NCBI GenBank assembly: GCA_043800535.1
Contig: JAZDMV010000008.1
Coordinates: 9,251-73,250, forward strand
Length of the DNA: 64,000 nt
Direction of reading: 5' to 3'
Source of the DNA: a bacterium
GTDB taxonomy: Bacteria; Patescibacteriota; Minisyncoccia; Portnoybacterales; GWB1-42-6
Part shown: positions 1 through 64,000 of the stretch, piece after piece
Layout of the letters: each line of letters opens with the position of its first letter
Position numbering within the stretch: position 1 is the stretch's first letter
Position numbers and translations under genes: made by a program
The notes under the pieces: generated by a model
Told to the model about the DNA's origin: nothing
Seen by the model: only the letters and a program-made list of their open reading frames with translations
The model's database searches: none

Positions 1-270
1 TTGCAAATTAGCATTATTGACTTATCCACAATTGGCATGGACAGGATTTGCGGGCGTGAGATAATAGAAGTGATGGATAAAGATGTCTTATCCTGCAAAG
101 TGCTTATATTTTGACTACCCGTAACTCCTTCCCTGAGGGGGCGGGTATTTATTTTAGTAAAAATTTTAAAAAGGTCGGTCCGCCTTCGCCCTAACGGGCT
201 TCGGCGCGACACTGAATTTTCTGACAAAATCATAGATTTTGAGAAAATTCGTGAAAGGAGGTGAGAAGTA

Positions 271-942
271 ATGGAAAATTTAGTAGAAGCAACAAGGTTG
301 GCGTTTACCAACCTTTGGGAAGGATTTTTTGCCACGTTGCTTAACATCTTGGGCGCGTTAATAGTTTTCTTTATCGGCTGGGCGATTGCCGTAGGATTGC
401 AGAAGTTGGTGGTTCAGATATTAAGAGCGATAAAGATTGACCAGCTCCTGGAGAAAGTCGGAGCCGGTGAGGCGTTGCAAAAAGCGGGGTTAAAGTTGGA
501 TGTGGCAAACTGGATCGGATTTTTGGTGAAATGGTTCCTGATTTTTGGCTTTTTGCTGGCGGCAGTTGATATTTTGGGCCTGACGGGCGTCAGTAACTTT
601 TTAGGAGCGGTGCTTGCGTTTATCCCAAACATTATCGTTGCGGCTGTTATTTTGGTGGTTGGCGTCTGGGGTGCGGGCGTGTTGCAAAAATTGGTTTTGG
701 CCAGCATAGCGGCCAGCCACATAAAATCAGCAGCGTTTGTGGGGACGTTGGTAAAGTGGTCAGTGTTGGTTTTCACTTTTATTGGTGCGATAGACCAATT
801 GAAAATTTTCCCGCTGTTGAATACGCTGATTACCGGGTTGATCGCGATGTTAGCGATTGCCGGCGGTTTGGCATTTGGTTTGGGCGGCAAGGAGCAGGCC
901 TCGCGGATGCTTGGCAAAATGAGAGACGAGATGTTTGAGTAG
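271..942 (+). CDS. Integral membrane protein of the conserved TM-helix repeat family (MscS-like N-terminal domain)
   Basis: 223 aa, about 5 TM helices with repeated GxxxA/LLxxVD helix motifs. Strong RBS GAAAGGAGGTGAG 7 nt upstream of ATG. Terminator follows. Confidence 0.55.
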   Translation: MENLVEATRLAFTNLWEGFFATLLNILGALIVFFIGWAIAVGLQKLVVQILRAIKIDQLLEKVGAGEALQKAGLKLDVANWIGFLVKWFLIFGFLLAAVDILGLTGVSNFLGAVLAFIPNIIVAAVILVVGVWGAGVLQKLVLASIAASHIKSAAFVGTLVKWSVLVFTFIGAIDQLKIFPLLNTLITGLIAMLAIAGGLAFGLGGKEQASRMLGKMRDEMFE

Positions 943-971
943 AAAAATTTAATAGAGCTTTATTAAAACAT

Positions 972-997
972 AAAAGCCCGTCTTCGGGCTTTTATGT
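972..997. terminator. Bidirectional rho-independent terminator between convergent genes
   Basis: Hairpin AAGCCCG-tctt-CGGGCTT flanked by T-runs on both strands. Confidence 0.7.
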
Positions 998-1031
998 TAG
1001 GAAAATTTTTGTTGCGGTGCGAGCTATGACT

Positions 1032-2051
1032 TCATTGCAATATTATGCCAACAATCTCTGGATGGCCGTTCAGAAATTCGCTGGCTGGCATGGGTTTACC
1101 GCCTTCAAGCTGCAATTCCTGAATAATCAATGAGTCATGGCCGGTCTGGACGGCTAAATTTTTATTGTCGGTCAGGAAAACCTGGCCAAGTTCCTTGTCG
1201 GTCTGTGCTTTTGAAGCTGCGGCTTTTAGGATTTTGAGGGTTAATATTTTTTCCTCGTTTTGGGTTTTGGCGCTATTTCTAAAAACTGTAAAACTGCCGG
1301 GCCAGGGAGTGAAAGCGCGGATTTGGCAGTCAATTTCTTTGGCGGTTTTATTCCAGATGATTTTACCGTCCTGTTTTGTCAAAATTTTTGTGTAAGTGGC
1401 TTTTGAGCCGTCTTGCTCCTGTGGATAGATCAGACGCTGGGCGCTTTTGGGCATTTCTTTAAGAACAAGCCACTGATTCATCGTTTTTATCAGAAGTTTA
1501 GCGGACAGTCGTGATAATTTTTCTTCAAGCGTCTCGGCCGTGTCATCAGATTCTATTTTTACAGTTTCCTGAGCCAAAACCGCGCCTTCATCCATCCGTT
1601 CGTTCATCAGCATTATTGTAACACCCGTCTTTGCCTCTCCGCCTAAAATCGCAAACTGGATCGGGGAGGCGCCGCGATATTTTGGAAGAAGCGATGGGTG
1701 CACATTAATGGAACCGTATTTCGGCAAATCAAGGATTTCTTTTGGCAAAATTTTTCCGTAGGCAGCAACAATGATAAGGTCTGGTTTGAGATTTAATGTT
1801 TGAATAGTCAGTTCTTCTTTGGTTTGCGGCTGAAAAACCGGGACGCCATATTTTTGGGCAATTATTTTGACTGGCGGGGGAGTGATTTCCTGGCCGCGGC
1901 CAGCAGGCCTGTCGGGTGCGGTTATGATACTCTTGGGTTTGAAATCGCTCTGGCAAAGCGCTTCCAAAATAGGCACTGAAAAATCAGGAGTGCCCATGAA
2001 AACAATGGAAAGTTCTTTGTAAATTTCTAACAGCTGGGATGCAAGTTTCAT
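1032..2051 (-). CDS. fmt: Methionyl-tRNA formyltransferase
   Basis: IVFMGTPDFSVPILEAL N-terminus, SINVHPSLLPKYRGASPIQ motif and C-terminal Fmt domain. The ORF extends to 2204 but the first in-frame ATG consistent with the Fmt N-terminus is at 2051 (1997 is also possible). Confidence 0.85.
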   Translation of the reverse strand: MKLASQLLEIYKELSIVFMGTPDFSVPILEALCQSDFKPKSIITAPDRPAGRGQEITPPPVKIIAQKYGVPVFQPQTKEELTIQTLNLKPDLIIVAAYGKILPKEILDLPKYGSINVHPSLLPKYRGASPIQFAILGGEAKTGVTIMLMNERMDEGAVLAQETVKIESDDTAETLEEKLSRLSAKLLIKTMNQWLVLKEMPKSAQRLIYPQEQDGSKATYTKILTKQDGKIIWNKTAKEIDCQIRAFTPWPGSFTVFRNSAKTQNEEKILTLKILKAAASKAQTDKELGQVFLTDNKNLAVQTGHDSLIIQELQLEGGKPMPASEFLNGHPEIVGIILQ

Positions 2052-2183
2052 TTGGGGTTTGGCGCCTTTTTTGCTCAAAACCCCCGGGTTGATCTCTATC
2101 TTGACAAATTCTTTTGTTGGTTGTATAATTGGAGGCATAAATGTACTTAAAATTACAAATCTCTGATAGGAAAGGAGCGAGCG

Positions 2184-2672
2184 ATGGCTTGGCCGCAGTG
2201 GCACGTAATACCGACGGCGATGGTAAGCGGAGCATCTTTAATTTTGAATCCTCCGCACGGAGCTTACAGTAGGGACTCATTCGTCTTTTACACGATTTGG
2301 GCTCTCGGCTTTTTCTTGGACTTGGACCATTTATCGGTCCGGCGAATTAAGAGGATAGGCGGTCGTGTCTGGGTCTTATTCCTTCGGAAAATTGGCTCAC
2401 CTAATAAACTTATTACGCATTATGGCAAACCGCAGTACGGTCCGATTGCGGGGTGGGTCAATTATATGCACACAGGTTGGGCATTGGCCGCGGTTCTGAT
2501 TTTTTCTTTCTTCTTGGGGAATTGGTTGTCGTTTGTGTCCTACGTCATTCACATTTTGATCGATGGCGGTGATCGTGAAAATTCATTATATCCTGGGGTG
2601 GCACCGTTGCCGAATTTTATCCACAAATACTATCCGGCGCGGCTAACCTATGTAAGTACAAGAAAAATCTGA
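2184..2672 (+). CDS. Hypothetical polytopic membrane protein (possibly YdjM-like membrane-bound metal-dependent hydrolase)
   Basis: 162 aa, hydrophobic segments, conserved-looking LDLDHL and HILIDGGD motifs. RBS GGAAAGGAG upstream. Confidence 0.45.
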   Translation: MAWPQWHVIPTAMVSGASLILNPPHGAYSRDSFVFYTIWALGFFLDLDHLSVRRIKRIGGRVWVLFLRKIGSPNKLITHYGKPQYGPIAGWVNYMHTGWALAAVLIFSFFLGNWLSFVSYVIHILIDGGDRENSLYPGVAPLPNFIHKYYPARLTYVSTRKI

Positions 2673-2687
2673 CAGAAGGGGTGCAAA

Positions 2688-2834
2688 ATGAAAGTTACAG
2701 TGATGGTTATTTCGTTAGTATACGCGGGGCTAGCCGCAAGGAGCCTGGTAAAGCGCGATAAAGATTCTTTTAGAATTACGTTAATTTGCTGGGCGGCGAT
2801 GATGCCGGTTGTCTATTTTGTCTGTTGGCCTTAA
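2688..2834 (+). CDS. Small membrane protein (48 aa)
   Basis: Unlisted short ORF MKVTVMVISLVYAGLAARS... with RBS GAAGGGGTG 5 nt upstream. Hydrophobic. Confidence 0.3.
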   Translation: MKVTVMVISLVYAGLAARSLVKRDKDSFRITLICWAAMMPVVYFVCWP

Positions 2835-2856
2835 AAAATCTTAAAGGAGGTGGAGA

Positions 2857-3162
2857 ATGAGAGGAATTGTTGCAGCGATGTTGGCGGTATTGGCGGTTGG
2901 GCTTTTCTTAGGGAGCATTACTATGAACTGGCCACAGTCGCCGGACGAATGGAACAGTACCATGTACGAAGTCGGCTGGGGTCGATACGCGATTGCGTTG
3001 ATTATGGCCGTGCTTGCTTTGGCAATCTGGCAGAGCTGTTGGGTGAAAAATGCCTTCAGACATTTAAAGGAGCACAGTGGCGGCGGAGAGTATAAGCGCT
3101 TGATTAGCTGCGGTTTTGGATGGAAGCAGGCGCGAAAGGGGAAACGGCGATGGCAATCATGA
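2857..3162 (+). CDS. Small membrane protein (101 aa, 2 TM)
   Basis: Strong RBS AAAGGAGGTGGAGA before ATG. Two hydrophobic helices and a basic C-terminus. Confidence 0.5.
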   Translation: MRGIVAAMLAVLAVGLFLGSITMNWPQSPDEWNSTMYEVGWGRYAIALIMAVLALAIWQSCWVKNAFRHLKEHSGGGEYKRLISCGFGWKQARKGKRRWQS

Positions 3163-3345
3163 TAAGTTTTGCGGTCTATTTTTTTCTGGCGTTTGCTTTG
3201 CGCCAGAACAATGTCCTGTTTGTGGCATCCATAATTTCCGGATCCATCACAACGGCAGGGCTCGGTGTCCTTTTCGGCGGTTAGCTTCAGGCCTGGTGAA
3301 TCTTTTAAACAAGATGAACCGGGCCTTTTATTTTAGAAAAGTATT

Positions 3346-5361
3346 TTACAAAAGTGTTTGTGGGTCTATATCTATTTCCCAGCCGTGCGGCACAAACATT
3401 AAAAGCTTATTGCGGACACGCAGAAGGTTTTCATGTTCGTCTTGCTTTGCAAGCCAGTAGGGCTTTGCCTTGATGATTATCTGCCAGATGTATCTACTTT
3501 TTTGTCTGGCAATAAACGCGGGAACTGCGTCGCTTATCTCAAACACGGCTTCATTTAGAATCTTACCCCCACACTTTAAATCATGCAACTGCGTAGTCGG
3601 CGGTAAAATTGTTTTTTCATCATTAGATTCAATTGTGGCGGTTTGGTCTAAAAAGTGAGGGGGTTTACTTGTTTTTAGCTGTTGGGTCAATTTGGCAGAC
3701 AGAATTTTTGCCTCGTTAGCGGCTTTTGCCGGGTCGCGGTGGCGGAAAACAAGTTTTATTAACTGTGAGAAGGGCGGATATTTAAGGGCTTGTCTGGTTT
3801 CTATTTCTTGTTTATAAAAAGCGTCCCAGCGGCCGACAGCGGCATATTTTAACGCTGCGGCAGACGGATTATAAGTTTGAATGATAAAGGAACAGCCGGC
3901 TGTTTTTTGACTGACTTGTAATTTATGGTCTGGATTCCCGCTTTCGCGGGAATGACAGAAAAGCAGATTTTTTAATTGCGCTATCGTCTGAAACATTTTT
4001 TCGTCAGACCGAAAATCTGGCAAATGCATTAGGGTGTCAGCGGAAATTATTGCGACAAGCGGCACTTTGGGAATATCCGCATTTAATATCATTTGCGTGC
4101 CGATTAAAATGTCGGCCTTTTTTTGGCGGAATTCTTCAATAATTTTATTCTGCTGGATCGCGTCCGGCGCGGTATCGCTGTCCAGCCGCAAAATTTTGGC
4201 GTCCTTGAATAATTTTTGCGCTTCCTGTTCCACTCGTTGCGTCCCGGTCCCGAATGCCTTAATCCTGGAGCTCTGGCATTTTGGGCAAAGTGATGGTGGC
4301 TGTGATTTTTTTCCGCAGTGGTGGCAGATAAGGATCGGTTTTTGTAATTCACCGGATTTTATCAGGTGATACGTGAGTGGCGCCTCGCAACTGGCACATT
4401 TTTCAACATAGCCGCAGTCGCGGCACAAAACAAAAGTGGCCAATCCTCGGCGGTTGATGAATAGAATTACCTGTTGTTTATTTTTGAGCGTTTGCAGAAT
4501 TTCGTCTTGAAGCTGCCGGCTGAATATGGAAAAATTGCCGTCACGCAGTTCCTGGCGCAGGTCAATAATGGACGGAGCCAGACCAGGTACAGCATACCTT
4601 AGATCGGGGTTCTTCTCCGTCTGAGGGTCAGAAGAAAGATAATGTGATTCAATTGAAGGCACGATACTTTTTAGGATCAGCTTTGCATTAAAAATCTCTG
4701 CCAATTTTTTTGTTATTTCATGCACACGATAGTGGGGGAACATGTCCCATGAGTAATGTACAGGATTGGTTTCGTCTTCAATCGTAATTTTTTTAAGGTT
4801 GCAGAAGGGCGCAAAAACAGCAAGGCGCGTGCCGATAATTATTTGTGCTTGGCCCGAGGCAATCTTTTGCCAGGCCTGGGAAAGGTCTTTTGCTTTGAGG
4901 CCGCTATGGATTAGGACGCGGCGGGCTGGGGAAACCTTTTTTGCAAGTATGTCTATTTGCGACACAGTCGGCACGAGAATTAGTATCTGATTTTTATTTT
5001 CACGGTTTGCTGTTAACTGTTTACTGTTAACTTTTTTTGGCATCATCATTTTCAAAAACGCCCCAGGGGAAACAAAATAATACTCGCCCAGCCACAGGGC
5101 GAGTTCGATCTGCTGTTTTGTGAAAATGGGTGTTTCTGACAGGACTTTTTTTATGGGTCGCAATTCATATTCAGCGTCTTTTATTTCCATTTTGCGGCCC
5201 GCGATTTCGTGATTTGCAACAACTGCTGCTTTTTCCTGGCGGCGGCCAAGCGGCACTAAAACTAGACAGCCCACAGCTAAAACCTGGGCTGAAAAATAGC
5301 TAAGAGTTTGAGATCTCTGGAGGGGGGTTTTCGTTAATGGTACTACCTCGGCGAGATACAT
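3346..5361 (-). CDS. priA: Primosomal protein N' (replication restart helicase PriA)
   Basis: N-terminal 3'BD-like VPLGRR region, DEAH-type helicase core, Cys4 zinc-binding cluster (CRDCG...CASC...CHHCG...CPKC) and C-terminal domain. Carries an in-frame repeat-element insertion at 3929-3958. Confidence 0.9.
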   Translation of the reverse strand: MYLAEVVPLTKTPLQRSQTLSYFSAQVLAVGCLVLVPLGRRQEKAAVVANHEIAGRKMEIKDAEYELRPIKKVLSETPIFTKQQIELALWLGEYYFVSPGAFLKMMMPKKVNSKQLTANRENKNQILILVPTVSQIDILAKKVSPARRVLIHSGLKAKDLSQAWQKIASGQAQIIIGTRLAVFAPFCNLKKITIEDETNPVHYSWDMFPHYRVHEITKKLAEIFNAKLILKSIVPSIESHYLSSDPQTEKNPDLRYAVPGLAPSIIDLRQELRDGNFSIFSRQLQDEILQTLKNKQQVILFINRRGLATFVLCRDCGYVEKCASCEAPLTYHLIKSGELQKPILICHHCGKKSQPPSLCPKCQSSRIKAFGTGTQRVEQEAQKLFKDAKILRLDSDTAPDAIQQNKIIEEFRQKKADILIGTQMILNADIPKVPLVAIISADTLMHLPDFRSDEKMFQTIAQLKNLLFCHSRESGNPDHKLQVSQKTAGCSFIIQTYNPSAAALKYAAVGRWDAFYKQEIETRQALKYPPFSQLIKLVFRHRDPAKAANEAKILSAKLTQQLKTSKPPHFLDQTATIESNDEKTILPPTTQLHDLKCGGKILNEAVFEISDAVPAFIARQKSRYIWQIIIKAKPYWLAKQDEHENLLRVRNKLLMFVPHGWEIDIDPQTLL
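3929..3958. repeat. Copy A of the GGATTCC-hairpin-GGAATGACA element, inserted in frame in priA
   Basis: tctGGATTCCCGCtttcGCGGGAATGACAg; translates on the minus strand as CHSRESGNPD inside PriA. Confidence 0.75.
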
Positions 5362-6172
5362 AAAAATATATAACGAGAATAGTTATGAGAGTAAGTGAAC
5401 CGAGCACATCGTGCATAAGGTCATTTGCCGTATCAAATCCGTCGCCGAGGCGGTGAGAGCCAGTTACCAGGTCTTCAAAATACTCCGCTAATTCGTACAG
5501 CACACCAAAAAAGGCAGTTGTCATCCAGGTAATAAATCCGACACCGATTAATCCGACTTTGATTCTGTGGCTGTCCTCCAGCTTTTTGAAAACCCAGAAA
5601 ATTATTGCGGCGCAAGCGACTCCGCCGGCAAAAAAATGCATTATTTGGTCAAACCAATAAAGCTTGTCAAAAAGTTTATGCATGTCGCCAAGCGCATCGG
5701 CAAAAACAGCGGCGCTGGCCATAAGCATCAATAGTCCGAAAATTACCTGGCCGAAGATTTTCTTAGTATAATATAAAATCATTTCAAGTATAAAGCAAGA
5801 GAAAACGGTAGTTGCGATAAGTCCAGTCCAGGTATAATTAATCTGATGATGGACAAGGCCGACTAAATTTAGAAGTTCATAAAAAAGCAGTCCCCAGAGA
5901 AGGATGCGGCTTAAATAGATGAAGAATTTATCTGTTTGGCTCCAGGAAATAGAAATGGCTGTTGATTTTTCCTCTTGAATCAATTCGTCAATCGGCAGAG
6001 AAATTGGCTGGGCGATTATATTTTCTTGAACAATTTCGTTTTCCGGGGCGGAGGAAACAAACAACGCGGCGGACGTTTTTTCTTTTTCTTCCGGAGGAAT
6101 TAACGGCGGGCATGCCGTTCCGTCAAAGTCCGGAGATTTGTTTGAATTTAACATAAATTTTGATATACTCAA
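5300..6172 (-). CDS. Hypothetical integral membrane protein
   Basis: 290 aa with a low-complexity N-terminus followed by 6-7 TM helices and a C-terminal ELAEYFED...LGDGFDT acidic motif. Overlaps the priA start by about 60 nt. Confidence 0.5.
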   Translation of the reverse strand: MSISKFMLNSNKSPDFDGTACPPLIPPEEKEKTSAALFVSSAPENEIVQENIIAQPISLPIDELIQEEKSTAISISWSQTDKFFIYLSRILLWGLLFYELLNLVGLVHHQINYTWTGLIATTVFSCFILEMILYYTKKIFGQVIFGLLMLMASAAVFADALGDMHKLFDKLYWFDQIMHFFAGGVACAAIIFWVFKKLEDSHRIKVGLIGVGFITWMTTAFFGVLYELAEYFEDLVTGSHRLGDGFDTANDLMHDVLGSLTLITILVIYFYVSRRGSTINENPPPEISNS

Positions 6173-6277
6173 ATTAAGCCCGTATTCTTGTTGCAGACAT
6201 CAAGTTTTATTATTCTACAACAGACAATTTGGCGTTGTAAAGCCCTTTTGTCTTAAGATTTATTTTTTTAATATTTT

Positions 6278-6859
6278 ATGAAGAAGCGAATTTTCATAGC
6301 GATCAACTTGTCCGAGGACCTAAGGAAAAAACTTCTTATATTTAGGGACAAATGGGAGTTTTTACCAGTGCGTTGGACAAAAAAGGACAGCCTGCATTTA
6401 ACGCTGGTTTTTATTGGTTACGTGGACGAAGAGGAAATTTATGAGGCTTGCCGGCTGGCCAGGGGAGTTGCGGCGCGGCACGAGGCGTTTGACATAGGTT
6501 TTGAAAGAATTTTATATGGCCCTCCTGCCCTTCGACAAGCTCAGGGTAAAGCACCGCGGATGATTTGGCTTGAGGGAAAAGCGAATGAAAAGTTATCAAA
6601 ATTAAAACTTGAACTCGATGATGTTTTAGCGTCTTCTGAAAGTTTACGTTCTTTCAGGCCGGAAAGACGTCCGTTTTCGCCGCATATCACTTTGGCCAGA
6701 ATGAATATGGACAAATGGCGTGACCTGTCAGAACAGCCGGCAATTGAGCAGGAATTAAAGGCAATTGTGCCGGTTGCGAGCATAGAAGTAATGGAAAGCG
6801 ATTTGAGATGTGATGGAGCGGAATACACGATATTGGAAAGCTGTCCGCTTGAAGGGTAA
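6278..6859 (+). CDS. thpR: RNA 2',3'-cyclic phosphodiesterase (2H phosphoesterase, LigT/ThpR family)
   Basis: Two H-x-T-x motifs (HLTLVF and HITLAR), about 190 aa. Confidence 0.8.
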   Translation: MKKRIFIAINLSEDLRKKLLIFRDKWEFLPVRWTKKDSLHLTLVFIGYVDEEEIYEACRLARGVAARHEAFDIGFERILYGPPALRQAQGKAPRMIWLEGKANEKLSKLKLELDDVLASSESLRSFRPERRPFSPHITLARMNMDKWRDLSEQPAIEQELKAIVPVASIEVMESDLRCDGAEYTILESCPLEG

Positions 6860-6888
6860 TAAGTCCAAAATCCAAAGTTCAAATATCA

Positions 6889-7054
6889 AGTTCTCGACGC
6901 GTTCCGCACGGTGCGGGGCTTGCTCGAACGATAACTCTTCGACAGGCTCAGGATAAAATTTATTCTTCGAGCCCTTCGACCCATTCGACTGCTGCTCAGA
7001 GTGGTGAGCAAAGTTGAACCATGGGTTCAGGGTAAACTTGAGTCGAGAAGTTGA
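6889..7054. repeat. Intergenic composite inverted-repeat element (TTCTCGAC / GTCGAGAA family), copy 1
   Basis: Shares AGTTCTCGACGCGT..GGGCTTGCTCGAA.GATAA and TTCGAGC...GAGTCGAGAAGTT modules with 56705-56826, in swapped order. Confidence 0.6.
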
Positions 7055-7081
7055 AATTTTGATTTTGACATTCAGATTTTT

Positions 7082-7780
7082 ATGGAATTACTCGGTGTCC
7101 GCATTGATAATGTTACAATGGATGAGGCCCTGCAAAAAATTGAGGGCTTTTTGTCAGATGGCAGACAGCATTATGTTGTGACAATCAATCCGGAATTTCT
7201 TGTGACAGCCCAGAAAGACAAGGAATTCAAAGATATTTTAAATAGAGCAGGATTGGCCATTCCGGATGGCATCGGCGTTGTCTGGGCGTCGAGGTTTTTT
7301 AGCGGCGGATTAAAAGAGAGGGTGGCGGGAATTGATTTAGTTAAAAGTTTAAAGTTAAAAGTGAAAAGTTGCAGAGTCTTTTTGTTGGGTGGGCGAGATG
7401 GCGTGGCAGAGAAGATCGCAGGCGAATGGCCAGAAGTTGTTGCTTTTTCGGAAAATCCAGAAGAAGGAGTTGCGCTTATTAATAAATACGAGCCAAATAT
7501 TTTATTAGTTGCACTTGGCGCGCCCAAGCAGGAAAAATGGATTGTGCAAAATTTGTCAAAAATTCCGAGCGTAAAGGTCGCCATTGGCGTTGGTGGCGCG
7601 TTTGATTTTTTAGCTGGCAAAATCAGCCGTGCGCCAAAAATTTTTCAGTGTCTGGGTTTGGAATGGCTTTGGCGCCTGGCGCAGGAGCCACGAAGGATCG
7701 GCAGGATTTTTAATGCAGTAGTGGTATTTCCGGTTTTGATTTTAATGTGCTATAATAAAAACAGAATACATAAAAATTAA
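7082..7780 (+). CDS. WecB/TagA/CpsF-family glycosyltransferase (N-acetylmannosaminyltransferase-like)
   Basis: 232 aa; INPEF, IPDGIGVVWA and LLGG motifs typical of the family. Confidence 0.8.
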   Translation: MELLGVRIDNVTMDEALQKIEGFLSDGRQHYVVTINPEFLVTAQKDKEFKDILNRAGLAIPDGIGVVWASRFFSGGLKERVAGIDLVKSLKLKVKSCRVFLLGGRDGVAEKIAGEWPEVVAFSENPEEGVALINKYEPNILLVALGAPKQEKWIVQNLSKIPSVKVAIGVGGAFDFLAGKISRAPKIFQCLGLEWLWRLAQEPRRIGRIFNAVVVFPVLILMCYNKNRIHKN

Positions 7781-7789
7781 TCAAACACG

Positions 7790-7948
7790 ATGACGTGGAT
7801 TTATTTGGTTATTGCGGGAGTGCTTGTTGCGGTAGGCATCTGGGTTGCGTTGCGCAAGGAAAGAAAGTCAGATGGAGAGAATCCGCCTGATTCTGGCTTG
7901 CCGCCGCAAAACCCGCCCGCAAATCCGCCGGATAGCCCGGGTTTATAG
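7790..7948 (+). CDS. Small membrane protein with proline-rich tail (52 aa)
   Basis: Unlisted ORF MTWIYLVIAGVLVAVGIWVAL... with a single TM and a PPxNPP tail. Confidence 0.25.
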   Translation: MTWIYLVIAGVLVAVGIWVALRKERKSDGENPPDSGLPPQNPPANPPDSPGL

Positions 7949-8027
7949 AATTTTGTAATAACTCTCTTGAGTGCAAGGTTCAGAAAAAGTGAACTAATTT
8001 TAGTTTTGCGGGCAAAAGAAATATTTT

Positions 8028-8723
8028 ATGGAAGCGCTCGTTCCAAATCGCGGGAAAAATTTAGTGGTTGCGGTAAAAAATGAAAAGTATGCAAGATTGC
8101 CGATAAAAACGCATGTCATTTCAAAAGATGATGATATTTTTAACGTGTGTCAGATATATGCACGGCCGCATTTGAAGGCGGGAGACATTCTGTTTATAAG
8201 CGAAAGAGTTGTAGCAATAACCGAGGGGCGCGCCTTTCCGATAAAAGATATAAAACCATCGAGCCTGGCAAAATTTTTGGTCAAATTCGTGCACAAGTCG
8301 CCATATGGCATAGGCCTGGGCAGTCCCTGGACAATGGAGCTGGCAATAAGAGAGGCAGGGAAATTCAGGATTATCTTGGCGGCCGCGATTGCGGCTTTCA
8401 CAAAACCCTTAGGAATAAAAGGTATTTTTTATAAGGTGGTTGGCAAAAATATAAACGCAATTGACGGACCGTGCGATTATACGCTCCCGCCTTATAACGA
8501 ATACGCAAAGCTCGGGCCGAAAAATCCGCAAAAATCAGCGGTCGAGATTAAGGAAAAGATCGGTTGTGAGGTTGTGATAATTGACGCAAACGATCTGGGC
8601 GTCGCGGTGCTTGGAAAATCAAATTCGCAGATTCAAGACGATTTTTGCCGGCAGGTTTTTTTGGATAATCCGTTGGGCCAGACAAACGAGCAGACGCCTC
8701 TTTGCATTGTCAGAAGAATATAA
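8028..8723 (+). CDS. CofE-like protein (F420-0:gamma-glutamyl ligase family)
   Basis: 231 aa; GDILFISERVVAITEGRAF and SPYGIGLG segments resemble the CofE/FbiB N-terminal domain. Confidence 0.5.
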   Translation: MEALVPNRGKNLVVAVKNEKYARLPIKTHVISKDDDIFNVCQIYARPHLKAGDILFISERVVAITEGRAFPIKDIKPSSLAKFLVKFVHKSPYGIGLGSPWTMELAIREAGKFRIILAAAIAAFTKPLGIKGIFYKVVGKNINAIDGPCDYTLPPYNEYAKLGPKNPQKSAVEIKEKIGCEVVIIDANDLGVAVLGKSNSQIQDDFCRQVFLDNPLGQTNEQTPLCIVRRI

Positions 8724-8727
8724 AAAG

Positions 8728-9363
8728 ATGCATAAGTTTAAGCTTTTATCGCCCGAACACAGAAACAGTGAGCGGGTGACAAATTTTGAGTTGCAGGAAA
8801 AGACGAAAAAACTGCGTTGGCGGAAGGCGGCGTTTCTGGCCGTTTTTTTTGTTTTGGCCGCAATTGTCCCTGTAAATTTAATTTTTCGGTCGGGGCAGGA
8901 CCTGGATATTGCTTATCAGTTGTTGCCTTTTGATGACGCTGTGAAAATTAAAGCGGCTCAGGTGCCTGAAATTGCAAAATTTCAAAAAAGAATTGAAATT
9001 GATTTGTTGGAGCAGCGGATGCGGCTATTTGAAGACGAAAAACAAATAGCAGAATATCCTATATCGAGCGGCAGGCGTGACAAGCAAACAAAGGCGGGCA
9101 GTTTTTCGATCATCAGCAAATATCCGATGGCTTTGGGCGGGATTCCTGGGCAGGCATGGAAGATGCCCTTTTTTATGGGAATTTATACGATAAAAGGCAC
9201 AGAAAATGGAATTCACGAGCTTCCTTTTATCAATGGCATTCGCGAATCAGCGCGCGATTTGGGGCATCCTGTCTCACACGGCTGCGTGAGGCTTGGTATA
9301 GGAGCGGCGGAGAAAGTATATAACTGGGCTGAACTGGGAACGCCCGTAATTATTTCGTATTGA
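8728..9363 (+). CDS. L,D-transpeptidase (YkuD domain) with N-terminal membrane anchor
   Basis: Catalytic HGCVRLG motif and an N-terminal TM. ATG at 8728 avoids overlap with the upstream ORF. Confidence 0.8.
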   Translation: MHKFKLLSPEHRNSERVTNFELQEKTKKLRWRKAAFLAVFFVLAAIVPVNLIFRSGQDLDIAYQLLPFDDAVKIKAAQVPEIAKFQKRIEIDLLEQRMRLFEDEKQIAEYPISSGRRDKQTKAGSFSIISKYPMALGGIPGQAWKMPFFMGIYTIKGTENGIHELPFINGIRESARDLGHPVSHGCVRLGIGAAEKVYNWAELGTPVIISY

Positions 9364-9416
9364 GAGGCGTATTTAAAAGTCATAAGAGCTGTCAGCAAGT
9401 ATCCACATTGCCCCGG

Positions 9417-9445
9417 TTGCCTAAGGCGATTTTTTTTATTATAAT
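9417..9445 (+). promoter_or_regulatory. Sigma-70-like promoter for the long leader of the cell-wall hydrolase gene
   Basis: TTGCCT, 17-bp spacer, then TATAAT. Start codon of the downstream gene is about 330 nt further on. Confidence 0.45.
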
Positions 9446-9559
9446 AGAGACAGACCAGGTAGTGAAAATTCGACTGATTATTGTGATTTATCCCGCACCG
9501 CTGGCCTGCACCCACAGTATTCTGATATAAGGATAAAAAGACGAATCAAATTTCTACTA

Positions 9560-9760
9560 CTTGGCAGGTACAATGGCTAAACCCCCACACCTCGGCCTTG
9601 AGGCCGTGGTGTTCCCAGGGAGTTAATTTTTAAAATCCATCCACATTTAACCAAAAGGAGCGAAACTTCCTGGTGTGGGGGTGAATTTATGAACCCCGTT
9701 AGAAATTTCGTTTAAAAAAACGATGTTTGTATCGGGGTCAAAACTAAAACACTTCATATT
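9560..9760 (+). promoter_or_regulatory. Structured 5' leader, candidate riboswitch (possibly c-di-AMP/ydaO-like)
   Basis: IR CCCCCACACC...GGTGTGGGGG, a GGGGGUGAAUUUAUGAACCCCG hairpin resembling the ydaO GGGGUGAAU element, and a CGGGGU segment, all upstream of an amidase-type hydrolase. Confidence 0.25.
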
Positions 9761-9777
9761 TTAATTGTGCAAATAAC

Positions 9778-12564
9778 ATGATTTCTAACGGGGTAAAAAA
9801 CTTTAGCCGAGTTTTATTTTTTGTGCTCACTTTCAGCAGTTTTATTGTTGCTCCCCTGGCAGGCGGGCAGACAGAAAGTGCAGGACTTGTTTATGGCGAT
9901 TCTGATGTTCCGGTAATTCTGCCGCGTTCCGTCTGGGATAATTCGCCAGAGCTCAACGCGCTTTTGAACTGGTTGCCGCAGAACGAAACTTATCCGTCCG
10001 ACTGGCAGCCGATAGAACGGATTGTCGTTCATGATACCGCCACGCCCAATAATGATCCATTTCCGGCGATTGCCAGAATTCAAAGCATTTATCGTTTTCA
10101 TGCGGTCACTAATGGCTGGGGGGACATCGGCTATAATTATTTGATCGACCAGGATGGTAAGATTTATGAAGGCAGGTTTGGCGGCAACGGTTCGCGTGGC
10201 GCTCACGCTTTCAACAGTAAAATGAGCGAAAATTTTAATTATGGAAGCATCGGTATCGCGTTAATTGGCAGTTTTGCTTCAGAGCCGGTTAAGCCAATAA
10301 TGCAGCAGTCGCTGGAACGCCTTATTGGCTGGCTGGCGGCAGCAAACAATCTTGATCCGAGCCAAACGCAAAAAACATTTTCGATCTGGACTCCGTCAAC
10401 TAATAGTTTTAGCTTGTCTTATTCGGGGCCGGTTGTTGTTGGCCACAAAAATATTGACCCGGCAAAATCAGATCCGGGAACGCTGAATTTTGCCGTCGTT
10501 CGCCAGGCGGCTGCTCAATATAAACAGGAATATCTTGGCGTCGTCTATCAGGCACCTAACAGTTCTAAAATTTATCAGCTCGCCAACGGCACGAGCACTG
10601 TTTTTGAAACAGCTGCTGATCTTACAGCGCGGGGAAACACATATCAAAAAATAGCGGCCATAAACCAAAGCCAGCTTAACCTTTTTTCGGCAAGCAGATT
10701 TTTGAAAAATGTTGACGGCAGTTTGCTCAAATTCGCCGGTTCTTCCACAATTTATCTGATTGACGGCGGCAAAAAGCGAAATTTGTCAATCACGGCAAAA
10801 CAATTTAGCGCGCTGGGTTTCGGCTGGGCAAATGTCAAACAGGTGATGGAAAGCGAGCTTGCTTTATATCCAAACGGGTCTCCCATCGTTTATGGTCCTG
10901 ACAAAGAATTGTTGAAAGATGCCAGCGGCCGAGTTTATTATATTGAAAATGGTCGCAAGCGCTGGGTCACTTCCGGCGGGCTGTTTGGAGCACTTGGTTT
11001 GCAGTGGAAAAAAGTTAAAGATAAAACAGACGAATACATGTCTACGGTTTTGGAAGGCGCTAACATGAGCTATCCTTCAGGCACGCTCGCCAAAGCATCC
11101 GGGCCGACGATCTACCTGATAGAAGACGGCGTTAAGCGTGAATTTTTATCCGATAGATCATTTTCGGCGCTGGGTTATCAGAAGAGTAAAATTATCAGCG
11201 TCACAGACGATGAATTATCATTGTATCCCAGCGGCTCTTTTGTTCCGTATAAGAGTGGGACGCTGGCGAGGAGCCAGAATGAAAGCACGATTTGGCGATT
11301 AAGCGGGAACGAAAAGCAGTCATTTGTCTCTGCTGAAGAATTTTTAAATCTCGGATATCAGTGGAAAAATGTGATTTTTGTTTCCGGCGAAGAACTGGTG
11401 CGTTACGCGTCTGGCGGCGATGTAAAATATCCTGACGGCACATTGGTGCAGAAAAAGGGCGATTACAATGTATATCAGATAAAAAGCGGAATAGCCAGTT
11501 TGATTCCTGATGCGGCCACCTTTAAGAAATTGAAATTGTCCTGGGCCAAGGTTCTAAAAATAAGCGCCGATGATTTTGGCAAGCTTTTTGGTTCAATAGC
11601 ATTGGCGGTGCCCAGTGTTCTACCGCCGCAACCGGTGTCACCAGCAACTCCGACGCCAGCTGCCACGCAGCCTGCCTTTCCGGCAGGCGGGCCAAACATC
11701 CGCGTTGCCATTTGGAATGTGCCGTCAAGCCAAACAGAAGTTGTTTTTAGCGCAGGTGGTCCTTATGACGTTTTTGATAAAAACGGAAATTTAATTGCGA
11801 GCAAAGCCGCCGGCGAGCAGTATTCGGTAAACACGGCAAACCCGACCAATACCTTTGTCCGGCTTACTCCAAAATCAGGGACAATTCTTGAAGCGGTTTC
11901 TTATCAGGATATCGCTTCGTGGAAAACCGGTTTAAACTACAATAAATTCCGGGGCAATCTTGAATTGGTTTATTCGAATAAATCAGGCAAGCTCTGGATG
12001 GTCAACGAGTTGCCGCTTGAAGAGTACTTGAAAGGCGTGGCAGAAACAAATCAGGGGCTGGCAGTGGAGTATTTAAAAACAATGGCCGTGGCAGCGCGTA
12101 CTTACGCCTTGTTCTATTACAATCAGGGCGGCAAGTACGGCAGTGATCAAGTTTATCATATAACTAATACAACCTCTGACCAACTATACAAAGGATATGG
12201 CCGCGAGCCGTATGCTTCCGACATTGTGACAGCCGCGCAGGCAACCTTGGGCGAGATCGTGTCTTACAATAACGGGCCCGTTGTCACAGCTTATAGCTCC
12301 GGCGCCGCGGAGCTTATGTCCGCTGGTTCCAGGTCCGCCTGTTCTGTCTGGGGCGGCAAATACTGCCAGGCGGGATTTGAATATTTAAAGGGCGGGGTTA
12401 AAGACCCCGAAGGCACAACATACAGCTATGACGTTTGTGGAAGCGGCAATCATTGTGTCGGGTTGTCGGGCGCCGGAACTCGGCGATTCGCCGCCCTCGG
12501 CAAAACATACAAAGAAATTTTGACGTATTATTATTTGGGGACGGAGGTTAAGAAAATCTATTAG
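9778..12564 (+). CDS. Secreted multidomain peptidoglycan hydrolase: N-acetylmuramoyl-L-alanine amidase (Amidase_2/PGRP) + 5 tandem ~70-aa repeats + SpoIID/LytB domain
   Basis: Signal peptide; amidase_2 segment (HDTATPNN...GWGDIGYNYLID). Five internal repeats (TIYLIDGGKKRNLS...LALYPNGS). C-terminal SpoIID-like region (AVAARTYALFYY...GYG...). Confidence 0.8.
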   Translation: MISNGVKNFSRVLFFVLTFSSFIVAPLAGGQTESAGLVYGDSDVPVILPRSVWDNSPELNALLNWLPQNETYPSDWQPIERIVVHDTATPNNDPFPAIARIQSIYRFHAVTNGWGDIGYNYLIDQDGKIYEGRFGGNGSRGAHAFNSKMSENFNYGSIGIALIGSFASEPVKPIMQQSLERLIGWLAAANNLDPSQTQKTFSIWTPSTNSFSLSYSGPVVVGHKNIDPAKSDPGTLNFAVVRQAAAQYKQEYLGVVYQAPNSSKIYQLANGTSTVFETAADLTARGNTYQKIAAINQSQLNLFSASRFLKNVDGSLLKFAGSSTIYLIDGGKKRNLSITAKQFSALGFGWANVKQVMESELALYPNGSPIVYGPDKELLKDASGRVYYIENGRKRWVTSGGLFGALGLQWKKVKDKTDEYMSTVLEGANMSYPSGTLAKASGPTIYLIEDGVKREFLSDRSFSALGYQKSKIISVTDDELSLYPSGSFVPYKSGTLARSQNESTIWRLSGNEKQSFVSAEEFLNLGYQWKNVIFVSGEELVRYASGGDVKYPDGTLVQKKGDYNVYQIKSGIASLIPDAATFKKLKLSWAKVLKISADDFGKLFGSIALAVPSVLPPQPVSPATPTPAATQPAFPAGGPNIRVAIWNVPSSQTEVVFSAGGPYDVFDKNGNLIASKAAGEQYSVNTANPTNTFVRLTPKSGTILEAVSYQDIASWKTGLNYNKFRGNLELVYSNKSGKLWMVNELPLEEYLKGVAETNQGLAVEYLKTMAVAARTYALFYYNQGGKYGSDQVYHITNTTSDQLYKGYGREPYASDIVTAAQATLGEIVSYNNGPVVTAYSSGAAELMSAGSRSACSVWGGKYCQAGFEYLKGGVKDPEGTTYSYDVCGSGNHCVGLSGAGTRRFAALGKTYKEILTYYYLGTEVKKIY

Positions 12565-12577
12565 GCCCACTAATAGC

Positions 12578-13000
12578 ATGGCTTATTATAACAAAATTGG
12601 GTTATTAATAATGAACCAAGACAATACCGCTTTTTTAGTTTGTGAGCCAGGAGAAAAATATACAGTGAAAAGCGTAACACAATATTTAATGCCTGGGGGC
12701 AAGCTGATGGAAGATTCTGATATAGAATGTTTGAAAGCTGAGATAAAAGAAGAATTGGATTGTGATGTTGATGAAAATTCCCTTGAACTTATCAGTGAAT
12801 ATATTGATGTCGCGGCGACTCCTGGCAGAGACGTGATGATTCGTCTTTATAAAGGCAAACTACTGGGAGAACCCAAGCCGAGTACCGAAATTGGCGCACT
12901 TCATTGGATCGGAAAAAAAGACGCCGATAATTCAAAAGTGTCTTCTATTATTAGGAATAAAATAATCCCGGACATAATTGAGAAGAACATACTTAAGTAA
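12578..13000 (+). CDS. NUDIX hydrolase
   Basis: Nudix box GGKLMEDSDIECLKAEIKEELDC. Confidence 0.75.
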   Translation: MAYYNKIGLLIMNQDNTAFLVCEPGEKYTVKSVTQYLMPGGKLMEDSDIECLKAEIKEELDCDVDENSLELISEYIDVAATPGRDVMIRLYKGKLLGEPKPSTEIGALHWIGKKDADNSKVSSIIRNKIIPDIIEKNILK

Positions 13001-13025
13001 TTTTTATAAGTACGTATTATAATTT

Positions 13026-13949
13026 ATGCCAAAAGTTTTTATCATTGTGCTTAACTGGAACGGTTTGAAAGATACGGAAGAGTGCATTGAATCGCTGAAG
13101 AAAATCGACTACCCTGACTATAAAATTGTGGTTGTTGATAACGGCTCAACCGATGGTTCGGACGAAATTATTCCAAAAAAGCATTTTCAGGACGTCGCTT
13201 TCATTGAAACAAAAAGCAACCTTGGCTTTGCCGGCGGCAATAACATCGGAATAAAACATGCGCTTGATAACGGCGCCGATTATATCCTTCTTTTAAATAA
13301 TGATACAACGGTTGAGCCGGATTTTTTGTCAAAATTAGTTAAAGCAGCGGAAGGTGATAAAAAAATTGGGATTGTCGGGCCGATGATATTTTTTTATGAC
13401 GAGCCGGATAGGGTCTGGTTCGGCGGCGGAAAGATCAACTGGTCAAAAATCCGCGGCTCGCACCTTGATTACAATACAGTGAAAAAAAGAGACCATGCCT
13501 TGAGCGATGAAGAGATGGAAAAAGAAAAGAACAAGGTTGTGGATTACATAACTGGCTGTTGCTTGCTTATAAAGAGAGAAGTGGTTGAAAAGATCGGATA
13601 TCTGAATGACGACTACTTTTTATATTATGAGGATGCGGATTGGTGCATGCGTGCTAAAAAAGCCGGCTGGCAGTCGGTCGTGGTGCCCGCCTCATATATC
13701 TATCACAAACAGTCAAAAAGTACGGTTGAATTTTCTTATCCTTATATTTATTATCATTCCCGCAACGGACTTTTATTTGCTTCGCGTTTTGGCTCAAAGC
13801 CGCTGGCTTATTTAATAAGTTTTTGGATTTTTGGAAAACAAATTATTAAGCTCGTCTTTAGTTACCATAAGGCCTGGGCAAAGGCGGCTTTGAGAGGAGT
13901 GCTGGATTTTTGGATGGGGAACAAGGGAAAGCTGGGAGGATACTATTAG
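13026..13949 (+). CDS. Glycosyltransferase family 2
   Basis: VVDNGSTDGS, LLLNNDT (DxD) and YYEDADWCMR motifs. Confidence 0.8.
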   Translation: MPKVFIIVLNWNGLKDTEECIESLKKIDYPDYKIVVVDNGSTDGSDEIIPKKHFQDVAFIETKSNLGFAGGNNIGIKHALDNGADYILLLNNDTTVEPDFLSKLVKAAEGDKKIGIVGPMIFFYDEPDRVWFGGGKINWSKIRGSHLDYNTVKKRDHALSDEEMEKEKNKVVDYITGCCLLIKREVVEKIGYLNDDYFLYYEDADWCMRAKKAGWQSVVVPASYIYHKQSKSTVEFSYPYIYYHSRNGLLFASRFGSKPLAYLISFWIFGKQIIKLVFSYHKAWAKAALRGVLDFWMGNKGKLGGYY

Positions 13950-14070
13950 ATAAATTTAAAGTTAAAAGTGCAAAATTTTTGTATCCCACGGGGGGATGAT
14001 TATATAATTGTGTGTTTTTTGTAGCAAGAAAAAACGTGCACCTAAATTTTTCATTTTTCATTTTTAACTT

Positions 14071-15228
14071 ATGTTGATCGGCATTGATGCACACTGGCTG
14101 GAGGGGAATCGCACCGGCGTTGGCCGGTACCTTTTTAATTTACTCAAAGCTTGGTCCCGTTCCGAATCTGACATACTCTCCCGTGCTCCCGAGCACGGGA
14201 GAGTATGTCAGGTAAAGTTTGTATTGTATTTTAAGGACGAGATACCGAAAGATTTGCCGCAGTCGTCTTTGTTTAAGGTAATGCTTCTAAATGTGAAAAG
14301 CACGGCTAAATTCATCCATTGGGACTTGTGCCGGGCGGCTTGCAAGGATAAGGTGGATGTCCTGTTTTGTCCCGCATATATTGCGCCGCTATTTTATAGC
14401 GGTAAAATCGCGTTAACGCTCCATGACATAATCTATGAAACGCATCCGGAATGGTTTGAATGGAAAAGCTGGGCAGATAAGATTTTGCTCAAATGGGTTT
14501 CAAAGATCTCGGCGCGCAAGGCGGCTTTAATTTTTACCATTTCTGATTTTTCGCGGCAGGAAATTATCGAATATTTTAGGATCAAAGCAGAAAAAATAAA
14601 GGCAATCCCTTTGGCAGGAGACATCGGGGAGGTAGCGGAAGGGGGAAGCGATGAGATACTGAAAAATCAATTCGGCATCAAAGACCGGTTCGGATTTTAT
14701 GTCGGCTCGATTTTTAACCGGCGGCATTTGTCCGAAATAATTGACGCGTTTTCCAGAATTGCGCAGGAAAGATCAGATTTTCAGCTGTTGCTGGCTGGTA
14801 AAGACCATACAAAGCCCGCACAGGACATAAGAGGCAAGGCCGAAAAGGTAAATAAAAAATTGGAGCGGCATGCGATTTTAAGGGTTGATTTTGTGAACGA
14901 TCATGAGTTAAAATTATTGTATAACGCATGTGCGTTTTTTATTTACCTTTCCGATTACGAAGGGTTTGGATTGCCACCCTTGGAAGCGATGGCCTTGGGC
15001 GCGCCAACCATAACCAGCGATGCAACTTCGCTAAAAGAAGTGGCTGGTTCGGCCGCGCTGTTGGTGAAAGAAAATTCAGATACAGAAGAAATTTATCAGG
15101 CGATGAAGAAGATTATAGACGAGGAAGCATTGCGGTCGCGGCTGATAGAAAAAGGCAAGGAGCAAGCGGCGAAATTTTCCTGGAAAAAATGTGCGGAGGA
15201 GACATTATCAGAATTATTAAACGCGTGA
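14071..15228 (+). CDS. Glycosyltransferase family 4 carrying an in-frame palindromic-repeat insertion
   Basis: GT4 N-terminus MLIGIDAHWLEGNRTGVGRY and C-terminal EGFGLPPLEAMALGAP motif. The 42-nt palindrome at 14169-14210 is translated as DILSRAPEHGRVCQ. Confidence 0.8.
   Translation: MLIGIDAHWLEGNRTGVGRYLFNLLKAWSRSESDILSRAPEHGRVCQVKFVLYFKDEIPKDLPQSSLFKVMLLNVKSTAKFIHWDLCRAACKDKVDVLFCPAYIAPLFYSGKIALTLHDIIYETHPEWFEWKSWADKILLKWVSKISARKAALIFTISDFSRQEIIEYFRIKAEKIKAIPLAGDIGEVAEGGSDEILKNQFGIKDRFGFYVGSIFNRRHLSEIIDAFSRIAQERSDFQLLLAGKDHTKPAQDIRGKAEKVNKKLERHAILRVDFVNDHELKLLYNACAFFIYLSDYEGFGLPPLEAMALGAPTITSDATSLKEVAGSAALLVKENSDTEEIYQAMKKIIDEEALRSRLIEKGKEQAAKFSWKKCAEETLSELLNA
14169..14210. repeat. 42-nt perfect palindrome (CATACTCTCCCGTGCTCC family), copy 1, in-frame within the GT4 gene
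   Basis: TGACATACTCTCCCGTGCTC-CC-GAGCACGGGAGAGTATGTCA; 20+2+20 nt, 14 codons. Confidence 0.9.
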
Positions 15229-15267
15229 TAAGCTGGATATCCTAGTTTTCTCATTTCTTTATTTCCT

Positions 15268-15318
15268 AATTTCTAGGTGATGGAAATCAGGAAACTGAGA
15301 AATTAGGAAATTATCAGG
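15268..15318 (+). terminator. AT-rich 14-bp stem hairpin after the GT4 gene (terminator/attenuator-like)
   Basis: ATTTCCTAATTTCT...AGAAATTAGGAAAT perfect inverted repeat. Confidence 0.35.
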
Positions 15319-15331
15319 GTAAATTAAAATT

Positions 15332-16900
15332 TTGAAAAAATACTTTGTTCCGTTAAATATAATTTTTGCTGTTGAGGTGATAATAGTGATATTGGCTTCA
15401 CTCGGAATTATTCCCCGCGAGGCGGTTTTAGCGCTGACGGGCTTGATGATTTTTTACATGATCTTTTCGCCGGTGGAAGATTCTCTTTATCTTGTTGTTG
15501 CATCAATCCCGCTTTTTGTCGCTTTGCCGATAAGCGGTAATTTTGATTCAATGGCTAATTGGCGGATCTTGATTACCGTCTTGTTTTTATGCCTGTTTTT
15601 TAAGCGTGGGATTTTAAGTGTGCTGTTGAAAGACGAGAAAGGTCGTTGGCAGTTGAAAGAAAAGTATGGCTGCTATTTAGCTGAATACCTGATTTTGCCG
15701 TTTTTGGGCATAGCGGCATTGTCTATTTTTGTGGCTGACTACAAAATTTTAGGGGTGAAGAAATTGTTATTTCTAATTAATATTTTTCTGTTGTTTCTTA
15801 TTATACGAAACTTAGCGGGAAGAAAAGAGGTTTTTTTAAATATTCTGAAAGCGGCCGCCACGGGTGCTTCTGTTGTCGTTTTGGGAGGCGCGGTGCAGTT
15901 TATTGCTATTTTATTTTTGCCTTTGTACAATTTCTGGCAATTTTGGGCAAATAGCGTGATTGGCGTTTTTTATGGGCAAGGCCTTGCCAAACTTTTGTCT
16001 ATCAGTAATACCTGGTTTGCCTATTATGTGAACAGGCCACCGACATTAAGGATTTTTTCTTTGTTTCCCGATTCTCATTCTTCAGCGATGTTTTTAATTC
16101 TGGCGACGCCGGTATTTTTGGCTTTGGCCGTGTTTTTTGAAAAAGAGCGGGGCAAAAAAATATTTTTTTGGGTAATGGTTGGGTTGTCGCTGTTTTTTGT
16201 CATTATGTCCGGCTCGCGGGGCGCCTGGCTTAGTTTTATCCCGGTTTTTATAGTTGCTTTATATATTTTTATCAAAAAGACGGATCGGCAGTTAAACAGA
16301 AAGATCATTGTAACGGCGGCGATTTTTGGGATTCTTTTTTTTGCATCGTCTTTTTATCCATTCGTTTTTTATAAAGTGCAATCGTGGTTGGGCTACGGCA
16401 GTTCCTATGATGTCTCGTTTTTTGAGCGGGCAAAATCAATTTCTGACCTGGACGAAATTTCCAATAAAAGCCGGCTACAGATATGGCGGGCGAGTATAAG
16501 CTCTTTAGCGCAGCATCCGATGCTTGGTGTTGGCCTGGGCAATTATATAACAGTGCTGAATGAAGACGTTTCGGCAGTAAAAAAAGGCGCCTCGGCTCAT
16601 AATTTGTATCTTGATTTTGCGGCGGAAATAGGGATCTTAGGCGTTTTGATTCTTTTGGCGATTTTTGTTGAAATCCTGCGCACTTGCTGGCTGGTTTTTG
16701 GGCAGGCGGAGGAGCCATATTTTAAAATTTTTGGTCTGGCGTTCGGTCTTTACTTTTTGTGGGCGCTGGTTTATAGTTTATTTGATGTGGTGCTTTTAAA
16801 CGACAAAGTGTTTCTGTTTTTCATGGTTGCAACCGGCGCGCTTTATTCCATAAGAGCACTGACGGAAGATAAGCGAAAGAAAGCAGCAATAATTCAGTAG
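15332..16900 (+). CDS. O-antigen ligase/polymerase-like (Wzy_C domain) polytopic membrane protein
   Basis: 522 aa, more than 10 TM, with SGSRGAW motif and a periplasmic loop typical of the O-antigen ligase family. Confidence 0.7.
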   Translation: MKKYFVPLNIIFAVEVIIVILASLGIIPREAVLALTGLMIFYMIFSPVEDSLYLVVASIPLFVALPISGNFDSMANWRILITVLFLCLFFKRGILSVLLKDEKGRWQLKEKYGCYLAEYLILPFLGIAALSIFVADYKILGVKKLLFLINIFLLFLIIRNLAGRKEVFLNILKAAATGASVVVLGGAVQFIAILFLPLYNFWQFWANSVIGVFYGQGLAKLLSISNTWFAYYVNRPPTLRIFSLFPDSHSSAMFLILATPVFLALAVFFEKERGKKIFFWVMVGLSLFFVIMSGSRGAWLSFIPVFIVALYIFIKKTDRQLNRKIIVTAAIFGILFFASSFYPFVFYKVQSWLGYGSSYDVSFFERAKSISDLDEISNKSRLQIWRASISSLAQHPMLGVGLGNYITVLNEDVSAVKKGASAHNLYLDFAAEIGILGVLILLAIFVEILRTCWLVFGQAEEPYFKIFGLAFGLYFLWALVYSLFDVVLLNDKVFLFFMVATGALYSIRALTEDKRKKAAIIQ

Positions 16901-16912
16901 CAAAAAATTTTC

Positions 16913-17965
16913 ATGCTATCGGTTTCTGTCAATTTGGTTACATACAATGGCCGGCGATTTATTGAAAATTGTTTAAAGTCTGTTTTGCGGCAGACATACC
17001 CGAAAGTTGAGATTTTGATAATTGATAACGCGTCTCAAGATAATACAGTGTTGATGGCGCAGGAAATTATCGGCAAAGAAAATCCTAAATTTCCAGTGCG
17101 TATAATTAAAAATGAAAAAAATCTCGGTTTCTCAGCTGGCCATAATTTGGGGATAAAGGAAAGCAGGGGAGAATTGGTTGTCTGTTTGAATCAGGACGTG
17201 GTGCTGGTACCGGATTTTATTGAAAAAGCTGTTGAGTTTTTTGAAAAAAATGGCCAAACTGAAATTGCAGCGCTTCAGCCAAAGCTTTTACGGCTTGATA
17301 AGGAGTTGCAGCCGTCCAGCATTATTGATACGACAGGTTTGGTAATGTTAAAAAACCGGCGGATTATTAGTCGCGGTCAGGGGCAGAAAGACGAAGGGCA
17401 GTATGGTAATATAGAAGAAGTATTTGGCGCGGATGGAGCCGCGCCGGTCTATAAAAGAGACGCGTTGGAAGACGTGAAAATAAATGTCAAATGTCAAATG
17501 TCAAATGTCAAAACCGCGGATGGCGAATACTTTGATGAGGACTTCTTTGCTTATAAAGAAGACGTTGATTTATCGTGGCGTTTACGTCTAGCCGGTTGGA
17601 AAATTTTTTATGTTCCCAAAGTCATAGCCTGGCATGGTCGTAGCGCCGGAGACAGTACAGCCACTAATTATTTTGCCATTATCAGAGAAAGATTAAAAAT
17701 TAGTAAATTTGCCAAATACGTAGCTTTTAAAAACCAAAGATTGATGCAGATAAAAAATGAGCAGCTATTTCTTTTATTAAAACACTTACCGCGATTTTTG
17801 GTTAAAGAAATCAGTTCTTGGACATATGTAATTTTATTTGAGCGATTTACGTGGTCGGCAATTAGAGACCTATTTAGGCAGGCACCGCGCGCTTTTCAAA
17901 AACGTAAAATAATTATGGAGAGCAGAAGAGCCAGCGTAAACGAAATGGGAAAGTGGTTTATTTAA
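16913..17965 (+). CDS. Glycosyltransferase family 2 containing an internal heptanucleotide repeat
   Basis: IIDNASQDNT, LNQDVVL and YKEDVDLSWR motifs. (AAATGTC)x4 at 17482-17509 encodes INVKCQMSNVKT. Confidence 0.8.
   Translation: MLSVSVNLVTYNGRRFIENCLKSVLRQTYPKVEILIIDNASQDNTVLMAQEIIGKENPKFPVRIIKNEKNLGFSAGHNLGIKESRGELVVCLNQDVVLVPDFIEKAVEFFEKNGQTEIAALQPKLLRLDKELQPSSIIDTTGLVMLKNRRIISRGQGQKDEGQYGNIEEVFGADGAAPVYKRDALEDVKINVKCQMSNVKTADGEYFDEDFFAYKEDVDLSWRLRLAGWKIFYVPKVIAWHGRSAGDSTATNYFAIIRERLKISKFAKYVAFKNQRLMQIKNEQLFLLLKHLPRFLVKEISSWTYVILFERFTWSAIRDLFRQAPRAFQKRKIIMESRRASVNEMGKWFI
17482..17509 (+). repeat. Heptanucleotide tandem repeat (AAATGTC)x4 inside the GT2 CDS
   Basis: Four perfect 7-nt units followed by AAA; the unit length is not a multiple of 3. 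Confidence 0.9.
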
Positions 17966-17990
17966 AAAATTTCAGTTAGCGCAAAAAATA

Positions 17991-19040
17991 ATGGTAATAC
18001 AAAATGATCTTTCGGAATTAAATAAACCGGATGCGGAGCAAAAGCCTTACAGAAAGAGACGGTTTTGGCTGTGGACTTTAATTATTATTGCAGTTCTGGC
18101 AGGATTGTCCGGCGTAATGTTTTATAAGGCAGGATTCACTTTCTCGCAGATGAATGTCAATGCGGGCGGAAGCATCCTGCCAGTTTTGGAAGACGCGCCT
18201 AAAGCTGAGAAAGACGAGGACAGAATAAATATTCTCATGCTTGGTCTGCGCGGACCGGAAGACCCGAATGGTGGGTTGCTGACGGATACTATAATAGTTT
18301 TGAGCGTCAAAAAATCTACCGGTCAGGTGGCGATGATATCAGTTCCGCGCGACCTTTATGTTAAAATGCCGACGGTCAATGGTCAGAATAAGTCGCCAGC
18401 CATTAAAGAGAAAATCAATTTTGCCTATGCATTGGGCGAAGAAACAAAGCAGGGGGCGGGCCTGGCATTCAGTAAGGCGGTAATATCAAACGTGACAGGC
18501 CTATATATTGACCACGTTGCTTCTGTTGATTTTATGGCTTTTAAAGATGTTGTTGATATTCTGGGAGGAATTGATGTTTATCTTGATAAGCCATTCCGCG
18601 AAACTGCTCAGTTTGCCAAAGAAATTCTGCTTGAGCTACCTGAAGGCAAAAATCATCTAGACGGCGACACAGCATTGTATTTTGTGCGCTCACGTTATTC
18701 AACGAGCGATTTTGACAGGGCGCGCCGCCAGCAGCAGGCTCTTGTGGCAATGAAAGACAAAGCGCTTTCGGCCGGGATTTTGCTTAATCCCTTAAAAGTT
18801 TTTGAGTTGTTGAGCGCTATGGGCAAGCATGTACGCACCGATATGGGAGTGGGAGATATAAATAATTTGTTAAGCTTGGCGGGCAATTTTAATTCCAAAA
18901 ATATTACGCATAAGATTTTTGATACAACCGAGGAGGGCTTGCTTTACGCCACAACGAGCGATAGCGGCGCCTACATTCTGCTGCCGGTCGGGGACAATTT
19001 TGAGAAGATGCGAGAGGCGAGCAAGAATATATTTCAGTAA
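17991..19040 (+). CDS. LytR-CpsA-Psr (LCP) family cell-envelope polymer transferase
   Basis: N-terminal TM; LGLRGPED...DTIIVLSV...ISVPRDLYV and ALYFVRSRYS...RARRQQ motifs. Confidence 0.8.
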   Translation: MVIQNDLSELNKPDAEQKPYRKRRFWLWTLIIIAVLAGLSGVMFYKAGFTFSQMNVNAGGSILPVLEDAPKAEKDEDRINILMLGLRGPEDPNGGLLTDTIIVLSVKKSTGQVAMISVPRDLYVKMPTVNGQNKSPAIKEKINFAYALGEETKQGAGLAFSKAVISNVTGLYIDHVASVDFMAFKDVVDILGGIDVYLDKPFRETAQFAKEILLELPEGKNHLDGDTALYFVRSRYSTSDFDRARRQQQALVAMKDKALSAGILLNPLKVFELLSAMGKHVRTDMGVGDINNLLSLAGNFNSKNITHKIFDTTEEGLLYATTSDSGAYILLPVGDNFEKMREASKNIFQ

Positions 19041-19108
19041 ATTTTCAATTATCAATTTACAATTCTCAATAAATGTCCCACAAAGCGGGACAAGTTTGAA
19101 AATTAGTT

Positions 19109-19924
19109 ATGGATTTATCCGTCATCGTCACTAATTACAAAACACCCGAACTGCTTAAGCTGTGCTTAAAGTCGCTCAAGCAGTTTTTGCCAAATATTAA
19201 GCATGAGGTTTTTGTTATGGATTCGCAATCGGACGAAGATACAGAATTCGTGGTGAAAGAAAATTTTCCCGAATTCCATCTTGTCGCTTTTGAAAAAAAT
19301 ATGGGTTTCCGTGCCCTGGTCAACAACGGCCTGTTTCTGGCAAAAGGCAGATATATTCTCGTTCTCAATTCAGATATTATCTTAACCAAGGGCTCGGTTG
19401 AAACAATGATGCAATATCTTGAAGAAAACGAGGGAGCGGGAATGGTCGGGCCGCAGCTTCTGAGCCTTGACGGCAGCATTCAGGATTCCTGCTTAAGATT
19501 TTTTGGGCCGTTAACGATTTTGGCCAGAAGGACGATTTTTGGCAGAACGAGAACCGGAAAAAAACTGCTGGATAATTTTGTGATGCGCGACTATGATCAT
19601 CAAGCCCCGCGTCAGGCGGACTGGATGCTTGGTTCGGCTTTGCTTGTGTCAAGAACCGCAGTTGAACGAGTGGGCCTGATGGATGACAGATTTTTTATGT
19701 ATTTTGAGGACGTTGACTGGTGCCGCCGTTTCTGGCAGGCCGGCTATAAAGTCGTCTATCTGCCAGGCGCTAAAATGTTTCATTATCATCTGCGGGTCAG
19801 CAAAAAAGTGGGTGGAGTTTTTGATTTATTTATTAACAAATACACCTGGATTCATATTGTAAGCGCGGTGAAGTATTACACAAAATACAAGCATAATTGG
19901 GTCCCAAATTTTTCTAATTTATAA
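19109..19924 (+). CDS. Glycosyltransferase family 2
   Basis: LSVIVTNYKT, VLNSDI and YFEDVDWCRR motifs. Confidence 0.8.
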   Translation: MDLSVIVTNYKTPELLKLCLKSLKQFLPNIKHEVFVMDSQSDEDTEFVVKENFPEFHLVAFEKNMGFRALVNNGLFLAKGRYILVLNSDIILTKGSVETMMQYLEENEGAGMVGPQLLSLDGSIQDSCLRFFGPLTILARRTIFGRTRTGKKLLDNFVMRDYDHQAPRQADWMLGSALLVSRTAVERVGLMDDRFFMYFEDVDWCRRFWQAGYKVVYLPGAKMFHYHLRVSKKVGGVFDLFINKYTWIHIVSAVKYYTKYKHNWVPNFSNL

Positions 19925-19977
19925 TTTTCGAATTTCCTGCCGGAATTAAGAAATTAAGACATTGGTGGATTAATAAA

Positions 19978-21183
19978 ATGCAGAAAAAGATTTTTAGTGC
20001 GTTTGTCATAATTATTTTATTAGCAGGCAGTTTCTACGCCGGTTTCTGGTATGGCCAGAATTTCAGGCCTTCAATAGAAAAAGTCGGCGGTATTTTTAAT
20101 ATGGAAACGGGCAAGCCCGAAAATGTTGACTTCAGTTTATTCTGGGACGCGTGGGCTAAGCTCGAAGAAAAATATGTAAATAGAGCTAAAGTTGATTATC
20201 AAAAAATGGTTTTTGGCGCGATAGACGGCATGGTTAAATCGTTGGGGGATCCATACACGGTCTTTATGCCGCCGGAAGAGGCAAAAAAATTCGGTGAAGA
20301 CATTAAAGGTAGCTTTGACGGCATTGGCGTGGAAATCGGGATGCGTAACAATATCTTAACGGTTGTGGCACCGCTGGAAAATTCACCGGGCAAACGGGCG
20401 GGCCTGCAGGCAGGAGACAAAATTTTAAAAATTGATGATAAAATGACCACTGACCTATCGGTTGATGAAGCGGTCAATCTGATACGCGGGCCAAAGGGAA
20501 CACAGGTGACGCTTACAATTTCGCGGGAGAGTGTAAGGGAACCTAAAGAATTTAAAATCACGCGCGATACAATTCAGGTGCCGATTTTAAAGTATGAAAT
20601 AAAAGATGCGGGCAATAAAAAGATCGCCTATGTGCAGCTTTATCAGTTTACCGAAAATGCGGGGGCTGAATTCAGAAAAGTTGTGAATGAGATACTGGGC
20701 TCTTCAGCAGACGGGATTGTGCTGGATTTGCGCGATAATCCTGGCGGATATCTTGAGGTGGCAGTTGATATAGCCAGCTGGTTTACTGACCGCGGCCAGC
20801 TTATTGTCAGCGAGGATTTTGGAAACGGAAACAAAGACGAGCATAACAGTTTCGGCTACGCTAAATTGAAATCTTATCCGACGGTTGTATTGATAAATCA
20901 GGGTTCTGCTTCGGCTTCGGAGATTCTGGCAGGCGCCCTGCGCGACGACAGGGGCATAAAACTGGTCGGCCAAAAATCATTTGGCAAAGGGTCGGTGCAG
21001 GAATTGGAAGAAATGAGAGGCGGCAGTTCGCTTAAATTAACAGTTGCCAAATGGCTGACGCCTTCCGGTCATTCCATCATGGAGCAGGGGCTTGAGCCGG
21101 ACGAAAAAGTTGATCTGACGCAAGCTGACTTTGACGCGGGCAAAGATCCGCAGCTGGATAAGGCGTTGGAGATGTTGAAATGA
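19978..21183 (+). CDS. ctpA: Carboxy-terminal processing peptidase (S41, CtpA/Prc)
   Basis: PDZ segment GLQAGDKILKIDD and S41 catalytic region VVLINQGSASASEILAGAL...GQKSFGKGSVQ. Confidence 0.85.
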   Translation: MQKKIFSAFVIIILLAGSFYAGFWYGQNFRPSIEKVGGIFNMETGKPENVDFSLFWDAWAKLEEKYVNRAKVDYQKMVFGAIDGMVKSLGDPYTVFMPPEEAKKFGEDIKGSFDGIGVEIGMRNNILTVVAPLENSPGKRAGLQAGDKILKIDDKMTTDLSVDEAVNLIRGPKGTQVTLTISRESVREPKEFKITRDTIQVPILKYEIKDAGNKKIAYVQLYQFTENAGAEFRKVVNEILGSSADGIVLDLRDNPGGYLEVAVDIASWFTDRGQLIVSEDFGNGNKDEHNSFGYAKLKSYPTVVLINQGSASASEILAGALRDDRGIKLVGQKSFGKGSVQELEEMRGGSSLKLTVAKWLTPSGHSIMEQGLEPDEKVDLTQADFDAGKDPQLDKALEMLK

Positions 21184-21452
21184 TAAGGTCCGCGGCAATA
21201 CAGATTTTTGGCGAAGTACAGGGTGTTTTTTTTCGGGCGTTTGTTAAAGAAAGAGCCGATGAATTGGGCCTATCTGGTTGGGCGCGCAATGCGGCGGGCG
21301 GGATAGTGGAAATTGTGGCCGAGGGCAAGGAAGAAAATTTAAAAAAATTGATTGAGTATTGCAAAGAAGGCCCGAAATTTGCTAAAGTAGATAGAGTTGA
21401 AGTAAAATGGATTGAAGCGGAAGGAAAACTCAAGACATTTGAAATAAAATGA
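21180..21452 (+). CDS. acyP: Acylphosphatase
   Basis: VQGVFFRAF...GWARN..G.VE motifs; start overlaps the ctpA stop (ATGA). Confidence 0.8.
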   Translation: MIRSAAIQIFGEVQGVFFRAFVKERADELGLSGWARNAAGGIVEIVAEGKEENLKKLIEYCKEGPKFAKVDRVEVKWIEAEGKLKTFEIK

Positions 21453-21461
21453 CGCAGTAGC

Positions 21462-21556
21462 GTCATCCAGAGGCGCGCAGCGCCGAAGGATCCCGCGCGA
21501 TGACAGTTATTGACTTAGCGGACGGGATTGCTTCGTCGTTTCACTCCTCGCAATGA
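21462..21556. repeat. Hairpin repeat related to the AATGACA family (GGATCCCGCGCGATGACAG...CTCCTCGCAATGACAAA)
   Basis: Shares the tail GATTGC..CG.CG.TTC.CTCCTC.CAATGACA with 35930-36002. Confidence 0.6.
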
Positions 21557-21568
21557 CAAAAATGAGCT

Positions 21569-22033
21569 ATGAAAATTATTCTCTTAAAGGACGTAGAAAA
21601 ATTAGGAAAGAGATTTGACGTTAAAGACGTGGCAGACGGATTTGCCCGGAATTTTTTGCTGCCAAAAGGTTTGGCAAAACCGGCAACCGGATCCGCTCTC
21701 AAGAGCTTAGAGGCAGAGAAGGCGGCAGCGGAAACGGCGGCTGAAATGGATTTGAAAGTGGCGGAAGAGGCAGTGGCCGGGCTGGATGGCCAGGAAATAG
21801 AAATAAAAGCAAAAGCAGGCGAAGACGGCAAATTATACGGCGCAATAACGCCAGTCAAAATCGTAAAAATTTTAAAAGACAAAGGATTTAATGTAAAAAA
21901 GAATCAGGTCAAGCTGGCGTTGCCCATCAAAGAAATAGGGGAGTATGATATTGTTTTGGAACTGTCACACGGGCTGGAGGCAAAAGTCAAAATTATTGTT
22001 ACAGAAGAAGAACGCGCCCCGGAAGAAATTTAA
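21569..22033 (+). CDS. rplI: 50S ribosomal protein L9
   Basis: MKIILLKDVEKLGKRFDVKDVADGFARNFLLPKGLA N-terminus. Confidence 0.9.
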   Translation: MKIILLKDVEKLGKRFDVKDVADGFARNFLLPKGLAKPATGSALKSLEAEKAAAETAAEMDLKVAEEAVAGLDGQEIEIKAKAGEDGKLYGAITPVKIVKILKDKGFNVKKNQVKLALPIKEIGEYDIVLELSHGLEAKVKIIVTEEERAPEEI

Positions 22034-22117
22034 TTGCATCAGGAATCATGAATCAAGAGCCGTGAATTTTAAGATATAATTCTTAATTTACGATTCTTAA
22101 TTCATGATTCAAGTTTT

Positions 22118-23746
22118 GTGGCCAAATATATTTTTGTCGCAGGAGGGGTCATGTCTGGCGTGGGCAAAGGAGTCGCAACCGCTTCCATCGGCAAAATCAT
22201 CCAGGCGCGCGGTTTTTCCGTTACCGCCATAAAAATTGACCCATATGTAAACGTTGACGCGGGCACAATGAACCCCACCGAACACGGTGAGGTTTTTGTT
22301 TTGGATGAGGGAACGGAATGCGACCAGGACATGGGAAATTATGAGCGGTTTTTAGGCGTTGATCTACCTGCGGCAAATTATATGACAACGGGCAGTATTT
22401 ATGAAACGGTTATCAGGCGCGAGCGCAATATGGGATATGAAGGGAAATGTGTTGAAGTTGTGCCGCATATTCCGCTGGAAGTGATAGACAGGATAGAAAA
22501 AGCTGTCAAAAGATCCAAGGCAGACTTTATTATGATTGAAATTGGCGGAACGGTCGGCGAATACCAAAATGTTTTGTTCCTGGAGGCGGCAAGGATGTTA
22601 AAATTAAAAAAGCCAAAAGACGTGCTTTTTGTTTTGGTGAGCTACCTGCCTATACCGAGCAAAATCGGCGAGATGAAGACAAAGCCGACGCAATACGCGG
22701 TGCGTACGCTAAATTCTGCAGGCATCCAGCCGGATTTTATTCTTGCGCGCGCGGCCGTTCCTTTGGACAAAAAAAGAAAAGAGAAGATCGCGTTAAATTG
22801 CAATATGCACGAACAGGATGTTATTTCTGCGCCAGACATAGAAACAATTTATGAGGTGCCGACAAATTTTGAAAAAGACAAACTGAGCGATTTGATTCTT
22901 GAAAAACTGGAAATTAAATCAAGGCAGTCGGATTTAAAAGAATGGAAAGAATTGACCAGGATTGTCAGGAACGCAAAAAAGCCAGTGAAAATTGGAATCG
23001 TGGGAAAATATTTTGGCACGGGTGATTTTATTTTATCTGACGCCTACCTTTCCGTTATTGAGGCGATTAAACACGCGGCGTTTTTCCACAAAAGAAAACC
23101 TGTGGCTGAGTGGATAAATGCGGAAAAATTTGAGCAAGACCTAAGGTCAGTAAAAGAGTTGAAACAGTATGACGGCATTATTGTGCCGGGCGGTTTTGGT
23201 TCGCGGGGCATTGAAGGAAAAATTAAAGCAATTGAATTTTGCCGCAAAAATAAAATTCCATTTCTGGGACTATGCTATGGCATGCAATTGGCCGTAATTG
23301 AATTTGCGCGGCACGTCTGCGGGCTGAAAGGCGCGCACACGACCGAAATTGACAGAGAGACAAAAAATCCGGTGGTTGATATAATGCCTGAACAGAAGAA
23401 AAATCTTGAAGATAAAAATTACGGTGCCACAATGCGGCTGGGCGCGTATCCGGCGGCTCTAGCAATGCGCACGCAGGCATTCGCCGCGTATAAAAAGCAT
23501 TTGATTTCCGAACGCCACCGCCACCGATGGGAAGTGAATCCGGAATATATAGAGACGCTTGAGAAAAATGGACTTGTGTTTTCTGGTAAATCGCCTGACG
23601 GAAGATTAATGGAAATCGCCGAGCTACCGGCAAGGGAACATCCGTTTTTTCTTGGCACGCAGTTTCATCCGGAATTTAAATCGCGGCCGCTTGACCCACA
23701 TCCGTTGTTTAGGGAGTTTATAGGGGCAGCAATTTCGCGGAAATAA
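22118..23746 (+). CDS. pyrG: CTP synthase
   Basis: GTG start; KYIFVAGGVMSGVGKG N-terminus and C-terminal glutamine amidotransferase domain (GLCYGMQL, HRHRWEVN). Confidence 0.95.
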   Translation: MAKYIFVAGGVMSGVGKGVATASIGKIIQARGFSVTAIKIDPYVNVDAGTMNPTEHGEVFVLDEGTECDQDMGNYERFLGVDLPAANYMTTGSIYETVIRRERNMGYEGKCVEVVPHIPLEVIDRIEKAVKRSKADFIMIEIGGTVGEYQNVLFLEAARMLKLKKPKDVLFVLVSYLPIPSKIGEMKTKPTQYAVRTLNSAGIQPDFILARAAVPLDKKRKEKIALNCNMHEQDVISAPDIETIYEVPTNFEKDKLSDLILEKLEIKSRQSDLKEWKELTRIVRNAKKPVKIGIVGKYFGTGDFILSDAYLSVIEAIKHAAFFHKRKPVAEWINAEKFEQDLRSVKELKQYDGIIVPGGFGSRGIEGKIKAIEFCRKNKIPFLGLCYGMQLAVIEFARHVCGLKGAHTTEIDRETKNPVVDIMPEQKKNLEDKNYGATMRLGAYPAALAMRTQAFAAYKKHLISERHRHRWEVNPEYIETLEKNGLVFSGKSPDGRLMEIAELPAREHPFFLGTQFHPEFKSRPLDPHPLFREFIGAAISRK

Positions 23747-23748
23747 AG

Positions 23749-23778
23749 CACCCCTCTTTTGTGAAGAGGGGGCAAGGA
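23749..23778. terminator. Bidirectional terminator between pyrG and rpmA
   Basis: CCCCTCTTTT-gtg-AAGAGGGG hairpin. Confidence 0.55.
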
Positions 23779-23796
23779 GATATGTGGCAGAGCGGA

Positions 23797-24078
23797 TTAC
23801 TTTTTCGCGATTACATTAACAATTTTTGCTTCTCGTCTGTTCCCGTCAAATCTTGTGACATTTTTTGTTTTAAATTCCACAACGCCTTCTTTTAAAGAAT
23901 AAATCGTGTCGTCTGAGCCATATTTTGTGTTTTTGCCGGCAATGAATTTTGTGCCTCGCTGGCGGACGATAATAGAGCCGGGCTTGGCTTTTTCGCCGGC
24001 AAAGAGCTTAACGCCTAAGTATTTAGGTTGGGAATCGCGGCCAAGACGAGATGTGCCGGCCGCCTTTGTATGCGCCAT
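23797..24078 (-). CDS. rpmA: 50S ribosomal protein L27
   Basis: [24 protein letters not shown]... conserved L27 sequence. Confidence 0.9.
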
Positions 24079-24158
24079 ATTATAGTTATATGTTTAAAGT
24101 TAAAAGTGTAAAATTGCAGAAAAATATAACAAATAAAGCATAGCAAATAAAAAGTGCG

Positions 24159-24593
24159 ATGTCAACGTCAGAAAAAGCAATTAAAATAGGGGAGTGGGCA
24201 AAGAAAAATCAGGGCGATATAGCGCTTGTGGCGGGATTTGTTTTAGTTGCCCTGATAAGCTTTGGGCTCGGTTATCTTAGCGCCCCCGGTGTTTCAAAAA
24301 GCGAACTTAAAATACAGGATTTGCAGTCCGACATCAGCCAGACGGCGGTGGACGCGGTAGTGGGGGACGGTGCGGCGGTTAACATGGGCAATTCGCAGCC
24401 GAGCACGGAAAAAGGCACTATTGTTGCGTCAAAATACGGCACAAAATATCACTGGCCCTGGTGTAGTTTTGCAAAAAATATAAAACCGGAAAATGAAGTT
24501 TGGTTCAAGACCGAGGCCGAAGCGAAGGCAGCAGGGTATTCGGCCTGTGGCTGTATCAAAAGCAAAGCGCCGGCAGGATACACGGCGCAATGA
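24159..24593 (+). CDS. Membrane-anchored protein with C-terminal Ada-type zinc-binding motif
   Basis: N-terminal TM. C-terminus YHWPWCSFAKNIKPENEVWFKTEAEAKAAGYSACGC matches the Ada N-terminal metal-binding pattern (C...ikpeN.v.F...EA..AGy.pC..C). Confidence 0.55.
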   Translation: MSTSEKAIKIGEWAKKNQGDIALVAGFVLVALISFGLGYLSAPGVSKSELKIQDLQSDISQTAVDAVVGDGAAVNMGNSQPSTEKGTIVASKYGTKYHWPWCSFAKNIKPENEVWFKTEAEAKAAGYSACGCIKSKAPAGYTAQ

Positions 24594-24613
24594 AATCCTT
24601 AGAAGCTTACTAG

Positions 24614-24651
24614 ACATACACTCCCGTGCTCCCGAGCACGGGAGTGTATGT
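24614..24651. repeat. 38-nt perfect palindrome, copy 2 of the CATAC(T/A)CTCCCGTGCTCC family
   Basis: ACATACACTCCCGTGCTCCCGAGCACGGGAGTGTATGT, 21 nt after the stop of the upstream gene. Confidence 0.9.
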
Positions 24652-24689
24652 GCGATTGGTGTTTTGATGGGAAATAGGGAAAAAATCGT

Positions 24690-24791
24690 GCATGTAATTC
24701 TTTCATACTTGCAAGCAGGAAAGAATTACAGGAAGTATGCATAATGTAAGAATTTTAAAGACCCTGCGGTTTGGCAGGGTCTTTTTTGCGT
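24690..24791 (+). ncRNA. Candidate small RNA: 11-bp perfect hairpin followed by an intrinsic terminator
   Basis: GTAATTCTTTC-14 nt-GAAAGAATTAC, then GACCCTGC-ggtttg-GCAGGGTC TTTTTTG. No convincing ORF. Confidence 0.25.
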
Positions 24792-24870
24792 ATTGCGGGA
24801 ATGGCGGAGAAAAAAGAAAAATGGCTGACGAAATAAGCTTGTCAGCCATTGGATTTGGGTGCGTTAGTAT

Positions 24871-25161
24871 TCAGGTTTGCGCGGAAAATTTTCGCTCGAG
24901 TCGCTCAGTCAGACAATAAGACAATACTGCGATTGCAGAACAAAGGAGCCCAAGGATGTATATGGTTACGTAGAATTGGGTAGAAAAGCATACATTCCAA
25001 ATTTGCTTGAGGATCGTGGTTCTGTCAAATAGAAATATTGCAGAACCCGCTCCGATGAGCCAGCAGGCCGCAAGCCCAAAAAAGAACATAGACAGACGCG
25101 CAAGCGCCAGGGGCCAATATACTGATATGCGATAATGCGGATAAGTTCGAACACTTGCCAT
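24871..25161 (-). CDS. Small membrane protein (96 aa, 3 TM)
   Basis: RBS ACGGAGGTG 4 nt upstream of ATG; hydrophobic. Confidence 0.45.
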   Translation of the reverse strand: MASVRTYPHYRISVYWPLALARLSMFFFGLAACWLIGAGSAIFLFDRTTILKQIWNVCFSTQFYVTIYILGLLCSAIAVLSYCLTERLERKFSAQT

Positions 25162-25329
25162 AGCGCACCTCCGTGAGTTTATTTTTGAAGAACTTGGAGG
25201 GGAACCGTTTTGGTTCCCCTCGGGCAGAAAAGGGGCGGGAAGGAGTCGAACGATCCGCCACGTAAACTTAAGTGGTTATGCCAGATCACCCCTGCCTTAG
25301 AGTCACTTTATTAGAAGCGAAGCCAAAAG

Positions 25330-26490
25330 TCAATTTTTTGACCTTTTATTTTTTGTCGGCGTCAAGGCCTTGAACTCTTTGTGTATTTTTTTTGCCTTTT
25401 CTGCTTTTTGCCGCAGATCAGGCGGCAGTTCTTTTATCACTTTTTTCAATTTTATCTCATCAAGCTTCAGAACATCGTTCAAGCGCCCGAGCGGCTCAAG
25501 GATGTCTTTTATCATCTGCCAGTCATATTTGAAGCGTTGGATCGTCTGGCGAGTGATGTAACCGTCATCGCCGAACAGCCGTTCCAGGCCTTCCTGGTCC
25601 ATGAATTTTGAAAAATCTGATTTTATCTGGCCTATTTTTTTGTCGCGTTCATCAATTTCGTCTTTAAGCTGGAAATATTCGCCAATTAGCGCTTTGACGT
25701 CCTGGTCGTTGAAAATTATTTTTTCTTCTTTGAATTTATGTTTGAAAAGGGGACACCATCGCTGATAGGCGCACCAGTCGCAAAGAGGATTCGGCACGGG
25801 CGGGAATTTTTCTTCAGAATGTGCTTTTTTGATCTTTTCCAGCATTCCGATAGCTCCTTCTTGTGTCTGTGTCAAATCATTAGCCGAGCGCAGGGAAGAA
25901 AGTTTCTCGCCGTGCTTCAAATAATATAAGCTGACTTTTACCGGCCGATCTTCTTCTTTTATTTTCGGCCAGCGGTTGGCGAGGCCCAGGTGATATAGAG
26001 AAAGCTGCAGATCCGTGTCCACGTTTTTTTGCGCGGGCATTTTTTTTGTCGTTTTATAATCAATTACCTCAAACGCATCATTTTCTATTTTATCAATGCG
26101 GTCAATTTTGCCCGTGATAAAATGGGTTTCTTGGCCTATGGACATAGGCACCTCAAAAGGCGTCTCTAGTGCCAATATATCAAATTGTTGTCCGGAATTT
26201 TTTGCAAAATAATTTTTTAAGATCTGGACGCCTTGCGCAAAAGCCGCGGCTTCCTGCCGCGGATCTGGAAATATATCTGGCTGCCAGTTCTGGCTCCAAA
26301 AACTGAGCAGGTCCTCTTCAGTAGGGGAGAAAGGCCGGCCGGGGTCGTGAAAATGCTTGAGGGCAGAATGAATTAAGGTTCCAAAAATCGCGTCGCCGGA
26401 TTTTGGGACTTTTATTTTATCAATATATTGAAATTTATATTTTGCCGGACACAATTTAAAAGTGTCCAAAGCGGAGTAGGAGAGGCGCAT
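25330..26490 (-). CDS. PD-(D/E)XK nuclease (RecB/Cas4-like) with C-terminal Cys cluster
   Basis: MRLSYSALDTFKLCPAKYKFQYI start typical of the PDDEXK_1 family, EVIDYKT catalytic motif and C-terminal CDWCAYQRWC. The ORF extends to 26568 but the family-consistent ATG is at 26490. Confidence 0.75.
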   Translation of the reverse strand: MRLSYSALDTFKLCPAKYKFQYIDKIKVPKSGDAIFGTLIHSALKHFHDPGRPFSPTEEDLLSFWSQNWQPDIFPDPRQEAAAFAQGVQILKNYFAKNSGQQFDILALETPFEVPMSIGQETHFITGKIDRIDKIENDAFEVIDYKTTKKMPAQKNVDTDLQLSLYHLGLANRWPKIKEEDRPVKVSLYYLKHGEKLSSLRSANDLTQTQEGAIGMLEKIKKAHSEEKFPPVPNPLCDWCAYQRWCPLFKHKFKEEKIIFNDQDVKALIGEYFQLKDEIDERDKKIGQIKSDFSKFMDQEGLERLFGDDGYITRQTIQRFKYDWQMIKDILEPLGRLNDVLKLDEIKLKKVIKELPPDLRQKAEKAKKIHKEFKALTPTKNKRSKN

Positions 26491-26634
26491 AAAAGATGTT
26501 TCACCACCTAGAGGGGATATGAAGGTTTTGCCTATATAGGACGTCGCACAACATTCCTTTTGCGACACATTATATTAAGAAAGCGGAGAGGGGGCTGGCT
26601 ATATTGTTCGGGCTTAGCGATAGCTACTCTTAAA

Positions 26635-27024
26635 TTATTTTATCAATTCCCCTATTTGTTTGAATATATTTTTTCCTAACGCAATTATATTATCTATTAC
26701 CTCCCCTGAAAAACGGATAAAATCAGAAAAAATACTTTTTATGTTTTTGTCGCCGTTTTGCTCTTTAAATTGATTTATAAGGTCTTTGACCGCCGGCTGG
26801 CCTGCCTGGTCTGTTGCCGAGGCATATATGGCGGCCTGGCCCCAGGCCTCCCCAGCCGATAAGGCCCGAAAAGACGGGCTCAAACCCAGCTCCCCAGGCA
26901 CATTTTTGACCCAAACCAGCCTCTGAGCCAGCCCCTGGCCCAAAAGCCCTTCCTGGGCCAAAATAAGGCCTTCTGAGCCGAACATAACGATTAAAAAGGC
27001 GATGACCATGAGTCTTTTAGGCAT
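26635..27024 (-). CDS. Small secreted protein with amphipathic C-terminal helix
   Basis: Signal-peptide-like MPKRLMVIAFLIVMFGSEG; C-terminus IFSDFIRFSGEVIDNIIALGKNIFKQIGELIK. Starts 40 nt after the radical SAM stop on the same strand. The ORF opens at a GTG at 27054; first ATG is at 27024. Confidence 0.45.
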   Translation of the reverse strand: MPKRLMVIAFLIVMFGSEGLILAQEGLLGQGLAQRLVWVKNVPGELGLSPSFRALSAGEAWGQAAIYASATDQAGQPAVKDLINQFKEQNGDKNIKSIFSDFIRFSGEVIDNIIALGKNIFKQIGELIK

Positions 27025-27064
27025 ATATTTGAGATGGTTAGTATTATGTCGCACAATAATATGA

Positions 27065-27931
27065 CTAAGCTTCTACTCGCCACATGTTATTTGAAGTTGT
27101 CTGCCAAAGCATGCTCTCGCCTATCAGGTTCATAAACTTCTGTTTTGAGATATTTTTGAAATCGCCGCAGTCAAAATATTGATTGCCTTTTGATTTTAAT
27201 ATCCGCGACCGGGCGCTGATTATAAGATATACAGAATTTGTGCGGCTTACGTTATGTCTGCGGCTGACATTTGATAGGTTGCTAAACTTTTTGATAGTTT
27301 GGCTGGCAATCTGGCTGAATTCTTTTTCGGAAATAAAAAATTTTTTCTTATTTTTTTTCCCCTGCCCCAAGTCAAGGAATTTTAGCAGTCGCCAGGCGTC
27401 CGGCTGATATAAATTTCTCGCCTGAAAAAGCACTTTTCCAATATCTATGATATTATTTTTATTTATTTTGGAAACGAGAGTGGAAATCTTTATTTTAAAA
27501 TTAGGCTTGTGTTTCTTAAAATATTTTAAAAGATTGACGGTAGTCTTGAATTGGTCAAACGAAGATCTGATTTTGGCGCTGTCTTTTGGAGTTGCACCGT
27601 CCAAAGGCAGGCCGAGCCACTGTATGCATTTATTCAATATATCAATTCTCTTTGGCGTAAAGGCTAGTCCGTTGGTAGCAAAAGAGATTTTAAACTTTTT
27701 TTTATGCGCGTATTCAAAGATTTGTGGCGCGTCTGGCCGTAAAAAAACTTCGCCGCCAAGAATTCCCAAGCGTTCAAACCCAAAATTTTTTATTTTATCT
27801 ATTATTTTTTTGACAGTTTTAAGATCCTCTCCATATACATCGCGCGAATCCCGGTAACAAAATTCACAGTTTGAATTGCAAAGGCCGGTGACGCGCAAAT
27901 AAATTGTTGTATTTTTTACCAAATCCAGCAT
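27065..27931 (-). CDS. Radical SAM enzyme (MoaA/PqqE-like core, no SPASM cysteine cluster)
   Basis: CNSNCEFC (CxxxCxxC), GGEVFL SAM-binding motif and a TNG motif. Confidence 0.8.
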   Translation of the reverse strand: MLDLVKNTTIYLRVTGLCNSNCEFCYRDSRDVYGEDLKTVKKIIDKIKNFGFERLGILGGEVFLRPDAPQIFEYAHKKKFKISFATNGLAFTPKRIDILNKCIQWLGLPLDGATPKDSAKIRSSFDQFKTTVNLLKYFKKHKPNFKIKISTLVSKINKNNIIDIGKVLFQARNLYQPDAWRLLKFLDLGQGKKNKKKFFISEKEFSQIASQTIKKFSNLSNVSRRHNVSRTNSVYLIISARSRILKSKGNQYFDCGDFKNISKQKFMNLIGESMLWQTTSNNMWRVEA

Positions 27932-27956
27932 GCAAAAAGAAAACTGGCCGGTTTGT

Positions 27957-29186
27957 TTACAAATAATTCATCGGATTAACCGAGCCGCCGAGCGGCAAGA
28001 GACCATACCATTTGCTTTCAACTGAAAAAGTATTTGTGGCGTAAACCGTAAAATGCAGATGCGGGCCGGTGGAAAATCCCGTGTTGCCCGAATAGCCGAT
28101 GGTCTGACCGCGCGTCACCTTCTGGCCAACCGATACCGCGTAGCCGGAAAAGTGGGCGTATAAGGTTATCAAGCCGTTCTGGTGGTCAATGGCAATCCAC
28201 TTGCCATATGCGTATTTTCCGTTGTCCCCCATTGCCTTGACAACGCCGCTATCCGCGGCCTTGACAGGCGTTCCGGATTTTACCGCAAAATCAACGCCGT
28301 TGTGAAAACTGTAGGCGCTATTTATAAAACCGGTCTGGGAAGTCGCGCCGTAACCTTGGCTGATGCTGCCGGATACCGGCCAAAGCAGGAGCCCCGAATG
28401 AGAACCGGGCAGGGAGTTTGGATTGACAAGCAGGCGGAGTTTTTCTTCAAGCGCGAATATCTCTTTCTCGATCGCTTCCTGTTTTTTCTCAAGGTCGGTT
28501 TTTATCTGCTGGTATTTTTTTTCCTGATTTTTTGTTTCGGTGAGCAGATTCGTTTTTTTGTCTTTCTGGCTGTCCAGCGCCAGGTTTTTGCCGGAGAGCT
28601 GGTCGCGCAGGTCTTCCAGTGAATCTTTTTGCGCCTGCCAGTCGCTCTTTTCGCCTTCAAGCTGTCCTTTCAGCGCTTTTATTTCATCAAGCTTTTCTTT
28701 GAGGCCCTGCTGGAGATTATCTGTAAATTGCACCTGATTTAAAATTGCTGAAAAATTGGCGCTGGCCATGACCATATGCAGAGGCGTGGTTTGGTCGTAT
28801 TCGTTGATTAATCTTATTGTTTCGGCCAGATTGGTTTTTTGTTTCTGGATTTGGGCTTCCTGGACAGTGATATCGGCGGAAAGACCCTGGATTTTTAAAG
28901 TGGTGGCGGAAATTTTGGTTTTAGTGAGCTTAATTTCTGCTTCCAGCTGCTTTATCTGGGTTTCCATACTCTTTATTTGTTTTGAGAGCGAGCTTTCCAG
29001 CGATTTTTGGTTTTTTATTTCTTCGTTATAGGCAGCTATTTGTTTTTCAAGCTCCTGGATCTGGGCTTGCTTATCCTGGATCTGTCGTTGAAGCTCTTCC
29101 TGGGTTTCGGCCAATGCTAAGACAGGCGCACCAACAAGCACCGTCAGAACGATAAACGTGATAATCCGTAAGAATCCTTTTTGCAT
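27957..29186 (-). CDS. M23 family murein endopeptidase with N-terminal coiled-coil region
   Basis: Signal/TM, long coiled coil, C-terminal HNGVDFA...DHQNGLITLYAHF...GPHLHF LytM motifs. Confidence 0.85.
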   Translation of the reverse strand: MQKGFLRIITFIVLTVLVGAPVLALAETQEELQRQIQDKQAQIQELEKQIAAYNEEIKNQKSLESSLSKQIKSMETQIKQLEAEIKLTKTKISATTLKIQGLSADITVQEAQIQKQKTNLAETIRLINEYDQTTPLHMVMASANFSAILNQVQFTDNLQQGLKEKLDEIKALKGQLEGEKSDWQAQKDSLEDLRDQLSGKNLALDSQKDKKTNLLTETKNQEKKYQQIKTDLEKKQEAIEKEIFALEEKLRLLVNPNSLPGSHSGLLLWPVSGSISQGYGATSQTGFINSAYSFHNGVDFAVKSGTPVKAADSGVVKAMGDNGKYAYGKWIAIDHQNGLITLYAHFSGYAVSVGQKVTRGQTIGYSGNTGFSTGPHLHFTVYATNTFSVESKWYGLLPLGGSVNPMNYL

Positions 29187-29191
29187 TATTT

Positions 29192-30736
29192 TTAAACTTT
29201 TTTTATCGCCTTATTAATCCTTGCCAGCGTCTTTTCTTTGCCCAGCGCCGCAGCGATCTCAAACGGCCCGGGCGATGCGGTTTGGCCTGATAAAGCCGCG
29301 CGCATAGGCCAAAGCATCAATCCCCTGTTTGGCAGTTTTTGGGCTTCGGGCATGATTACTTGTTCAAGATTTTCTTTTTTAAAATCTTTTTCGGAAATAT
29401 TTTGCAAAACTTCCTGAAGTTTTTTGAGAGCATTCAATGTTTGTTCGTCATCCGTGTCTTTCCAGCGCAGGAGTTCTTTTCCATATTCGGGCAGGACAAA
29501 GAAAAAAGCGACGCTCTCCCCTATCTCGGATAATGTCCTGGCGCGTTCTCTTTCAAGCGCCACGGCTTTTTTTATGAATTCAAAAGAAATTTTTTCTTTT
29601 GTGGCATTAATTTCGTAATCTTTGACGACGAATGGGCCTTTCATGGCGGCGATATCAAAATCGTGGTCAAAAATAGGCACAAGCAGGCCGTTTCCTGTCA
29701 AATACGGAATTAACATCTTCGCCAGCTTGTTTAGATCCAGCTGGCGCATGTAATATTGGTTGTACCAATTCAGTTTTTCCAGATTAAATACGGCGCCGGC
29801 TTTGTGGACTTTCTCAAGTGAAAAATCTTTTAGCAATTCTTCCATGGAATAAATTTCTTTTTCTAAGCCGGGATTCCAGCCCAAAAATGCCAGAAAATTT
29901 ATCATAGCTTGGGGCAGATACCCTTTTTCAATATAATTTTCAAGGGCCATGTCGCCTTTGCGTTTGCTCATTTTTGACTTGTCCTGGTTCAATAAAAGGG
30001 GCAGATGCGCCCAGCGAGGCGGCTCCCAGCCAAAATATTCGTAAAGCAAAATATGTTTTGGCGTTGAGGGCAGCCACTCTTCTGTACGCGTGACGTGGGA
30101 GATTTGCATCAAATGGTCGTCAACCACAACCGCCAAGTGATACGTCGGATAGCCGTCTGATTTTAAAAGCACCTGGTCGTCAAGTTCGTTTGTGTTATAT
30201 TTTACGTCCCCTCGCACTAGGTCATTGAATTCTATAACTCGGTTTTCGGGAATTTTCATGCGGATGACGTGCGGCTCATTGTTTTTAAGACGCGATTGAA
30301 TTTCGTCCGCGGACAAACCCAAACAGCGCCGGTCATATTTTGGCGCCTGTTTGGCGGCAGTCTGTTCTGCCCGCATTTGCTCAAGGGTTTCGGGCGTACA
30401 GAAGCAGTAATAAGCATGGCCGTCTTTGACCAATTGGTCAGCGTATTTTTTGTATAGTTCCAGCCGTTGCGACTGGACATAAGGCCCAAAAGGTCCGTCT
30501 ACGTCCGGGCCTTCATCATAATTAAGCCCGGCCCATTTTAAGCCGCTATAGATCGCTTCGGCCGCGCCTTCAACAAATCTTTCAATGTCAGTGTCTTCCA
30601 GGCGTAACACAAATTGCCCGCCTGCTTGTTTGGCAAGCAGATAAGAATACAGCGCGGTGCGCAAGCCGCCGATATGCAGATAACCGGTGGGGCTGGGGGC
30701 AAAGCGTGTGCGGATTGGAGAATTCGGTTTTTTCAT
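29192..30736 (-). CDS. gltX: Glutamyl-tRNA synthetase
   Basis: PSPTGYLHIGG (HIGH) and KMSKRKG (KMSKS) motifs. Confidence 0.95.
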   Translation of the reverse strand: MKKPNSPIRTRFAPSPTGYLHIGGLRTALYSYLLAKQAGGQFVLRLEDTDIERFVEGAAEAIYSGLKWAGLNYDEGPDVDGPFGPYVQSQRLELYKKYADQLVKDGHAYYCFCTPETLEQMRAEQTAAKQAPKYDRRCLGLSADEIQSRLKNNEPHVIRMKIPENRVIEFNDLVRGDVKYNTNELDDQVLLKSDGYPTYHLAVVVDDHLMQISHVTRTEEWLPSTPKHILLYEYFGWEPPRWAHLPLLLNQDKSKMSKRKGDMALENYIEKGYLPQAMINFLAFLGWNPGLEKEIYSMEELLKDFSLEKVHKAGAVFNLEKLNWYNQYYMRQLDLNKLAKMLIPYLTGNGLLVPIFDHDFDIAAMKGPFVVKDYEINATKEKISFEFIKKAVALERERARTLSEIGESVAFFFVLPEYGKELLRWKDTDDEQTLNALKKLQEVLQNISEKDFKKENLEQVIMPEAQKLPNRGLMLWPMRAALSGQTASPGPFEIAAALGKEKTLARINKAIKKV

Positions 30737-30744
30737 TATTGAGA

Positions 30745-31230
30745 TTATAAATAATTATTCGCGAGAAGAGTAAATGGATTTAAAATTCCGAATCCCTTCA
30801 GGTCATCTAAATTAAGTAAAAATGCAAGCGGTAATAAAATTAAAAAGCTTAATATTAAAAAATATTTATCGAATTTGTCTAATTTTCTAAATTTCAAAAA
30901 AGCAAATAGAATATAAATAAAGATTATTGCAGTAAAAACAAAAGCATAAATAGTAAAGGAATCTGGCGGGTTGATTGGAAAAGATTCTGCCCCGCCTTTA
31001 TTGATGAATTCAGACCAGTTAATGCCGTTTTGATAAATAAAATAACTGGAAACAAAAATATAAAATAAAAAAGAAAATAAATGTCCTAGGCCAATTATTT
31101 TTAAAATTCTATTATGCCCCCAATTAATCGGCCAGAGTTTGTTTTTGGACGGTTGTTCGGGCGCGGATTGCCCGCTCGGCTGACTAGATTGTGGCGGCTG
31201 GTTATAAAGATTGTATTGTTGGTTATCCAT
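30745..31230 (-). CDS. Hypothetical membrane protein with Q/P/S-rich N-terminus
   Basis: 161 aa, 3-4 TM; 8 nt upstream of gltX on the same strand. Confidence 0.5.
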   Translation of the reverse strand: MDNQQYNLYNQPPQSSQPSGQSAPEQPSKNKLWPINWGHNRILKIIGLGHLFSFLFYIFVSSYFIYQNGINWSEFINKGGAESFPINPPDSFTIYAFVFTAIIFIYILFAFLKFRKLDKFDKYFLILSFLILLPLAFLLNLDDLKGFGILNPFTLLANNYL

Positions 31231-31241
31231 ATTCTCTTTCT

Positions 31242-31309
31242 GTCATTCCGTGCCTGACACGGAATCCAGGTTTGTGGGCCTGGATTCCGGCTTTCGCCGG
31301 AATGACAAC
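31242..31309. repeat. Copy B of the modular AATGACA element (TIR TGTCATTCC...GGAATGACA)
   Basis: TGTCATTCCGTG-cctga-CACGGAATCCAGG-tttgtgg-GCCTGGATTCC-GGCtttcGCC-GGAATGACA; sits between murG and the next gene. Confidence 0.8.
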
Positions 31310-31316
31310 TTTAGTA

Positions 31317-32423
31317 TTATTTTTTCGCGATATTTAAAACTTCCTGCGCGATTTGTTTATCGGCGTCCGGCCTAGCAAAGGCACGGGCGGCTTCTGCCAT
31401 TTTTTTGAGCAGTTCAGGATTATCAAGAAAGTGGAAAACGCGGTCTTTTAAAAAATTTGGCGTCAGATTTTCCTGGACGAGCGCCAACGTTGCTCCGGTC
31501 TTTGCATAGTCAAACGCATTAAGCTTCTGGTGGTCGTTGGCTGACTGCGGCAGAGGGATAAGAATGCTTGGTTTGCCCGCTGCGGCAATCTCAAAAATGC
31601 TGCCTGCGCCGGCGCGCGAAATGACAATGTCGGCGGCGGCCAGCGCCTGCTTCATTTGCTCTTCTGTCAGAAATGGAAAAAGATGATAGCCGGGCGGATT
31701 TGTAGAGCCGATAAGCATTTTAAGTTCGTCAAAATTTTCCTGGCCGCACTGATGAATTATTTCGCATTTTTGTATTAAAGAAGGCATTGCCAAAAAAATA
31801 ATTTCATTTATGGCTTTTGCGCCCTGGCTGCCGCCCAAAACAAGCACGAGCGGTTTTTGGCCGTCCAGGCCGAAAATAGTTTTTGCCTGTTCTTTTGAGC
31901 CGCCAAGCAATTCGGCGCGGATGGGATTGCCGGTCAGAGCCGTTTTTTTGGTCGGAAAATAAGCGGCCGTGCGCTCAAAAGAAATAGCGACGCGCTTGGA
32001 AAGTTTGGCAGTCAGGCGGACAGACAGGCCGGGAGTCGTGTCTGACTCATGAACCAGAACAGGAATGCGGTATATCCAGGCGGCTATAACGACGGGAACA
32101 GAGCCAAAACCGCCTTTTGAAAAAATGACATTGGGCATATATGAAAAAAGGATCCAGAGCGATTCAAAAAATCCGATGACAACACGAAAAGTATCAAGCA
32201 GGTTGTGGCCTGAAAAATAGCGGCGCAATTTGCCGGCAGAGATCAGATGTTTTTGGATCCCTTCATTTTGTAAAACATTATCGCCGACAGTTTCTGGGCC
32301 GACAAAAAGCATTTCCAGCGCCGAGCCGTCGGAAGACTGATAGGTTTTTTTAATTTCTCTTGCTACAGCGACAATCGGAAAGAGGTGTCCGCCCGTGCCG
32401 CCGCCGGTGAAAACGATTCTCAT
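31317..32423 (-). CDS. murG: UDP-N-acetylglucosamine--N-acetylmuramyl-(pentapeptide) pyrophosphoryl-undecaprenol N-acetylglucosamine transferase
   Basis: MRIVFTGGGTGGHLFP N-terminus; GT28 fold motifs. Confidence 0.9.
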   Translation of the reverse strand: MRIVFTGGGTGGHLFPIVAVAREIKKTYQSSDGSALEMLFVGPETVGDNVLQNEGIQKHLISAGKLRRYFSGHNLLDTFRVVIGFFESLWILFSYMPNVIFSKGGFGSVPVVIAAWIYRIPVLVHESDTTPGLSVRLTAKLSKRVAISFERTAAYFPTKKTALTGNPIRAELLGGSKEQAKTIFGLDGQKPLVLVLGGSQGAKAINEIIFLAMPSLIQKCEIIHQCGQENFDELKMLIGSTNPPGYHLFPFLTEEQMKQALAAADIVISRAGAGSIFEIAAAGKPSILIPLPQSANDHQKLNAFDYAKTGATLALVQENLTPNFLKDRVFHFLDNPELLKKMAEAARAFARPDADKQIAQEVLNIAKK

Positions 32424-32506
32424 TGGAAGATTTAAGAATTTAGATTTTAGATTTAAGAATTTTGTCCGTTGTTCTTAAATCATGAATCTTAAATCTTAAT
32501 TCTAGA

Positions 32507-33610
32507 TTATTTTATGGAGTGCTTTGATATATTCAGCAGTATTCCCACTGCCACTAATGATACCACAAGTGATGTGCCGCCGTAGGAAACAAAAGGCAGA
32601 GGTATGCCGGTCAAAGGAATAAGTCCGCTGATCGCCAGGATATTAATAAATGCCTGGATCACCAGAAGACTGGTCAGGCCGGCGGCCAAAAGGCGCGAAA
32701 ATTCATCAGGCGCGTGACGGGCTATCTTTAAGCCGTGCAAAGCCAAAGTGGCAAACAAGCTGATAAGGAAAATCATGCCAAGAAACCCGAGTTCCTCTCC
32801 GATAACCGCCGCGATAGAATCGCCTGCCGGCTGGGGCAGGTAAAGAAATTTTTGTTTTCCCTGGGCCAGACCCTGGCCGAATATGCCGCCCGAACCCAGG
32901 CCTATAGTTATCTGGTCCATCTGATAAGTTATGCTTTTGTCTGCCAGTTCCGGATGAAAAAGCACCTGAACCCTCTGCATGGCGTGCGGGAAAATTTTTA
33001 CAAGAGCGAACAGGGCGCCAAAGCCAAGCGGTGCCATTATAAACAAATGGCTGATGGGTGTTTGGGCGACAACGTACATGGCCAGAGCCGTTAAAGCGAA
33101 GACGCCCAAAGTTCCGATATCCGGTTCAAGACCGATCAGCACACCGACAGCCGCAAGAATTGCGAGAAAAGGAACAAGCCGTTTATGGCGCAGGGAGCGT
33201 TTGAGGTCACGTGACTTTTCAAGAAAGGCGGCCAGATAAACAACAAAAGCGATCTTAAAAACTTCGCTTGGCTGGAAATTGACTATACGCAGGTCAAGCC
33301 AGCGCTTGGCGCCACCCAGTTCCATGCTAAGGCCCGGCACGAAAACGAGGATAAGCAAAATTATGCCGATGACGAAAAAAGTTGATGCAAAGCGGCGCAG
33401 ATAGTGATAAGGGAGGTGGAAGAAAAAATATGCAAGGATCAGGCCTGGCAGGAGCCCTTTTAATAATTGGTTTTTTGCAAAATAAAACGACTGACCGAAT
33501 TTTTCCTGCGAAATAACACCACCGGCGCTGGTCACCATGAAAAGGCCAAAAATCACCAGAATTCCCGTTACGATTAGAATGACTAAGTTTGGCTTGCCGG
33601 CTTTGGGCAT
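32507..33610 (-). CDS. ftsW: SEDS-family peptidoglycan glycosyltransferase / lipid II flippase (FtsW/RodA)
   Basis: 10-TM SEDS protein, 367 aa, in dcw context between murD and murG. Confidence 0.85.
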   Translation of the reverse strand: MPKAGKPNLVILIVTGILVIFGLFMVTSAGGVISQEKFGQSFYFAKNQLLKGLLPGLILAYFFFHLPYHYLRRFASTFFVIGIILLILVFVPGLSMELGGAKRWLDLRIVNFQPSEVFKIAFVVYLAAFLEKSRDLKRSLRHKRLVPFLAILAAVGVLIGLEPDIGTLGVFALTALAMYVVAQTPISHLFIMAPLGFGALFALVKIFPHAMQRVQVLFHPELADKSITYQMDQITIGLGSGGIFGQGLAQGKQKFLYLPQPAGDSIAAVIGEELGFLGMIFLISLFATLALHGLKIARHAPDEFSRLLAAGLTSLLVIQAFINILAISGLIPLTGIPLPFVSYGGTSLVVSLVAVGILLNISKHSIK

Positions 33611-33686
33611 AATTTGCGTTTTAACTTGTAATTGCTCGCGGCTTGTCCCAGGTTTGCCATAGCTTGTCCCAGGTTTACCATATTAT

Positions 33687-33789
33687 CATGCCGGACTTGC
33701 TTGTCCTGCCGCAGCTTTAGCGGAGGCGGAATCCGGCATCCAGAATAAAAAGATGAACCTGGATTCCGGCTTTCGCCGGGGAATGACAA
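33687..33789. repeat. Copy C of the modular AATGACA element (long form)
   Basis: CATGCCGGA-CTTGCTTGTCCTGCCGCAGCTTTAGCGGAGGCGGA-ATCCGGCATCCAG ... CCTGGATTCCGGCTTTCGCCGGGGAATGACA in the ftsW-murD spacer. Confidence 0.8.
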
Positions 33790-33803
33790 CTGACTTTAGA
33801 TGT

Positions 33804-35300
33804 CTATAATTTATTCGCTGCATCATTAAATGCCTCGCCTCTTTCAAATTCGTGGCGAAACAGGCCAAAGCTGGCACAGCCGGGAGAAAGAAGCACAATA
33901 TCTCCTGCTTTGGCCAGGCGTTTGGCAGCATGAACAGCCGATGGCATATTACGGAATTTTTTTACGGTTAGTTTAGGCATTGCGGTTTTTGCGTGGCCTT
34001 TTTTGGCTGGAGGCAGAACTGGTTTTGCCGTCAGCAGCGCTTTCTTTATCGCGTCTTCAAGTTTTGGAGTTGCTGTTCCGTCAAGCAAAAACACGGCTTT
34101 GGCGCGGCCAGGCAGGATTTCTGCGAGCTGCGTAAAATCAAGATTTTTGTCAGCGCCGCCGGCGATGAGAATTAAGCGTCTGGTGTTAGCCGGCAAGTGA
34201 TCAGTCAGGGTGTTGATAGCGGCGATGGTCGCTTCGGGAATTGTAGAAGTGGTGTCATTAATGTATTTTACGCCGTTTATTTCTTTGATAAGTTCCTGGC
34301 GGCCCTGGAGTCCGCTGAATTCCTGAAGGACTTTTTTTATGGTGCGCGAAGGCACATTGAAAAGCTTGGCAACCGTTACTGCGGCAAGGGCATTACTTAG
34401 ATTGTGTTTGCCGGCCAGTTTAATATCGGAAACTTCAGCTATTTTTTCTTTGGAAGCGCCGAAAAACATGCTTTTATCGGCCAAATGCGCGCCGATTCTG
34501 ACCGCTTGATTTGTCTGTGGCATTTTTTCAAGTTCAGCCATGCTCTGGGCGTTTTGGGAAAAATAGTAAGTCCGCGATTTGGCTTCGCCGGCCAGAGGAT
34601 TTAACGTCTCGTCGTCAAAATTGAGCACTAAAAAGTCGCCCTTATTCTGGAATTTATAGATAACTTTTTTATCTTCCAGATAATCGTCCATGGAGGTGTA
34701 GCGGTTCTGGTGGTCTGGCATGATGTTTGTCATCACGGCAACCTGCGGGCTTTTTTGGTGTTTGTTAAGGCCGTTTAGCTGCCACGAAGAAAGCTCGAGC
34801 ACGACCAAAGTCGTCTTTTTAATTTGAGCGAGCTTTTCCAGAACCGACATGCGGATGTTTCCGGCCAGAACCGTATCGGGATGCTTGGGTTTCAGAAATT
34901 GATAGATGAGCGCGGCAGTTGTTGATTTACCGCGTGAACCGGTCACACCGATTATCGTCGCCTGACACAATTCAAAAAAAATCCCGATGTCGGTTTCAAT
35001 TGGTACACCATTGTCCCGGGCAATTTTTAAAAACTTTGAGTCGCTAGGCACGTCCGGATTTTTTATGACCAGGTCTGTATTCTTAAAATCTTCTTCGCGG
35101 TGCTGGCCAAGCATGTAGCGGATGCCGTTAAAATTGCGCAGAGCGTCAAGGGATTCTCTTAGCTCGCGGCGCGACCTCAAATCAGTGGCCAGAACTTTGG
35201 CCCCTGCCTGATAGAAAAAATTTATCACGCCGACTCCTCCGCCATGGAGCCCAATGCCCATGACAGTGACGCGTTTGCCTCTGAAGTCTTCTATTTTCAT
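33804..35300 (-). CDS. murD: UDP-N-acetylmuramoylalanine--D-glutamate ligase
   Basis: Rossmann N-terminus VTVMGIGLHGGG and Mur ligase P-loop GVTGSRGKSTT. Confidence 0.9.
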   Translation of the reverse strand: MKIEDFRGKRVTVMGIGLHGGGVGVINFFYQAGAKVLATDLRSRRELRESLDALRNFNGIRYMLGQHREEDFKNTDLVIKNPDVPSDSKFLKIARDNGVPIETDIGIFFELCQATIIGVTGSRGKSTTAALIYQFLKPKHPDTVLAGNIRMSVLEKLAQIKKTTLVVLELSSWQLNGLNKHQKSPQVAVMTNIMPDHQNRYTSMDDYLEDKKVIYKFQNKGDFLVLNFDDETLNPLAGEAKSRTYYFSQNAQSMAELEKMPQTNQAVRIGAHLADKSMFFGASKEKIAEVSDIKLAGKHNLSNALAAVTVAKLFNVPSRTIKKVLQEFSGLQGRQELIKEINGVKYINDTTSTIPEATIAAINTLTDHLPANTRRLILIAGGADKNLDFTQLAEILPGRAKAVFLLDGTATPKLEDAIKKALLTAKPVLPPAKKGHAKTAMPKLTVKKFRNMPSAVHAAKRLAKAGDIVLLSPGCASFGLFRHEFERGEAFNDAANKL

Positions 35301-35472
35301 ACTGGATAGTAGAAAGGCGACAGGTTAAAATTATTATGCTGTCGGGCAGCAGTCTAATTTTTACTACCCGGCATACAAAAACTCTCCTTTTCCTCCTGCG
35401 AAAAGGGTTTAATGATTTACTTATATTATATCAGCTTATTTCCTTTAATTCCACTTTGTCTTCCACAGATAA

Positions 35473-35510
35473 CAAAGCGCCCTGCACTTTTACAAAAGTG
35501 CAGGGCGCTT
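35473..35510. other. 17-bp perfect stem-loop upstream of murD
   Basis: AAGCGCCCTGCACTTTT-aca-AAAGTGCAGGGCGCTT. Confidence 0.6.
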
Positions 35511-35607
35511 GCCTTAATTCCCTTTTCTGAAACCTCGCAGGAGAGAGCCAAACGAGGTCTCGGAAAAGGGGCCGATGTAATTACCATCGGCCTTTGAGGA
35601 CTGACTG

Positions 35608-35760
35608 TTATCGCTGGCTGGCAATCGCCAAAAAGATACACAGTGTCAGTAGGGCTAGGCTTAGCATGTCTACGTGGATTAAATAACCCGTTACGCATAT
35701 AAGCACTAACCCGCCAAAATATCCAATCCTTCCAATTAGTTGGTCGAGCCATTTATCCAT
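35608..35760 (-). CDS. Small membrane protein (50 aa)
   Basis: Strong RBS GAAAGGAGAAAAAA before ATG at 35760; hairpin terminator GGCCGATG-gtaatta-CATCGGCC just downstream. Confidence 0.45.
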   Translation of the reverse strand: MDKWLDQLIGRIGYFGGLVLICVTGYLIHVDMLSLALLTLCIFLAIASQR

Positions 35761-35929
35761 TTTTTTCTCCTTTCTATCCCGCCGATTCAGGCGGATATTT
35801 GATTTTTTCAAAAGAACACTTCGACAAGCTCAGTGTAAACTCATCTCTTTATAGAGACAGGAATGAAAGGGAGATTGAAAAGCAAAATATTGCCTAACCT
35901 CCCCTCCATACCTGTCGCTACAAGATATT

Positions 35930-36002
35930 ATCGCTGGTTTGTTGCGCTGATCGCGGACTCCCGCGAGATTGCCACGTCGCTTCGCTCCTCACAATGACAG
36001 AC
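35930..36002. repeat. Second copy of the ..CTCCTC.CAATGACA hairpin repeat
   Basis: GATCGCGGACTCCCGCGAGATTGCCACGTCGCTTCGCTCCTCACAATGACAG; related to 21462-21556. Confidence 0.6.
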
Positions 36003-36301
36003 ATTTTATATTTCAAGCAAAAAGCGGCTCCTTTGAGAGAGTCGCTTTTTGCTTGGTCCCACGGCCTAGACGAATCCGGGCTTGGGACTATCCGTTTATA
36101 CGTATAATCAGATAGTAAGTAAAAACGTTTATCCTCACACCTTCAGAATGCCTTGCAAGGTGTGGGGATTTATTTAAGCAGTTTCCCGCCTAAATCTCTC
36201 TCTAAACGCGGTTTAATTTAAATTTGAAAAAACACTAACTTTTCTTTATACCTCTATTATAGCATATCTGGAACTACCTGTCAATGGTTGACTATTTTCT
36301 G

Positions 36302-36393
36302 TAATTCCCGTGCCGCGCCCTTCCGAAGCTTTGAGCAAAGGAGGGAAAACGGGAATCCAGAATCTGGATTCCGGGTCAAGCCCGGAATGACAC
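36302..36393. repeat. Copy D of the modular AATGACA element (long form)
   Basis: AATTCCCGTG...GAAGCTTTGAGCAAAGGAGGGAAAACGGGAATCCAGAATCTGGATTCCGGGTCAAGCCCGGAATGACACA. Confidence 0.8.
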
Positions 36394-36950
36394 AATATTT
36401 TTTGCCCTTCCTCCCCAAATTTCATGAGCCATTCATAAAATCTCGGGTGGAAGGGGCAGGCGTATTTCTAATTTTTACCTGCCCCTTTTTTTTGAAATCT
36501 CTAAGGTACTCATTCGGGGCACAGCCGCCTCTGCCTCACGTGTGTTGGTTTTTTATTTTCGTCTGGACCATGCCCGTGATACAAACCAGACGACCTCATC
36601 CTTGCCATTTAACGGACGTTTTTCGATACGTCCGGGGTGAATGGTCTCAGCTTGCGCTCGAACTTTTGTTCATCGTGAGCTTGCATGCTGGCCAGACACC
36701 TGGATGGATTTCGCTTTTACGCGGAAGGATTTCCCATGCCTTTGGGTTATCCGCAACCTCCTAAGAGGAAAATGTGGCGGGTCTTGCCTAGGGACCCATT
36801 CGTCAATCTTTATCTAATGACTCTCACCTCCCTCTCCTGAAGCGGCGCGAGCTTTGTCGGCCGCTGGCTGAAATTTCCCGATTTCCTACTATATCATAAA
36901 TAAAAAACCTTGTCAAGAGTTGGCAAGGGTTTAGTCGTAACGATGAATTT

Positions 36951-36993
36951 AACTCACCCCACCCCTCTCTTTAAAAAAGAGAGGGAGTTTTTT
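36951..36993. repeat. AACTCACCCCACCCCTCTCTT...AAGAGAGGGAG hairpin repeat, copy 1 (terminator-like)
   Basis: Near-identical to 57711-57747; lies after the mraY stop. Confidence 0.7.
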
Positions 36994-38041
36994 AAATTAC
37001 TTTATCCAGAAACGCAAGGATTAGGCCGACGGCCGCGGTCATGCCGGAAATTATCCAGAAACGCATAGTGACTTTTGTTTCGGGCCAGCCCTTGCCTTCA
37101 AAATGGTGGTGTATCGGCGTTGATAAAAATATCTTTTTGCCGCCTCGCAATTTTTTTGAAATCGTCTGAATGATGACAGAAAGCGATTCTATCATCGGAA
37201 TAAAAGCAATGAGCGGCAGAAGCAGAAATTGGTTTGTTAGCATGGCGATTATGCCAAGCGTGATGCCGAGAGCCACTGCGCCAGTGTCACCCATAAAAAA
37301 ACGGGCCGGGTGGATATTGAACCATAAAAATGCCAGTAGCGCGCCGATAATGACGGCGCAAAAAGCCGTCAGATCATACCGGCCGAGCGAATATGCTATA
37401 GCGCCATAAGCGCCAAAAGCAGCCAGAAGCGTGCCGCCAGCCAGGCCATCAAGGCCGTCGGTTTCGTTAACAGAAAAAGCGGTGGCAACAAGAATGAAAA
37501 TAAAAACGGGGATATACCAGAGTCCAATATTAAAATCACCGACAAAAGGAATATGCACAATGCTCCATTCAAGTTTTGAAAAGAACCACCACGCGCCCAC
37601 CGCGGCTATAGCAGTGTAGACTAAAATTCGGTGGCGCATGCGTAATCCCCCGCCCTTTGGGCCGATGCGAAAGACCCCCAGCAGGTCATCGATTAAACCG
37701 ACCAGAGCCGAGGCGACGAGAGCCCCTAAAGGAAGCAAGGTCTCCGCACGGTTAAAAAAATTCATTCTGCCGATAAAAGAATCAATGCCCAGTTTTGGCA
37801 GAAGCCAGAAAATAAAGATCAAAAGCACGACCGTGAACCAGATCAGAATTCCGCCCATTGTTGGAGTCCCCTCTTTTTTTGCGTGCATGGAAGCAAAAAC
37901 CGGCACGCCTTCTGTGCGGATCTGTTTGCCGAGGCGGTATTTATATAAAAAATGGGTTAAGGCCGGCGTCAGAAAAAAAGCCACCAAAAACGCCAGAGCG
38001 CTTAAGGTTAAAATGCGGGAGATTTGGAAGATGTCGGTCAT
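36992..38041 (-). CDS. mraY: Phospho-N-acetylmuramoyl-pentapeptide transferase
   Basis: 10-TM protein with conserved MraY cytoplasmic loops (DDxxG, HHHFE). Confidence 0.9.
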   Translation of the reverse strand: MTDIFQISRILTLSALAFLVAFFLTPALTHFLYKYRLGKQIRTEGVPVFASMHAKKEGTPTMGGILIWFTVVLLIFIFWLLPKLGIDSFIGRMNFFNRAETLLPLGALVASALVGLIDDLLGVFRIGPKGGGLRMRHRILVYTAIAAVGAWWFFSKLEWSIVHIPFVGDFNIGLWYIPVFIFILVATAFSVNETDGLDGLAGGTLLAAFGAYGAIAYSLGRYDLTAFCAVIIGALLAFLWFNIHPARFFMGDTGAVALGITLGIIAMLTNQFLLLPLIAFIPMIESLSVIIQTISKKLRGGKKIFLSTPIHHHFEGKGWPETKVTMRFWIISGMTAAVGLILAFLDKVI

Positions 38042-38251
38042 GCCAATGTTGTTAAAATTTTTGAGCGAAGCACAATGCGTAGCGATAAAAATTTTATCGC
38101 AACATTGAGCACCCCGCCCTCTATGCGACTTATGTCAGATATATAATAATGGACTAAGAAAATCGGCCGTTTGATATTCTTATTAAATTATACATTAGAT
38201 TAGAGGGCGAGGTAAAGGTTTTGTAATCCCGCTTAGCGGGAACAAAGCCCT

Positions 38252-39262
38252 TTACCACAAAAACCCCTCTTTTTCCCAGCCAAGCAATTTATCCATTTCG
38301 CCGAGCTTATCCTGGCTGCCCAAAATGACGCTGACAATCACACCTCGGCCGTTGGGCGGTTTTGTCGCGACCACCATGCAGTTGCCCGCTTCGTCAATGT
38401 AGCCGGTTTTGCCCGCGATTATTTCCGGATATTTGGCAAGGAGTTTGTTGGTGTTAGCCAGATGGTGCGTAAATTTTCCGTCAGACGAGGCAATGTCGGC
38501 TTCTGGCGTCTGCATGATGTAGTTCAAAAGAGGATATTTTATAACTTCGCGCATGATCCTGGCCACATCCTTGGCGGTTGAAACATTTTCTATTGCCAAA
38601 CCGCTTGGGTCAGAAAAACGCGTGGCTAAAAGGCCGATGTCATCAGCTTTTTTATTCATAAATTCCATAAACCTGCCATTGAATTTTTCGGCCAGCGCCA
38701 CAGCCGCGTCGTTGCTCGATTCGCTTAACATTATCCAAAGAAACGATTCAATTGTCAGAGTTTCGCCGGCCACCAGCCCTCCTGTCTCTCCTTCGGTGTC
38801 CACCGCGTTTTTTGTAATAGTAATTTCGTCTTTTAAATTTGCCCTGTCCATCACAACCAGAGCCGTGACGAGCTTTGATAAACTGGCAATAGGCCGGATA
38901 GCTTGCGGCTCTTTTTGCAAAAGAATTTTATTTGAATCCGTGTCCAGCACATAAACCGACTGCGCGGTCAGCTCTGGCTCAGGAACATTCCATCTGCGGA
39001 TCGGAGAAAACGGATCGCTGACAGGCATAAGAAAGGCGTTTTGCGCCACGGGTAGAACCGCGCCAAGATAAATTGATTGTTCGGGGGCATTGCTTGCCGC
39101 CATTTCGTTTCTGGCAGGTGACGCATCATCTTTAAAGAGATTGGTGCCAAACCAAACAGCGCCGACGATAACAAGCACACTGGCCAGTTTTAAGAAGTAA
39201 GAAGCGTCGAGTTGATTTTGAGAGGTAGTTTCGTTTTGCAAAGATGTAAATGTTAAATCCAA
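38252..39262 (-). CDS. D-alanyl-D-alanine carboxypeptidase (S11, PBP5-like)
   Basis: SxxK (ASLSKL), SxN (SESSNDAA) and KTG (KTGYIDEAG) motifs; N-terminal anchor. Confidence 0.85.
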   Translation of the reverse strand: MDLTFTSLQNETTSQNQLDASYFLKLASVLVIVGAVWFGTNLFKDDASPARNEMAASNAPEQSIYLGAVLPVAQNAFLMPVSDPFSPIRRWNVPEPELTAQSVYVLDTDSNKILLQKEPQAIRPIASLSKLVTALVVMDRANLKDEITITKNAVDTEGETGGLVAGETLTIESFLWIMLSESSNDAAVALAEKFNGRFMEFMNKKADDIGLLATRFSDPSGLAIENVSTAKDVARIMREVIKYPLLNYIMQTPEADIASSDGKFTHHLANTNKLLAKYPEIIAGKTGYIDEAGNCMVVATKPPNGRGVIVSVILGSQDKLGEMDKLLGWEKEGFLW

Positions 39263-39366
39263 ATTAAATCTCCCCTAACCCCTCCTAAAGGAGGGGAATT
39301 TTATTACTCCCTCCCTTTAGGGAGGGTTGGGGAGGATTTATTTAATAATTTGGACTTTGAGATTTG

Positions 39367-39876
39367 CTATTTCTTCTTCTGGCTGAAGCTTCCTTTTATT
39401 AACGTCGGGTCAAGCTTTGATAAAACTGCTGGCGCGATTTTAAGAGAGTTCTGATAATCCCCCGCGCTGACTATAATTTTTGATGGTTTGATAAGCGCGT
39501 TGTCAATGAATGTCGGCAGTTTGTAGAAAATTCCGAAAGCGGGCGTGGCGCCGACTTTGATGCCTTTGAGCGATTTTTTCATCCACTGTTCTTTGGCAAA
39601 ATCAATTTTTTTGAATGGTGCGAGCTTTGTTTTCTGCCTTTGTTTGTTTACGAGCGCGAGCAATTTTTTCTTGTCAAGATTTTTGCTGGCCGGGATCAAG
39701 GATAGCATATGATATTTGACGTCCAGGCTGACGACCACGCTTTTGGCCACTTCCTGCGGTTTTAATTTAAGCGTAGCTGCTTTATCAAGGGCGGTGTAAA
39801 CAACTCGGTGTTTTACGATTTCGTATTTGACTTTGTTTTTATCTAAAAAGTTAAGAAGGGACTTTGGGATAGGCAT
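39367..39876 (-). CDS. YbaK/ProX-type aminoacyl-tRNA deacylase domain protein
   Basis: 169 aa; N-terminal LNFLDKNKVKYEIVKH and YbaK fold pattern. Confidence 0.7.
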   Translation of the reverse strand: MPIPKSLLNFLDKNKVKYEIVKHRVVYTALDKAATLKLKPQEVAKSVVVSLDVKYHMLSLIPASKNLDKKKLLALVNKQRQKTKLAPFKKIDFAKEQWMKKSLKGIKVGATPAFGIFYKLPTFIDNALIKPSKIIVSAGDYQNSLKIAPAVLSKLDPTLIKGSFSQKKK

Positions 39877-39883
39877 GGTGGCA

Positions 39884-39994
39884 TGTCATTCCGTGCTTGC
39901 TTGCCCGTCCGTAGCTTTAGCGAAGGAGGGACACGGAATCCAGCCAGCCTGTTGCGGCAGATGGATCCCGCATCAAGTGCGGGATGACAGGAAT
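39884..39994. repeat. Copy E of the modular AATGACA element (longest form, about 110 nt)
   Basis: TGTCATTCCGTG-CTTGCTTGCCCGTCCGTAGCTTTAGCGAAGGAGGGA-CACGGAATCCAG...GGATCCCGCAtcaagTGCGGGATGACAGGAAT; begins 8 nt upstream of the ybaK-like start codon. Confidence 0.85.
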
Positions 39995-40198
39995 ATAAAT
40001 TTAAATTTCTCTTCCTGTCAGTTTATCACAACTTCTGAAATTTTCAAATAAATTCCGTTGATCCGCGCTAAAAGGCGGAGCATCCAAAAAAGTATCTTTT
40101 TATACTTTCCATTTAACCTCTGCCTGAAAGTAAAGGATCTCTGGATGTAACGGGATAAAAAAATGGCCTGCTTGATAAGCAGGCCACATGGCAATTTT

Positions 40199-40567
40199 TT
40201 ATCCGGCGCGAAAGTATGGCAGCGCCTGGAAAAGGAACAATTTAATCTCGTCAAGTAATACGGGAAATCCATCGTCAGAGATGAGAACTTTTTGCAGCCG
40301 CAGCGTGGCGATGGGAAGGATGAATAGGCAATTCCAGAATTTGCTGCAGACAAGGGAATAATGGACAGTTTGGACAAAACAGGAAAGGTCTTCGAGTTCC
40401 TGGGCGTATTGCTCTGCAATATCAATTTGTGCCTGGAATTTGGCCCGTGCCTGAATGCCGCTGTGGTCAAGGGGTTCGTGTTCCTGCTTCTTTTGTGTGG
40501 CCGTCGCAAAGATTAAAAGTTCTTCTCGCCGTTTTTCCAGAATATCACACAGCGAGAAGACACTCAT
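40199..40567 (-). CDS. Hypothetical protein (about 123 aa)
   Basis: ORF overlaps the upstream 387-aa gene; internal ATG at 40567 chosen to limit the overlap to about 22 nt. Q/E/A/L-rich helical sequence with no motif. Confidence 0.3.
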   Translation of the reverse strand: MSVFSLCDILEKRREELLIFATATQKKQEHEPLDHSGIQARAKFQAQIDIAEQYAQELEDLSCFVQTVHYSLVCSKFWNCLFILPIATLRLQKVLISDDGFPVLLDEIKLFLFQALPYFRAG

Positions 40568-41708
40568 CTGCGCTTTCGCTGACATCATTTGGCATAACAT
40601 ATTCGGCCTCCTTTCCTGCGCTTGGCATAACTTCAAAGACAATGTGGTCTTTTTGGCGGCCAGATCTATCACGGCTTTTTTTGTCGGACAATCCAGTGGT
40701 TATTCGAAGCTGAACATCCCCTATTCTTTTTTTTGGCTTTGGCAGGACAAGGTTTGCGAGTTTTCTTTCTTTTGTCGGTTCTCCGTTCCAGCCAAAGAGG
40801 TCAACGTAGTTTTTCCACAAAGGATTATGGTTGCCTTTTGGCAGATATCTGTTGAGCATTTCTATCTTGAGATATTTTGGAAGCTTTCTAAATGAGCGCG
40901 TTCGTCCGATGAAGCCGACCCGATTGAGGTTTTGGAAACTGCGGGAAAAGCTTTTTTTGTAGATATCCAGATACAGGTCAGAAAACCTCATGAGCCCCCT
41001 AAGATGGTTTTGCAGGCGGTCGTTGAGTTCCAGTTCCGCGAAAAAGACATCGTTTAATAAGTTCCGGTCAACTAACGAAACAACGAACCGTGCTCCATTA
41101 AGAGCGGGTTTGTATGACACTGAACTGAAAACGGTCTTGTGTTTTCGCGAATAATAGTTTCTTTCCGTGGGAACGAGAAAAGGATTTTCTGAATATGCGC
41201 CTTTCTTTCTTAACTTTACAGCGATGTCGGTAAAAATTTGGAGCATGTCAAAGATTATTGGAGAGGCCACCATATATTGCTGGTCGGTCATGGAAAACCA
41301 TTCTCTTCTTCTCTCGATCGCACGGTGTTTGATCCCGTTATTCTTTAACGCCGCACCGAAATTATTGACAAGATATTCGGAAATCAGAATAAACCATTCA
41401 CGTCTGTATCTTTTGCGGTTTTCGTTTTTTATCGGCCTTTCTCTCCTGATGGATTTGGGCATAAGGGCCCGATGATAAGGACGGGATTCGCCAAGGCCAA
41501 TCTCACAAAGGACAGCTTCTTCGTATTTTTTTGATTGGAATTCGCCGGGGCCAATGACGGCCAGCACTCCGAGCCCCGGCGTCGGGTTTACGGTAATCCC
41601 AGGATGCGAAATATCAATGACCACTGCCGCAAATTGTTTTACTCGCTCTACGTCTTTTGCGATCAAGATAGGAATTTCAGCCGGGCTTATCCCGTTCATT
41701 TTTATCAC
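40545..41708 (-). CDS. Hypothetical protein, 387 aa, no recognisable family
   Basis: RBS GAGGTGATAAAA before ATG. Own promoter region with a 13-bp IR (TCCCTCACATGGG...CCCATGTGAGGGA) upstream. No motif matches from sequence inspection. Confidence 0.6.
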   Translation of the reverse strand: MIKMNGISPAEIPILIAKDVERVKQFAAVVIDISHPGITVNPTPGLGVLAVIGPGEFQSKKYEEAVLCEIGLGESRPYHRALMPKSIRRERPIKNENRKRYRREWFILISEYLVNNFGAALKNNGIKHRAIERRREWFSMTDQQYMVASPIIFDMLQIFTDIAVKLRKKGAYSENPFLVPTERNYYSRKHKTVFSSVSYKPALNGARFVVSLVDRNLLNDVFFAELELNDRLQNHLRGLMRFSDLYLDIYKKSFSRSFQNLNRVGFIGRTRSFRKLPKYLKIEMLNRYLPKGNHNPLWKNYVDLFGWNGEPTKERKLANLVLPKPKKRIGDVQLRITTGLSDKKSRDRSGRQKDHIVFEVMPSAGKEAEYVMPNDVSESADECLLAV

Positions 41709-41896
41709 CTCGCTTTCTTTATTAAGTTTTTAAGTTTCTGATTGAATTCTATCAAGCACTGGCGCGTTGGACAAACAGCGCTTGTGGATAAATCCCTCAC
41801 ATGGGGTGCATATCTTTTTTTGGTGTCTGTCCCATGTGAGGGAGAAAAAGCGGGTTTGCTGGGAATAAATTCCTACACCAGGTTTTTTGGTGTGGG

Positions 41897-41935
41897 AATA
41901 AAAAACCCTGACGCTTGAGGCGTCAGGGCGGATGA
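41897..41935 (-). terminator. Rho-independent terminator after the AsnB-like gene
   Basis: CCCTGACGC-ctcaa-GCGTCAGGG followed by TTTTTTATTCC on the minus strand. Confidence 0.7.
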
Positions 41936-41946
41936 CTGAAAAGGTG

Positions 41947-42765
41947 CTAGAACTTATCTAATCCCGAGCAAAATCCGACTTTTTTCCGCTCAATAATTTC
42001 GAGCAGAAGGTATTTTCGCGCGATATTGCGCAAAGGGATTTTGCTTTCTTCGTGCGAGGTGCGTTCGTGGACCGGAATGCCGGCTATATATTTGACAGCC
42101 GGCAGCTGGAGGTAAGGCAAAAGGAGCTTGATTTTGAAATGGTCTGCATCCCTTTGCAACGGCTTGAGGTGTTTAGGGACGAGTTGTCTCCAAAAATCCC
42201 TAAAAGCTTCCTCCTGGTTCAATCCGACATTTCCGCGGTGCGGCCAGTAGCCGCCTAATAGCTCGTCAATGCCATCGTGGGCAATCACTGCGTTGGCGCC
42301 GTTTAAGGCCATTGTGCGATATACCGTGAATACGGCGATATCACCGCCTGTTGGCGTCTGGACTTTAGGAAAAGCGTTTTGAAACGCTTTTTTCCAGTAG
42401 ATTTCTTCGTTGTTTTTGTCATATCCTGTCGGCACTATTTCCACATGGTTGGCTCCAAAAATTTTGGAAATAGTGCGAGCGTACATGATATCTGGATGCT
42501 CTTTATTCCCCCCTATTGTATAGGTGGAAATGACTGCCTTTGGAAAAAGCTGGCGTATGATAGCAAGGCAGAACGAAGAGTCAAGGCCGCCAGACAATGT
42601 CATAAATATCCAGCCGTCCTTATTGCAGGACATACACCATTCGGCACATGTTTTGATGGCCGCTTTAAGGATTTTTTCAAGCTCGGGTTCATTCCAATTT
42701 GGATTCGCCGCCGAAATGACTTCTTGCGTTACAGCTGTTTGCCAATCGTTTAATATGTTCGGCAT
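41947..42765 (-). CDS. Stand-alone asparagine-synthetase-type ATP pyrophosphatase (PP-loop) domain protein
   Basis: SGGLDSS PP-loop, TYTIGG and DGIDELLGGYWPHRG matching the AsnB C-terminal domain. RBS AGGAGGTG before ATG at 42765; no glutaminase domain. Confidence 0.75.
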   Translation of the reverse strand: MPNILNDWQTAVTQEVISAANPNWNEPELEKILKAAIKTCAEWCMSCNKDGWIFMTLSGGLDSSFCLAIIRQLFPKAVISTYTIGGNKEHPDIMYARTISKIFGANHVEIVPTGYDKNNEEIYWKKAFQNAFPKVQTPTGGDIAVFTVYRTMALNGANAVIAHDGIDELLGGYWPHRGNVGLNQEEAFRDFWRQLVPKHLKPLQRDADHFKIKLLLPYLQLPAVKYIAGIPVHERTSHEESKIPLRNIARKYLLLEIIERKKVGFCSGLDKF

Positions 42766-42877
42766 ATTTACACCTCCTAATTTTGATTTTTTGTTGGTTT
42801 TTAGGTACAAAAATAATCACCGGAGTGATTATTTATATTAGCATAAAGAATGCTCTGTGTCAAGTTGTTAATTCGCA

Positions 42878-43174
42878 TTATTCAAAAACCGCCTCGGTTT
42901 TACCAAAAGTTCTTTTTTTGACAATTTTAAAAGCCCGGTTTTGGTGGTCGTAAAGCTTGCCAGAAAAAGTTCTATCCAGGACATGAGATAATTTGTTACC
43001 AGAAAGCAGATGCTTTATTTGATATCTTTCCCCCTTCATGTTTTTTTGCGAAAACAAAAAACAGTGATGCAGCTCATGCCGCGCGTTTTGTCGCGATTTT
43101 AAATGATGCATGTGGTGGACAAAATAAAGACGCGTCTGCTCTTTTTCGCTTAATAAATTTTTGTGGTTTTTCAT
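42878..43174 (-). CDS. Small His-rich protein, possible degenerate HNH-like fold
   Basis: 98 aa; VHHMHHL...QNAR..HELHHC. 24 nt downstream of ychF on the same strand. Confidence 0.4.
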   Translation of the reverse strand: MKNHKNLLSEKEQTRLYFVHHMHHLKSRQNARHELHHCFLFSQKNMKGERYQIKHLLSGNKLSHVLDRTFSGKLYDHQNRAFKIVKKRTFGKTEAVFE

Positions 43175-43198
43175 GTTTTTTAAATTACCAGAAAATAT

Positions 43199-44272
43199 TT
43201 AAACGCCGACGTGGAAATAAATTACGTCGCCGTCCTGCACAATATATTCTTTTCCTTCAAGGCGCATACGCCCGGATTCTTTCAAATGTGGCCAGCCGCC
43301 GAGCGTCACAAAATCTTGCCAGTTAACCACGTCGGCTTTGATAAAACCTTTAATAAAATCAGTGTGGATGACACCGGCCGCCTGAGGGGCCTTGGCGCCG
43401 CGCCGGACTGTCCAGGCGCGGGTTTCGGGCTCGCCGCTGGTCAGAAAAGTTATTAAGTCCAGCAGTTTATAGCTTTTGGCAATTAGTTTATCCAGGCCGG
43501 TTTCTTCTATGTTGAGCGACTTTAGATATTCTCTGGCTTCGTTCTCTGGCAGGTCAGCTAATTCCGCTTCTAGCTTTGCGCAAATTTCAATTTGCTCGGT
43601 GCCCTCCTCAATTTTTGGCGTCTCGGCCGGTTTGTTTTCATCGCTGTTTATAACATAGAGGACCGGCTTCATGGTCAACAAGTTGAGGTCAGCTACAAGT
43701 TTCTTTTCGTCTTGGTCCAGACCAGCGTCTCTGGCAGGTTTACCCTGTTCTAAAACTGCATAGATCTTTTCGCAGACAGCCAGTTGTTTTGGCGCCAGTT
43801 TGTCCGAGGGGTTTTTGGCGGCGCTCCGCAGGTTTTCCAGCCGCTTCTGCACTGTGGCCAGGTCCGCCAAAGCCAGTTCCAGGCCTATTATTTGGGTATC
43901 GGATACTGGGTCAATTTTGCTTTGAGTATTGATGATTTTGGTATCGGAGAAAGCCCGGACAACCTCAACTATGGCATCCACCTCGCGGATGTGGGAAAGG
44001 AATTTATTGCCAAGACCCTCCCCCTTTGAGGCGCCGGCCACTAGGCCGGCAATGTCCACAAATTCTATTACCGTCGGGATGATCTTTTTTGACCTTGAAA
44101 CCTCGGCGAGTTTAGCCAGGCGGCCGTCAGGGACCTCAACAACGCCCACGTTGGGGTCTATGGTGCAGAAAGGATAATTTGCTACGTTGGCCTGCTTTGA
44201 ACGTGTTAAGGCGTTAAACAGCGTTGACTTTCCGACATTTGGCAGGCCGACGATGCCGACTGATAAAGGCAT
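43199..44272 (-). CDS. ychF: Ribosome-binding ATPase YchF (Obg-family GTPase)
   Basis: [19 protein letters not shown]1 motif, [13 protein letters not shown] motif and C-terminal TGS domain. Confidence 0.9.
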
Positions 44273-44397
44273 AAATTTGCTGCGGTGCGCACTTAAACAA
44301 TTCTCATAAAATCCTATCAGATTTTTGGGTTCGGGGCAAATGAAAAGGCCCTTTACGAGAAAGGGCCTGGCGACCTTTGTGGTCAGGATTGGTGTTT

Positions 44398-44829
44398 TTA
44401 TGCACCGGCAATCGTCTGAACCGGAGCAATCAGTTCTTTTAGCGTTAGCGTTTGAGTTGTCGCGTCTGACACTTTTTTGTTGGCTTTCAAAAGAGCTGAT
44501 TTCAGCTCGGACAGAAAAATGTAGAAACGCGGATTTGTGGGGTTATCAGCGAACTCCCTGATGAATGCAGTGGCAAATTCCTCTCCGGACTCCTGATATA
44601 CCCGGTCGAGCACCGCACCGCAACATTCCTCCACAACTTGTCTGCCAAGAAATCGACTGACTACATAGGTTTCGTCAGTTCGTCTGGGATGGGTCCGGCC
44701 GCAGACTTCGCAGAGTATGGGGCCGTCGGTACCCCAGCTTTCGTTATTCCATTGTGTTCTGAAGCATACCCCAAGCTTGCTTGGGCCGTAAGGTTTTGGG
44801 TGTTTCCGTTTTTTCTTGTTCATTGTCAT
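44398..44829 (-). CDS. Hypothetical Cys-containing small protein (143 aa)
   Basis: RBS AAGGGGGTT before ATG. Lys-rich N-terminus; CxxC (CEVC) and CC pairs. Confidence 0.55.
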   Translation of the reverse strand: MTMNKKKRKHPKPYGPSKLGVCFRTQWNNESWGTDGPILCEVCGRTHPRRTDETYVVSRFLGRQVVEECCGAVLDRVYQESGEEFATAFIREFADNPTNPRFYIFLSELKSALLKANKKVSDATTQTLTLKELIAPVQTIAGA

Positions 44830-44939
44830 AACCCCCTTATTTGGATTTTAAGTTACAAATTCTACTAAAGTTAGCAGACGATCGTCCTATAACTTTAGTA
44901 GCTGGCGAAATTGCATCAATTGCTTGATACCTTATCGTA

Positions 44940-45533
44940 TCAGAAGAATTTGAAAGTCACAAGTATCTGGTTTAAGGCGTCGAAGACTTTATTTTTATCA
45001 ACCTCTTTGACCGTGCCTTCAGGATAATTGCCGATGTTGCCGGTGTGGACGGTCAGATTAAGCTCATAGCACCAGTTGTTGCGGACTGTCCGATAGACCT
45101 GTGAGTCGTATAAATTTCCAGCTGCCGCGCCGGTGGTCGTGTCTTTATAGAACGTTACGCCGTTTATCACTTGAGTTTCGGTCAGAGCCACTTTGTCATT
45201 TTCGCTCTTTAAGCAGTCAGGGAAATTATACTGGTTGCTGACTGAAAAAGCGTAATCACCAAGATTGGTGCCTGGAAAATTTGTAGCGTCGGCCTGGATC
45301 TGGACTAATGGATTTTCGAGAAACGAATAGCCGGTCGGCTCCACAAAATAAAATTCGGCAGGATATTGGAATTGAAAATTATCGGTTCCGTTCTTGTAGG
45401 TCTGAAGATTATTTGATGGTTGGTTTTGGATGGGCGGCGCGGCGGGCGTTTTGTGGAAAATAAAATATCCTAATATTCCTGCAAGAATTAAGGTGGTAAT
45501 TATAAAAAATATTGTGGAGGCCTTATAGTTCAT
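44940..45533 (-). CDS. Hypothetical secreted/membrane-anchored protein
   Basis: N-terminal TM, 197 aa, N/T/Y-rich beta-like sequence. Confidence 0.5.
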   Translation of the reverse strand: MNYKASTIFFIITTLILAGILGYFIFHKTPAAPPIQNQPSNNLQTYKNGTDNFQFQYPAEFYFVEPTGYSFLENPLVQIQADATNFPGTNLGDYAFSVSNQYNFPDCLKSENDKVALTETQVINGVTFYKDTTTGAAAGNLYDSQVYRTVRNNWCYELNLTVHTGNIGNYPEGTVKEVDKNKVFDALNQILVTFKFF

Positions 45534-45748
45534 AAATTTAAATACGAATAAGAGGGCGGATTTGTTTTCGGCAGCCCCGAGTGAGGCGACAAATCAAATT
45601 TGGTGGGCTATTCTTAAAATAGTTCGGACGCAATTCGCCCCGCCGTGGCGGGGTATATTCCCTTGTTTGATAATTAGCAGAATAGATAGAGGGTCAACTT
45701 TTTTGTAAAATTAACTATATAGAGGACATAGGGTTTAATAATTTTAAT

Positions 45749-46231
45749 TTATGGAGTGTCCCAACATCCGGGGTGGTCGTAATAGTAGAGTGGGTATTCC
45801 CCTTTAGCCCCGCTACTTATGCAATACCAATTGCCATTATTAAGCGGGACCATCCACGACCAAGTAGTGTCACAACCGATAGTTGTCCCGCCTGTATAGA
45901 TACGATAGCCTGGGTCGTAGTTGACATTATTGTATATCGCTTTACAAATTTGGCGGGCTTTATCGGCATAAGTTCCAGAAAATGCAGTATCACAAGTGGG
46001 ACCGCTGGCAGTAATCCATCCCGCCTGCAAGTTGCAATAATTTCCGTAATCATCGTAGTTGAATTGCATCAAGGTAGCAACTTGATCAAGTTCTGCCTTA
46101 ATACTGGCATCTCTCGCTTTAGTCCTCGCGCTATTTAAACTTACCAAAACAATCGTCGCCAAAACCCCAATAATAGCAATGACCACCAAAAGTTCAATAA
46201 GTGTAAAACCTTTATTATTTCTCAAATACAT
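45749..46231 (-). CDS. Type IV pilin-like protein (prepilin N-terminal methylation motif)
   Basis: [19 protein letters not shown] class III signal peptide. Confidence 0.75.
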   Translation of the reverse strand: MYLRNNKGFTLIELLVVIAIIGVLATIVLVSLNSARTKARDASIKAELDQVATLMQFNYDDYGNYCNLQAGWITASGPTCDTAFSGTYADKARQICKAIYNNVNYDPGYRIYTGGTTIGCDTTWSWMVPLNNGNWYCISSGAKGEYPLYYYDHPGCWDTP

Positions 46232-46484
46232 TTACATTTTCTTAATACTAATAATACCCTGCTTATTTACGGGCATTTGTTTTATTTTCCCTGATCCATA
46301 GAAAAATTAGATTTAAAATTTATTATGAAAAATTTTCTTTCCCCAAAATTAAAATGCAGTTCGAGCCGATATTTTCCGGTTCTTTGGCAGTTTTTACGAA
46401 AGAACGCGGCGAGCCCCGCGGGCGAGCCGCAAATTAAGGGGGCTTTTCCTCGCCGCCTGTGGCGGCGAAAAATGTTCGAGCTAA

Positions 46485-46555
46485 TTCACGAATGTGGACC
46501 TAGGCAGAATCGAACTGCCATCTCCTCATTGCAAATGAGGTGTTCTACCACTAAA
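46485..46555 (-). tRNA. tRNA-Ala (anticodon UGC)
   Basis: Folded by hand: acceptor GGGCCUA/UAGGUCC with G3:U70, D-arm GUUU-AGUGGUA-GAAC, anticodon loop UUUGCAA, T-arm GGCAG-UUCGAUU-CUGCC, discriminator A; CCA not encoded. Confidence 0.85.
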
Positions 46556-46690
46556 CTATAGGCCCGTATAAATTTAACGGGGCAGGCTGAGCTATGGGTC
46601 CACCCAAATTATCAATCTCATTGTCTCGTTTCGCGAGATGTCCCGTAGGGAAACAAATGTGGTGCTCTACCGACTGAGCTATCGGCCCTT
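46556..46690 (-). pseudogene. tRNA-like 5' fragments (acceptor + D-arm only), no complete cloverleaf
   Basis: GGGCCGATAGCTCAGTCGGTAGAGCACC (perfect acceptor/D-arm) and GGACCCATAGCTCAGCCTG lack matching anticodon, T-arm and 3' acceptor. Confidence 0.3.
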
Positions 46691-46875
46691 AATTTGTTCA
46701 TAATCTAACACAAATACGCATTTTTTTCAAATTAAGTGTTGCGGGGATTGTTTTATTGGGGTATAATAAAAAGAATGTTTTTAAAAAATTATTTACTCCC
46801 TTCTTTGAAAAAGGAGGGGTGGGGTGGATTTAAATCTCCCTTACCCCCTCTTTACGAAAGAGGGGAATTTTTCAG

Positions 46876-48015
46876 ATGAAAAAAAATTACGCAAAGCTAG
46901 GGATTGAGGTGCATAAAAAGATGCACGGAAAAATTTCCGTTGTTTCCAAAAAGCCGGTAAAGACGATGGACGACTTAAGCATTCTTTATACGCCCGGCGT
47001 TGGCGCGGCTTCTTCATATCTTGCGGCACACAAAAACGAAATTCGCGCAATGACGATAAAAAACAATACGGTTGCCGTTGTTTCTGACGGTTCGGCGGTT
47101 CTGGGGCTGGGAAATCTTGGGCCGGAGGGCGCAATTCCCGTTATGGAAGGCAAATGCGTTCTATTCAAGGAGTTTGGCGGGGTTGACGCGTTCCCAATTG
47201 TTTTAGATACACAGAACCCCGACGAAATTGTGGAAACAGTCAAAAACATTGCGCCGATCTTTGGCGGAATTAACCTGGAAGATATTTCGGCGCCGCGATG
47301 TTTTGAAATTGAAGAACGGCTTGAAAAGCTTTTGGATATTCCTCTGATGCACGACGACCAACATGGCACGGCAATAGTGGTGCTGGCTGGGTTGATAAAC
47401 GCTTTAAAGGTTACCGGCAAAAAAGTGTCGCAAAGCAAATTTGTGATTGTCGGCGCGGGCGCGGCCGGAAATGCGACAGCTAAACTTTTGCACGGGATCG
47501 GCGCCGAAGACATTATTGTTTGTGACAGTAAAGGAATAATCGACCGGCGCAGAAAGGATCTAGACCCGTATAAAAAAGCACTGGCAAAAATTACGAATAA
47601 AGATAATGTGTATGGCGGCGTGGCAGTGGCGGCTGAAGGCGCGGACGCGATAATCGGCGTTTCAAAACCGGGTTCTATAACGGCCGAGCACATAAAGTTA
47701 ATGGCAAAAAAACCGATTGTTTTCGCCCTGGCCAATCCGATTCCTGAAATTATGCCGGATGTTGCAAAAAAGGCGGGTGCTTTTATCATTGCCACAGGCC
47801 GTTCCGATTTTCCTAATCAAATCAACAATGTTTTGGGGTTTCCTGGAATTTTCCGCGGGGCGCTTGACCACAATGTCAAAAAAATAACGCCTGGAATAAA
47901 ATTAAAAGCGGCAAAAGCATTAGCCGCCTTGGTAAAGAAACCGAGCCGGACAAATATTGTGCCAAACGTCTTTGACAAACGCGTAGCAAAAGCAGTCGCT
48001 AACGCGGTAAGGTAA
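46876..48015 (+). CDS. NAD(P)-dependent malic enzyme (short form, MaeB-like)
   Basis: LSILYTPGVG..., GAGAAG Rossmann motif and malic enzyme domains; 379 aa. Confidence 0.9.
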   Translation: MKKNYAKLGIEVHKKMHGKISVVSKKPVKTMDDLSILYTPGVGAASSYLAAHKNEIRAMTIKNNTVAVVSDGSAVLGLGNLGPEGAIPVMEGKCVLFKEFGGVDAFPIVLDTQNPDEIVETVKNIAPIFGGINLEDISAPRCFEIEERLEKLLDIPLMHDDQHGTAIVVLAGLINALKVTGKKVSQSKFVIVGAGAAGNATAKLLHGIGAEDIIVCDSKGIIDRRRKDLDPYKKALAKITNKDNVYGGVAVAAEGADAIIGVSKPGSITAEHIKLMAKKPIVFALANPIPEIMPDVAKKAGAFIIATGRSDFPNQINNVLGFPGIFRGALDHNVKKITPGIKLKAAKALAALVKKPSRTNIVPNVFDKRVAKAVANAVR

Positions 48016-48044
48016 CGGGCTGTAGGCGATCGTGAAATGCTATA

Positions 48045-48086
48045 GTGCATACACTCCCGTGCTCCCGAGCACGGGAGTGTATGCAC
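48045..48086. repeat. 42-nt perfect palindrome, copy 3
   Basis: GTGCATACACTCCCGTGCTC-CC-GAGCACGGGAGTGTATGCAC, 30 nt after the malic enzyme stop. Confidence 0.9.
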
Positions 48087-48098
48087 GAATAGAAACAT

Positions 48099-48125
48099 AA
48101 AGACCCCGCACAATGCGGGGTCTTT
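48099..48125. terminator. Hairpin terminator between malic enzyme and tRNA-Ile
   Basis: AAAGACCCCGCA-caa-TGCGGGGTCTTT. Confidence 0.5.
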
Positions 48126-48158
48126 ATGGCTTCGCCATTCCGAAGCCTTGGCGAAGGA

Positions 48159-48235
48159 TGGTGGGCGACCCAGGAATCGAACCTGGCACCTCGTCATTAT
48201 CAGTGACGCGCTCTAACCAACTGAGCTAGTCGCCC
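48159..48235 (-). tRNA. tRNA-Ile (anticodon GAU), CCA encoded
   Basis: GGGCGAC-UA-GCUC-AGUUGGUU-AGAGC-G-CGUCA-CUGAUAA-UGACG-AGGUG-CCAGG-UUCGAUU-CCUGG-GUCGCCC-A-CCA. Confidence 0.9.
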
Positions 48236-48286
48236 ATAATTGTGCATTTTAACATTAAAAAATGCTTCTGTCAAAGCAGCTTTTGG

Positions 48287-49039
48287 CTAGTTTGACACTT
48301 GATAGTATTTGTTTGTTCCATTCCATCCCTGTTGGTTGGCCTGCAGGACGCCGGTTCCGCCGCCAGGAGTTGGGGCTGATAGATTAGGCAGGGTGACGCC
48401 TTCGCTGTCATTCTCCAGATTAACATAAAGCGCGCATTTGGAGTTTTCGTCGGCCATGTAATGGTAGTTTGACTGGGTTTCTGTGCCTGTTTGCGGGTCT
48501 TTTGGCACCTGCGAAATATAATTTTGGACCTGCGGGTATTTTATTTTTATTTCATCAAATAATTGGGCGATATCATAATCCCCTGTTCCTTGGTTCGGCA
48601 TATAGCAGGTTGAGCCCGAAAGAAATCTGCCGATCTGAGAAATTTCTGTTTTGCGCCTGACGTCCCTTGCTTTGGCGCGGGCCGGGCCGGTCGCAACAAT
48701 TATAACGCCGGCCAGAACCCCGATAATGGCCATAACTATAAGAAGTTCAATTAGCGTGAAGCCGCGTTTTTTAAAAAAGCCGCGGTATCTCTTTTGGACA
48801 TAAATAATTTGCCACCATCTTTGTCCCAAAAAATAACCGCCCAAAATTCCCGCGGCAAGAAGCACAATCGTGCCAAGCGTATGTATAAAAAACCAATCAG
48901 ACCAGGAAAGGCCAAGGCCGTATGTCGCAAAATTGTTTGAAAGCAGAACGATGACGAAAATTTCAATAAGGCCGTGGAGAATAAAACTTAAAAGACCGCC
49001 CAAAATTACGCAAAAAAATATATAGACGATTTTTTTCAT
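48287..49039 (-). CDS. Fusion protein: N-terminal ~100-aa polytopic membrane domain + type IV pilin-like domain
   Basis: [24 protein letters not shown] prepilin motif occurs at residue ~101 with no in-frame start codon before it. The preceding 100 aa are 3 TM helices. Confidence 0.55.
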
Positions 49040-49436
49040 ATTTTGATTATATCACAGCGTTTCATTTTTGCGTATGCACAAAATCCCCAGCCTTGAGGTA
49101 CTGGGGGCTTTATTAAAAGAGCGTGGGCATAATTTTAATAATATTTGCGACCGCACAGAGCGCTTCGCATCTGTGCGCCGAAGTGCATGACGGCGTCCAG
49201 GCGAGGCGCTCTGTGCGGGCACGAACAAACTGAATTTATAAGGGGGATGTTATTGTCCGTGCCGCGTATTAAAATCAATTTAATCATATCCCGCAAAGAT
49301 TAAATTCTTATTAAGGTTGATTCATAAGTTTATTACGAATATGGCTTGAAAAAGTTTCAATAAGTCTGCTTGTATAAGCACAAAAAAATGCCCGGAAGCA
49401 AAAGTTCCGGGCTAAGTTTGACGATAAAGGTCTGAT

Positions 49437-49805
49437 CTAATTGCCGTGGCCGTTCGACAAAAGCCACTGCCAGACAATACGGATATAGAAGGATTTTGGT
49501 CTTTCTTGAAACGGAATAAGGCGTTCAATCTCATCGTGGCATGGTCGGCAAACTTCAAAGGTCAGCTTATTGATATTGCCATTGCCGAAAAATCTTTTTG
49601 GAAAAATGTGATGGGTGGTGCGCGATTCCGAACGGCGGCATTTTATGCATCGTTTTTTCTTTTTTGACGCGGCGGCCTCCTTTTCAATTGCTTGTAGCGT
49701 AAAAATGTCGTCCTTGGTTAATATTTGATTTGGTTCAAGGCTGGCTGATGACCGCAGATTAGTGACCTGAGTTGCCAATTCGTTGCAGGCGATGCTCGTT
49801 TGCAT
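49437..49805 (-). CDS. HNH endonuclease
   Basis: CIKCRRSE...HHIFPKRFFGNGNINKL...CRPCHDEIE HNH/zinc-ribbon motif. Confidence 0.75.
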   Translation of the reverse strand: MQTSIACNELATQVTNLRSSASLEPNQILTKDDIFTLQAIEKEAAASKKKKRCIKCRRSESRTTHHIFPKRFFGNGNINKLTFEVCRPCHDEIERLIPFQERPKSFYIRIVWQWLLSNGHGN

Positions 49806-49936
49806 TTAGCGGCTCCTCTCTGGACCTCATAATTTTTTAAAGTTCTATCCTCCTTTCTTTTCCTGCGTGCGTATAATACGCTCTAATTATATTTTAACAA
49901 TTTTTTATCCCAAGGCAAACTGAGTTATTAACAGGA

Positions 49937-49980
49937 ATCGAAAAAAATGCGCATTATCGCGCTATAGCGCCATAATGCGC
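49937..49980 (-). terminator. Terminator after the P-type ATPase gene
   Basis: 32-nt near-palindrome GCGCATTATCGCGCTATAGCGCCATAATGCGC followed by ATTTTTTTCG on the minus strand. Confidence 0.65.
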
Positions 49981-50013
49981 AGAATAATCAGAAAAATGCG
50001 TACGTGCCTTTAT

Positions 50014-51867
50014 CTATTTTTTCAGATGCAGGCGGAAAAGTTTCATTGAATTTAAAAGAGGGATAAAGTCGGTGATGAAGTTATAGGCAGCGGCGCGGGC
50101 AGGCGGGAAAAACCCAAAAAACACCAGGACAAGACCTAAAACATTAACCAATCCCCATATCCAAAAATTTTGTCGCGCGACAGAAACGGAATATTTTGAA
50201 AGCTTTATTATTTCCGGCACTTTTGTCAGGTCGTCTTTCATGAGCGCGATATCCGCCGTTTCAATAGCGACGTCCGAGCCAATTGCGCCCATAGCAATAC
50301 CGATGTCAGCCAAAGCCAAAACCGCCGCGTCATTTACGCCGTCGCCTATCATGGCGACTTTGTATTTTTTGTTGAGGTAGGTTTTTAGATACCGGATCTT
50401 ATCTTCAGGGAGAAGATTGGCGTGGAATTCGCTGATGCCTGCCTGGCTGGCTACCCGGCGGGCAATTTTTTCATTATCGCCTGTCAGCATGACTATTTTT
50501 TCAATGCCGGTTGCTTTTAGTTCTGTGATCGCTTGTTTTGTTTGCGGCCGCAGTTCGTCAGCCAGAGCGGTAAAACAGATCATTTTGCCGTCTGCGGCGA
50601 AAAGAGTAATGTTGAAGCCACGGTTTTTGGCTTCGGTTATTTGGGCCATCTGGGCGTCAGTTATCTGAACATTCTGTTCTTGGAAAAATTGTAATTTGCC
50701 CGAAAGGATTTTTTTATTATGCCAAAGAGCTTGGGCGCCCTTGCCCGAATGTTCATGAAAATCCTGGGGCTCGCTTGGCACAATGTGATTTTCTTTGACA
50801 TATTCAATTACCGCCTTGGCCGACGGATGGCTGGAGAGCACGCAAACCGCACCGGCCAGTTGCAGCGCCTCGTCAGGGTCGACGCCGTTGAACGTGAAAA
50901 ATTCTTCAACTTTGAGCCGGCCGCGGGTCAGGGTTCCGGTCTTGTCAACCACGACAACTTTTAATTTGGATAATCCTTCAAGAATGTTATTTCCTTTTAT
51001 GATTATGCCCCGTTTTGCCGCGTATCCTATGGCTGCTAAAAATGCCAGGGGAATAGCCACGGCTATGTCGTCGGCGCAGGTCACAAGCAAAACAGAAAGC
51101 ACTAGGTCAAGATTAGCTGAAAAAAAATACAGAATTATGGCGCCGGCAATGGTTATAAAAATATACCAGCGCGTAAATCTTTCAGAAATGCCGTGGATGG
51201 CGGCTTTGTTTTGCTGGGATTTTTCCACCAGCTCAATAATGCGTTCAAGCGTTGTTTCGGGACCGATTTTTTCGGCGCGCACGACGATATTGCCATCAGT
51301 TACAATGGTTGAGCTGAGAACTATTTCACCGACAGATTTTGATACAGGCAGGGATTCGCCGGTCAAAGATGACTGGTCAACGCTGGCTTCGCCCTTGATT
51401 ATTGTGCCGTCAACTGGGATGCGTTCGCCAAGCTCCACCACGACCGAATCCCCTTTCTTGATCTGTTCAAGCGGGATTTCCTTAAGCTCTCCGTTTTCGT
51501 TAATTTTGGCGGTTTTTGGTTTAAGTTTAAGAAGCGAGGCGATGGCGCGCCGGGCGCGGGAGTCGGTGTAACGGGCAAAGAGCCGGGCTGATGCCAACAT
51601 CATGTTTATGAAAACGGCGGATGTCCATTCTTGTGCCAATAACGAAACTATTAAAGCGATGCTAGCCAGAAGATCAATCGAAATCGATTTTGCCTTCAGC
51701 GCGCGGAGAGCGCTTAGAATAACAGGCAGTGTGCCCAAACCAGCCAGGATGACCATAAGCGCGCTATCCACGTCAAGTGGCACAAGGCCCGAATAATGAA
51801 GCGCAAGCGATACCGCCAAGAGACACACAAGGACGGTATCTCTGTATATAAAAAATTTTTTCTTCAT
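50014..51867 (-). CDS. P-type ATPase (P1B-like heavy-metal transporter lacking N-terminal metal-binding domain)
   Basis: DKTGTLT phosphorylation motif, GDGVNDA hinge, TGES-like actuator. No HMA domain; TM6 has TCADD instead of the canonical CPC. Confidence 0.85.
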   Translation of the reverse strand: MKKKFFIYRDTVLVCLLAVSLALHYSGLVPLDVDSALMVILAGLGTLPVILSALRALKAKSISIDLLASIALIVSLLAQEWTSAVFINMMLASARLFARYTDSRARRAIASLLKLKPKTAKINENGELKEIPLEQIKKGDSVVVELGERIPVDGTIIKGEASVDQSSLTGESLPVSKSVGEIVLSSTIVTDGNIVVRAEKIGPETTLERIIELVEKSQQNKAAIHGISERFTRWYIFITIAGAIILYFFSANLDLVLSVLLVTCADDIAVAIPLAFLAAIGYAAKRGIIIKGNNILEGLSKLKVVVVDKTGTLTRGRLKVEEFFTFNGVDPDEALQLAGAVCVLSSHPSAKAVIEYVKENHIVPSEPQDFHEHSGKGAQALWHNKKILSGKLQFFQEQNVQITDAQMAQITEAKNRGFNITLFAADGKMICFTALADELRPQTKQAITELKATGIEKIVMLTGDNEKIARRVASQAGISEFHANLLPEDKIRYLKTYLNKKYKVAMIGDGVNDAAVLALADIGIAMGAIGSDVAIETADIALMKDDLTKVPEIIKLSKYSVSVARQNFWIWGLVNVLGLVLVFFGFFPPARAAAYNFITDFIPLLNSMKLFRLHLKK

Positions 51868-51985
51868 TTTTAATTTGTTTTACTTGGGCTATAATATGCT
51901 TGCAGTAAAGCACATTATATTGTATTATTATAATTCTGATTATATCATAAAAAGAGTAACAAATCAGCCAAAAGAACGTATAAAT

Positions 51986-52525
51986 ATGTCAGATAAGTTT
52001 AACAAATTAGCGCGAGAATTAAAAAACGGAGATCGCCGGGCCGGCGAACAGATCTTTGGCAGTTTCAGCGCTCCGATATTCCGATTCTTTCTGGTGAAGA
52101 CTTCAAGCCGCGAGACGGCTGAGGACCTGACCCAGGAAGTTTTTTTGAAATTAATTGATAAAATAGACACATTTGACGAGAATTTAGGTAGCTTTTCGGG
52201 ATGGTTTTGGCAGATAGCAAAGAATACTGTCAAGGATTATTACCGCAAAAAGAAATCGTTTCCCCTTTCGGATATGGCGTTGCAGGCGAAAGAAAAAAAT
52301 GATTATGCAGAGCAGAAGAATGACTTGAGGAATGAAATAAAAATGACGGAAATTCTGGAATTAATAAAGGAGCTTAATGAGGACGAACAGGAAGTATTTT
52401 CGCTGCACTATCTTTCTGACTTGGCTTATCGGGATATAAGCCGGGCGCTGGGAAGATCGGAAAGTTCGCTTAGGGTTCTGGTCCACAGGATAAATAAAAA
52501 AATAAGAAAACTTTTAGAGCAATGA
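51986..52525 (+). CDS. ECF-type RNA polymerase sigma factor
   Basis: Region 2 (DLTQEVFLKL...FSGWFWQIAKN) and region 4 (YRDISRALGRSESSLRVLVHRINKKIRK). ATG at 51986. Confidence 0.85.
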   Translation: MSDKFNKLARELKNGDRRAGEQIFGSFSAPIFRFFLVKTSSRETAEDLTQEVFLKLIDKIDTFDENLGSFSGWFWQIAKNTVKDYYRKKKSFPLSDMALQAKEKNDYAEQKNDLRNEIKMTEILELIKELNEDEQEVFSLHYLSDLAYRDISRALGRSESSLRVLVHRINKKIRKLLEQ

Positions 52526-53283
52526 TAGGATTTTTTAAAAAAAAGGCAATAGAATGGCGCCTGCGCGCAAAACTGCGTAAACAGTTTAGCCCGCGGCCCG
52601 AATTTCTGGCTTATTGCCGGGCTATTTTTCTCGAAAAAGCGGCGCAGAGGAATCCGGCCGGGCAGACCAAGCTGGCAGGCGGTTTTTATTTTGCCAGTTT
52701 TGCTAGATACAGTTTAGTTTCGTTTTTTGTTCTGTTGTTTTTGGGCAGCGGCGCGGCTGTCTATGCAGACGCGACAAACGTCAGCTACGGCCATCCGCTT
52801 TACAATTTTAAACTGGCAGTTGAGACAGTGCGCGTCAAAGTGGCGCCAGGCGGAAAAGCCGCAGTTTTGCGCACCGAATTTGCCGAGCGCCGCGTACAGG
52901 AAATAAAAATAGTCACAACGCAGAAACCAATGGCCGAGGCCGCTGAAAGCACAAAAGCTGAAAATGTAAAGGATGGCGTGCAAACAAAGGCAGGAGCAAA
53001 AGAACAGGAACACCAGCAAAAGATGGCTGATCTGCGCAGTCACTTAAAGAAGCAGGTTGATCTGGTCGTTGAGGAAATAGAAGAAAAGAAAGCAAAAAGC
53101 GCCAGCGCGGCAGAATTATGCGATTCTATGTCGCGGGTGATGAAGGAAGATGAAGAAATTGACAGAGAAGAGACAAAGGAGGAGCACGAACAGAGCTGGG
53201 CTCGCTTCAAAAAAAATTGCAGCGAATTTATGAATGACAAAGATAGCGGCAAGGTTAAAAACCGCGAAAGCAGCAATGACTGA
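52522..53283 (+). CDS. Putative anti-sigma factor (single TM, E/K-rich extracytoplasmic domain)
   Basis: Translationally coupled to the sigma gene (ATGA overlap). One TM at residues about 55-78. Confidence 0.5.
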   Translation: MIGFFKKKAIEWRLRAKLRKQFSPRPEFLAYCRAIFLEKAAQRNPAGQTKLAGGFYFASFARYSLVSFFVLLFLGSGAAVYADATNVSYGHPLYNFKLAVETVRVKVAPGGKAAVLRTEFAERRVQEIKIVTTQKPMAEAAESTKAENVKDGVQTKAGAKEQEHQQKMADLRSHLKKQVDLVVEEIEEKKAKSASAAELCDSMSRVMKEDEEIDREETKEEHEQSWARFKKNCSEFMNDKDSGKVKNRESSND

Positions 53284-53473
53284 ACAATAACGAGCTGGGC
53301 GTCAACAAGGCCTCTTTTCGCGGGGCTTTTTTATTTGCTTTAAGATAACAGAAGAATAATTTTTGTAACAAAGGCAATTTTTGAGCGTATTGATAAACAG
53401 ACAAGCAGAGGTTTTTATTTTATTTAATTTTTGTAAAGGTCGAACTTTAAACAATTAAGACAAATTCCAGCTT

Positions 53474-54055
53474 ATGAAAAAATTAGCAGCTAGATTAGCC
53501 ATGTTTCTGGGAGTTTTTACGCTTGCCTTGAGCCCGGTGCTGGCTGTCGCCACATACGCGGCGACAACGCATGCCTGGCTTGTTTCGGGCACCGCCACAG
53601 AAATTACAAGCACCAGCTTAAAGCTGACGCGCGGCAACAAGGTCTATACTGTGAATGTTTCCTCTTCTGCGACCGTGGTTGATAATGACTGGCAGGATAT
53701 CTCTTTAAACGAAATCCACACGGGTGACCGAGTTTTTGTTTTTGGCAAGGTTAATGATGTGACGATTGAGGCGATTTACGTCAAAGACAGGTCTGTGCCG
53801 GTTAAAATAGATGTCAGGGAAATGTCAGGAACGGCATCAAGCGTCTCTTCCGCTTCGTTTAGCTTAAAACGGGGAAGCAAGACGTCAACCATCAATATCG
53901 GCTCGCACACCATGCTGTTTGACAAGAACTGGGGAAATATAAGCTTGAGCGATATAAAAGACGGGCATCGGGTGACGGTTTACGGCCGGACCACTGATAA
54001 CGGCGCGACAGTTAACGCGGTATATGTAAAGGACAAAGATCTGCCTGCGTCTTAA
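53474..54055 (+). CDS. Secreted protein with two ~60-aa tandem beta-rich repeats
   Basis: Signal peptide; repeats LKLTRGNKVYTVNV...VTIEAIYVKD and FSLKRGSKTSTINI...ATVNAVYVKD. Downstream of the sigma/anti-sigma pair. Confidence 0.6.
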   Translation: MKKLAARLAMFLGVFTLALSPVLAVATYAATTHAWLVSGTATEITSTSLKLTRGNKVYTVNVSSSATVVDNDWQDISLNEIHTGDRVFVFGKVNDVTIEAIYVKDRSVPVKIDVREMSGTASSVSSASFSLKRGSKTSTINIGSHTMLFDKNWGNISLSDIKDGHRVTVYGRTTDNGATVNAVYVKDKDLPAS

Positions 54056-54101
54056 AAGGCGCAATAAAACAGTTCTTTTTCTTGCAAGACTAAAATAATT
54101 G

Positions 54102-54140
54102 ATAAGCAAAAATCCCCCGCACGGTGCGGGGGATTTTTGC
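54102..54140. terminator. Bidirectional terminator
   Basis: AAAAATCCCCCGCA-cggt-GCGGGGGATTTTTGC. Confidence 0.8.
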
Positions 54141-54160
54141 TTTAAACTAGTTAAATGTTT

Positions 54161-54943
54161 TTAACTTTTTCTGTTAAATGCAAGCACCGCCGCAGATATC
54201 ATGACAACAGAAAACCCGATAAGAAAAAGCAGGTTTACCATTAGCGGAAAAACGACAAGGCTGCTTAATACCTTTTGGGAAACGACATTATCCAAAATAA
54301 CGCGGCGCATGGCATCCACGCCGTAAGTCAAAGGATTTATGCGGGAAATCACTGTCATCCAGGTCGGCACGTTTGTCAGCGGGAAAAACGCGCCTGAAAG
54401 AAAGAACATGGGAAAAACCAGCACCTGCATGACCAAACCGAAAGTTTCGGTCGTTTTCATAAGCGAAGCGATAAGCAGACCAATGCCGGCGATGGCAAAG
54501 GAAAGGATTATCATCAGACCGAACAACTGGATGATCGTGAAAATATGCAGCTGCACGCCGATAAAAGGCGCGATGATAAGCAGGATCAGGCCCTGGAGCG
54601 AAGCGATGGTGGCGGCGCCCAGCGCCTTGCCGATGGAAATGGAAGTGCGCGGAATAGGCGCCACTAAAATTTCTTTTAAGAAACCAAACTCTCTGTCCCA
54701 GACGGTTGAAACGGTTGAAAAAAAGGCAATACCCATGACATTCATGGCGATTATGCCCGGGTACATGAATTTTATAAAATCAACGCCAAAATTGCCCTGC
54801 GTTAGGGTTTGGCTCAGGCCCGCGCCGAAAATGAACAGAAACATTATTGGCTGGAAAAACGAAGAAACGATCCTTGTTTTATCGCGCCAATATCTGATTA
54901 TTTCGCGCCGCCAGATTGTAATGATGGGCTGGATCAGGTTCAT
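54161..54943 (-). CDS. ABC-2 type transporter permease
   Basis: 260 aa, 6 TM, ABC-2 family pattern. Downstream of the ATPase gene. Confidence 0.8.
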   Translation of the reverse strand: MNLIQPIITIWRREIIRYWRDKTRIVSSFFQPIMFLFIFGAGLSQTLTQGNFGVDFIKFMYPGIIAMNVMGIAFFSTVSTVWDREFGFLKEILVAPIPRTSISIGKALGAATIASLQGLILLIIAPFIGVQLHIFTIIQLFGLMIILSFAIAGIGLLIASLMKTTETFGLVMQVLVFPMFFLSGAFFPLTNVPTWMTVISRINPLTYGVDAMRRVILDNVVSQKVLSSLVVFPLMVNLLFLIGFSVVMISAAVLAFNRKS

Positions 54944-54962
54944 ATTATTGCAAAATGTAATT

Positions 54963-55004
54963 TGACATACTCTCCCGCGCTCCCGAGCGCGGGAGAGTAT
55001 GTCA
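54963..55004. repeat. 42-nt perfect palindrome, copy 4
   Basis: TGACATACTCTCCCGCGCTC-CC-GAGCGCGGGAGAGTATGTCA between the ABC ATPase and permease genes. T/A to C/G compensatory pair relative to copy 1. Confidence 0.9.
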
Positions 55005-55017
55005 TGTTTGAGTTTAT

Positions 55018-55992
55018 CTACCTTCGCATCCTCATGCCGAACCGCTGTTTCATAAAATCTTTTCCGTCGGCTTCTTCTTCGCGGATCTTGCGTCCCGTCA
55101 AATGCAAAAACACGTCATCAAGAGTCGGCTTGCGAAGCTCTATTGAATCAATTTTTGTTTTTAGATCGTTGAACAGCCGCGGCAGGAATTTTTCGCCGTC
55201 CGGCACTTCTATGCGCAGGCCGCTCCCCTGCTCTTTTACCTCTTTGGCATAGAGAGCGCTTAATTCTTTTTTAAGGTTTTCTTTGTCAGCAGTTTCCATA
55301 TAGATTATGTCGCCGCCGAGCATCTTTTTTAAGTTTGCAGGCGTGTCCAGGGCCACAATTTTTCCGTTATCAATTATTCCGATGCGGTCGCAGTGTTCAG
55401 CTTCGTTCATATAATGCGTGGTCATAAAAATAGTCATTTGCTTTTCGCGCTTGAGTTTTATTACATATTCCCAGATATGGGCACGGGTCTGGGGGTCAAG
55501 TCCGAGCGTGGGTTCGTCCAAAAACAGGACAGCCGGATAATGGGTCAGCCCGCGGGCAATTTCAAGGCGTCTCTTCATGCCGCCGGAAAATGTTTTAACA
55601 ATGTCGTCTTTTCGGTCCCATAAGTCAACAAGCCGCATAACTTCTTCAATTCTGGCGTTGTATTGGTCTTTTGGCACGCCGTAAAGCTCAACATGGAAAC
55701 AGAGGTTTTCTTCGGCAGTCAGGCGGTCGTCAAGCGAAGGGTCCTGGAACACAAGGCCGATGGATTTGCGTACTTCGTTCTGCTGGTTGGTTATGTCAAA
55801 GTTATTGACCGTGGCAATGCCACTGGTCGGGGTTGTTATGGTTGCGAGCATATTTGTCGTGGTTGATTTACCCGCGCCATTTGGCCCGAGGAAACCAAAA
55901 ATTTCCCCTTTTTTTACGTCAAAGGAAACTGAATCAACGGCCGTGCGGCCGTTAAATTTTTTTGTCAGATTTTTTACCTCAATGATATCCAT
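55018..55992 (-). CDS. ABC transporter ATP-binding protein
   Basis: Walker A GPNGAGKST, signature LSGGMKRRLEIA, Walker B LFLDEPT. Confidence 0.9.
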   Translation of the reverse strand: MDIIEVKNLTKKFNGRTAVDSVSFDVKKGEIFGFLGPNGAGKSTTTNMLATITTPTSGIATVNNFDITNQQNEVRKSIGLVFQDPSLDDRLTAEENLCFHVELYGVPKDQYNARIEEVMRLVDLWDRKDDIVKTFSGGMKRRLEIARGLTHYPAVLFLDEPTLGLDPQTRAHIWEYVIKLKREKQMTIFMTTHYMNEAEHCDRIGIIDNGKIVALDTPANLKKMLGGDIIYMETADKENLKKELSALYAKEVKEQGSGLRIEVPDGEKFLPRLFNDLKTKIDSIELRKPTLDDVFLHLTGRKIREEEADGKDFMKQRFGMRMRR

Positions 55993-56096
55993 AGCAGGAT
56001 TTAATTATATGACATTTTGAAATTTGGCGCAATATATCGAGCGTTAAATAGGATACACGCCAAAGTTTTCTGATGGTAATGTATTTTGTCAAATAA

Positions 56097-56130
56097 AAAG
56101 ACCCCGCCTTGGGCGGGGTCTTTTTAAAAT
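56097..56130 (-). terminator. Terminator after the RRM gene
   Basis: AAAAGACCCCGCC-ttgg-GCGGGGTCTTTTT. Confidence 0.75.
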
Positions 56131-56142
56131 CTCGTGAAAGAT

Positions 56143-56463
56143 TTAGTAGCGGTCTCTGCCGCCGCCGAATCCACCGCGTCTTTCGCGGAAGCCGCCTTCA
56201 CGGCGGGGCGGGCGGGATTCTAAAGGTCGCGCTTCATTAACTGTCAGGTTGCGGCCTTCGAATTCTTTGCCGTTCCACATTTCGATCGCCTTTGTCGCAT
56301 CTTCATCGGAAGTCATCTCAACGAAGCCGAAGCCCCGTGAGCGGCCGGACATTTTGTCAACAATGATTGTTGCTGACTCAACTGCGCCGGCTTGCGAAAA
56401 AGCTTCTTTCAAAGAATCTTCAGTGGTGCTGTATGAGAGACCACCGATATATAACTTTTTTGC
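56143..56463 (-). CDS. RRM-domain RNA-binding protein with RGG/Gly-rich tail
   Basis: KLYIGGLSYSTT (RNP2) and RGFGFVEM (RNP1). Confidence 0.8.
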   Translation of the reverse strand, partial: AKKLYIGGLSYSTTEDSLKEAFSQAGAVESATIIVDKMSGRSRGFGFVEMTSDEDATKAIEMWNGKEFEGRNLTVNEARPLESRPPRREGGFRERRGGFGGGRDRY

Positions 56464-56704
56464 CATTTGATTTGATTTTGGGTGATAAACACCCTGCTTA
56501 ATTATTTCAGTAGGACGACCCCTCACTTAGCTTGCCCTAGTACCATTAATAGGTACGGGGTTGAAATTTCAAGATTGTGGCTTATCGCCCTATCTGAAAT
56601 TATGACTAACTGAGAAACCTACGATAAATCCATTATAGCGCAAAACAAACTTAAAGTCAAGCTTTGGCTTGGTTTGCGCGCAATAAACATTTATCCTTCG
56701 AGCG

Positions 56705-56826
56705 GAGCCCCGATGTTGCGTTGGGGCGAAGTCGAGAAGTTTACATCATAAGGAATAGTTCTCGACGCGTCCTGCACTCCGCCTGCTGGCGGGGTGCAGG
56801 GCTTGCTCGAAGAATAAAATAATAGT
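56705..56826. repeat. Intergenic composite inverted-repeat element (TTCTCGAC / GTCGAGAA family), copy 2
   Basis: TTCGAGCGGAGCCCC...GAAGTCGAGAAGTTT + AGTTCTCGACGCGTCCTGCACTCCGCCtgctGGCGGGGTGCAGGGCTTGCTCGAAGAATAA. Confidence 0.6.
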
Positions 56827-56841
56827 TTAGAACTCCTTCGT

Positions 56842-57036
56842 TCATTCCTCCTTTATCTGCTCCTTCATTTTCTCTTCCATCTCTTCTTTTGACATTTCTG
56901 CCATCATTTCTTTGACTTTTTCTTTGTGGACCTCGCTTGCGTGATCCGTCGCTTTTTTCATGACTTCCTCCTCGGTTTCGTCTTTGGCCACGTAATCGCA
57001 GGCCACTCCCATGTCTTTGCAAGCTAATGTTTTCAT
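56842..57036 (-). CDS. DUF1059-like small metal-binding protein
   Basis: MKTLACKDMGVACDYV...TEEE..H..H pattern and acidic tail. Confidence 0.6.
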   Translation of the reverse strand: MKTLACKDMGVACDYVAKDETEEEVMKKATDHASEVHKEKVKEMMAEMSKEEMEEKMKEQIKEE

Positions 57037-57208
57037 GTTTTTTTGACTGTTTTAATTAGCCAATGATTCGACCTTTACAAATACCTTACATTATTGCAGT
57101 GAAGATTTAATTAAATACGCCGCAGCTGCGCTTAATGTTGCGCCAAGCAATTGATTTCCAGAGGCAAATATATTATACTGGAAAAAACATAATTTTTTTC
57201 TAAACGCA

Positions 57209-57634
57209 ATGGACACTCGTCAGGATAAAAACAAGGCCTTCTGGAACTTCTTTTTTTCCGTTGTATTTGCGGCGCTTTTAGCCGCCTCTCTCTGGTTTTT
57301 GCGAAAGAACGGCCTGCCGCGCGCAATCCCGATCTTTGATTTTATTCTTTTGGGGCTGGCTGTTTTCCGCCTGACCCACCTTTTTGTCTATGATCATATA
57401 ACCGGCTGGCTCCGCGAATTTTTTGAGCGTTTCCAAACTGGGCCGGGCAAAACAATTTCCAATCTTTTATCCTGCCCCTGGTGCACGGGCATCTGGGTGG
57501 CTTTATTTGTCAGTTTCGCTTATTTTGCCACGCCTTATGCCTGGTATGTGATTTTGGTCTTTGCCCTGGCGGGCGCGGGCACACTCGTTGAAATTATTGC
57601 CGGCCACATTATGAGCCATTCGCACAGCGAATAG
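57209..57634 (+). CDS. DUF1360-like membrane protein
   Basis: CPWCTGIW motif within a TM segment; 141 aa. Confidence 0.65.
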   Translation: MDTRQDKNKAFWNFFFSVVFAALLAASLWFLRKNGLPRAIPIFDFILLGLAVFRLTHLFVYDHITGWLREFFERFQTGPGKTISNLLSCPWCTGIWVALFVSFAYFATPYAWYVILVFALAGAGTLVEIIAGHIMSHSHSE

Positions 57635-57659
57635 CGAGCTTTAAGCCCCCTGTCTAATT

Positions 57660-57697
57660 CAAAAAGGCCTCGTAATATAAGAGGCCTTTTTTTGTCA
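57660..57697. terminator. Terminator
   Basis: AAAAAGGCCTC-gtaatataa-GAGGCCTTTTTTTG. Confidence 0.8.
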
Positions 57698-57710
57698 GTA
57701 TTTAAATTAT

Positions 57711-57747
57711 AACTCACCCCACCCCTCTCTTAAATTAAGAGAGGGAG
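57711..57747. repeat. AACTCACCCCACCCCTCTCTT...AAGAGAGGGAG hairpin repeat, copy 2
   Basis: Matches 36951-36993; between convergent gene ends. Confidence 0.7.
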
Positions 57748-57757
57748 AAGAGTAAAA

Positions 57758-58720
57758 TTATTTCACCACCGAATTGATAATGCTTTTGACCGCGTTTACG
57801 GGAATTGAAAAACTGATGTTGTTTGAGCCAACAACCGTGGCCACATTGACGCCCACAACCCTGCCCTGCAGATCAACCAGCGGGCCGCCTGAATTGCCGG
57901 GGTTAATGGCCGCGTCGGTCTGAATGACGCCTGACAATGTTTCGGTGCCACTGGCGGTGGCGGCCTGAATGGTTCGGTTAAGCCCGGAGATTATGCCGAC
58001 AGAAACCGAATTGCTGTATTCGCCAAGCGCGTTGCCAACGGCAAAGACCGTCTGGCCAAGCGCCAGCGCGCCTGAATTGCCCAGCTCCTCGCTTGCATAA
58101 CCGCTGCCCGGAATTTTAATTATGGCAATGTCGTTTGAAGGGTCCCGATACACGACCTGGGCTGTTTTCTGCGCGCCGCTGGCCAGAAGCACAGTATAAT
58201 CGGCGGCGGTATCTTCAACCACGTGGCGGTTGGTTAGAATATAACCGGTTGAACGGATTAAAAATCCTGTGCCGGCGCCGACTTTTTGCCGCTCTGTGCC
58301 GGTTTGCCGATAAACCGGCACGCGGAAGTTAAAATCCTTAAAAAACGGGTCGTTGCCGAACGGATTTTCATAGACAATTTCCAGCTTTGGCACGTCTTTG
58401 GAAATAACAATTGAAACAACCGAAGGCGAGGCTTTGGCCACGGCGGCGGTAAGCAATTCTTCCTGGGATTTTTGCTTGACTTCCTCGCGCCGCGCCAGCT
58501 CATCCTTGACCACAGAGCTTTCTTTGGCCACGTCTTCTATTCGCTGGCCAAGCGCATCAAATTGCTTATTCTGCATTTGGAGCGCGCTTACCTGATTTTC
58601 CAAACTTGCTAAACGCCCATTCTGGTAGCTCAACTTTTTATTCATAATAAAAGCAGTCGTGGCGGCGGTCAGCACGATTACCATAAAAGAGAAAGTAATG
58701 ATTTTGCCGATCTGCGACAT
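57758..58720 (-). CDS. Trypsin-like serine protease (S1C/HtrA-like, no PDZ) with N-terminal TM and coiled coil
   Basis: Catalytic-triad segments TNRHVV, DIAI and NPGNSGGPL. Confidence 0.85.
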   Translation of the reverse strand: MSQIGKIITFSFMVIVLTAATTAFIMNKKLSYQNGRLASLENQVSALQMQNKQFDALGQRIEDVAKESSVVKDELARREEVKQKSQEELLTAAVAKASPSVVSIVISKDVPKLEIVYENPFGNDPFFKDFNFRVPVYRQTGTERQKVGAGTGFLIRSTGYILTNRHVVEDTAADYTVLLASGAQKTAQVVYRDPSNDIAIIKIPGSGYASEELGNSGALALGQTVFAVGNALGEYSNSVSVGIISGLNRTIQAATASGTETLSGVIQTDAAINPGNSGGPLVDLQGRVVGVNVATVVGSNNISFSIPVNAVKSIINSVVK

Positions 58721-58759
58721 AAATGGTATCTCCCCCGTTTAACCGAAGGGGGAGATAAA

Positions 58760-58999
58760 TTATGATACGATCTGTTTGCGGCTTTGTTTCAATATCAGGG
58801 CGCTTAGAACAAACGCGGCGGTGAAAAAAATCGCGCCAAAAAAGCAGGGAGCGTAGAAGGGATTAACGAGGCCGACGGCGCATCCCGTTGTGCAGGCCCG
58901 CTTATTAAACCAGTTGACCAGCTCAATTACAAAATTGGTCCAGGCAAAAAGCGTGCCGGCCAGCAGAACAAAAAATTGGGTTAAAATAAGTTTTTTCAT
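58760..58999 (-). CDS. Small membrane protein with CxxC motif
   Basis: 79 aa, 2-3 TM, with CTTGC and PC motifs. Confidence 0.45.
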   Translation of the reverse strand: MKKLILTQFFVLLAGTLFAWTNFVIELVNWFNKRACTTGCAVGLVNPFYAPCFFGAIFFTAAFVLSALILKQSRKQIVS

Positions 59000-59125
59000 A
59001 TTGATTATATTTTACGCAAAGCGCAAGATCATGTCAATCAAAATTTTTGTTGACAAGATAGCTTAAATATGATATCATTTTTTATTCTTTAACAACCGAA
59101 AAATCCCGAATTAAGGAGGCAAAAT

Positions 59126-59557
59126 ATGAAATCGATCATTTACGCATGCGTAGCACTCGTGCTTTATGCAACGCAAAATGTTGTTTTGGAACAGAAACTG
59201 GCAAAATGCAACACCTTTTCGTTGCTCGTTCTGCTTTATTCAGCAATGCTGCCGCTGGCGATTGCCGGATACTGGTTTTTTGCAAGGCGCCAGGGAGCCT
59301 TTCTTCCGCCAGGGAATCTTTTATGGATCACTCTTTTGGTGGGCGTGGTTTACTTCTTCGCGGATGCGTTTTTTATCAGCGCCTACACTAGCGGAGGAAA
59401 TCTGATCGCGATAGCCACGATCGCGGCTTTATTTCCGGTGTTTGCGTCTGTTGTGAAATATCTCTGGGTTGGCGGCTTGCCCAACAGATACCAGATTATT
59501 GGGTATCTATTTGCGGCAATAGCGGTCATTTTTATGGCAAAGGGGCAGACCAATTGA
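59126..59557 (+). CDS. EamA/DMT-superfamily-like 4-TM membrane protein
   Basis: RBS TTAAGGAGG before ATG; 143 aa, four TM helices. Confidence 0.55.
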   Translation: MKSIIYACVALVLYATQNVVLEQKLAKCNTFSLLVLLYSAMLPLAIAGYWFFARRQGAFLPPGNLLWITLLVGVVYFFADAFFISAYTSGGNLIAIATIAALFPVFASVVKYLWVGGLPNRYQIIGYLFAAIAVIFMAKGQTN

Positions 59558-59571
59558 AAGGAGGGAAAGAG

Positions 59572-59787
59572 ATGGCACGGGTTGTCAAGAAAGAGATTGT
59601 TAAATGTCCAGGTTGTGGCAGTGAGTCGCGCTTTGCGGTTTATGACTGCGGGTGCGTAATATTTGAGAGAGGAGGTGTGCATAGGGGAGATAAGTGCCCT
59701 GGCCGGAAGAAAGATTTCTTTCAGAACCAGCAAATGCGCTGCGGGCAGAAAGGAGATTCGGAGACCCACGAGGCAAAAATGTCTTAG
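59572..59787 (+). CDS. Small zinc-ribbon-like Cys-rich protein
   Basis: RBS AAAGGAGGGAAAGAG before ATG; CPGCGS...CGC...CPG cysteines. Confidence 0.5.
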   Translation: MARVVKKEIVKCPGCGSESRFAVYDCGCVIFERGGVHRGDKCPGRKKDFFQNQQMRCGQKGDSETHEAKMS

Positions 59788-59804
59788 GTTAAAAAGTCGG
59801 GAAA

Positions 59805-59850
59805 TAAAAAACCCATCAGGCATCATCTTGGTGGGTTTTCTTTTCTTCTT
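59805..59850 (+). terminator. Terminator
   Basis: AAACCCA-tcaggcatcatcttgg-TGGGTTT followed by TCTTTTCTTCTT. Confidence 0.6.
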
Positions 59851-59860
59851 GGCAATAATA

Positions 59861-59892
59861 AATCTGGATTCCCGCTTTCGCGGGAATGACAG
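59861..59892. repeat. Copy F of the GGATTCC-hairpin-GGAATGACA element (short form)
   Basis: AATCTGGATTCCCGCtttcGCGGGAATGACAG; identical core to the priA-internal copy. Confidence 0.8.
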
Positions 59893-59926
59893 ATTGGAGG
59901 GGTAATGGCAAAATATCATTGGATAT

Positions 59927-61135
59927 CTAAAACGGCTGGCGGAATTCGGTTTCGCCGAGGCGGTTAAGCGCCCTGTTTTTTTCCGAAAATGGCAATTTGG
60001 CGCGGCTGACGTATTTTTTCATTGTTTCTATTGTTTGGTCATAGGTTTTGCGGTCAACCGGATAAGGCGTGCCGTCTTTGCCGCCGTGGGCGAAGCTGTA
60101 GCGCGCCGGGTCTTCATAAGAAGGTTTCGCGCCATAAAGGACTTCAGCCACCAAAGCGAGCGCCCGGATTGTTTTTGGGCCGACGCCCTCGCGCGAAAGC
60201 AATTTTTCAAAATTTTCCGGCTTTTCATCACAAAGCCGCCAGAGAATTTTTTGCAGGTATTTGCTTCTTGAAAAATCTTCGGTCACGACCGGATGCCATT
60301 TAAATTCCTTTGTTTCAAGGTTCATAAATTTAAGGCGCTGCTGGCCGCTCATATCGGAAATTTCAAACGTCTGCGAAACGGGAGTTATATGTTTGCTTAA
60401 AATTATCAAGTCCTTCATTAACGTGTTAAACCCCTGCGAAGAAACCAGATCTTTACTTGTTTCCCGGTTTTTTGTGCTGGCGCTGGCGGTTAAGTCAAGC
60501 GTGTGGGCCAAACGTGTTTGCGAAGCGATGCCTGAATGCGGCTCGCAGACAAGGTCTTTGACGCTTTTTGAATGCCAATGATATCGCCGGGCGGTTTGGT
60601 TTTGCGTATTCATTCCCTGCTGGACAACTGTCCAGGCGCCATTGCGGGTGAAAAAGAAAGCATGGTGATAAATTGCAAAGCCATCCTGCAGGAGCGCGCT
60701 GTCAACTTTGGCCGCCATTCTGGAATTGTAGACAAGGGCGCGTGAACTTTCATTGGCCAGATTTATGCGCTCGCTCCATGTTTTTATTTCTTCCGGTGTT
60801 TTCAAAGATGTTTTGCCTTTACCGCCGCAGATAAAAATGCCAAGGTCTTTTTCGTTGTCTCTTATCGCCTCTTTTAAAGCCGCGGTCAAAATTGTCGTGA
60901 GCCCTGAAGCGTTCCAGTCAAATGCCAAAACAGTGCCGAGCGTTTGAAACCAGGCCGGGTCCGCCAGCCGGCGGATAAATTCGTCGGGCCCTTCTTCGGC
61001 GGCGATGGCAAAAATCATTTCCTTGCCCAAAGCAACCATTCGTTCAAAAAGCCATCGCGGGCATTTGCCAAAATCCAGCCCGAAAGTTGCGATGCCGCGT
61101 TGGATCATAATTTTCTCTAAAATTTCAAGCCGCAA
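59927..61135 (-). CDS. DUF763-like protein
   Basis: 402 aa soluble protein; conserved-looking segments (GVGPKTIRALALVAEVLYG). Family assignment from memory only. Confidence 0.5.
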   Translation of the reverse strand: MRLEILEKIMIQRGIATFGLDFGKCPRWLFERMVALGKEMIFAIAAEEGPDEFIRRLADPAWFQTLGTVLAFDWNASGLTTILTAALKEAIRDNEKDLGIFICGGKGKTSLKTPEEIKTWSERINLANESSRALVYNSRMAAKVDSALLQDGFAIYHHAFFFTRNGAWTVVQQGMNTQNQTARRYHWHSKSVKDLVCEPHSGIASQTRLAHTLDLTASASTKNRETSKDLVSSQGFNTLMKDLIILSKHITPVSQTFEISDMSGQQRLKFMNLETKEFKWHPVVTEDFSRSKYLQKILWRLCDEKPENFEKLLSREGVGPKTIRALALVAEVLYGAKPSYEDPARYSFAHGGKDGTPYPVDRKTYDQTIETMKKYVSRAKLPFSEKNRALNRLGETEFRQPF

Positions 61136-61392
61136 GGCGCAAAAATTTTAGCCAGAAAATATGAACCCCGCATTAATTTTGCCATTTTTTACGCATTTAT
61201 TGTTAGAAATCAATAAAGTCGTTTTTTATTTTACGGCATGCGTGGCCGAATAGGCCATCCCGTTTTGGGCGAAGCGTGCCGCCTCTCGCATACCTGCAAA
61301 ATTAGTGCGTGGGTCATACCATAGATATATTTTTTAACAAAAATAATCTTCTATATCATATCATATGTGCTAGAGACAAAACTGTCCACAAA

Positions 61393-61437
61393 AAGAAAAG
61401 CCCGTTTGGCAGTTTGGCTGCGGCGGGCTTGGGTATG
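61393..61437 (-). terminator. Terminator
   Basis: AAGCCCG-19 nt loop-CGGGCTT followed by TTCTTTTTGTGG on the minus strand. Confidence 0.5.
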
Positions 61438-61454
61438 GGTTGATCGGTGAGGAG

Positions 61455-62003
61455 TTAAATGATGGTATTGGTAAAAAGAACAGGGTAAATCACGCCTTTG
61501 ACAGAGACAACGTTAAACGAGACATTTTGGTTTACAATTTTTGCGCGAACTTTGTTCAGAAAATAGCGGATACGGCAATTTTTCGGAGCGGGCAAATTTT
61601 GATCGTTCAGCACGCAGGCGCCGTTGTTCTTGTCGTTGCGATCTACCTTTGCGCAGGTAAAGTGGTACAAACCGCTGACTTTCATGAACCGGCAAGGCGG
61701 CAACTGAATAATATATCTGCTTTGGTCGATCCAGAAAATTTTTTCCTCGCCCGCGTCTCCGCCGATGCCAGCGCCTAAAAAATCGTTCATAAATTTAGCA
61801 ATAGCTTCTTCCGGGGTCTGCGCCGCAATAACGCATGAACGCGGGCTGACGCTGGGCTGGTGCCGGAGCACAAATTTCTCTTCCAGCTGGCATAGTTCGT
61901 CATATCTGACGAGAATGCCTATGTTATCAATTACGATTGGCGCGGAATTCAGTCCTTTTCCTATTTTGACCCACCTCATGAGAATTGGAATTTGCCATAA
62001 CAT
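61455..62003 (-). CDS. Hypothetical protein (182 aa)
   Basis: RBS AAGGGGGTGAG before ATG at 62003; no recognisable motif. Confidence 0.5.
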   Translation of the reverse strand: MLWQIPILMRWVKIGKGLNSAPIVIDNIGILVRYDELCQLEEKFVLRHQPSVSPRSCVIAAQTPEEAIAKFMNDFLGAGIGGDAGEEKIFWIDQSRYIIQLPPCRFMKVSGLYHFTCAKVDRNDKNNGACVLNDQNLPAPKNCRIRYFLNKVRAKIVNQNVSFNVVSVKGVIYPVLFTNTII

Positions 62004-62086
62004 TATTCTCACCCCCTTTGATAGTATTACGAACTGTCCTTTTGGTAGATATTAGCGGACGGTTTATTTGGTGTCAATGGCGGGAA

Positions 62087-62128
62087 TGAAAAAGCGGTTC
62101 GCGAGAATTTTTCTCGCGAACCGCTGTG
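62087..62128 (-). terminator. Strong rho-independent terminator
   Basis: AAGCGGTTCGCGAGA-atttt-TCTCGCGAACCGCT followed by TTTTTCATTCC on the minus strand. Confidence 0.85.
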
Positions 62129-62140
62129 AGAACAGTAGAC

Positions 62141-62854
62141 TTAAGGAGCGTAGATGCCAAAGCCCGGACTGAGAGCGCTTTTTATAGACAGACCTTTTTT
62201 ACCAGCGCAGGGGTCATTGTAAACTTCCTGGATAACAGCAAAGGCTTCCCATATTTGTGGGCCGATCTCGGTACCATCTGCAGCATACCAGGTTTGTTCG
62301 CCGTAATACGCATCTGTAGGTGGACCTTCATAGGCATCAGCCGGGGCCGCGACAATTTTTACAAAATCAAACCATGAGCACTCAATGCCAGCTTCGGTAT
62401 ACTCGCCGCTATTGTGGTTTGTGAGCCATGCACCAGAGCCGATATACGGGGAACTCCTGTCAAGCAAGCCATCGCCATCGCAATCCATATTTGACAGCCA
62501 GGCATCATTCCACTTCATCATTACGCGGTCGTGGCGATAGGGCCAGTACCATTTAGTGGCGGCAGTAGGATTCTGAGTCAGGTAGGATGCATCGTCTCCG
62601 TTATAAGGAGGCAAACCGTCTTTGCCAACGTAAGCATTTGCATACGAACCGATGAAAGAATGGGCTTGATAGTTGTAGCCGAAAACGTCATATCCGGGCG
62701 TGATCGGCTGTCCAGCCAGATAATGGCCGACAGAGTACGTAATCAATCCGTCCTTTAGGGTCGTGCAGGATGATTTTAATCCTGCAAAGGCGATTGAGGA
62801 CATCAACGACATAGCAATCAACGCAGTCAGTAGCAGAAATATCCATTTCTTCAT
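62141..62854 (-). CDS. Secreted protein with calcium-binding-type D-x-D-x-D-G motif
   Basis: Signal peptide MKKWIFLLLTALIAMSLMSSIAFA; DCDGDGLLDR motif; W/Y/G-rich. Confidence 0.6.
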   Translation of the reverse strand: MKKWIFLLLTALIAMSLMSSIAFAGLKSSCTTLKDGLITYSVGHYLAGQPITPGYDVFGYNYQAHSFIGSYANAYVGKDGLPPYNGDDASYLTQNPTAATKWYWPYRHDRVMMKWNDAWLSNMDCDGDGLLDRSSPYIGSGAWLTNHNSGEYTEAGIECSWFDFVKIVAAPADAYEGPPTDAYYGEQTWYAADGTEIGPQIWEAFAVIQEVYNDPCAGKKGLSIKSALSPGFGIYAP

Positions 62855-62916
62855 TCTTTTCCCTCCTTTTTTGAATTTGGTCTTACGTTTAAGAAACTTT
62901 ATTCACCTCCTCTCTT

Positions 62917-63120
62917 CTAGAATGGTGGCTTGCATGGCTTGTCAGAAAAAAGGTCAACGAACGCGGCAATCAGGCCGATTAAAACGACAGCGGAAATCAC
63001 AGCCAGGACGGCGTTAGGCAGGATCTTTATGATTGCCACAAGAGCAATAAGAACTGCACCCATCTTTGCTGAAAAACGCAGGTCCCCTTTTGTGAAAACC
63101 GGTTGCGGCTTGAATGGCAT
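62917..63120 (-). CDS. Small membrane protein (67 aa)
   Basis: RBS AAAGGGGGTG before ATG; one or two TM helices. Confidence 0.5.
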   Translation of the reverse strand: MPFKPQPVFTKGDLRFSAKMGAVLIALVAIIKILPNAVLAVISAVVLIGLIAAFVDLFSDKPCKPPF

Positions 63121-63287
63121 TTTGCACCCCCTTTAAAAGATTTTGAAAAGAACGGCTGAAATATAAAGAGTAATATGCTTTTTGTTTTACTCGCTATCTT
63201 CAATAATAAAACACTGACACGGAAATGTCAATGTTTTTGGTACAAAAATTTTCTCGCGCAAATAAACAACATTCGCCCATTTGGGCG

Positions 63288-63324
63288 GGATTCCTCCCCC
63301 GCGAATGCGGGGTCGGAATGACAG
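63288..63324. repeat. Copy G of the GGATTCC-hairpin-GGAATGACA element (variant inner hairpin)
   Basis: GGGATTCC-TCCCCCGCgaatGCGGGGTC-GGAATGACAG. Confidence 0.75.
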
Positions 63325-63343
63325 AACAATAGGAATCGTCCTG

Positions 63344-63610
63344 TCAGCTTTTTGGCAGGTCTTTGCGGAATTTTTTATCAATTTCGCGCAGGGCGGCTTT
63401 CATCTCTTGCTCGGATTTTTCCTCTTCTTCCGGCGTAATTTCCACCACTCCCTCTTTTTGGACAGCTTCTGTCGCCTCGCGCATTTTTTGCTGCTGTTTT
63501 GGCAGATCGCCCTGCTTCTTTGCTTTTTCAATTTCTTCGGGCGTCAAACTGAACTGGCCTTTCGTATATTTTGACAGATCCGGCTTTTCTATATTTGGTT
63601 GTTCGTGCAT
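63344..63610 (-). CDS. Hypothetical charged small protein (88 aa)
   Basis: K/E-rich ORF; moderate coding look. Confidence 0.4.
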   Translation of the reverse strand: MHEQPNIEKPDLSKYTKGQFSLTPEEIEKAKKQGDLPKQQQKMREATEAVQKEGVVEITPEEEEKSEQEMKAALREIDKKFRKDLPKS

Positions 63611-63701
63611 AAGTTTGGCCTAAAATAGCCTTCGACTCCGCCCCTCGCCAAGCTCGGGGCTTCGCTCAGGCAATAATAACGCTGGCCTTATTATATCATT
63701 A

Positions 63702-64000
63702 ATTATTCAAACTTTACAACAACGATCTCCGGCGCGGCGCCCACGCGCAGAGGCGGGCCCCAGGTGCCTGTGCCGGAAGAAGTATAAACAAACATGTCCC
63801 CTGTTTTATTCAAGCCGTAATCAAAACCCTTATAGACAAAATGCGTGATAATGCTGTTTGGGAATATCTGGCCTTGATGAGAATGGCCGGAAATTTGGAG
63901 TGATACGCCCGCATTCTTGGCAATATCAATGTCAAAAGGAGAATGTTTAAGAAGGATGCTGGGTTTTGTCGCGTCTATATTTAGCGATTGCAGAATTTGC
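63702..64000 (-). CDS. Metallophosphoesterase (calcineurin-like), C-terminal part; gene continues beyond the window
   Basis: GHSHQGQIFP...GTWGPPLRVG motifs typical of YkuE-like phosphoesterases. No start codon within the window. Confidence 0.6.

Follow-up and report, generated by a model that had tools for sequence, protein, structure and literature searches.

What are the palindromic repeats that recur across this stretch of bacterial DNA, and how might they have come to be there? The window (the whole stretch analyzed, 64 kb) contained 11 hairpin units at 7 sites, far more than expected by chance. A structure-aware scan of the window returned zero units beyond these 11. The sites comprise 3 singlets and 4 doublets, labeled E1 to E7:

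E1, 3930..3957, minus strand: singlet unit of SRM/NTS type (see below), TGTCATTCCCGCGAAAGCGGGAATCCAG, in frame in priA, where it encodes ..CHSRESGNPD..
E2, 31241..31307: doublet of unit a (31241-31269, plus strand) and unit b (31280-31307, minus strand) with a 10-nt spacer, between the murG stop (31317) and the start of the next gene (31230)
E3, 33684..33788: doublet of long unit a (33684-33743, plus strand) and unit b (33759-33788, minus strand) in the murD-ftsW spacer
E4, 36300..36392: doublet of long unit a (36300-36360, plus strand) and unit b (36364-36392, minus strand) with a 3-nt spacer
E5, 39884..39989: doublet of long unit a (39884-39943, plus strand) and unit b (39961-39989, minus strand)
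E6, 59864..59891, minus strand: singlet, 36 nt downstream of the stop of a DUF763 gene (59927)
E7, 63288..63323, minus strand: singlet with an extended stem, downstream of an ORF at 63344-63610 (minus strand)

The units share the plan TGTC-ATTCC-[variable paired stem]-loop-GGAAT-CCAG. A conserved TGTC lies on the 5' side, the 8-bp stem is composed of ATTCC plus 3 variable positions with compensating base pairs, the loop is GNNA-type or CTTGA, and a C(CAG) is conserved on the 3' side. Among the units from all loci examined, 386 of 433 had a perfect stem of exactly 8 bp, with the inner 3 bp again varying with compensation. The TGTC and C(C) flanks were invariant across 15 aligned units from the candidate phyla radiation (CPR), the exceptions being 2 long, degenerate units, which read TATC (33684) and TGTA (36300). 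Folded as DNA, canonical units gave z scores of -5.5 to -7.3. E1 formed a hairpin of -11.1 kcal/mol (z -5.5), while E6, identical to E1 over 31 nt, reached -12.9 kcal/mol (z -5.9). E2 folded into a single long hairpin (-23.1 kcal/mol, z -7.3), and the extended stem of E7, ATTCC-GA-CCCCGC-ATTC-GCGGGG-GA-GGAAT, gave -11.2 kcal/mol (z -2.65). No T-run followed the hairpins on their 3' side in any window copy.

These results support much of the original prediction. Its claim of at least seven core copies was reproduced, as GGATTCC-N(6-30)-GGAATGACA matched the window 7 times at the places it had named (0 expected); GGAATGACA by itself occurred 8 times versus 0.44 expected. The long form that it described corresponds to a homologous 36-37 nt insert within the loop of the left unit in 3 doublets. 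In E3 a 36-nt insert sits in the loop of a degenerate stem (ATGCCGGA/TCCGGCAT); E4 unit a reads TGTAATTCCCGT..ACGGGAATCCAG with a 37-nt insert; and in E5 the insert is CTTGCTTGCCCGTCCGTAGCTTTAGCGAAGGAGGGA, paired with a unit b of the ATCCC/GGGAT variant. E5 begins 8 nt from the start codon (39876-39874) of a tRNA_edit gene (39367-39876, minus strand), as had been noted. Placement in spacers of the dcw cluster was partly borne out: the murD/ftsW and murG spacers carry copies, but the ftsW-murG spacer itself does not.

Two further stretches (21462-21556 and 35930-36002) had been proposed as related copies. They share only TGTCAT / ATC tails with the hairpin units and represent a different widespread family:

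21520..21556, minus strand: family-2 unit TGTCATTGCGAGGAGTGAAACGACGAAGCAATCC, no canonical fold, z +0.77
35960..36002, minus strand: family-2 unit TGTCATTGTGAGGAGCGAAGCGACGTGGCAATCTC, z +0.83

A degenerate TGTCATCGCGCGGGATCC.. unit at 21462-21505 adjoins the former. Both family-2 units were rejected as members of the hairpin family, as neither adopts the canonical hairpin fold (z about +0.8).

The hairpin family itself had been considered undescribed. Instead, the repeats match the published Neisseria dRS3/NTS and SRM motifs. The NTS (a 28-nt Neisseria Transformation Sequence that contains dRS3) and the SRM were defined and linked to Ssn GIY-YIG nucleases by Chenal et al. (Nat Commun 2025, PMC11893778), with a small GIY-YIG nuclease recognizing NTS/SRM hairpins on single-stranded DNA. 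Against the NTS consensus CGTCATTCCCGCGMAVGCGGGAATCYRG, for which those authors allow 1 mismatch (PMC11893778), the units at 3930-3957 and 59864-59891 fit at 1 mismatch, differing solely at the first base (T, not C), and one copy fit at 3 (0 expected). The SRM pattern, HGTCWYN(0-2)YYVSBRHN(0-5)WNVSBRGN(0-2)RNCYNB (PMC11893778), was matched by 5 window units versus 0.11 expected (100 shuffles). The remaining 6 narrowly failed it, having longer loops or variant stems. Exact dRS3 (ATTCCC-N8-GGGAAT) was present at 3934-3953 and 59868-59887 (0 expected); most window units fail this strict form because their stems join ATTCC to other inner bases (ATTCCG..) or read ATCCC... In Neisseria meningitidis, the critical positions are the 3 bases 5' of the palindrome (cleavage) and the C directly 3' of it (binding) (PMC11893778), and these are retained in nearly all window units. 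Both the hairpin and the oriented flanks that characterize NTS/SRM are found in the window units. Judged by sequence, the repeats fall into a described family of small DNA hairpins that is very widespread, the dRS3/NTS "Ssn-related motifs". The novelty lies in finding them in a CPR bacterium, and in one copy that lies in frame within priA.

The likeness to the NTS/SRM-SsnA system (PMC11893778) extends over the 28-nt sequence bar its first base, the oriented flanks, the 8-bp hairpin, the GNNA-type loops, and a mostly intergenic distribution. The systems differ in host, the window belonging to a Patescibacteria MAG related most closely, among named groups, to Candidatus Portnoybacteria; Patescibacteria go unmentioned in the main text of Chenal et al. 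(PMC11893778). They also differ in that the window lacks ssn and that doublets and long nested forms make up most of its copies. With dRS3 and the Neisseria intergenic mosaic elements (NIME), the window shares the exact dRS3 at two sites and composite arrays in which hairpin units flank short modules. In NIMEs, dRS3 lies on either side of an RS unit of 50-150 bp, whereas the extra module of the window lies inside the loop of one unit.

Copies also occur in many other genomes, so the repeats are not restricted to this window, a restriction that would have counted against the original prediction. At least 120 genome stretches, drawn from more than 20 named bacterial groups and including 11 CPR loci, carried the exact 28-mer (with S at two positions); a looser form occurred in at least 120 IMG/VR stretches. 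Occupancy differed among relatives. E3 is missing from the murD-ftsW spacer of locus L001, and no E2 occurs in the 60 nt after murG of a relative whose MurG is 92% identical; in locus L005, a doublet occupies a place analogous to that of E2. These presence/absence differences between close relatives indicate turnover of the element.

Only 1 of the 7 window sites is coding, the remainder being intergenic. The copy at 3929-3958 is not intergenic and lies in frame within the following gene:

3346..5361, minus strand: priA ORF, host of E1, matching PriA structures at E 2e-52

Its product is 100% identical to NCBI MFH0852157.1, and the reading frame stays open across E1. Ortholog alignment revealed that the E1 segment is missing from five PriA orthologs (P0122, P0123, P0124, P0127, and P0134), and at this spot relatives have different insertions or no insertion at all. 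The window priA holds a second in-frame palindromic insertion at ~3562-3660, and the priA of relative L364 contains an entire doublet. In N. meningitidis, only 2% of NTS lie inside genes (PMC11893778); the window has its one in-frame coding copy. Such in-frame palindromic repeats, which add a peptide loop to a protein, resemble Rickettsia palindromic elements (RPE), with two in the window priA. The likeness is one of layout; the window units differ in that a singlet is much shorter (28 nt) and only 1 of 7 sites is coding. The REP/MITE/RPE character originally proposed is in keeping with these modular hairpins with inverted ends, their presence or absence between relatives, and the single RPE-like coding copy.

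A partner gene was apparent in other genomes. Nine Ssn-type genes were found adjoining the repeat, 8 of which were bracketed in forward-ssn-reverse geometry (TGTCAT..CCAG-[ssn]-CTGG..ATGACA) by the same 28-mer. The bracketed genes (~95 aa) encode GIY-YIG proteins of 88-97 aa; those scanned carried PF01541 as a single domain. Based on size, domain, and context, they are putative cd10448 members, like SsnA. The original prediction had also raised a match to a known family with an assigned transposase. A known family does exist, though the protein associated with it is a nuclease rather than a proven transposase. Searches by regex, tblastn, and profile HMM detected no Ssn/GIY-YIG gene in the 64 kb of the window or in a further ~215 kb of CPR DNA (L364 excluded). 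In the Portnoybacteria MAG GCA_028688325.1, a gene for an Ssn-family protein of 95 aa (E 8e-38 against the Ssn profile) lies between amidase/SpoIID and GT2 genes, a slot syntenic with the window, and the locus has long-form doublets resembling those described here. This ssn is flanked by another hairpin variant (ATTCTGAG..GAARAATCT), not the ATTCC type, and the window has no copy of that variant. The product of this ssn is therefore only a candidate for the cognate enzyme of the window units.

Our data suggest that the window repeats are dRS3/NTS-type SRM, oriented single-stranded DNA hairpins with an Ssn-type partner nuclease encoded elsewhere in the genome (probability roughly 0.7). The nuclease would bind the forward strand when it is single-stranded, as may occur during replication, repair, or in DNA taken up, and would nick a few bases 5' of the hairpin. 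The 4 doublets share the outer geometry of ssn cassettes minus the gene and so look like miniature, MITE-like derivatives; they may be gene-less miniatures of SRM-ssn-SRM cassettes, with singlets as solo ends and the long forms as one hairpin module within the loop of another. As secondary effects on the host, the dcw operon mRNA would carry strong hairpins and a degenerate PriA would gain extra loops. Weighing against this reading are the absence of an Ssn gene from the window and the ~215 kb searched, the different hairpin variant beside the Portnoybacteria ssn, the lack of visible target-site duplications, and the chemistry of GIY-YIG enzymes, hydrolytic nucleases that are not known to copy and insert DNA.

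A bolder version, which we offer tentatively and consider possible but doubtful, holds that the SRM-ssn-SRM cassette is a mobile element of a new mechanistic class, built on a hydrolytic GIY-YIG single-stranded DNA nuclease. The doublets would then be non-autonomous miniatures actively colonizing small CPR genomes, even in frame in a degenerate PriA, and constraint from the nuclease would keep the 28-mer across more than 20 named groups. The question of whether these hairpins are mobile was already raised by Chenal et al. (2025, PMC11893778).

The units could instead be orphan SRM-type relics lacking a cognate Ssn that persist or spread through recombination or horizontal transfer, their hairpins being neutral or useful as mRNA stabilizers or processing sites in operons, like E. 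coli REP/BIME. Consistent with this are the lack of ssn in the window and in most CPR DNA examined, and the published observation that, of genomes exceeding 200 SRM, 19% have no ssnA (Chenal et al., PMC11893778). The position of units in dcw operon spacers and in an arginine/lysine-type operon of Saccharimonadales (locus L178) fits an operon role, as does the co-orientation of every singlet with its flanking genes. We nevertheless find this explanation unlikely. The flanks for Ssn binding and cleavage are invariant while the stems vary, a pattern that RNA hairpin function alone hardly explains; moreover, the hairpins lack a following T-run and a Portnoybacteria relative does possess an Ssn gene. 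Mobilization of REP/REPIN elements by a RAYT (Y1/IS200 type), with the doublet as the replicating unit, is very unlikely. The window repeats do resemble REP/BIME/REPIN in being short palindromes that are frequent outside genes, often pair as closely spaced inverted doublets in operon spacers, probably act as single-stranded hairpins, and have an associated gene flanked by its own repeats. Yet the partner here is a GIY-YIG nuclease, not a Y1 transposase: the gene bracketed by the exact repeat elsewhere was GIY-YIG in 8 of 9 cases, and in the window, where 58 ORFs were scanned with Pfam, neither a RAYT nor any Y1_Tnp match turned up. The sequence equals NTS/dRS3, and to our knowledge no REP consensus fits it.

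The TIR-like ends (TGTCATTCC/GGAATGACA) and variable internal content of the doublets would suit classical MITEs moved in trans by a DDE transposase, a scenario to which we give very little weight. Inspection of the flanks of the window copies, with no base-by-base alignable empty site, revealed no target-site duplications or direct repeats at their outer ends. The 28-nt singlets are complete hairpins and not TIR pairs, the window lacks a transposase, and occurrence of the 28-mer in more than 20 named groups is unlike families tied to one IS. Equally remote is the idea that the hairpins are mainly sites that IS110-family insertion sequences or filamentous phage attach to or target, as has been reported for dRS3 in Neisseria. 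dRS3 is indeed a phage recombinase target in Neisseria, as cited in the Ssn paper (PMC11893778), and the motif is common in IMG/VR contigs; however, no integrase, IS110, or prophage adjoins any window copy, and use as a target explains neither the multiplication of sites nor the conserved flanks that give them orientation. Such use is compatible with SRM hairpins served by an Ssn-type nuclease and would complement that reading, not replace it.

The gene-bearing cassettes that match the gene-less doublets offer a concrete, testable hint that these repeats spread as mobile units. In practical terms, the family accounts for many spurious small ORFs and odd peptides (..SFPRKRES.., ..DSRFRGND.., ..CHSRESGNP..) in metagenome-assembled genomes, and masking of the repeats is advisable before gene calling. 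For CPR bacteria, dependence on DNA uptake is considered probable. As a separate observation, the window encodes two pilin-like genes with an N-terminal methylation motif. The dRS3/NTS system, studied as a modulator of transformation in Neisseria, extends to ultra-small CPR bacteria, where an Ssn/SRM pair could act on single strands that enter the cell or are being replicated.

Pattern counts in the window lay far above expectation. The motif GGAATGACA occurred eight times (0.44 expected), and the composite GGATTCC-N(6-30)-GGAATGACA occurred seven times (0 expected). The repeat copies reported in the original prediction are thus real and lie where it had placed them. A structure-aware scan of the window (GTCAT-hairpin-ATC) returned the same sites and none additional. 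In total, the window contains 11 hairpin units distributed over seven sites (E1-E7), present as singlets or doublets:

3930-3957, forward strand minus: singlet E1
31241-31307: doublet E2
33684-33788: doublet E3
36300-36392: doublet E4
39884-39989: doublet E5
59864-59891, forward strand minus: singlet E6
63288-63323, forward strand minus: singlet E7

In the forward sense, each unit reads TGTC-ATTCC-(3 variable bases)-loop-(3 complementary bases)-GGAAT-CCAG. Doublets consist of one unit, a gap of 3-18 nt, and a second unit on the opposite strand, such that their outer ends read TGTCATTCC...GGAATGACA. Three of the four doublets carry an insert of 36-37 nt in the loop of the left unit. These three inserts are homologous (family D7) and correspond to what had been recognized as a conserved CTTGCTTG..AGCTTTAGCG.AGGAGGG insert. 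Copy 3929-3958 is not intergenic; it lies inside the minus-strand ORF 3346-5361 encoding PriA. The ftsW-murG spacer has no repeat copy. This spacer is filled by AT-rich short repeats (AATCTAAAATCTAAATTCTTAAATC-like), both in the window (32424-32506) and in the closest relative (locus L001, 3481-3621). For the singlets, including E1, the forward strand is the minus strand, which is also the sense strand of the adjacent genes. GC skew was positive across the entire window (G+C about 45%). With few cases, this co-orientation with genes and GC skew is only a hint.

The units match a published repeat kind. The Neisseria Transformation Sequence (NTS), CGTCATTCCCGCGMAVGCGGGAATCYRG, defined by Chenal et al. 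(Nat Commun 2025, PMC11893778), includes the older dRS3 repeat ATTCCC-N8-GGGAAT. The same study also introduced a wider pattern, the Ssn-related motif (SRM). Ssn proteins are small GIY-YIG single-strand nucleases. SsnA (94 aa; cd10448) consists of a single GIY-YIG domain. It binds the motif and cleaves a few bases to its 5' side, acting exclusively on single-stranded DNA and on one strand only (PMC11893778). Cleavage needs three bases 5' of the palindrome, while binding needs the C immediately 3' of it. The motif commonly flanks ssnA genes, and ssnA is present in 81% of genomes that carry over 200 SRM (PMC11893778). Compared to NTS, E1 and E6 each differed by one mismatch (T for C at position 1), and both contained an exact dRS3. 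Five window units matched the SRM pattern (0.11 expected). Contrary to the original prediction, the repeat family is therefore not new, although the prediction's assignment to a REP/MITE-like hairpin family was right in kind.

Folded as single-stranded DNA, E1 (-11.1 kcal/mol, z -5.5) and E6 (-12.9 kcal/mol, z -5.9) formed stable hairpins, and the doublet E2 folded into a single long hairpin (-23.1 kcal/mol, z -7.3). Stem pairing was counted by script over the units rather than from the MAFFT alignment of CPR units (A4). Across all DNA retrieved, 386 of 433 units had a fully paired stem of exactly 8 bp. Variation in its three inner pairs was compensatory (CGC, GGC, TGC, CGA, GCA, GGG, and others), and the TGTC and C(C) flanks were invariant across 15 aligned CPR units. 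Together, these patterns indicate that both the hairpin structure and the unpaired flanks, which give the unit its orientation, are under selection. Loops were mainly GAAA, GAAG, GCAG, or CTTGA in a sample biased by the search pattern. At the Rfam gathering threshold no RNA family was found at the repeats, the only matches being two tRNAs. A reading of the hairpins as terminators was rejected because no T-tract follows them.

Two further copies had been called related to these repeats. They shared only TGTCAT and ATC tails with the units, lacked the canonical hairpin (z +0.77 and +0.83, respectively), and belong to a separate family (family 2; consensus TGTCATTGCGAGGAGCG-N-AGCGACG-NR-GCAATC):

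21520-21556, forward on minus: family 2
35960-36002, forward on minus: family 2

Family 2 is widespread, with 115 IMG/VR stretches (loci L249-L363). It was rejected as an Ssn motif, as no Ssn-type gene was found in 1 Mb around the 115 sites. The window contains several other repeats. One family is a perfect palindrome of ~40 nt, GACATACTCTCCCGTGCTCCCGAGCACGGGAGAGTATGTC (DNA fold -24.7 kcal/mol, z -11.3), which resembles the published NTSvar motif CGTCATACTCGGG-N5-CCCGAGTATC:

14165-14213: ~40-nt palindrome
24608-24656: ~40-nt palindrome
48041-48089: ~40-nt palindrome
54959-55007: ~40-nt palindrome

This palindrome had zero exact matches in 185,579 species genomes and was found only in three small JGI contigs. 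The three small metagenome contigs with this lineage-specific palindrome (D1) contained neither Ssn nor SRM. Two smaller families were TAACTCACCCCACCCCTCTCTT..AAGAGAGGGAG, with two copies (36950-37008 and 57710-57768), and CTTCGACAAGCTCAGGGTAAA, with three (6530-6550, 6937-6957, and 35819-35839). The reverse complement of the latter at 6529-6545, CCTGAGCTTGTCGAAGG, is a possible hairpin with tandem G.A mismatches. Between two tRNA genes and a gene for a P-type ATPase lie two pilin-like genes, which have the N-terminal methylation motif, together with a short ORF that matches HNH_5 weakly (45749-46231, 48287-49039, and 49437-49805).

The units were broadly distributed. At least 120 IMG/VR contig stretches contained the pattern CTGGATTCC-N(8-14)-GGAATGACA, and at least 120 stretches of species-representative genomes contained a 28-mer from the window (TGTCATTCCSGCGAAAGCSGGAATCCAG). 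By title, hosts of the 28-mer included alpha-, beta-, gamma-, and deltaproteobacteria, Planctomycetota, Chloroflexota, Bacteroidota, Nitrospirota, Verrucomicrobiota, Acidobacteria (Candidatus Acidoferrum), Actinomycetes, Armatimonadota, Omnitrophota, Atribacteria, Zixibacteria, Eubacteriales, and others. Among the matches listed, 11 loci were from Patescibacteria (Parcubacteria, Saccharibacteria, Falkowbacteria, Magasanikbacteria, Jacksonbacteria, and Sungiibacteriota). In CPR loci, short spacers within operons again contained single units or inverted doublets. The best matches of the window MurG and PriA were from Patescibacteria/Parcubacteria MAGs, several of them named Candidatus Portnoybacteria; PriA was 100% identical to MFH0852157.1 ("MAG: primosomal protein N' [bacterium]").

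Comparison of relatives revealed variation in presence and absence. One CPR locus (L005; MurG 73% identical) had five units in 21 kb, including a long-form doublet directly after murG, a position analogous to that in the window. The closest relative (MurG 92% identical) lacked an element both in the murD-ftsW spacer and in the 60 nt past murG. The dcw spacers of L001, L002, and L005 were too diverged for base-by-base alignment of empty sites, and no target-site duplications were found at the window copies. A gene-sized indel also separates close relatives: an 833-bp segment (53235-54067), including ORF 53474-54055 (weak DUF5666 match), is absent from a metagenome contig (L247) that is otherwise ~82-85% identical.

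Ssn-type genes adjoined the repeat in nine other loci, encoding products of 88-97 aa. These were from four IMG/VR contigs, Sphingomonas cavernae, Propionivibrio, and MAGs of Verrucomicrobiota, a deltaproteobacterium, and Anaerohalosphaeraceae. All five scanned against Pfam were single-domain GIY-YIG proteins (PF01541). Eight of the nine genes shared a bracketing geometry, TGTCAT..CCAG-[ssn]-CTGG..ATGACA, with a forward unit on the strand of the gene roughly 5-55 nt upstream of the start and an opposite-strand unit roughly 5-55 nt past the stop. The four doublets of the window have the identical outer geometry but no gene. From this correspondence we infer, short of proof, that the doublets are miniature derivatives of ssn cassettes. 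The Ssn-type family is very large: at least 7,986 proteins (P0241-P0360 among them) reached E<=1e-10, mostly on contigs under 2 kb, a pattern consistent with multi-copy genes whose flanking repeats break assemblies.

Searches by regular expression, tblastn, and a profile HMM based on 24 Ssn sequences detected no GIY-YIG gene in the window or in about 215 kb of CPR DNA outside L364, a locus around a PriA ortholog in Portnoybacteria MAG GCA_028688325.1. No CPR-named Ssn protein was among the best 120 of at least 7,986 matches. L364 encodes a 95-aa GIY-YIG protein (MKNYYIYIATNYTNSVLYTGITNN..; E 8e-38 to the Ssn profile) between an amidase/SpoIID gene and a GT2 gene; thus, Ssn-family genes exist in this CPR lineage. 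The syntenic slot in the window is occupied by an unrelated 140-aa ORF. The L364 ssn gene is flanked by another hairpin variant, GTYATTCTGAG...GAARAATCT, of which the window has none. L364 also has three ATTCC-type long-form doublets, one within its priA.

The E1 site provides a view of a unit within a coding sequence. ORF 3346-5361 (-) was identified as PriA by its match to solved structures of that protein (E 2e-52), and its frame remains open through E1, encoding ..FQTIAQLKNLLFCHSRESGNPDHKLQVSQKTAGCSFIIQTYNP... The segment containing E1 (22-27 residues) was missing in five orthologs, and three others had different repeat-derived insertions at this spot, the counterpart of helicase motif VI in E. 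coli PriA. Reading the sequences, we found the GRAGR motif VI in no PriA of the Portnoybacteria-like clade, the window's included, and no visible Walker A motif in the window PriA. Lacking both motifs, the latter is probably not an active ATPase or helicase. Constraint on the motif VI region is probably relaxed, and this would account for the insertion hot spot. A second in-frame palindromic insertion in priA (about 3562-3660; ACCCCCTCACTTT...AAAGTGTGGGGGT) is common to ortholog P0123. In L364, priA includes a complete long-form SRM doublet in frame (11717-11811 of JAQTYI010000003.1; ..VIPAPHQVRGKLETGIQ..SGSRVKPGMT..). Further upstream it encodes ..HPERSEGS.., which we read as apparently derived from the GTCATCCTGAGCGAAGCGAAGGATC hairpin type; this type sits immediately downstream of the ssn gene of that genome.

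Our data best support the window repeats as recognition hairpins of an Ssn system, occurring singly, as doublets that lack a gene, and in nested long forms. The documented steps of this model are the sequence identity, selection on the hairpin, the conserved flanks, the geometry of cassettes in other genomes, the Ssn gene of a relative, and presence/absence variation. Under it, the source genome would encode a cognate Ssn, this Ssn would nick the forward strand, and the doublets would stem from cassettes and multiply as units. Alternatively, the units could be orphan relics kept for hairpin effects at the RNA level, REPIN/RAYT elements, classical MITEs, or integration targets. All four account less well than Ssn recognition for the retention of the exact flanks critical to Ssn.

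The main text of Chenal et al. (PMC11893778) does not mention Patescibacteria, the host group of the window. The window thus presents a known kind of repeat in a host group outside that text. Of some interest are the in-frame copies within a degenerate PriA and the correspondence between ssn cassettes and doublets.

Follow-up and report, generated by a model that had tools for sequence, protein, structure and literature searches.

The window, by which is meant the whole 64-kb stretch of DNA that was analysed, comes from a candidate-phyla (Portnoybacteria-like) bacterium and carries on its minus strand a homologue of priA, within which lies a short palindromic repeat (Table 1). The product of the gene has the Pfam domains PriA_3primeBD, Helicase_C and PriA_C (PF17764, PF00271 and PF18074), together with a weak match to PF18319 (20.2 bits against a cutoff of 26). 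It scores 353 bits with TIGR00595, for which the cutoff is 230, and E. coli PriA structures match it at E=1e-52. The domain set of PriA is present, with a 3'-DNA-binding domain, two RecA-like lobes, a cysteine-rich zinc region in lobe 2 and a C-terminal domain, and the AF2 model has a pLDDT of 90.7 and Foldseek TM-scores of 0.76/0.79 to 8fak_H. The eight cysteines of the zinc region (C313, C316, C322, C325, C346, C349, C359 and C362) are invariant in 97 homologues.

What the protein does not retain is the catalytic machinery of the helicase. The short linker between the 3'-DNA-binding domain and lobe 1 stands where E. coli PriA has approximately 140 residues that make up the winged-helix domain and the strand, loop and helix of Walker A. 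Query positions 110 to 125 align to E. coli positions 123 to 209 in a winged-helix-deleted construct and to positions 102 to 247 when the full-length protein is used; by sequence, the winged-helix-deleted E. coli construct 6dcr matches best. The winged-helix domain is thus missing, and the columns of Walker A (GxGKT) are empty in the homologue alignment, which means that the motif has been deleted. Motif II is degenerate, and motif VI (QxxGRxGR) is replaced by QLKNLLF. Every close homologue, with or without an insert, lacks the motif VI arginines, Walker A, the winged-helix domain, DEEH and the SAT motif, and all three catalytic motifs are missing from 83 of the 150 best representatives of clusters at 50% identity. 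The protein is accordingly predicted from its motifs to be a pseudohelicase that has lost ATPase activity. The possibility that the gene is a decaying pseudogene was rejected given its full-length conservation and confident fold. The PriA of Deinococcus radiodurans has been shown by experiment to be a pseudohelicase (PLoS One 2015, PMC4504706), and the helicase activity of E. coli PriA is not strictly required for viability (PMC4504706), so that the description of priA as an essential gene in an earlier note on this DNA was overstated.

The repeat, TCTGGATTCCCGCTTTCGCGGGAATGACAGA at 3929-3959, lies wholly within the priA open reading frame, which is intact and encodes 671 amino acids. The reading frame is continuous on both flanks, with no stop codon or frameshift across the 2016 nt of the gene, and a direct reading of the repeat itself shows that five of its six frames contain no stop codon. 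The in-frame insert is known from one assembly, in which the ORF product is 100% identical to the NCBI MAG protein annotated as "primosomal protein N'". The earlier note had reported a dispersed palindromic repeat in frame in priA, which the ORF and the further copies in the window confirm. It had placed the element at 3929-3958; the location was right, while the codon boundaries were off by one base, since the peptide CHSRESGNPD (residues 469-478) is encoded by 3928-3957. The hairpin formed by the repeat is predicted to have a folding energy of -11.1 kcal/mol as single-stranded DNA (z=-5.3) and -17.3 kcal/mol as RNA (z=-4.9). When up to three mismatches are allowed, its 20-nt palindromic core occurs three times in the window against 0.03 occurrences expected from shuffled sequence. 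A scan of priA for promoters and terminators gave no signal near the insert above the shuffled expectation.

Judged by its sequence, the priA repeat is a member of an already published family, the NTS/Ssn-related motifs (SRM), and the idea that it represents a novel family was not borne out, as it matches both the published consensus and the published pattern. The Neisseria Transformation Sequence (NTS) is a 28-nt sequence that contains dRS3, and the SRM is what the GIY-YIG nuclease SsnA recognises in single-stranded DNA (PMC11893778, Nat Commun 2025). Members of the family are bound and cut by their cognate Ssn in single-stranded form only, and they typically flank an ssnA homologue in the same genome. 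The copy in priA (3930-3957, minus strand) agrees with the NTS consensus CGTCATTCCCGCGMAVGCGGGAATCYRG in 27 of 28 positions and so passes the search criterion used by the authors of that study, which was this 28-nt consensus with no more than one mismatch. The degenerate SRM pattern, HGTCWYN(0-2)YYVSBRHN(0-5)WNVSBRGN(0-2)RNCYNB, has five matches in the window, the priA copy among them, whereas 100 dinucleotide shuffles gave 0.11 matches on average and never more than 1. Ssn requires three nucleotides 5' of the palindrome for cleavage and a C right after the palindrome for binding (PMC11893778). Both determinants are kept in the priA copy, as GTC 5' of the palindrome and as a C directly after GGGAAT. 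Chance similarity was ruled out: orthologues lack the peptide, and its DNA recurs in other copies and in the published consensus. The repeat corresponds to no Rfam family; at the gathering threshold Rfam yielded two tRNAs only.

The 2025 description of the NTS/SRM-Ssn system drew on Neisseria and mostly on Pseudomonadati (PMC11893778). The exact 25-mer core of the repeat is found in at least 120 loci across many phyla, with hosts that include Proteobacteria, Chloroflexota, Planctomycetes, Acidobacteria, Omnitrophota and candidate-phyla (CPR) bacteria. It also occurs in Povalibacter, Devosia and Rickettsia, which are genera named in PMC11893778. In a MAG of Wildermuthbacteria (Parcubacteria; locus L127), an identical 28-mer stands on both sides of an Ssn-like GIY-YIG gene that shares 78% identity with the search query, an Ssn-like gene of Omnitrophota (P0121, locus L043). 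No ssn/GIY-YIG gene was found within the 64-kb window, either with two regular expressions or by tblastn with two Ssn-like proteins. Literature searches yielded nothing on the peptides translated from the repeat, on palindromic elements of candidate-phyla bacteria or on PriA in candidate-phyla bacteria.

Table 1. Features of the priA homologue and members of the repeat family in the window
Feature	Position	Strand	Remarks
priA homologue, 671 aa	3346..5361	-	Predicted PriA-family pseudohelicase
Rest of extra segment, HKLQVSQKTAG, residues 479-489	3895..3927	-	DNA comparison with L001 and L002
NTS/SRM hairpin repeat in priA	3930..3957	-	TGTCATTCCCGCGAAAGCGGGAATCCAG on coding strand; NTS match and SRM fit
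dRS3-type palindromic core, ATTCCC-N8-GGGAAT	3934..3953	.	
Former helicase motif VI helix, FQTIAQLKNLLF, residues 457-468	3958..3993	-	HMMER alignment to 6dcr and 8fak
Cys-rich zinc-binding region	4276..4425	-	All eight cysteines retained
Degenerate motif II, IEDET vs IDEEH	4768..4782	-	
18-residue linker, residues 108-125, between 3'-DNA-binding domain and lobe 1	4987..5040	-	
Inverted pair of SRM hairpins just downstream of murG	31242..31307	.	
SRM copy between murD and ftsW	33759..33788	-	
Member with different inner stem (GGG/CCC)	36366..36391	-	Partial inverted partner adjoining, 36340-36360
Two more members	39885..39989	.	57-nt long form 39885-39941 (+); SRM match 39961-39989 (-)
Identical NTS/SRM copy	59864..59891	-	36 nt after stop codon of DUF763 gene
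Member with longer inner stem	63288..63322	-	

The window holds nine members of the family in all. The unit that the priA copy shares with a second copy is 31 nt long (3929-3959), and the intergenic unit at 59863-59893 is 100% identical to it. Variants of the 31-nt unit occur at 31279-31309 and 33758-33788. In the latter copy the inner stem is CCGGC/GCCGG as compared with CCCGC/GCGGG, the changes being compensatory. TGTCAT and TCC are invariant across eight copies in the window, and three inner-stem pairs have changed on both sides. The two hairpins beside murG run forward on the plus strand (31242-31267) and on the minus strand (31280-31307), and the pair is predicted to fold at -41.8 kcal/mol (z=-7.9), a layout like that of a BIME or a MITE. 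Coding insertions of the repeat are selected against: no more than three of the nine copies are inside ORFs, while ORFs of at least 100 aa cover approximately 81% of the window. The remaining copies sit 10-36 nt past stop codons. All five SRM matches in the window point in the same direction as the genes next to them. The forward strand of seven of the nine copies is the minus strand, and the plus strand is G-rich throughout the window (GC skew).

Comparison with orthologues indicates that the insert is recent and lineage specific. It is absent from the closest orthologues, P0002 (71% identity), P0003 (66%) and P0004, as well as from the syntenic locus L002, and P0003 shares the LigT-DUF2238-PriA-Fmt synteny with the window. 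That the insert is recent follows from the complete identity of its 31-nt unit to the copy at 59863. When the DNA is compared with L001 and L002, the extra segment in the window amounts to 63 nt, of which 30 come from the repeat, with boundaries that are ambiguous by a few codons. The lineage-specific segment is therefore 21 codons long and not the 10 residues claimed previously. A small palindrome, AACAGCCGGCTGTT at 3891-3904, adjoins the repeat; it was considered as a clue to the source of the other 33 extra nucleotides and was dropped because it occurs only once in the window.

Motif VI was placed through the alignment to E. coli PriA and to canonical PriAs of Parcubacteria that carry QVAGRxGRG (P0112, P0113, P0116, P0117 and P0119). 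Its position is AQLKNLLF (residues 461-468), immediately N-terminal to the insert, and the insert therefore stands where the lost GRxGR loop had been. The earlier note had correctly remarked that the arginines of motif VI are absent. It had sought the motif on the other side of the insert, in LQVSQKTAG...IIQTYNP, which these alignments contradict. The degeneration of motif VI is not linked to the insert, as close homologues free of the insert are equally without motif VI. The structural mapping that it had proposed puts the insertion in a loop of lobe 2. In the AF2 model, residues 452-464 form a helix and residues 491-496 a strand, and residues 471-490 between them are modelled as coil with a block-mean pLDDT of 64-65. 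The insert thus replaces the former GRxGR loop between helix and beta strand of lobe 2, where it is modelled as coil with lower confidence.

Insertions have landed repeatedly in the former motif VI loop. In a census of alignment columns, 27 of 119 homologues carry 11-59 extra residues at this loop and the other 92 carry none, and in at least five cases the DNA at the site is derived from repeats. SRM-type hairpins are present in the insert DNA of P0028, P0005 and P0040, and the insert DNA of P0042 consists of a terminal-inverted-repeat element and a second repeat. The same elements also occur elsewhere in the protein, where motif III used to be and in the linker that precedes the C-terminal domain. 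Of the 27 inserts in the former motif VI loop, at least 9 start at nearly the same codon and in the same orientation, with CH, CR or H-S (TGTCAT). This common TGTCAT start and orientation is not obviously predicted by random landing and tolerance.

The explanation that we favour, with a probability of roughly 0.78, is that a PriA which was already a pseudohelicase acquired, in a structurally permissive loop, an in-frame repeat of the NTS/SRM family, the cognate single-stranded-DNA sites of Ssn, and that this copy was fixed. The insert was probably tolerated because the PriA of this lineage had already lost its ATPase motifs; loss of ATP hydrolysis would have lifted the constraint on the former motif VI loop and made insertions there nearly neutral. 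The repeat itself would be a selfish or neutral passenger. It may have spread through a single-strand mechanism linked to Ssn and similar to that of REP/RAYT or IS200/IS605, or else its copies may have recombined with one another. Copies that broke the frame would not have survived, but staying in frame is easy for this repeat because five of its six frames are open. By analogy with the Deinococcus pseudohelicase, the PriA in the window may still serve as a platform for fork recognition and helicase loading.

It is conceivable, though in our judgement unlikely, that SRM-type hairpins prefer the former motif VI site as a target or have long resided there, which would make the site more than permissive. 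Such a preference could arise by insertion that is specific for site or strand, or an ancestral copy could have been overwritten again and again through gene conversion by other SRM variants, perhaps started by Ssn cutting the hairpin in single-stranded DNA. The inserts of the window, P0005, P0028 and P0040 all start with T-GTC(A/G/C)T within 1-2 codons of one another on the coding strand, and those of P0042, P0044, P0046 and P0068 start with GTCAT in another frame. The uniform co-orientation of the SRM matches with genes in the window points the same way, as openness of the frames favours the forward orientation only 3:2. However, the insertion points vary by up to a few codons, orthologues with and without inserts are intermingled when ranked by similarity, and unrelated repeat families, such as one encoding PPFxKGGLGG, occupy the same site. 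Furthermore, the empty sites of L001 and L002 show neither a palindrome nor a shared target motif, and the orthologues are phylogenetically non-independent, so that counts such as the at least nine shared starts overstate the number of events.

A bolder version of site preference holds that SRM/Ssn units are active single-strand mobile elements that repeatedly home to, or convert, the same few loops of a PriA pseudohelicase in candidate-phyla bacteria in a fixed orientation. The target loops would be those in which motifs III and VI once lay, together with the linker that precedes the C-terminal domain. We consider this version doubtful and more improbable still. If it were true, a hairpin repeat linked to a nuclease would diversify protein loops in reduced genomes, with the dead ATP site of PriA as its preferred landing pad and not as a passively tolerant site.

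There is little chance that the insert has been co-opted, whether as a site of Ssn cleavage or recombination, as a DNA or RNA structure that regulates expression of priA, or as a new functional peptide loop. Such a role would fit the retention of the GTC and C determinants in the priA copy, the stability of the hairpin and the observation that NTS repeats in Neisseria modulate integration of transforming DNA (PMC11893778). It is difficult to reconcile with the content, length and family of the inserts, which vary freely among orthologues, with the many homologues that have no insert, with a loop modelled as coil at reduced confidence, and with the absence of promoter or terminator signals above background in the scan of priA. 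Misassembly of the metagenome at a repeat, or a priA in its death throes, is scarcely credible: the insert comes from a single assembly, repeats are classic sites of assembly error and the catalytic motifs are gone, but both flanks are collinear with priA in one uninterrupted frame, the form without motifs is full length in at least 83 clusters (50% identity) with invariant zinc cysteines and a confident fold, and synteny is conserved.

Several known systems come close to what is seen in the window. The resemblance to NTS/dRS3/SRM elements extends from the consensus match and the dRS3 core to the oriented, non-palindromic flanks, the hairpin, and the occurrence in multiple, mostly intergenic copies that are often arranged as inverted pairs. 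The window differs from the described cases in that the host belongs to a group absent from PMC11893778, in that the priA copy lies within a translated gene, a situation which that study does not describe, and in having no ssn gene within its 64 kb. In the REP/BIME elements one likewise finds short imperfect hairpins with an orienting asymmetry, located mostly just past stop codons and often in inverted pairs, and a small nuclease gene flanked by repeats; the authors of the Ssn study themselves liken the system to REP/RAYT (PMC11893778). The partner enzyme is, however, a GIY-YIG nuclease as opposed to the IS200/IS605-type Y1 transposase of RAYT, and REPs are species specific whereas the NTS/SRM 25-mer is identical across phyla.

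The comparison with Rickettsia palindromic elements (RPE) is one of shared behaviour only. RPEs are approximately 100-150 bp long and form a Rickettsia-specific sequence family. They were reportedly described by Ogata et al. in Science in 2000 and in Genome Res in 2002. The analogy with them drawn earlier is apt, as a palindromic and apparently selfish repeat lies in frame in a gene of a reduced genome, keeps the reading frame, and contributes a loop peptide that leaves the protein intact, while the inserts vary from one orthologue to another. The repeat in the window, in contrast, is 28-31 nt long and belongs to the pan-bacterial NTS/SRM, and membership in the RPE family is very unlikely in view of the NTS identity and of this length as against that of RPEs.

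The D. radiodurans protein is likewise a homologue of PriA in which the Walker A and B motifs have degenerated. It keeps DNA binding and the interaction with DnaB and is presumed to be still active in replication restart (PMC4504706). The motifs in that protein are substituted (GKT to GRT), whereas the PriA of the window has undergone deletion of its winged-helix domain and of the entire P-loop segment and has lost motif VI as well. PriA pseudohelicases would not be a Deinococcus oddity: in a large radiation of Parcubacteria the P-loop segment is gone in its entirety, but the DNA-binding, zinc and C-terminal modules persist, as is seen in at least 83 of the 150 nearest clusters at 50% identity. 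This radiation bears on replication restart and helicase loading in minimal genomes, and it offers a natural experiment in which, once catalysis is lost, former catalytic loops may become sinks for selfish hairpin DNA.

The range of the NTS/SRM-Ssn system is extended by these data to candidate-phyla bacteria, and this includes a copy with the published recognition determinants inside a translated gene. Repeats of this kind leave signatures in annotated proteins, such as CHSRESGNP, VIPAKAGIQ, SFPRKRES and WIPAFAGMT, and annotation pipelines and alignment-based motif calls should allow for repeat-derived peptides.

A single ORF of 671 aa (3346-5361, minus strand) encloses the hairpin repeat of the window's priA gene (the priA element), which on direct reading of the sequence is ...atggTCTGGATTCCCGCTTTCGCGGGAATGACAGAaaag... 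at 3929-3959. The earlier note described an in-frame element, and this holds in content: the minus-strand codons TGT CAT TCC CGC GAA AGC GGG AAT CCA GAC are translated as CHSRESGNPD, residues 469-478 of the PriA ORF. Its coordinates were one base off the codon boundaries, since these codons occupy nt 3928-3957. The element is repeated in the window beyond chance expectation, with three occurrences of its 20-nt core at three or fewer mismatches where 0.03 were expected; its 31-mer recurs identically at 59863-59893, with variants at 31279 and 33758. A wider census gave nine family members in the window, which share the ends TGTCATTCC...GGAATCCAG and have inner stems that vary with compensatory changes (CCCGC/GCGGG, CCGGC/GCCGG, CCGGG/CCCGG, CCGTG/CACGG). 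Three pairs are altered on both sides, which for a set of just eight sequences gives modest covariation statistics; paired cells amount to 85% in the true register of these sequences versus 17-50% in shifted registers. The hairpin has a folding energy of -17.3 kcal/mol as RNA (z=-4.9) and -11.1 kcal/mol as ssDNA (z=-5.3).

Rfam holds no family for the priA element. The repeat family has been known since 2025 from the description of the 28-nt Neisseria Transformation Sequence (NTS), CGTCATTCCCGCGMAVGCGGGAATCYRG, which contains the older dRS3 repeat ATTCCC-N8-GGGAAT, and of a degenerate 'Ssn-related motif' (SRM) (Nat Commun 2025; PMC11893778). SsnA, a small GIY-YIG protein, binds and cleaves the NTS hairpin solely as single-stranded DNA, the usual gene order is NTS-ssnA-NTS, and the system is present in many phyla; candidate-phyla bacteria and copies within coding sequences are both absent from the text of that paper (PMC11893778). 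The priA copy agrees with the NTS consensus at 27 of 28 positions, the threshold applied by its authors (PMC11893778), and it satisfies the SRM pattern, which has five matches in the window against 0.11 in shuffles. Also retained are the determinants reported as most critical, namely the three bases before the palindrome and the C directly after it. The priA element is therefore a member of the NTS/SRM family. The exact 25-mer GGATTCCCGCTTTCGCGGGAATGAC occurs at no fewer than 120 loci in a scan of one genome per species. The matches listed come from Alpha-, Beta-, Gamma- and Deltaproteobacteria, Chloroflexota, Planctomycetes, Acidobacteria, Nitrospirae, Omnitrophota, Bacteroidetes and several candidate-phyla (CPR) lineages, and include isolates (e.g., Povalibacter, Devosia, Sphingopyxis, Dyella); at their loci conservation extends only ~2 bases per side beyond the 25-mer, and copies are frequently inverted pairs spaced 40-90 nt apart. 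In the repeat-bearing loci L003-L122, short tandem echoes of the core's 3' half frequently come after it, such as GGGAATGACgaggtggtGGGAATGACgaggtggtGGGAATGAC in L116, L078 and L107.

Other family members in the window avoid genes. At most three of the nine lie in ORFs, versus ~81% of the sequence under ORFs of at least 100 aa, and two of these sit in 5' extensions of ORFs that have no Pfam match. All SRM pattern matches in the window are on the minus strand, which is also the forward strand of seven of the nine family members; the plus strand is G-rich across the entire window.

Coordinates of repeat copies and related features in the window, in PriA homologues (P numbers) and in fetched loci (L125-L127)
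Feature	Source	Coordinates	Strand	Remarks
SRM match	window	31280-31307	minus	10-36 nt past stop codon of murG, co-oriented
SRM match	window	33759-33788	minus	10-36 nt past stop codon of murD, co-oriented
SRM match	window	39961-39989	minus	10-36 nt past stop codon of another ORF, co-oriented
SRM match	window	59864-59891	minus	10-36 nt past stop codon of DUF763 gene, co-oriented
Chain of SRM-type hairpins	P0028			insert site
Degenerate forward-plus-reverse SRM pair	P0005			insert site; first codon same as window insert
Related hairpin, two copies	P0040, L126	10700-10750 and 11399-11488		former motif III and motif VI sites, both in one gene
GTCATTGCGAGCG...CGCTCACAATGAC element and PPxFKKGGLGG element	P0042, L125	8681-8869 and 9409-9444		insert site (former motif VI) and C-terminal region
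Composite SRM (SVIPAKAGIQDSGSRVKHGMA)	P0036			linker before C-terminal domain
Ssn-like GIY-YIG gene	L127	8001-8300		Candidatus Wildermuthbacteria MAG, JACPMM010000029.1 (region 7902-8473)
GACATACTCTCCCGTGCTCCCGAGCACGGGAGAGTATGTC palindromes	window	14165-14213, 24608-24656, 48041-48089, 54959-55007		

The host protein is homologous to PriA. It has Pfam matches to the 3'-DNA-binding domain, Helicase_C and PriA_C, its TIGR00595 score is above cutoff, and structures of E. coli and Klebsiella PriA match it at E ~1e-52. An AlphaFold model built with 97 homologues (pLDDT 90.7, pTM 0.90) fits E. coli PriA 8fak_H with a TM of 0.76-0.79. Loss of motifs predicts a non-canonical helicase: an 18-residue linker replaces ~140 residues of E. 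coli PriA that comprise the winged-helix domain and the Walker A strand-loop-helix, EDET stands where DEEH is expected, and QLKNLLF occupies the E. coli motif VI position. This loss is a property of the clade. Only five of the 120 closest homologues have GxGKT, DEEH and QVAGRxGRG, each having all three, and among the 150 best 50%-identity cluster representatives all three motifs are missing from 83 and present in 50. The homologue alignment shows no variation at the eight zinc-binding cysteines or at many other positions, and the LigT-DUF2238-PriA-Fmt neighbourhood is kept in relatives; with the clade-wide motif loss, this indicates that the window priA encodes a conserved, predicted pseudohelicase and is not a decaying gene. 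PriA throughout this Parcubacteria radiation (window 3346-5361; P0002-P0120, P0241-P0376) is without the Walker A segment, winged-helix, DEEH and motif VI arginines and still has the 3'-DNA-binding domain, zinc region and C-terminal domain. The start codon of the window priA, at 5361, comes 62 nt before the stop of the DUF2238 ORF ahead of it (5300-6172, minus), so that the ORFs overlap at 5300-5361; 95 nt separate the same genes in the syntenic locus L002.

The earlier note equated motif VI with LQVSQKTAG...IIQTYNP, whereas alignments place it earlier, the E. coli stretch aligning to window ...FQTIAQLKNLLF[CHSRESGNPDHKLQVSQKTAG]CSFIIQTYNP. The insert thus sits where the GRxGR loop has been lost. 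The AlphaFold model shows this region as coil (pLDDT ~64-65) linking helix 452-464 to strand 491-496, the rest of the model being very confident. Compared at the DNA level with its two nearest orthologues, one of them syntenic, the window priA has 63 extra nt (21 codons), 30 in the repeat and 33 outside it. The site is a recurrent landing place for inserts from several repeat families: counted between invariant P448 and Q495, 11-59 extra residues are present in 27 of 119 homologues. The PPxFKKGGLGG element of P0042 occurs again in this gene towards its 3' end (C-terminal region). P0040 and P0042 each carry two copies of one repeat at separate permissive sites within a single priA orthologue.

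The best-supported explanation is that a selfish or neutral hairpin repeat was fixed in a loop freed of catalytic constraint. PriA of this lineage would have become a pseudohelicase, with catalytic constraint on the loop lost, and the repeat would then have been fixed in the unconstrained loop. In-frame survival would be easy because the element is open in five of its six frames, including all three in the orientation found in priA. For movement, the Ssn authors drew an analogy to REP/RAYT and IS200/IS605 (PMC11893778). Simple tolerance does not fully account for one pattern: in many orthologues the insert begins with TGTCAT, always in the same orientation and at almost the same codon. This lends a small probability to targeting of the site or, if it has long been occupied, to turnover through gene conversion. 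The hairpin or peptide is unlikely to have been co-opted, as the inserts vary freely among orthologues. An assembly artefact or pseudogene is likewise unlikely, because the priA frame is collinear and the gene is conserved across the clade.

Palindromic inserts kept in frame are known from Rickettsia palindromic elements. A pseudohelicase precedent is Deinococcus radiodurans PriA, which has no ATPase or helicase activity and keeps DNA and DnaB binding (PMC4504706); literature searches found no report of a PriA pseudohelicase in candidate-phyla bacteria. What is new is the combination of an NTS/SRM site, apparently competent, that is translated in a candidate-phyla gene, a P-loop-less PriA clade of large size, and the dead catalytic loops of this clade as repeat sinks.

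No ssn homologue was found within the 64-kb window. Ssn-like genes adjoin the repeat in four of the loci fetched, and P0121, an Ssn-like protein from the Omnitrophota locus L043, retrieved as a database query a Candidatus Wildermuthbacteria (Parcubacteria) protein with 78% identity. In the Wildermuthbacteria locus L127, the exact 28-mer of the window's priA is on both flanks of the Ssn-like gene. The nuclease's last eight residues (STGFPLSRE) and its TGA stop come from the copy at 8275-8302, a second instance in which the repeat supplies coding sequence.

The window has a second family of near-perfect palindromes of 42-49 nt, GACATACTCTCCCGTGCTCCCGAGCACGGGAGAGTATGTC, which are mostly intergenic and bear only a loose likeness to the published NTSvar (CGTCATACTCGGG...CCCGAGTATC; PMC11893778). 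A LigT (2'-5' RNA ligase) homologue (ORF 6278-6859, plus strand) carries the 6-aa in-frame insert ALRQAQ at 6524-6541, which is missing from five LigT orthologues; its DNA is a different dispersed repeat, CTTCGACAAGCTCAGGGTAAA, with further copies at 6937 and 35819. Three LigT orthologues have different inserts at another site in LigT.

Follow-up and report, generated by a model that had tools for sequence, protein, structure and literature searches.

The stretch of DNA analysed here, referred to as the window, covers 64,000 nt of a 79.8-kb contig and consists of housekeeping chromosome from a MAG of Patescibacteria that falls close to Portnoybacteria. Four perfect palindromes (W1-W4), each centred on CC on the + strand, lie among its housekeeping operons at spacings of 7-23 kb, in or next to a glycosyltransferase gene, an ORF on the + strand, a malic enzyme gene that faces a tRNA-Ile gene, and an ABC transporter operon (Table 1). 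The original prediction had located the four copies correctly and described each as a perfect palindrome, and its 14169-14210 interval corresponds to the 42-nt core of W1.

Table 1. Palindrome copies, their flanking tags and neighbouring features, in window coordinates
Feature	Position	Strand	Remarks
GT4 (GT-B) glycosyltransferase gene, host of W1	14071..15228	+	intact, 385 aa; Pfam, homologs, AlphaFold2
AATC abutting W1	14165..14168	+	GATT read outward on - strand
W1	14168..14211		perfect 21+2+21 palindrome, CTGACATACTCTCCCGTGCTC CC GAGCACGGGAGAGTATGTCAG; in frame within GT4 gene
ORF upstream of W2	24159..24593	+	
W2	24614..24651		perfect 18+2+18 palindrome; 42-nt register 24612-24653
GATT on 3' side of W2	24654..24657	+	tail GATTGGTGTTTTGA resembles tail of sister-lineage copy L010a
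Malic enzyme gene	46876..48015	+	
W3	48045..48086		perfect 20+2+20 palindrome
Extra outer stem of W3	48040..48043 with 48089..48092		CUAU/AUAG
GAAT flank of W3			one mismatch off tag
Intrinsic terminator	48096..48128		canonical, bidirectional, not a family member; CATAAAGACCCCGCA caa TGCGGGGTCTTTATG, directly after W3
tRNA-Ile gene	48159..48235	-	
ABC-2 permease gene	54161..54943	-	
AATT beside W4	54959..54962		one mismatch off tag; 11-nt tail AATTACATTTT (- strand) common to L010a
W4	54963..55004		perfect 20+2+20 palindrome; imperfect 31-nt arms over 54952-55015
ABC ATPase gene	55018..55992	-	

The copies share a 24-nt core, CTCCCGYGCTCCCGAGCRCGGGAG, which has four exact + strand matches in the window against none in 100 dinucleotide shuffles. 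The window contains 21 perfect hairpins whose stem is 10 or longer, versus 1.15 in shuffles, and W1-W4 are four of the five longest. The calculated folding energies of the four copies lie between -20 and -26 kcal/mol for DNA and between -33 and -41 kcal/mol for RNA (z-scores, -7 to -13). The family consensus, (TGA)CATAC(A/T)CTCCCG(Y)GCTC-NN-GAGC(R)CGGGAG(T/A)GTATG(TCA), describes GC-rich palindromes of 36-42 nt; over all copies the units measure 36-44 nt, and beyond the shared core both the length and the bases of the palindromy vary from site to site. A covariance model detected no decayed relics of the family in the window, and a CRISPR or tandem array was rejected, given the 7-23 kb between copies and the lack of a regular array.

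W2 starts 20 nt past the stop codon of its upstream ORF and W3 29 nt past that of malic enzyme, whereas W4 is located inside an operon, where a spacer of 74 nt separates the ABC ATPase from the permease, 13 nt past the ATPase stop and 19 nt ahead of the permease ATG on the - strand. The genes on either side of W3, for malic enzyme and tRNA-Ile, are convergent. W1 is not intergenic, which the original prediction had not noticed: it lies in frame within ORF 14071-15228, ~100 nt from the start codon, and encodes residues ~33-47 (DILSRAPEHGRVCQ) of the glycosyltransferase. This stretch falls in a variable loop that connects helix 16-30 to strand 49-54 and whose length ranges from 6 to 38 aa in 120 homologs. 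The AlphaFold2 model has a mean pLDDT of 89.8, but of 67-74 across residues 31-50, and in this model W1 corresponds to a disordered loop at the surface of a fold that is otherwise confident.

Six further copies were found on five contigs of one JGI metagenome, in a sister lineage at ~84% nucleotide identity. All six are palindromic, although the search pattern consisted of one arm and placed no constraint on 16 nt of the right arm. Two of them, L009 and L007, are orthologs of W1 and W4, respectively, in surrounding DNA that is 83-85% identical, and therefore the W1 and W4 insertions predate the split of the lineages. L009 is decayed, with four non-Watson-Crick pairs, and L007 has one, which reads as a G.U wobble in the sense orientation; the claim that every copy is perfect is thus true of the four in the window, but not of these orthologs, and such imperfect copies, which the original prediction had named as evidence that would refute it, count partly against it. 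Contig L010 carries two copies, L010a and L010b, 600 nt apart around one gene, which is the closest pair observed. The gene between them belongs to the Trp-repressor family (PF01371, E 3e-16) and has one copy ~25 nt upstream of its start and the other overlapping its stop, and L010b provides a TAA stop codon for the ORF that precedes it. Among the eight independent loci, seven are extragenic, 0-54 nt past the stop of co-oriented or convergent genes, and one (W1) is intragenic.

In more distant relatives the W4 site is empty (L014, L015 and L017), with a spacer of 15 nt, and the W3 site has no copy in L014. The filled W4 spacer aligns with the empty ones only in the genes. Neither a clean empty/filled junction nor a target-site duplication could be defined. 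A covariance model search of ~150 kb from more distant relatives returned no copy, and no family member was present in 185,579 species-representative genomes, where the three matches were unrelated GC-rich palindromes, or in Rfam, plasmids, phages and viral contigs. When Rfam was run over the window, only two tRNAs reached the gathering threshold, and all other matches around W3 remained below it. None of the papers in the collection searched describes such repeats in Patescibacteria.

One flank of the family units carries an unpaired tetranucleotide, 5'-AATC (GATT read outward), that abuts the palindrome end. Exact GATT occurs at 4 of 16 flanks (P ~9e-7) and a form with at most one mismatch on one side of all eight loci, for a motif that was recognised post hoc across only these 8 independent loci. 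Read in the sense direction, the tag follows the hairpin on its 3' side in six of the seven loci that could be scored. Membership in the GTAG or CGTC superfamilies of REPs was rejected, as neither GTAG/CTAC nor CGTC/GACG is ever adjacent and the flanks are GATT/AATC or one-mismatch variants.

The compensated differences named in the original prediction were confirmed, with T-A versus A-T at arm position 6 (CATACN) and T-A versus C-G at position 12. Variation in the outermost 3 bp leaves them complementary as well (TGA/TCA versus GTG/CAC). Covariation statistics on ten copies (four from the window and six from the metagenome; 20 stem pairs, 200 cells) point in the same direction: six of the 20 stem pairs change on both sides, none varies on one side only, and the score was reached by 0 of 500 shuffles. 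Pairing is kept in 95.5% of the cells, with G.U in 1 of 200, and in the window copies all 79 stem pairs are Watson-Crick, with no wobble intermediates. However, the original prediction of selection on structure rather than on primary sequence is overstated. Thirteen of the 20 pairs are invariant in primary sequence and the orthologous copies differ at 3/42 and 7/42 positions, versus 21-34% of third codon positions in the flanking genes; therefore, the sequence is also conserved or homogenised. W1 and W4 share the T-A variant but their orthologs have G.T and A-T, a pattern that points to conversion or turnover between copies and not to independent compensation in each. Our best reading is that hairpin selection, arm-to-arm or copy-to-copy conversion, or both keep the palindromes. 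The family provides a small, clean data set for asking whether DNA-palindrome compensation arises by selection or by templated correction. Between orthologs, the copies change less than synonymous sites do, but when they change, both arms switch together.

No named repeat family matched these elements. Y1 HUH transposases of the IS200/IS605 family recognise and cleave a hairpin with an adjacent specific tetranucleotide on single-stranded DNA, and the subterminal hairpins of these insertion sequences have the same architecture and offer a mechanistic analogy, but they are imperfect and come in left/right pairs, whereas here no transposase gene is found between or near the copies. MITEs and Neisseria Correia elements are also non-autonomous repeats of transcribed spacers, with inverted repeats that form processable RNA hairpins. 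They measure 70-300 bp, however, with 15-30-bp terminal inverted repeats, a non-palindromic core and target-site duplications, and such an identity was rejected because the whole unit here is a palindrome with a 2-nt centre and no direct repeats at its flanks. Rickettsia RPEs resemble W1 as in-frame palindromic insertions at a tolerated surface site of an intact gene, with other copies intergenic, but only one of the eight independent loci is intragenic here and the usual length of an RPE is about 100-150 bp. RPE-4/6 are shorter and belong to the CGTC REPs (PMC3733652). The search for the core, which is absent from the 185,579 species genomes apart from the three unrelated matches, gave no sign of sequence similarity to RPEs, and the host is a Patescibacterium and not one of the Rickettsiales, in which RPEs occur; on these grounds the RPE identity was rejected.

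A REP is a palindrome of 20-40 bp, one end of which bears an unpaired tetranucleotide tag. REPs are found mostly downstream of ORFs, are sometimes intragenic and sometimes supply stop codons, and the same gene site in related species can hold different REPs (PMC3733652). As short dispersed palindromic units, with four copies in 64 kb and six in the sister lineage, mostly extragenic and near ORF 3' ends (7/8 loci), our elements fit the generic definition. The likeness to REP/RAYT systems extends to GC-richness, the one-end tetranucleotide, location just past ORFs where neighbouring genes are unidirectional or convergent, stop-codon supply, occasional intragenic copies and lineage-specific families (PMC3733652). 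On the other hand, the tag is AATC/GATT in place of GTAG or CGTC, the arms of 18-21 bp pair perfectly around a centre of 2 nt, whereas REPs are imperfect, and no RAYT gene was found in the DNA examined here, while RAYT genes are typically flanked by REPs. A REPIN or BIME organization was rejected, since all copies are singletons with no inverted doublets and even L010a and L010b are separated by a gene. Untagged REP-like families are known as well (PMC3733652), and those stem-loops of Mycobacterium, Deinococcus, Bordetella, Brucella and cyanobacteria are likewise dispersed small palindromes with neither GTAG nor CGTC and no known transposase, but they differ in sequence and host, and here one flank has a conserved tetranucleotide.

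Taken together, W1-W4 probably represent a lineage-specific, non-autonomous REP-like hairpin repeat family in a Portnoybacteria-like Patescibacteria chromosome. The family is new, but the kind of element is well known; nothing is unprecedented relative to REPs or RPEs, and the general interest is moderate. Copies would have spread within the genome and persisted only where harmless, in short spacers past stops and between co-oriented or convergent genes, with one tolerated in frame in a disordered glycosyltransferase loop, a situation also known from Rickettsia RPEs and intragenic REPs. Mobilisation may have depended on the single-stranded hairpin and its tag as substrate of a trans-acting HUH/Y1 enzyme (RAYT- or IS200/IS605-like) encoded elsewhere; Pfam detected no transposase or RAYT (Y1_Tnp) domain in the ~60 ORFs of the window, which covers roughly 10% of the genome, or in the ORFs adjoining the metagenome copies. 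Both copies with known orthologs are old insertions and so do not demonstrate recent mobility. A homogenising force, be it a need for the hairpin (in mobilisation or as an mRNA 3' structure), templated correction of arms or copies, or both, would keep the arms symmetrical and give rise to the apparent compensatory substitutions. The genomes of Patescibacteria are tiny and streamlined and are considered poor in selfish DNA, and a REP-like family at ~1 copy per 16 kb indicates that hairpin repeats can persist in such genomes and even become protein parts.

The compensation could also be mutational in origin, a somewhat unlikely alternative, with quasi-palindrome template switching or in-hairpin mismatch correction copying one arm to the other and gene conversion homogenising the copies. 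The strict Watson-Crick pairing of the window copies fits this, as do the double transversions (A-T to T-A, C-G to A-T), with one-sided intermediates at the same positions in L009, and the site-specific length and bases of palindromy outside the core. The T-A of W1 and W4 against G.T and A-T in their orthologs implies parallel double changes that conversion would explain best, and the same left-C/right-A hybrid of position-16 variants in L007 and L009 is what half-palindrome conversion tracts predict. However, the sample is just ten copies, the hybrid arms could be strain-mixture assembly chimeras, and templated copying does not account for the dispersal of the family or the decay of L009, nor can sequence alone separate it from selection.

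An equally unlikely alternative to a REP-like family is that these are host-functional RNA hairpins involved in 3' exonuclease protection, RNase III-type intercistronic processing or termination, with compensation resulting from selection on RNA structure; this would be compatible with a selfish origin. All intergenic copies lie from a few to 54 nt past a stop, between co-oriented or convergent genes, the RNA folds are highly stable at the energies given above, the tag is on the 3' side in most scorable loci, the single mismatch of L007 is a sense-strand G.U wobble, and hairpins of unrelated sequence occur in other spacers of the host genome and its relatives. Against this, relatives make do with 15 nt of spacer where W4 would lie, W1 lies within a coding sequence close to its start codon, primary sequence is conserved besides structure, and the strict Watson-Crick pairing, with a single G.U in 200 cells, is better accounted for by maintenance at the DNA level or by templating than by selection on RNA. 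The terminator-like role proposed earlier fares poorly. Rho-independent terminators share with the family a GC-rich stem-loop past a stop codon, but the true terminators of this genome have A and T tracts and the family has none: its tails read GGTAAAG, GATTGGT and GAATAGA, and under a permissive scan W4 alone qualifies (5 T in 8), a copy that lies inside an operon. A canonical terminator immediately follows W3, and thus the W3 palindrome is not needed for termination there.

We consider it doubtful that the repeats form a hitherto undescribed AATC-tagged class kept perfect by arm-to-arm templated correction instead of selection, with the GT4 loop as a 'palindrome nursery' that would occasionally seed dispersed families such as this one and in which hairpins would be born or captured by fold-back/template-switch synthesis or by hairpin-targeted insertion. 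It is highly improbable that the copies are operators of a dimeric DNA-binding regulator such as the TrpR-like protein of L010: perfect dyad symmetry, conserved primary sequence and the two copies flanking a Trp-repressor-family gene would suit such sites, but a continuous 42-bp palindrome far exceeds known operators, the copies are past stops, in a coding sequence or between convergent genes and not at promoters, relatives have the same genes without the sites, and the window encodes no such regulator. Chance or an assembly artefact is practically negligible, for although amplification or assembly errors can create palindromes, nothing specific suggests this, shuffles give zero core matches, the copies are internal to the contig and the JGI assembly, which is independent, shows the same elements at orthologous positions.

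The glycosyltransferase loop is a separate matter. Unrelated palindromes occupy this same loop in at least seven other lineages, and at least eight diverged Patescibacteria lineages in all carry unrelated palindromes at the same codon position, some of them nested in older ones. One loop repeatedly occupied in this way is a concrete case of hairpin DNA making protein length variation.

The four palindromes of the original prediction lie at the positions given for them, each of them a perfect inverted repeat with a 2-nt centre in a repeat search, and are a real and non-random feature of the sequence. The 24-nt core has four matches, on the + strand of the window, and none in 100 dinucleotide shuffles. 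A scan for perfect hairpins (stem of 10 or more) counted 21 in the window where shuffles gave 1.15, and the four copies are among the five longest of them; the others are mostly bidirectional terminators of the A-tract/stem/T-tract type. The compensated differences between copies match their earlier description, and the outermost 3 bp also vary among copies with complementarity kept (TGA/TCA, GTG/CAC). Single-strand folding of the units gave -20 to -26 kcal/mol as DNA and -33 to -41 kcal/mol as RNA, the z-scores lying between -7 and -13. All four copies read CC at the centre on the + strand; since copies of the sister lineage carry CC, GG or AG, and this orientation is independent of the flanking tag described below, no meaning was given to loop orientation. 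GC skew of the window is confounded with gene orientation and gives no leading or lagging strand.

Table. Coordinates of repeats and related features. L-numbers are loci of other lineages, L009 being from the sister lineage.
Feature	Locus	Position	Description
Copy 1	window	14168-14211	perfect inverted repeat, 21-nt arms, 2-nt centre
Copy 2	window	24614-24651	perfect inverted repeat, 18-nt arms, 2-nt centre
Copy 3	window	48045-48086	perfect inverted repeat, 20-nt arms, 2-nt centre
Copy 4	window	54963-55004	perfect 20-nt arms, 2-nt centre; 84%-complementary extension to 31 nt
GT4 region compared	window	14071-14250	
GT4 site	L018	3095-3140	perfect 16-bp stem
GT4 site	L013	5960-6030	perfect 10-bp stem and outer stem
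GT4 site	L004	10085-10160	15/18, 2-nt centre
GT4 site	L011	10100-10150	imperfect, GC-rich
GT4 site	L012	4170-4230	imperfect, GC-rich
GT4 site	L019	10100-10160	imperfect, GC-rich
GT4 site	L009		decayed family copy, 16/20 pairs Watson-Crick
NLLQEWSKF palindrome	L011	10065-10094	
NLLQEWSKF palindrome	L012	4133-4164	
Bidirectional intrinsic terminators	window	967-998, 35475-35510, 48096-48128, 54104-54142, 56094-56126	14-19-bp GC stem between an A tract and a T tract
AT-rich inverted arrays	window	22043-22110, 32428-32503	co-oriented gene spacers
AT-rich inverted arrays	L004	15993-16064, 16892-16955	co-oriented gene spacers
CCCCTC/GAGGGG hairpin repeat	window	46797-46866, 36963-36985, 57723-57745	
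CCCCTC/GAGGGG hairpin repeat	L016	9830-9990	
CCCCTC/GAGGGG hairpin repeat	L013	5291-5359	

In an alignment of ten copies, standard pairs make up 95.5% of cells; 13 stem pairs are invariant, six have changed on both sides and none varies on one side only. The covariation score was reached by none of 500 shuffles and the signal was lost on sliding the partner columns, and therefore the covariation is real across the ten copies and the central observation holds. The original prediction had also proposed that selection acts on structure rather than on primary sequence, and that every copy is perfect. The hairpin is indeed maintained, but its sequence is conserved too: copy 4 and its ortholog in the sister lineage (L007) differ at 3/42 positions, two of which form one compensated pair, and copy 1 and its ortholog (L009) at 7/42, against 21-34% at third codon positions of flanking genes between the window and orthologous loci. 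Similarly, the window copies are all perfect, but L007 has a single T.G/C.A pair, and L009, a coding copy, has four non-Watson-Crick pairs, its RNA hairpin being weakened to -25.6 kcal/mol. With imperfect copies in existence and one window copy being coding, that interpretation was partly right.

Several features point to homogenisation from arm to arm and from copy to copy, besides or in place of independent selection on each copy. Stem position 9 is T-A in both copy 1 and copy 4, with G.T and A-T in their orthologs; position 16 is the identical left-C/right-A hybrid of two variants in L007 and L009; positions 8 and 9 of L009 show one-sided states that are the intermediates of the double changes found in L010b (one of two copies at another metagenome locus) and in copies 1 and 4; and G.U pairs occupy only 1 in 200 cells. 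Selection and templated correction would both be compatible with the ten-copy data.

A search for the core in 185,579 species-representative genomes returned only three matches (Oscillospiraceae, Gemmataceae and Nocardiopsis), which were rejected as family members because the CATAC arms are missing; they resemble ordinary GC-rich terminators or palindromes. Viral contigs, plasmids and phages lacked the core as well, and Rfam identified no family for the palindromes. In JGI metagenomes, a search pattern that fixed the centre, one whole arm and 4 nt of the opposite arm matched six contigs. Five of these come from one sample (Ga0315277) and together hold six copies, all palindromic although the pattern left the right arm free over 16 nt; the remaining contig (L008), in which one arm matched and the complementary arm is missing, was discarded as a chance or non-family match. 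L009 (1.6 kb aligned) and L007 (2.7 kb aligned) are 83-85% identical to the window and hold the palindrome at the copy 1 and copy 4 sites, respectively, so these two insertions are older than the split of the two lineages.

Empty sites occur in relatives that are more distant (73-80% identity). No palindrome is present in the ATPase-permease spacer, the site of copy 4, in L014, L015 (15 nt) or L017 (36 nt), and the 176-nt spacer of L016 is occupied by another hairpin repeat, CCCCTC/GAGGGG; at the copy 3 site, L014 has an additional small gene and an ordinary terminator instead. Neither target-site duplications nor clean insertion junctions were found, and the empty spacers are unalignable with the filled copy 4 spacer. 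A covariance model built on the ten copies and run over 220 kb (the window and relatives) recovered only those ten, each scoring at least 54 bits, with no weaker copies up to E = 10, so that the family is confined to the window lineage and its sister, and the window is free of decayed relics. No other CATAC...GTATG palindrome was found outside the family in relatives, where the short CATAC...GTATG form is encoded by 'HTxEY' loop variants.

By Pfam annotation (~60 ORFs) the window is ordinary chromosome, with genes for PriA, formyltransferase, Mur ligases, MurG, FtsW, MraY, GluRS, CTP synthase, L9, YchF, pilin-like proteins, a sigma factor, a P-type ATPase and an ABC-2 exporter. The closest homologs of its proteins (those of the contig include MFH0852167.1 and MFH0852204.1) are found in Patescibacteria, chiefly Candidatus Portnoybacteria. 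Pfam detected no transposase domain in the ~60 window ORFs or in ORFs on the metagenome contigs bearing copies. The predicted placement was confirmed for copy 2, which starts 20 nt past the stop of ORF 24159-24593, for copy 3, which starts 29 nt past the malic enzyme stop, and for copy 4, which lies in the 74-nt spacer between the ABC ATPase and permease genes, both on the - strand; copy 1 is coding and not intergenic. The suggestion that the copies are terminators was not borne out. Downstream of copy 3 lies a canonical terminator (48096-48128), followed by a convergent tRNA-Ile, and canonical Rho-independent termination is in use in this Patescibacterium, because textbook A-tract/stem/T-tract terminators are present.

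Copy 1 lies in frame inside ORF 14071-15228 (+), a full-length GT4 glycosyltransferase with a Pfam match from residue 16, and encodes residues 33-47. In an AlphaFold2 model (39 homologs; mean pLDDT 89.8), residues 31-50, with pLDDT of 67-74, form a loop from helix 16-30 to strand 49-54. Among 120 GT4 homologs, this loop, bounded by the conserved W and F-x-L-Y-F-K motifs, measures 6-38 residues, most often 10 or 13, and some variants are nested (SRLNFQFPISNFQ vs SKLNFQFP-RQRRGSPGAA-ISNFQ; LANSEWLIANS vs LANSEWP-ASLSNRGE-LIANS). The loop DNA is palindromic in at least seven diverged orthologs, the sequences being unrelated save for L009. In L004, L011, L012 and L013, the four loci tested, few 80-nt windows of the same locus are as palindromic as this site, which falls within their top 1.5-7.6%. 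No second copy of the other-lineage palindromes was found within 7-21 kb per locus. The loop may tolerate insertions, with hairpin elements accumulating in it, as reported for recB of two Xanthomonas species (PMC3733652); alternatively, palindromes may be generated at the loop or attracted to it. The conserved peptide NLLQEWSKF, 5' of the loop, is itself coded by a 13-16-bp palindrome, TAAATTTACTCCA ggaa TGGAGTAAATTTA, in which the differences between L011 and L012 keep the pairing.

When the flanks were read outward from both ends of the 42-nt unit at eight independent loci (16 flanks), exact GATT adjoined one end in four loci and a one-mismatch variant in the other four. Four exact occurrences in 16 flanks have P ~9e-7, or 2e-4 corrected for 256 tetramers, and the probability that all eight loci fall within one mismatch is ~3e-8, for a tag noticed post hoc. 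Longer tails are shared by copy 4, L007 and L010a (AATTACATTTT) and by copy 2 and L010a (GATT(C/G)G..TTTTGA). On the sense strand the tag lies 3' of its hairpin in six of seven scorable loci, which is only weakly significant. Substrates of Y1 HUH transposases consist of a hairpin bearing an unpaired tetranucleotide on one side, and an HUH-type enzyme would mobilise the repeat; no RAYT was found within the window. Tagged REPs share this architecture (PMC3733652).

REPs and RPEs provide precedents for the family described here in size and placement, in the architecture of the tag, in the donation of stop codons and in the occasional copy that lies in frame within a gene. Copy L010b supplies the TAA stop of the upstream ORF, a Trp-repressor-family gene (PF01371, L010 1974-2615) bracketed by two copies, the downstream one forming its last two codons and TAA. 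Membership of the GTAG and CGTC REP superfamilies fails on the tag, which differs, and REPINs and BIMEs are doublets, whereas none occurs among the copies here. Identification as a MITE, terminator, Rfam family or CRISPR was rejected, and a literature search found no description of repeats of this kind in Patescibacteria. Given the REP/RPE precedents and the failure of the named families, the copies are best explained as a new hairpin repeat specific to this lineage, REP-like in behaviour and outside the named superfamilies, the general importance of which we consider moderate.

Other repeats occur in the region. The CCCCTC/GAGGGG-rich hairpin type carries GGGGAGATTT tails and is found in several genera, with three units in the L016 ATPase-permease spacer and one in a GT2 gene of L013. 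AT-rich inverted arrays consist of ~7-nt tandem units facing their own reverse complement (e.g. AGATTTA, GAATCAT) and fill the rplI-pyrG and murG-ftsW spacers; in its 13-aa form (SSKFKVQSSKF) the GT4 loop resembles a translated heptamer repeat of such a kind. In the ~680 nt 3' of copy 2 (24652-25330), no ORF matched a Pfam family, and short perfect hairpins occupy 24757-24784 and 25197-25221; a small gene or non-coding RNA may lie there. The window's tRNA-Ala(TGC) (46494-46565) and tRNA-Ile(GAT) (48159-48235), a pair usually found in the rRNA-operon spacer, stand alone and are separated by the malic-enzyme gene on the opposite strand, an order kept in L014 (16936-17010, 19784-19861). Finally, ~830 nt of the window (53235-54067), including ORF 53474-54055 with a weak DUF5666 match, are missing from the sister lineage (L007 1542-1549); as the more distant L014 and L015 keep this gene, the loss beside the ABC operon is a deletion specific to that lineage.
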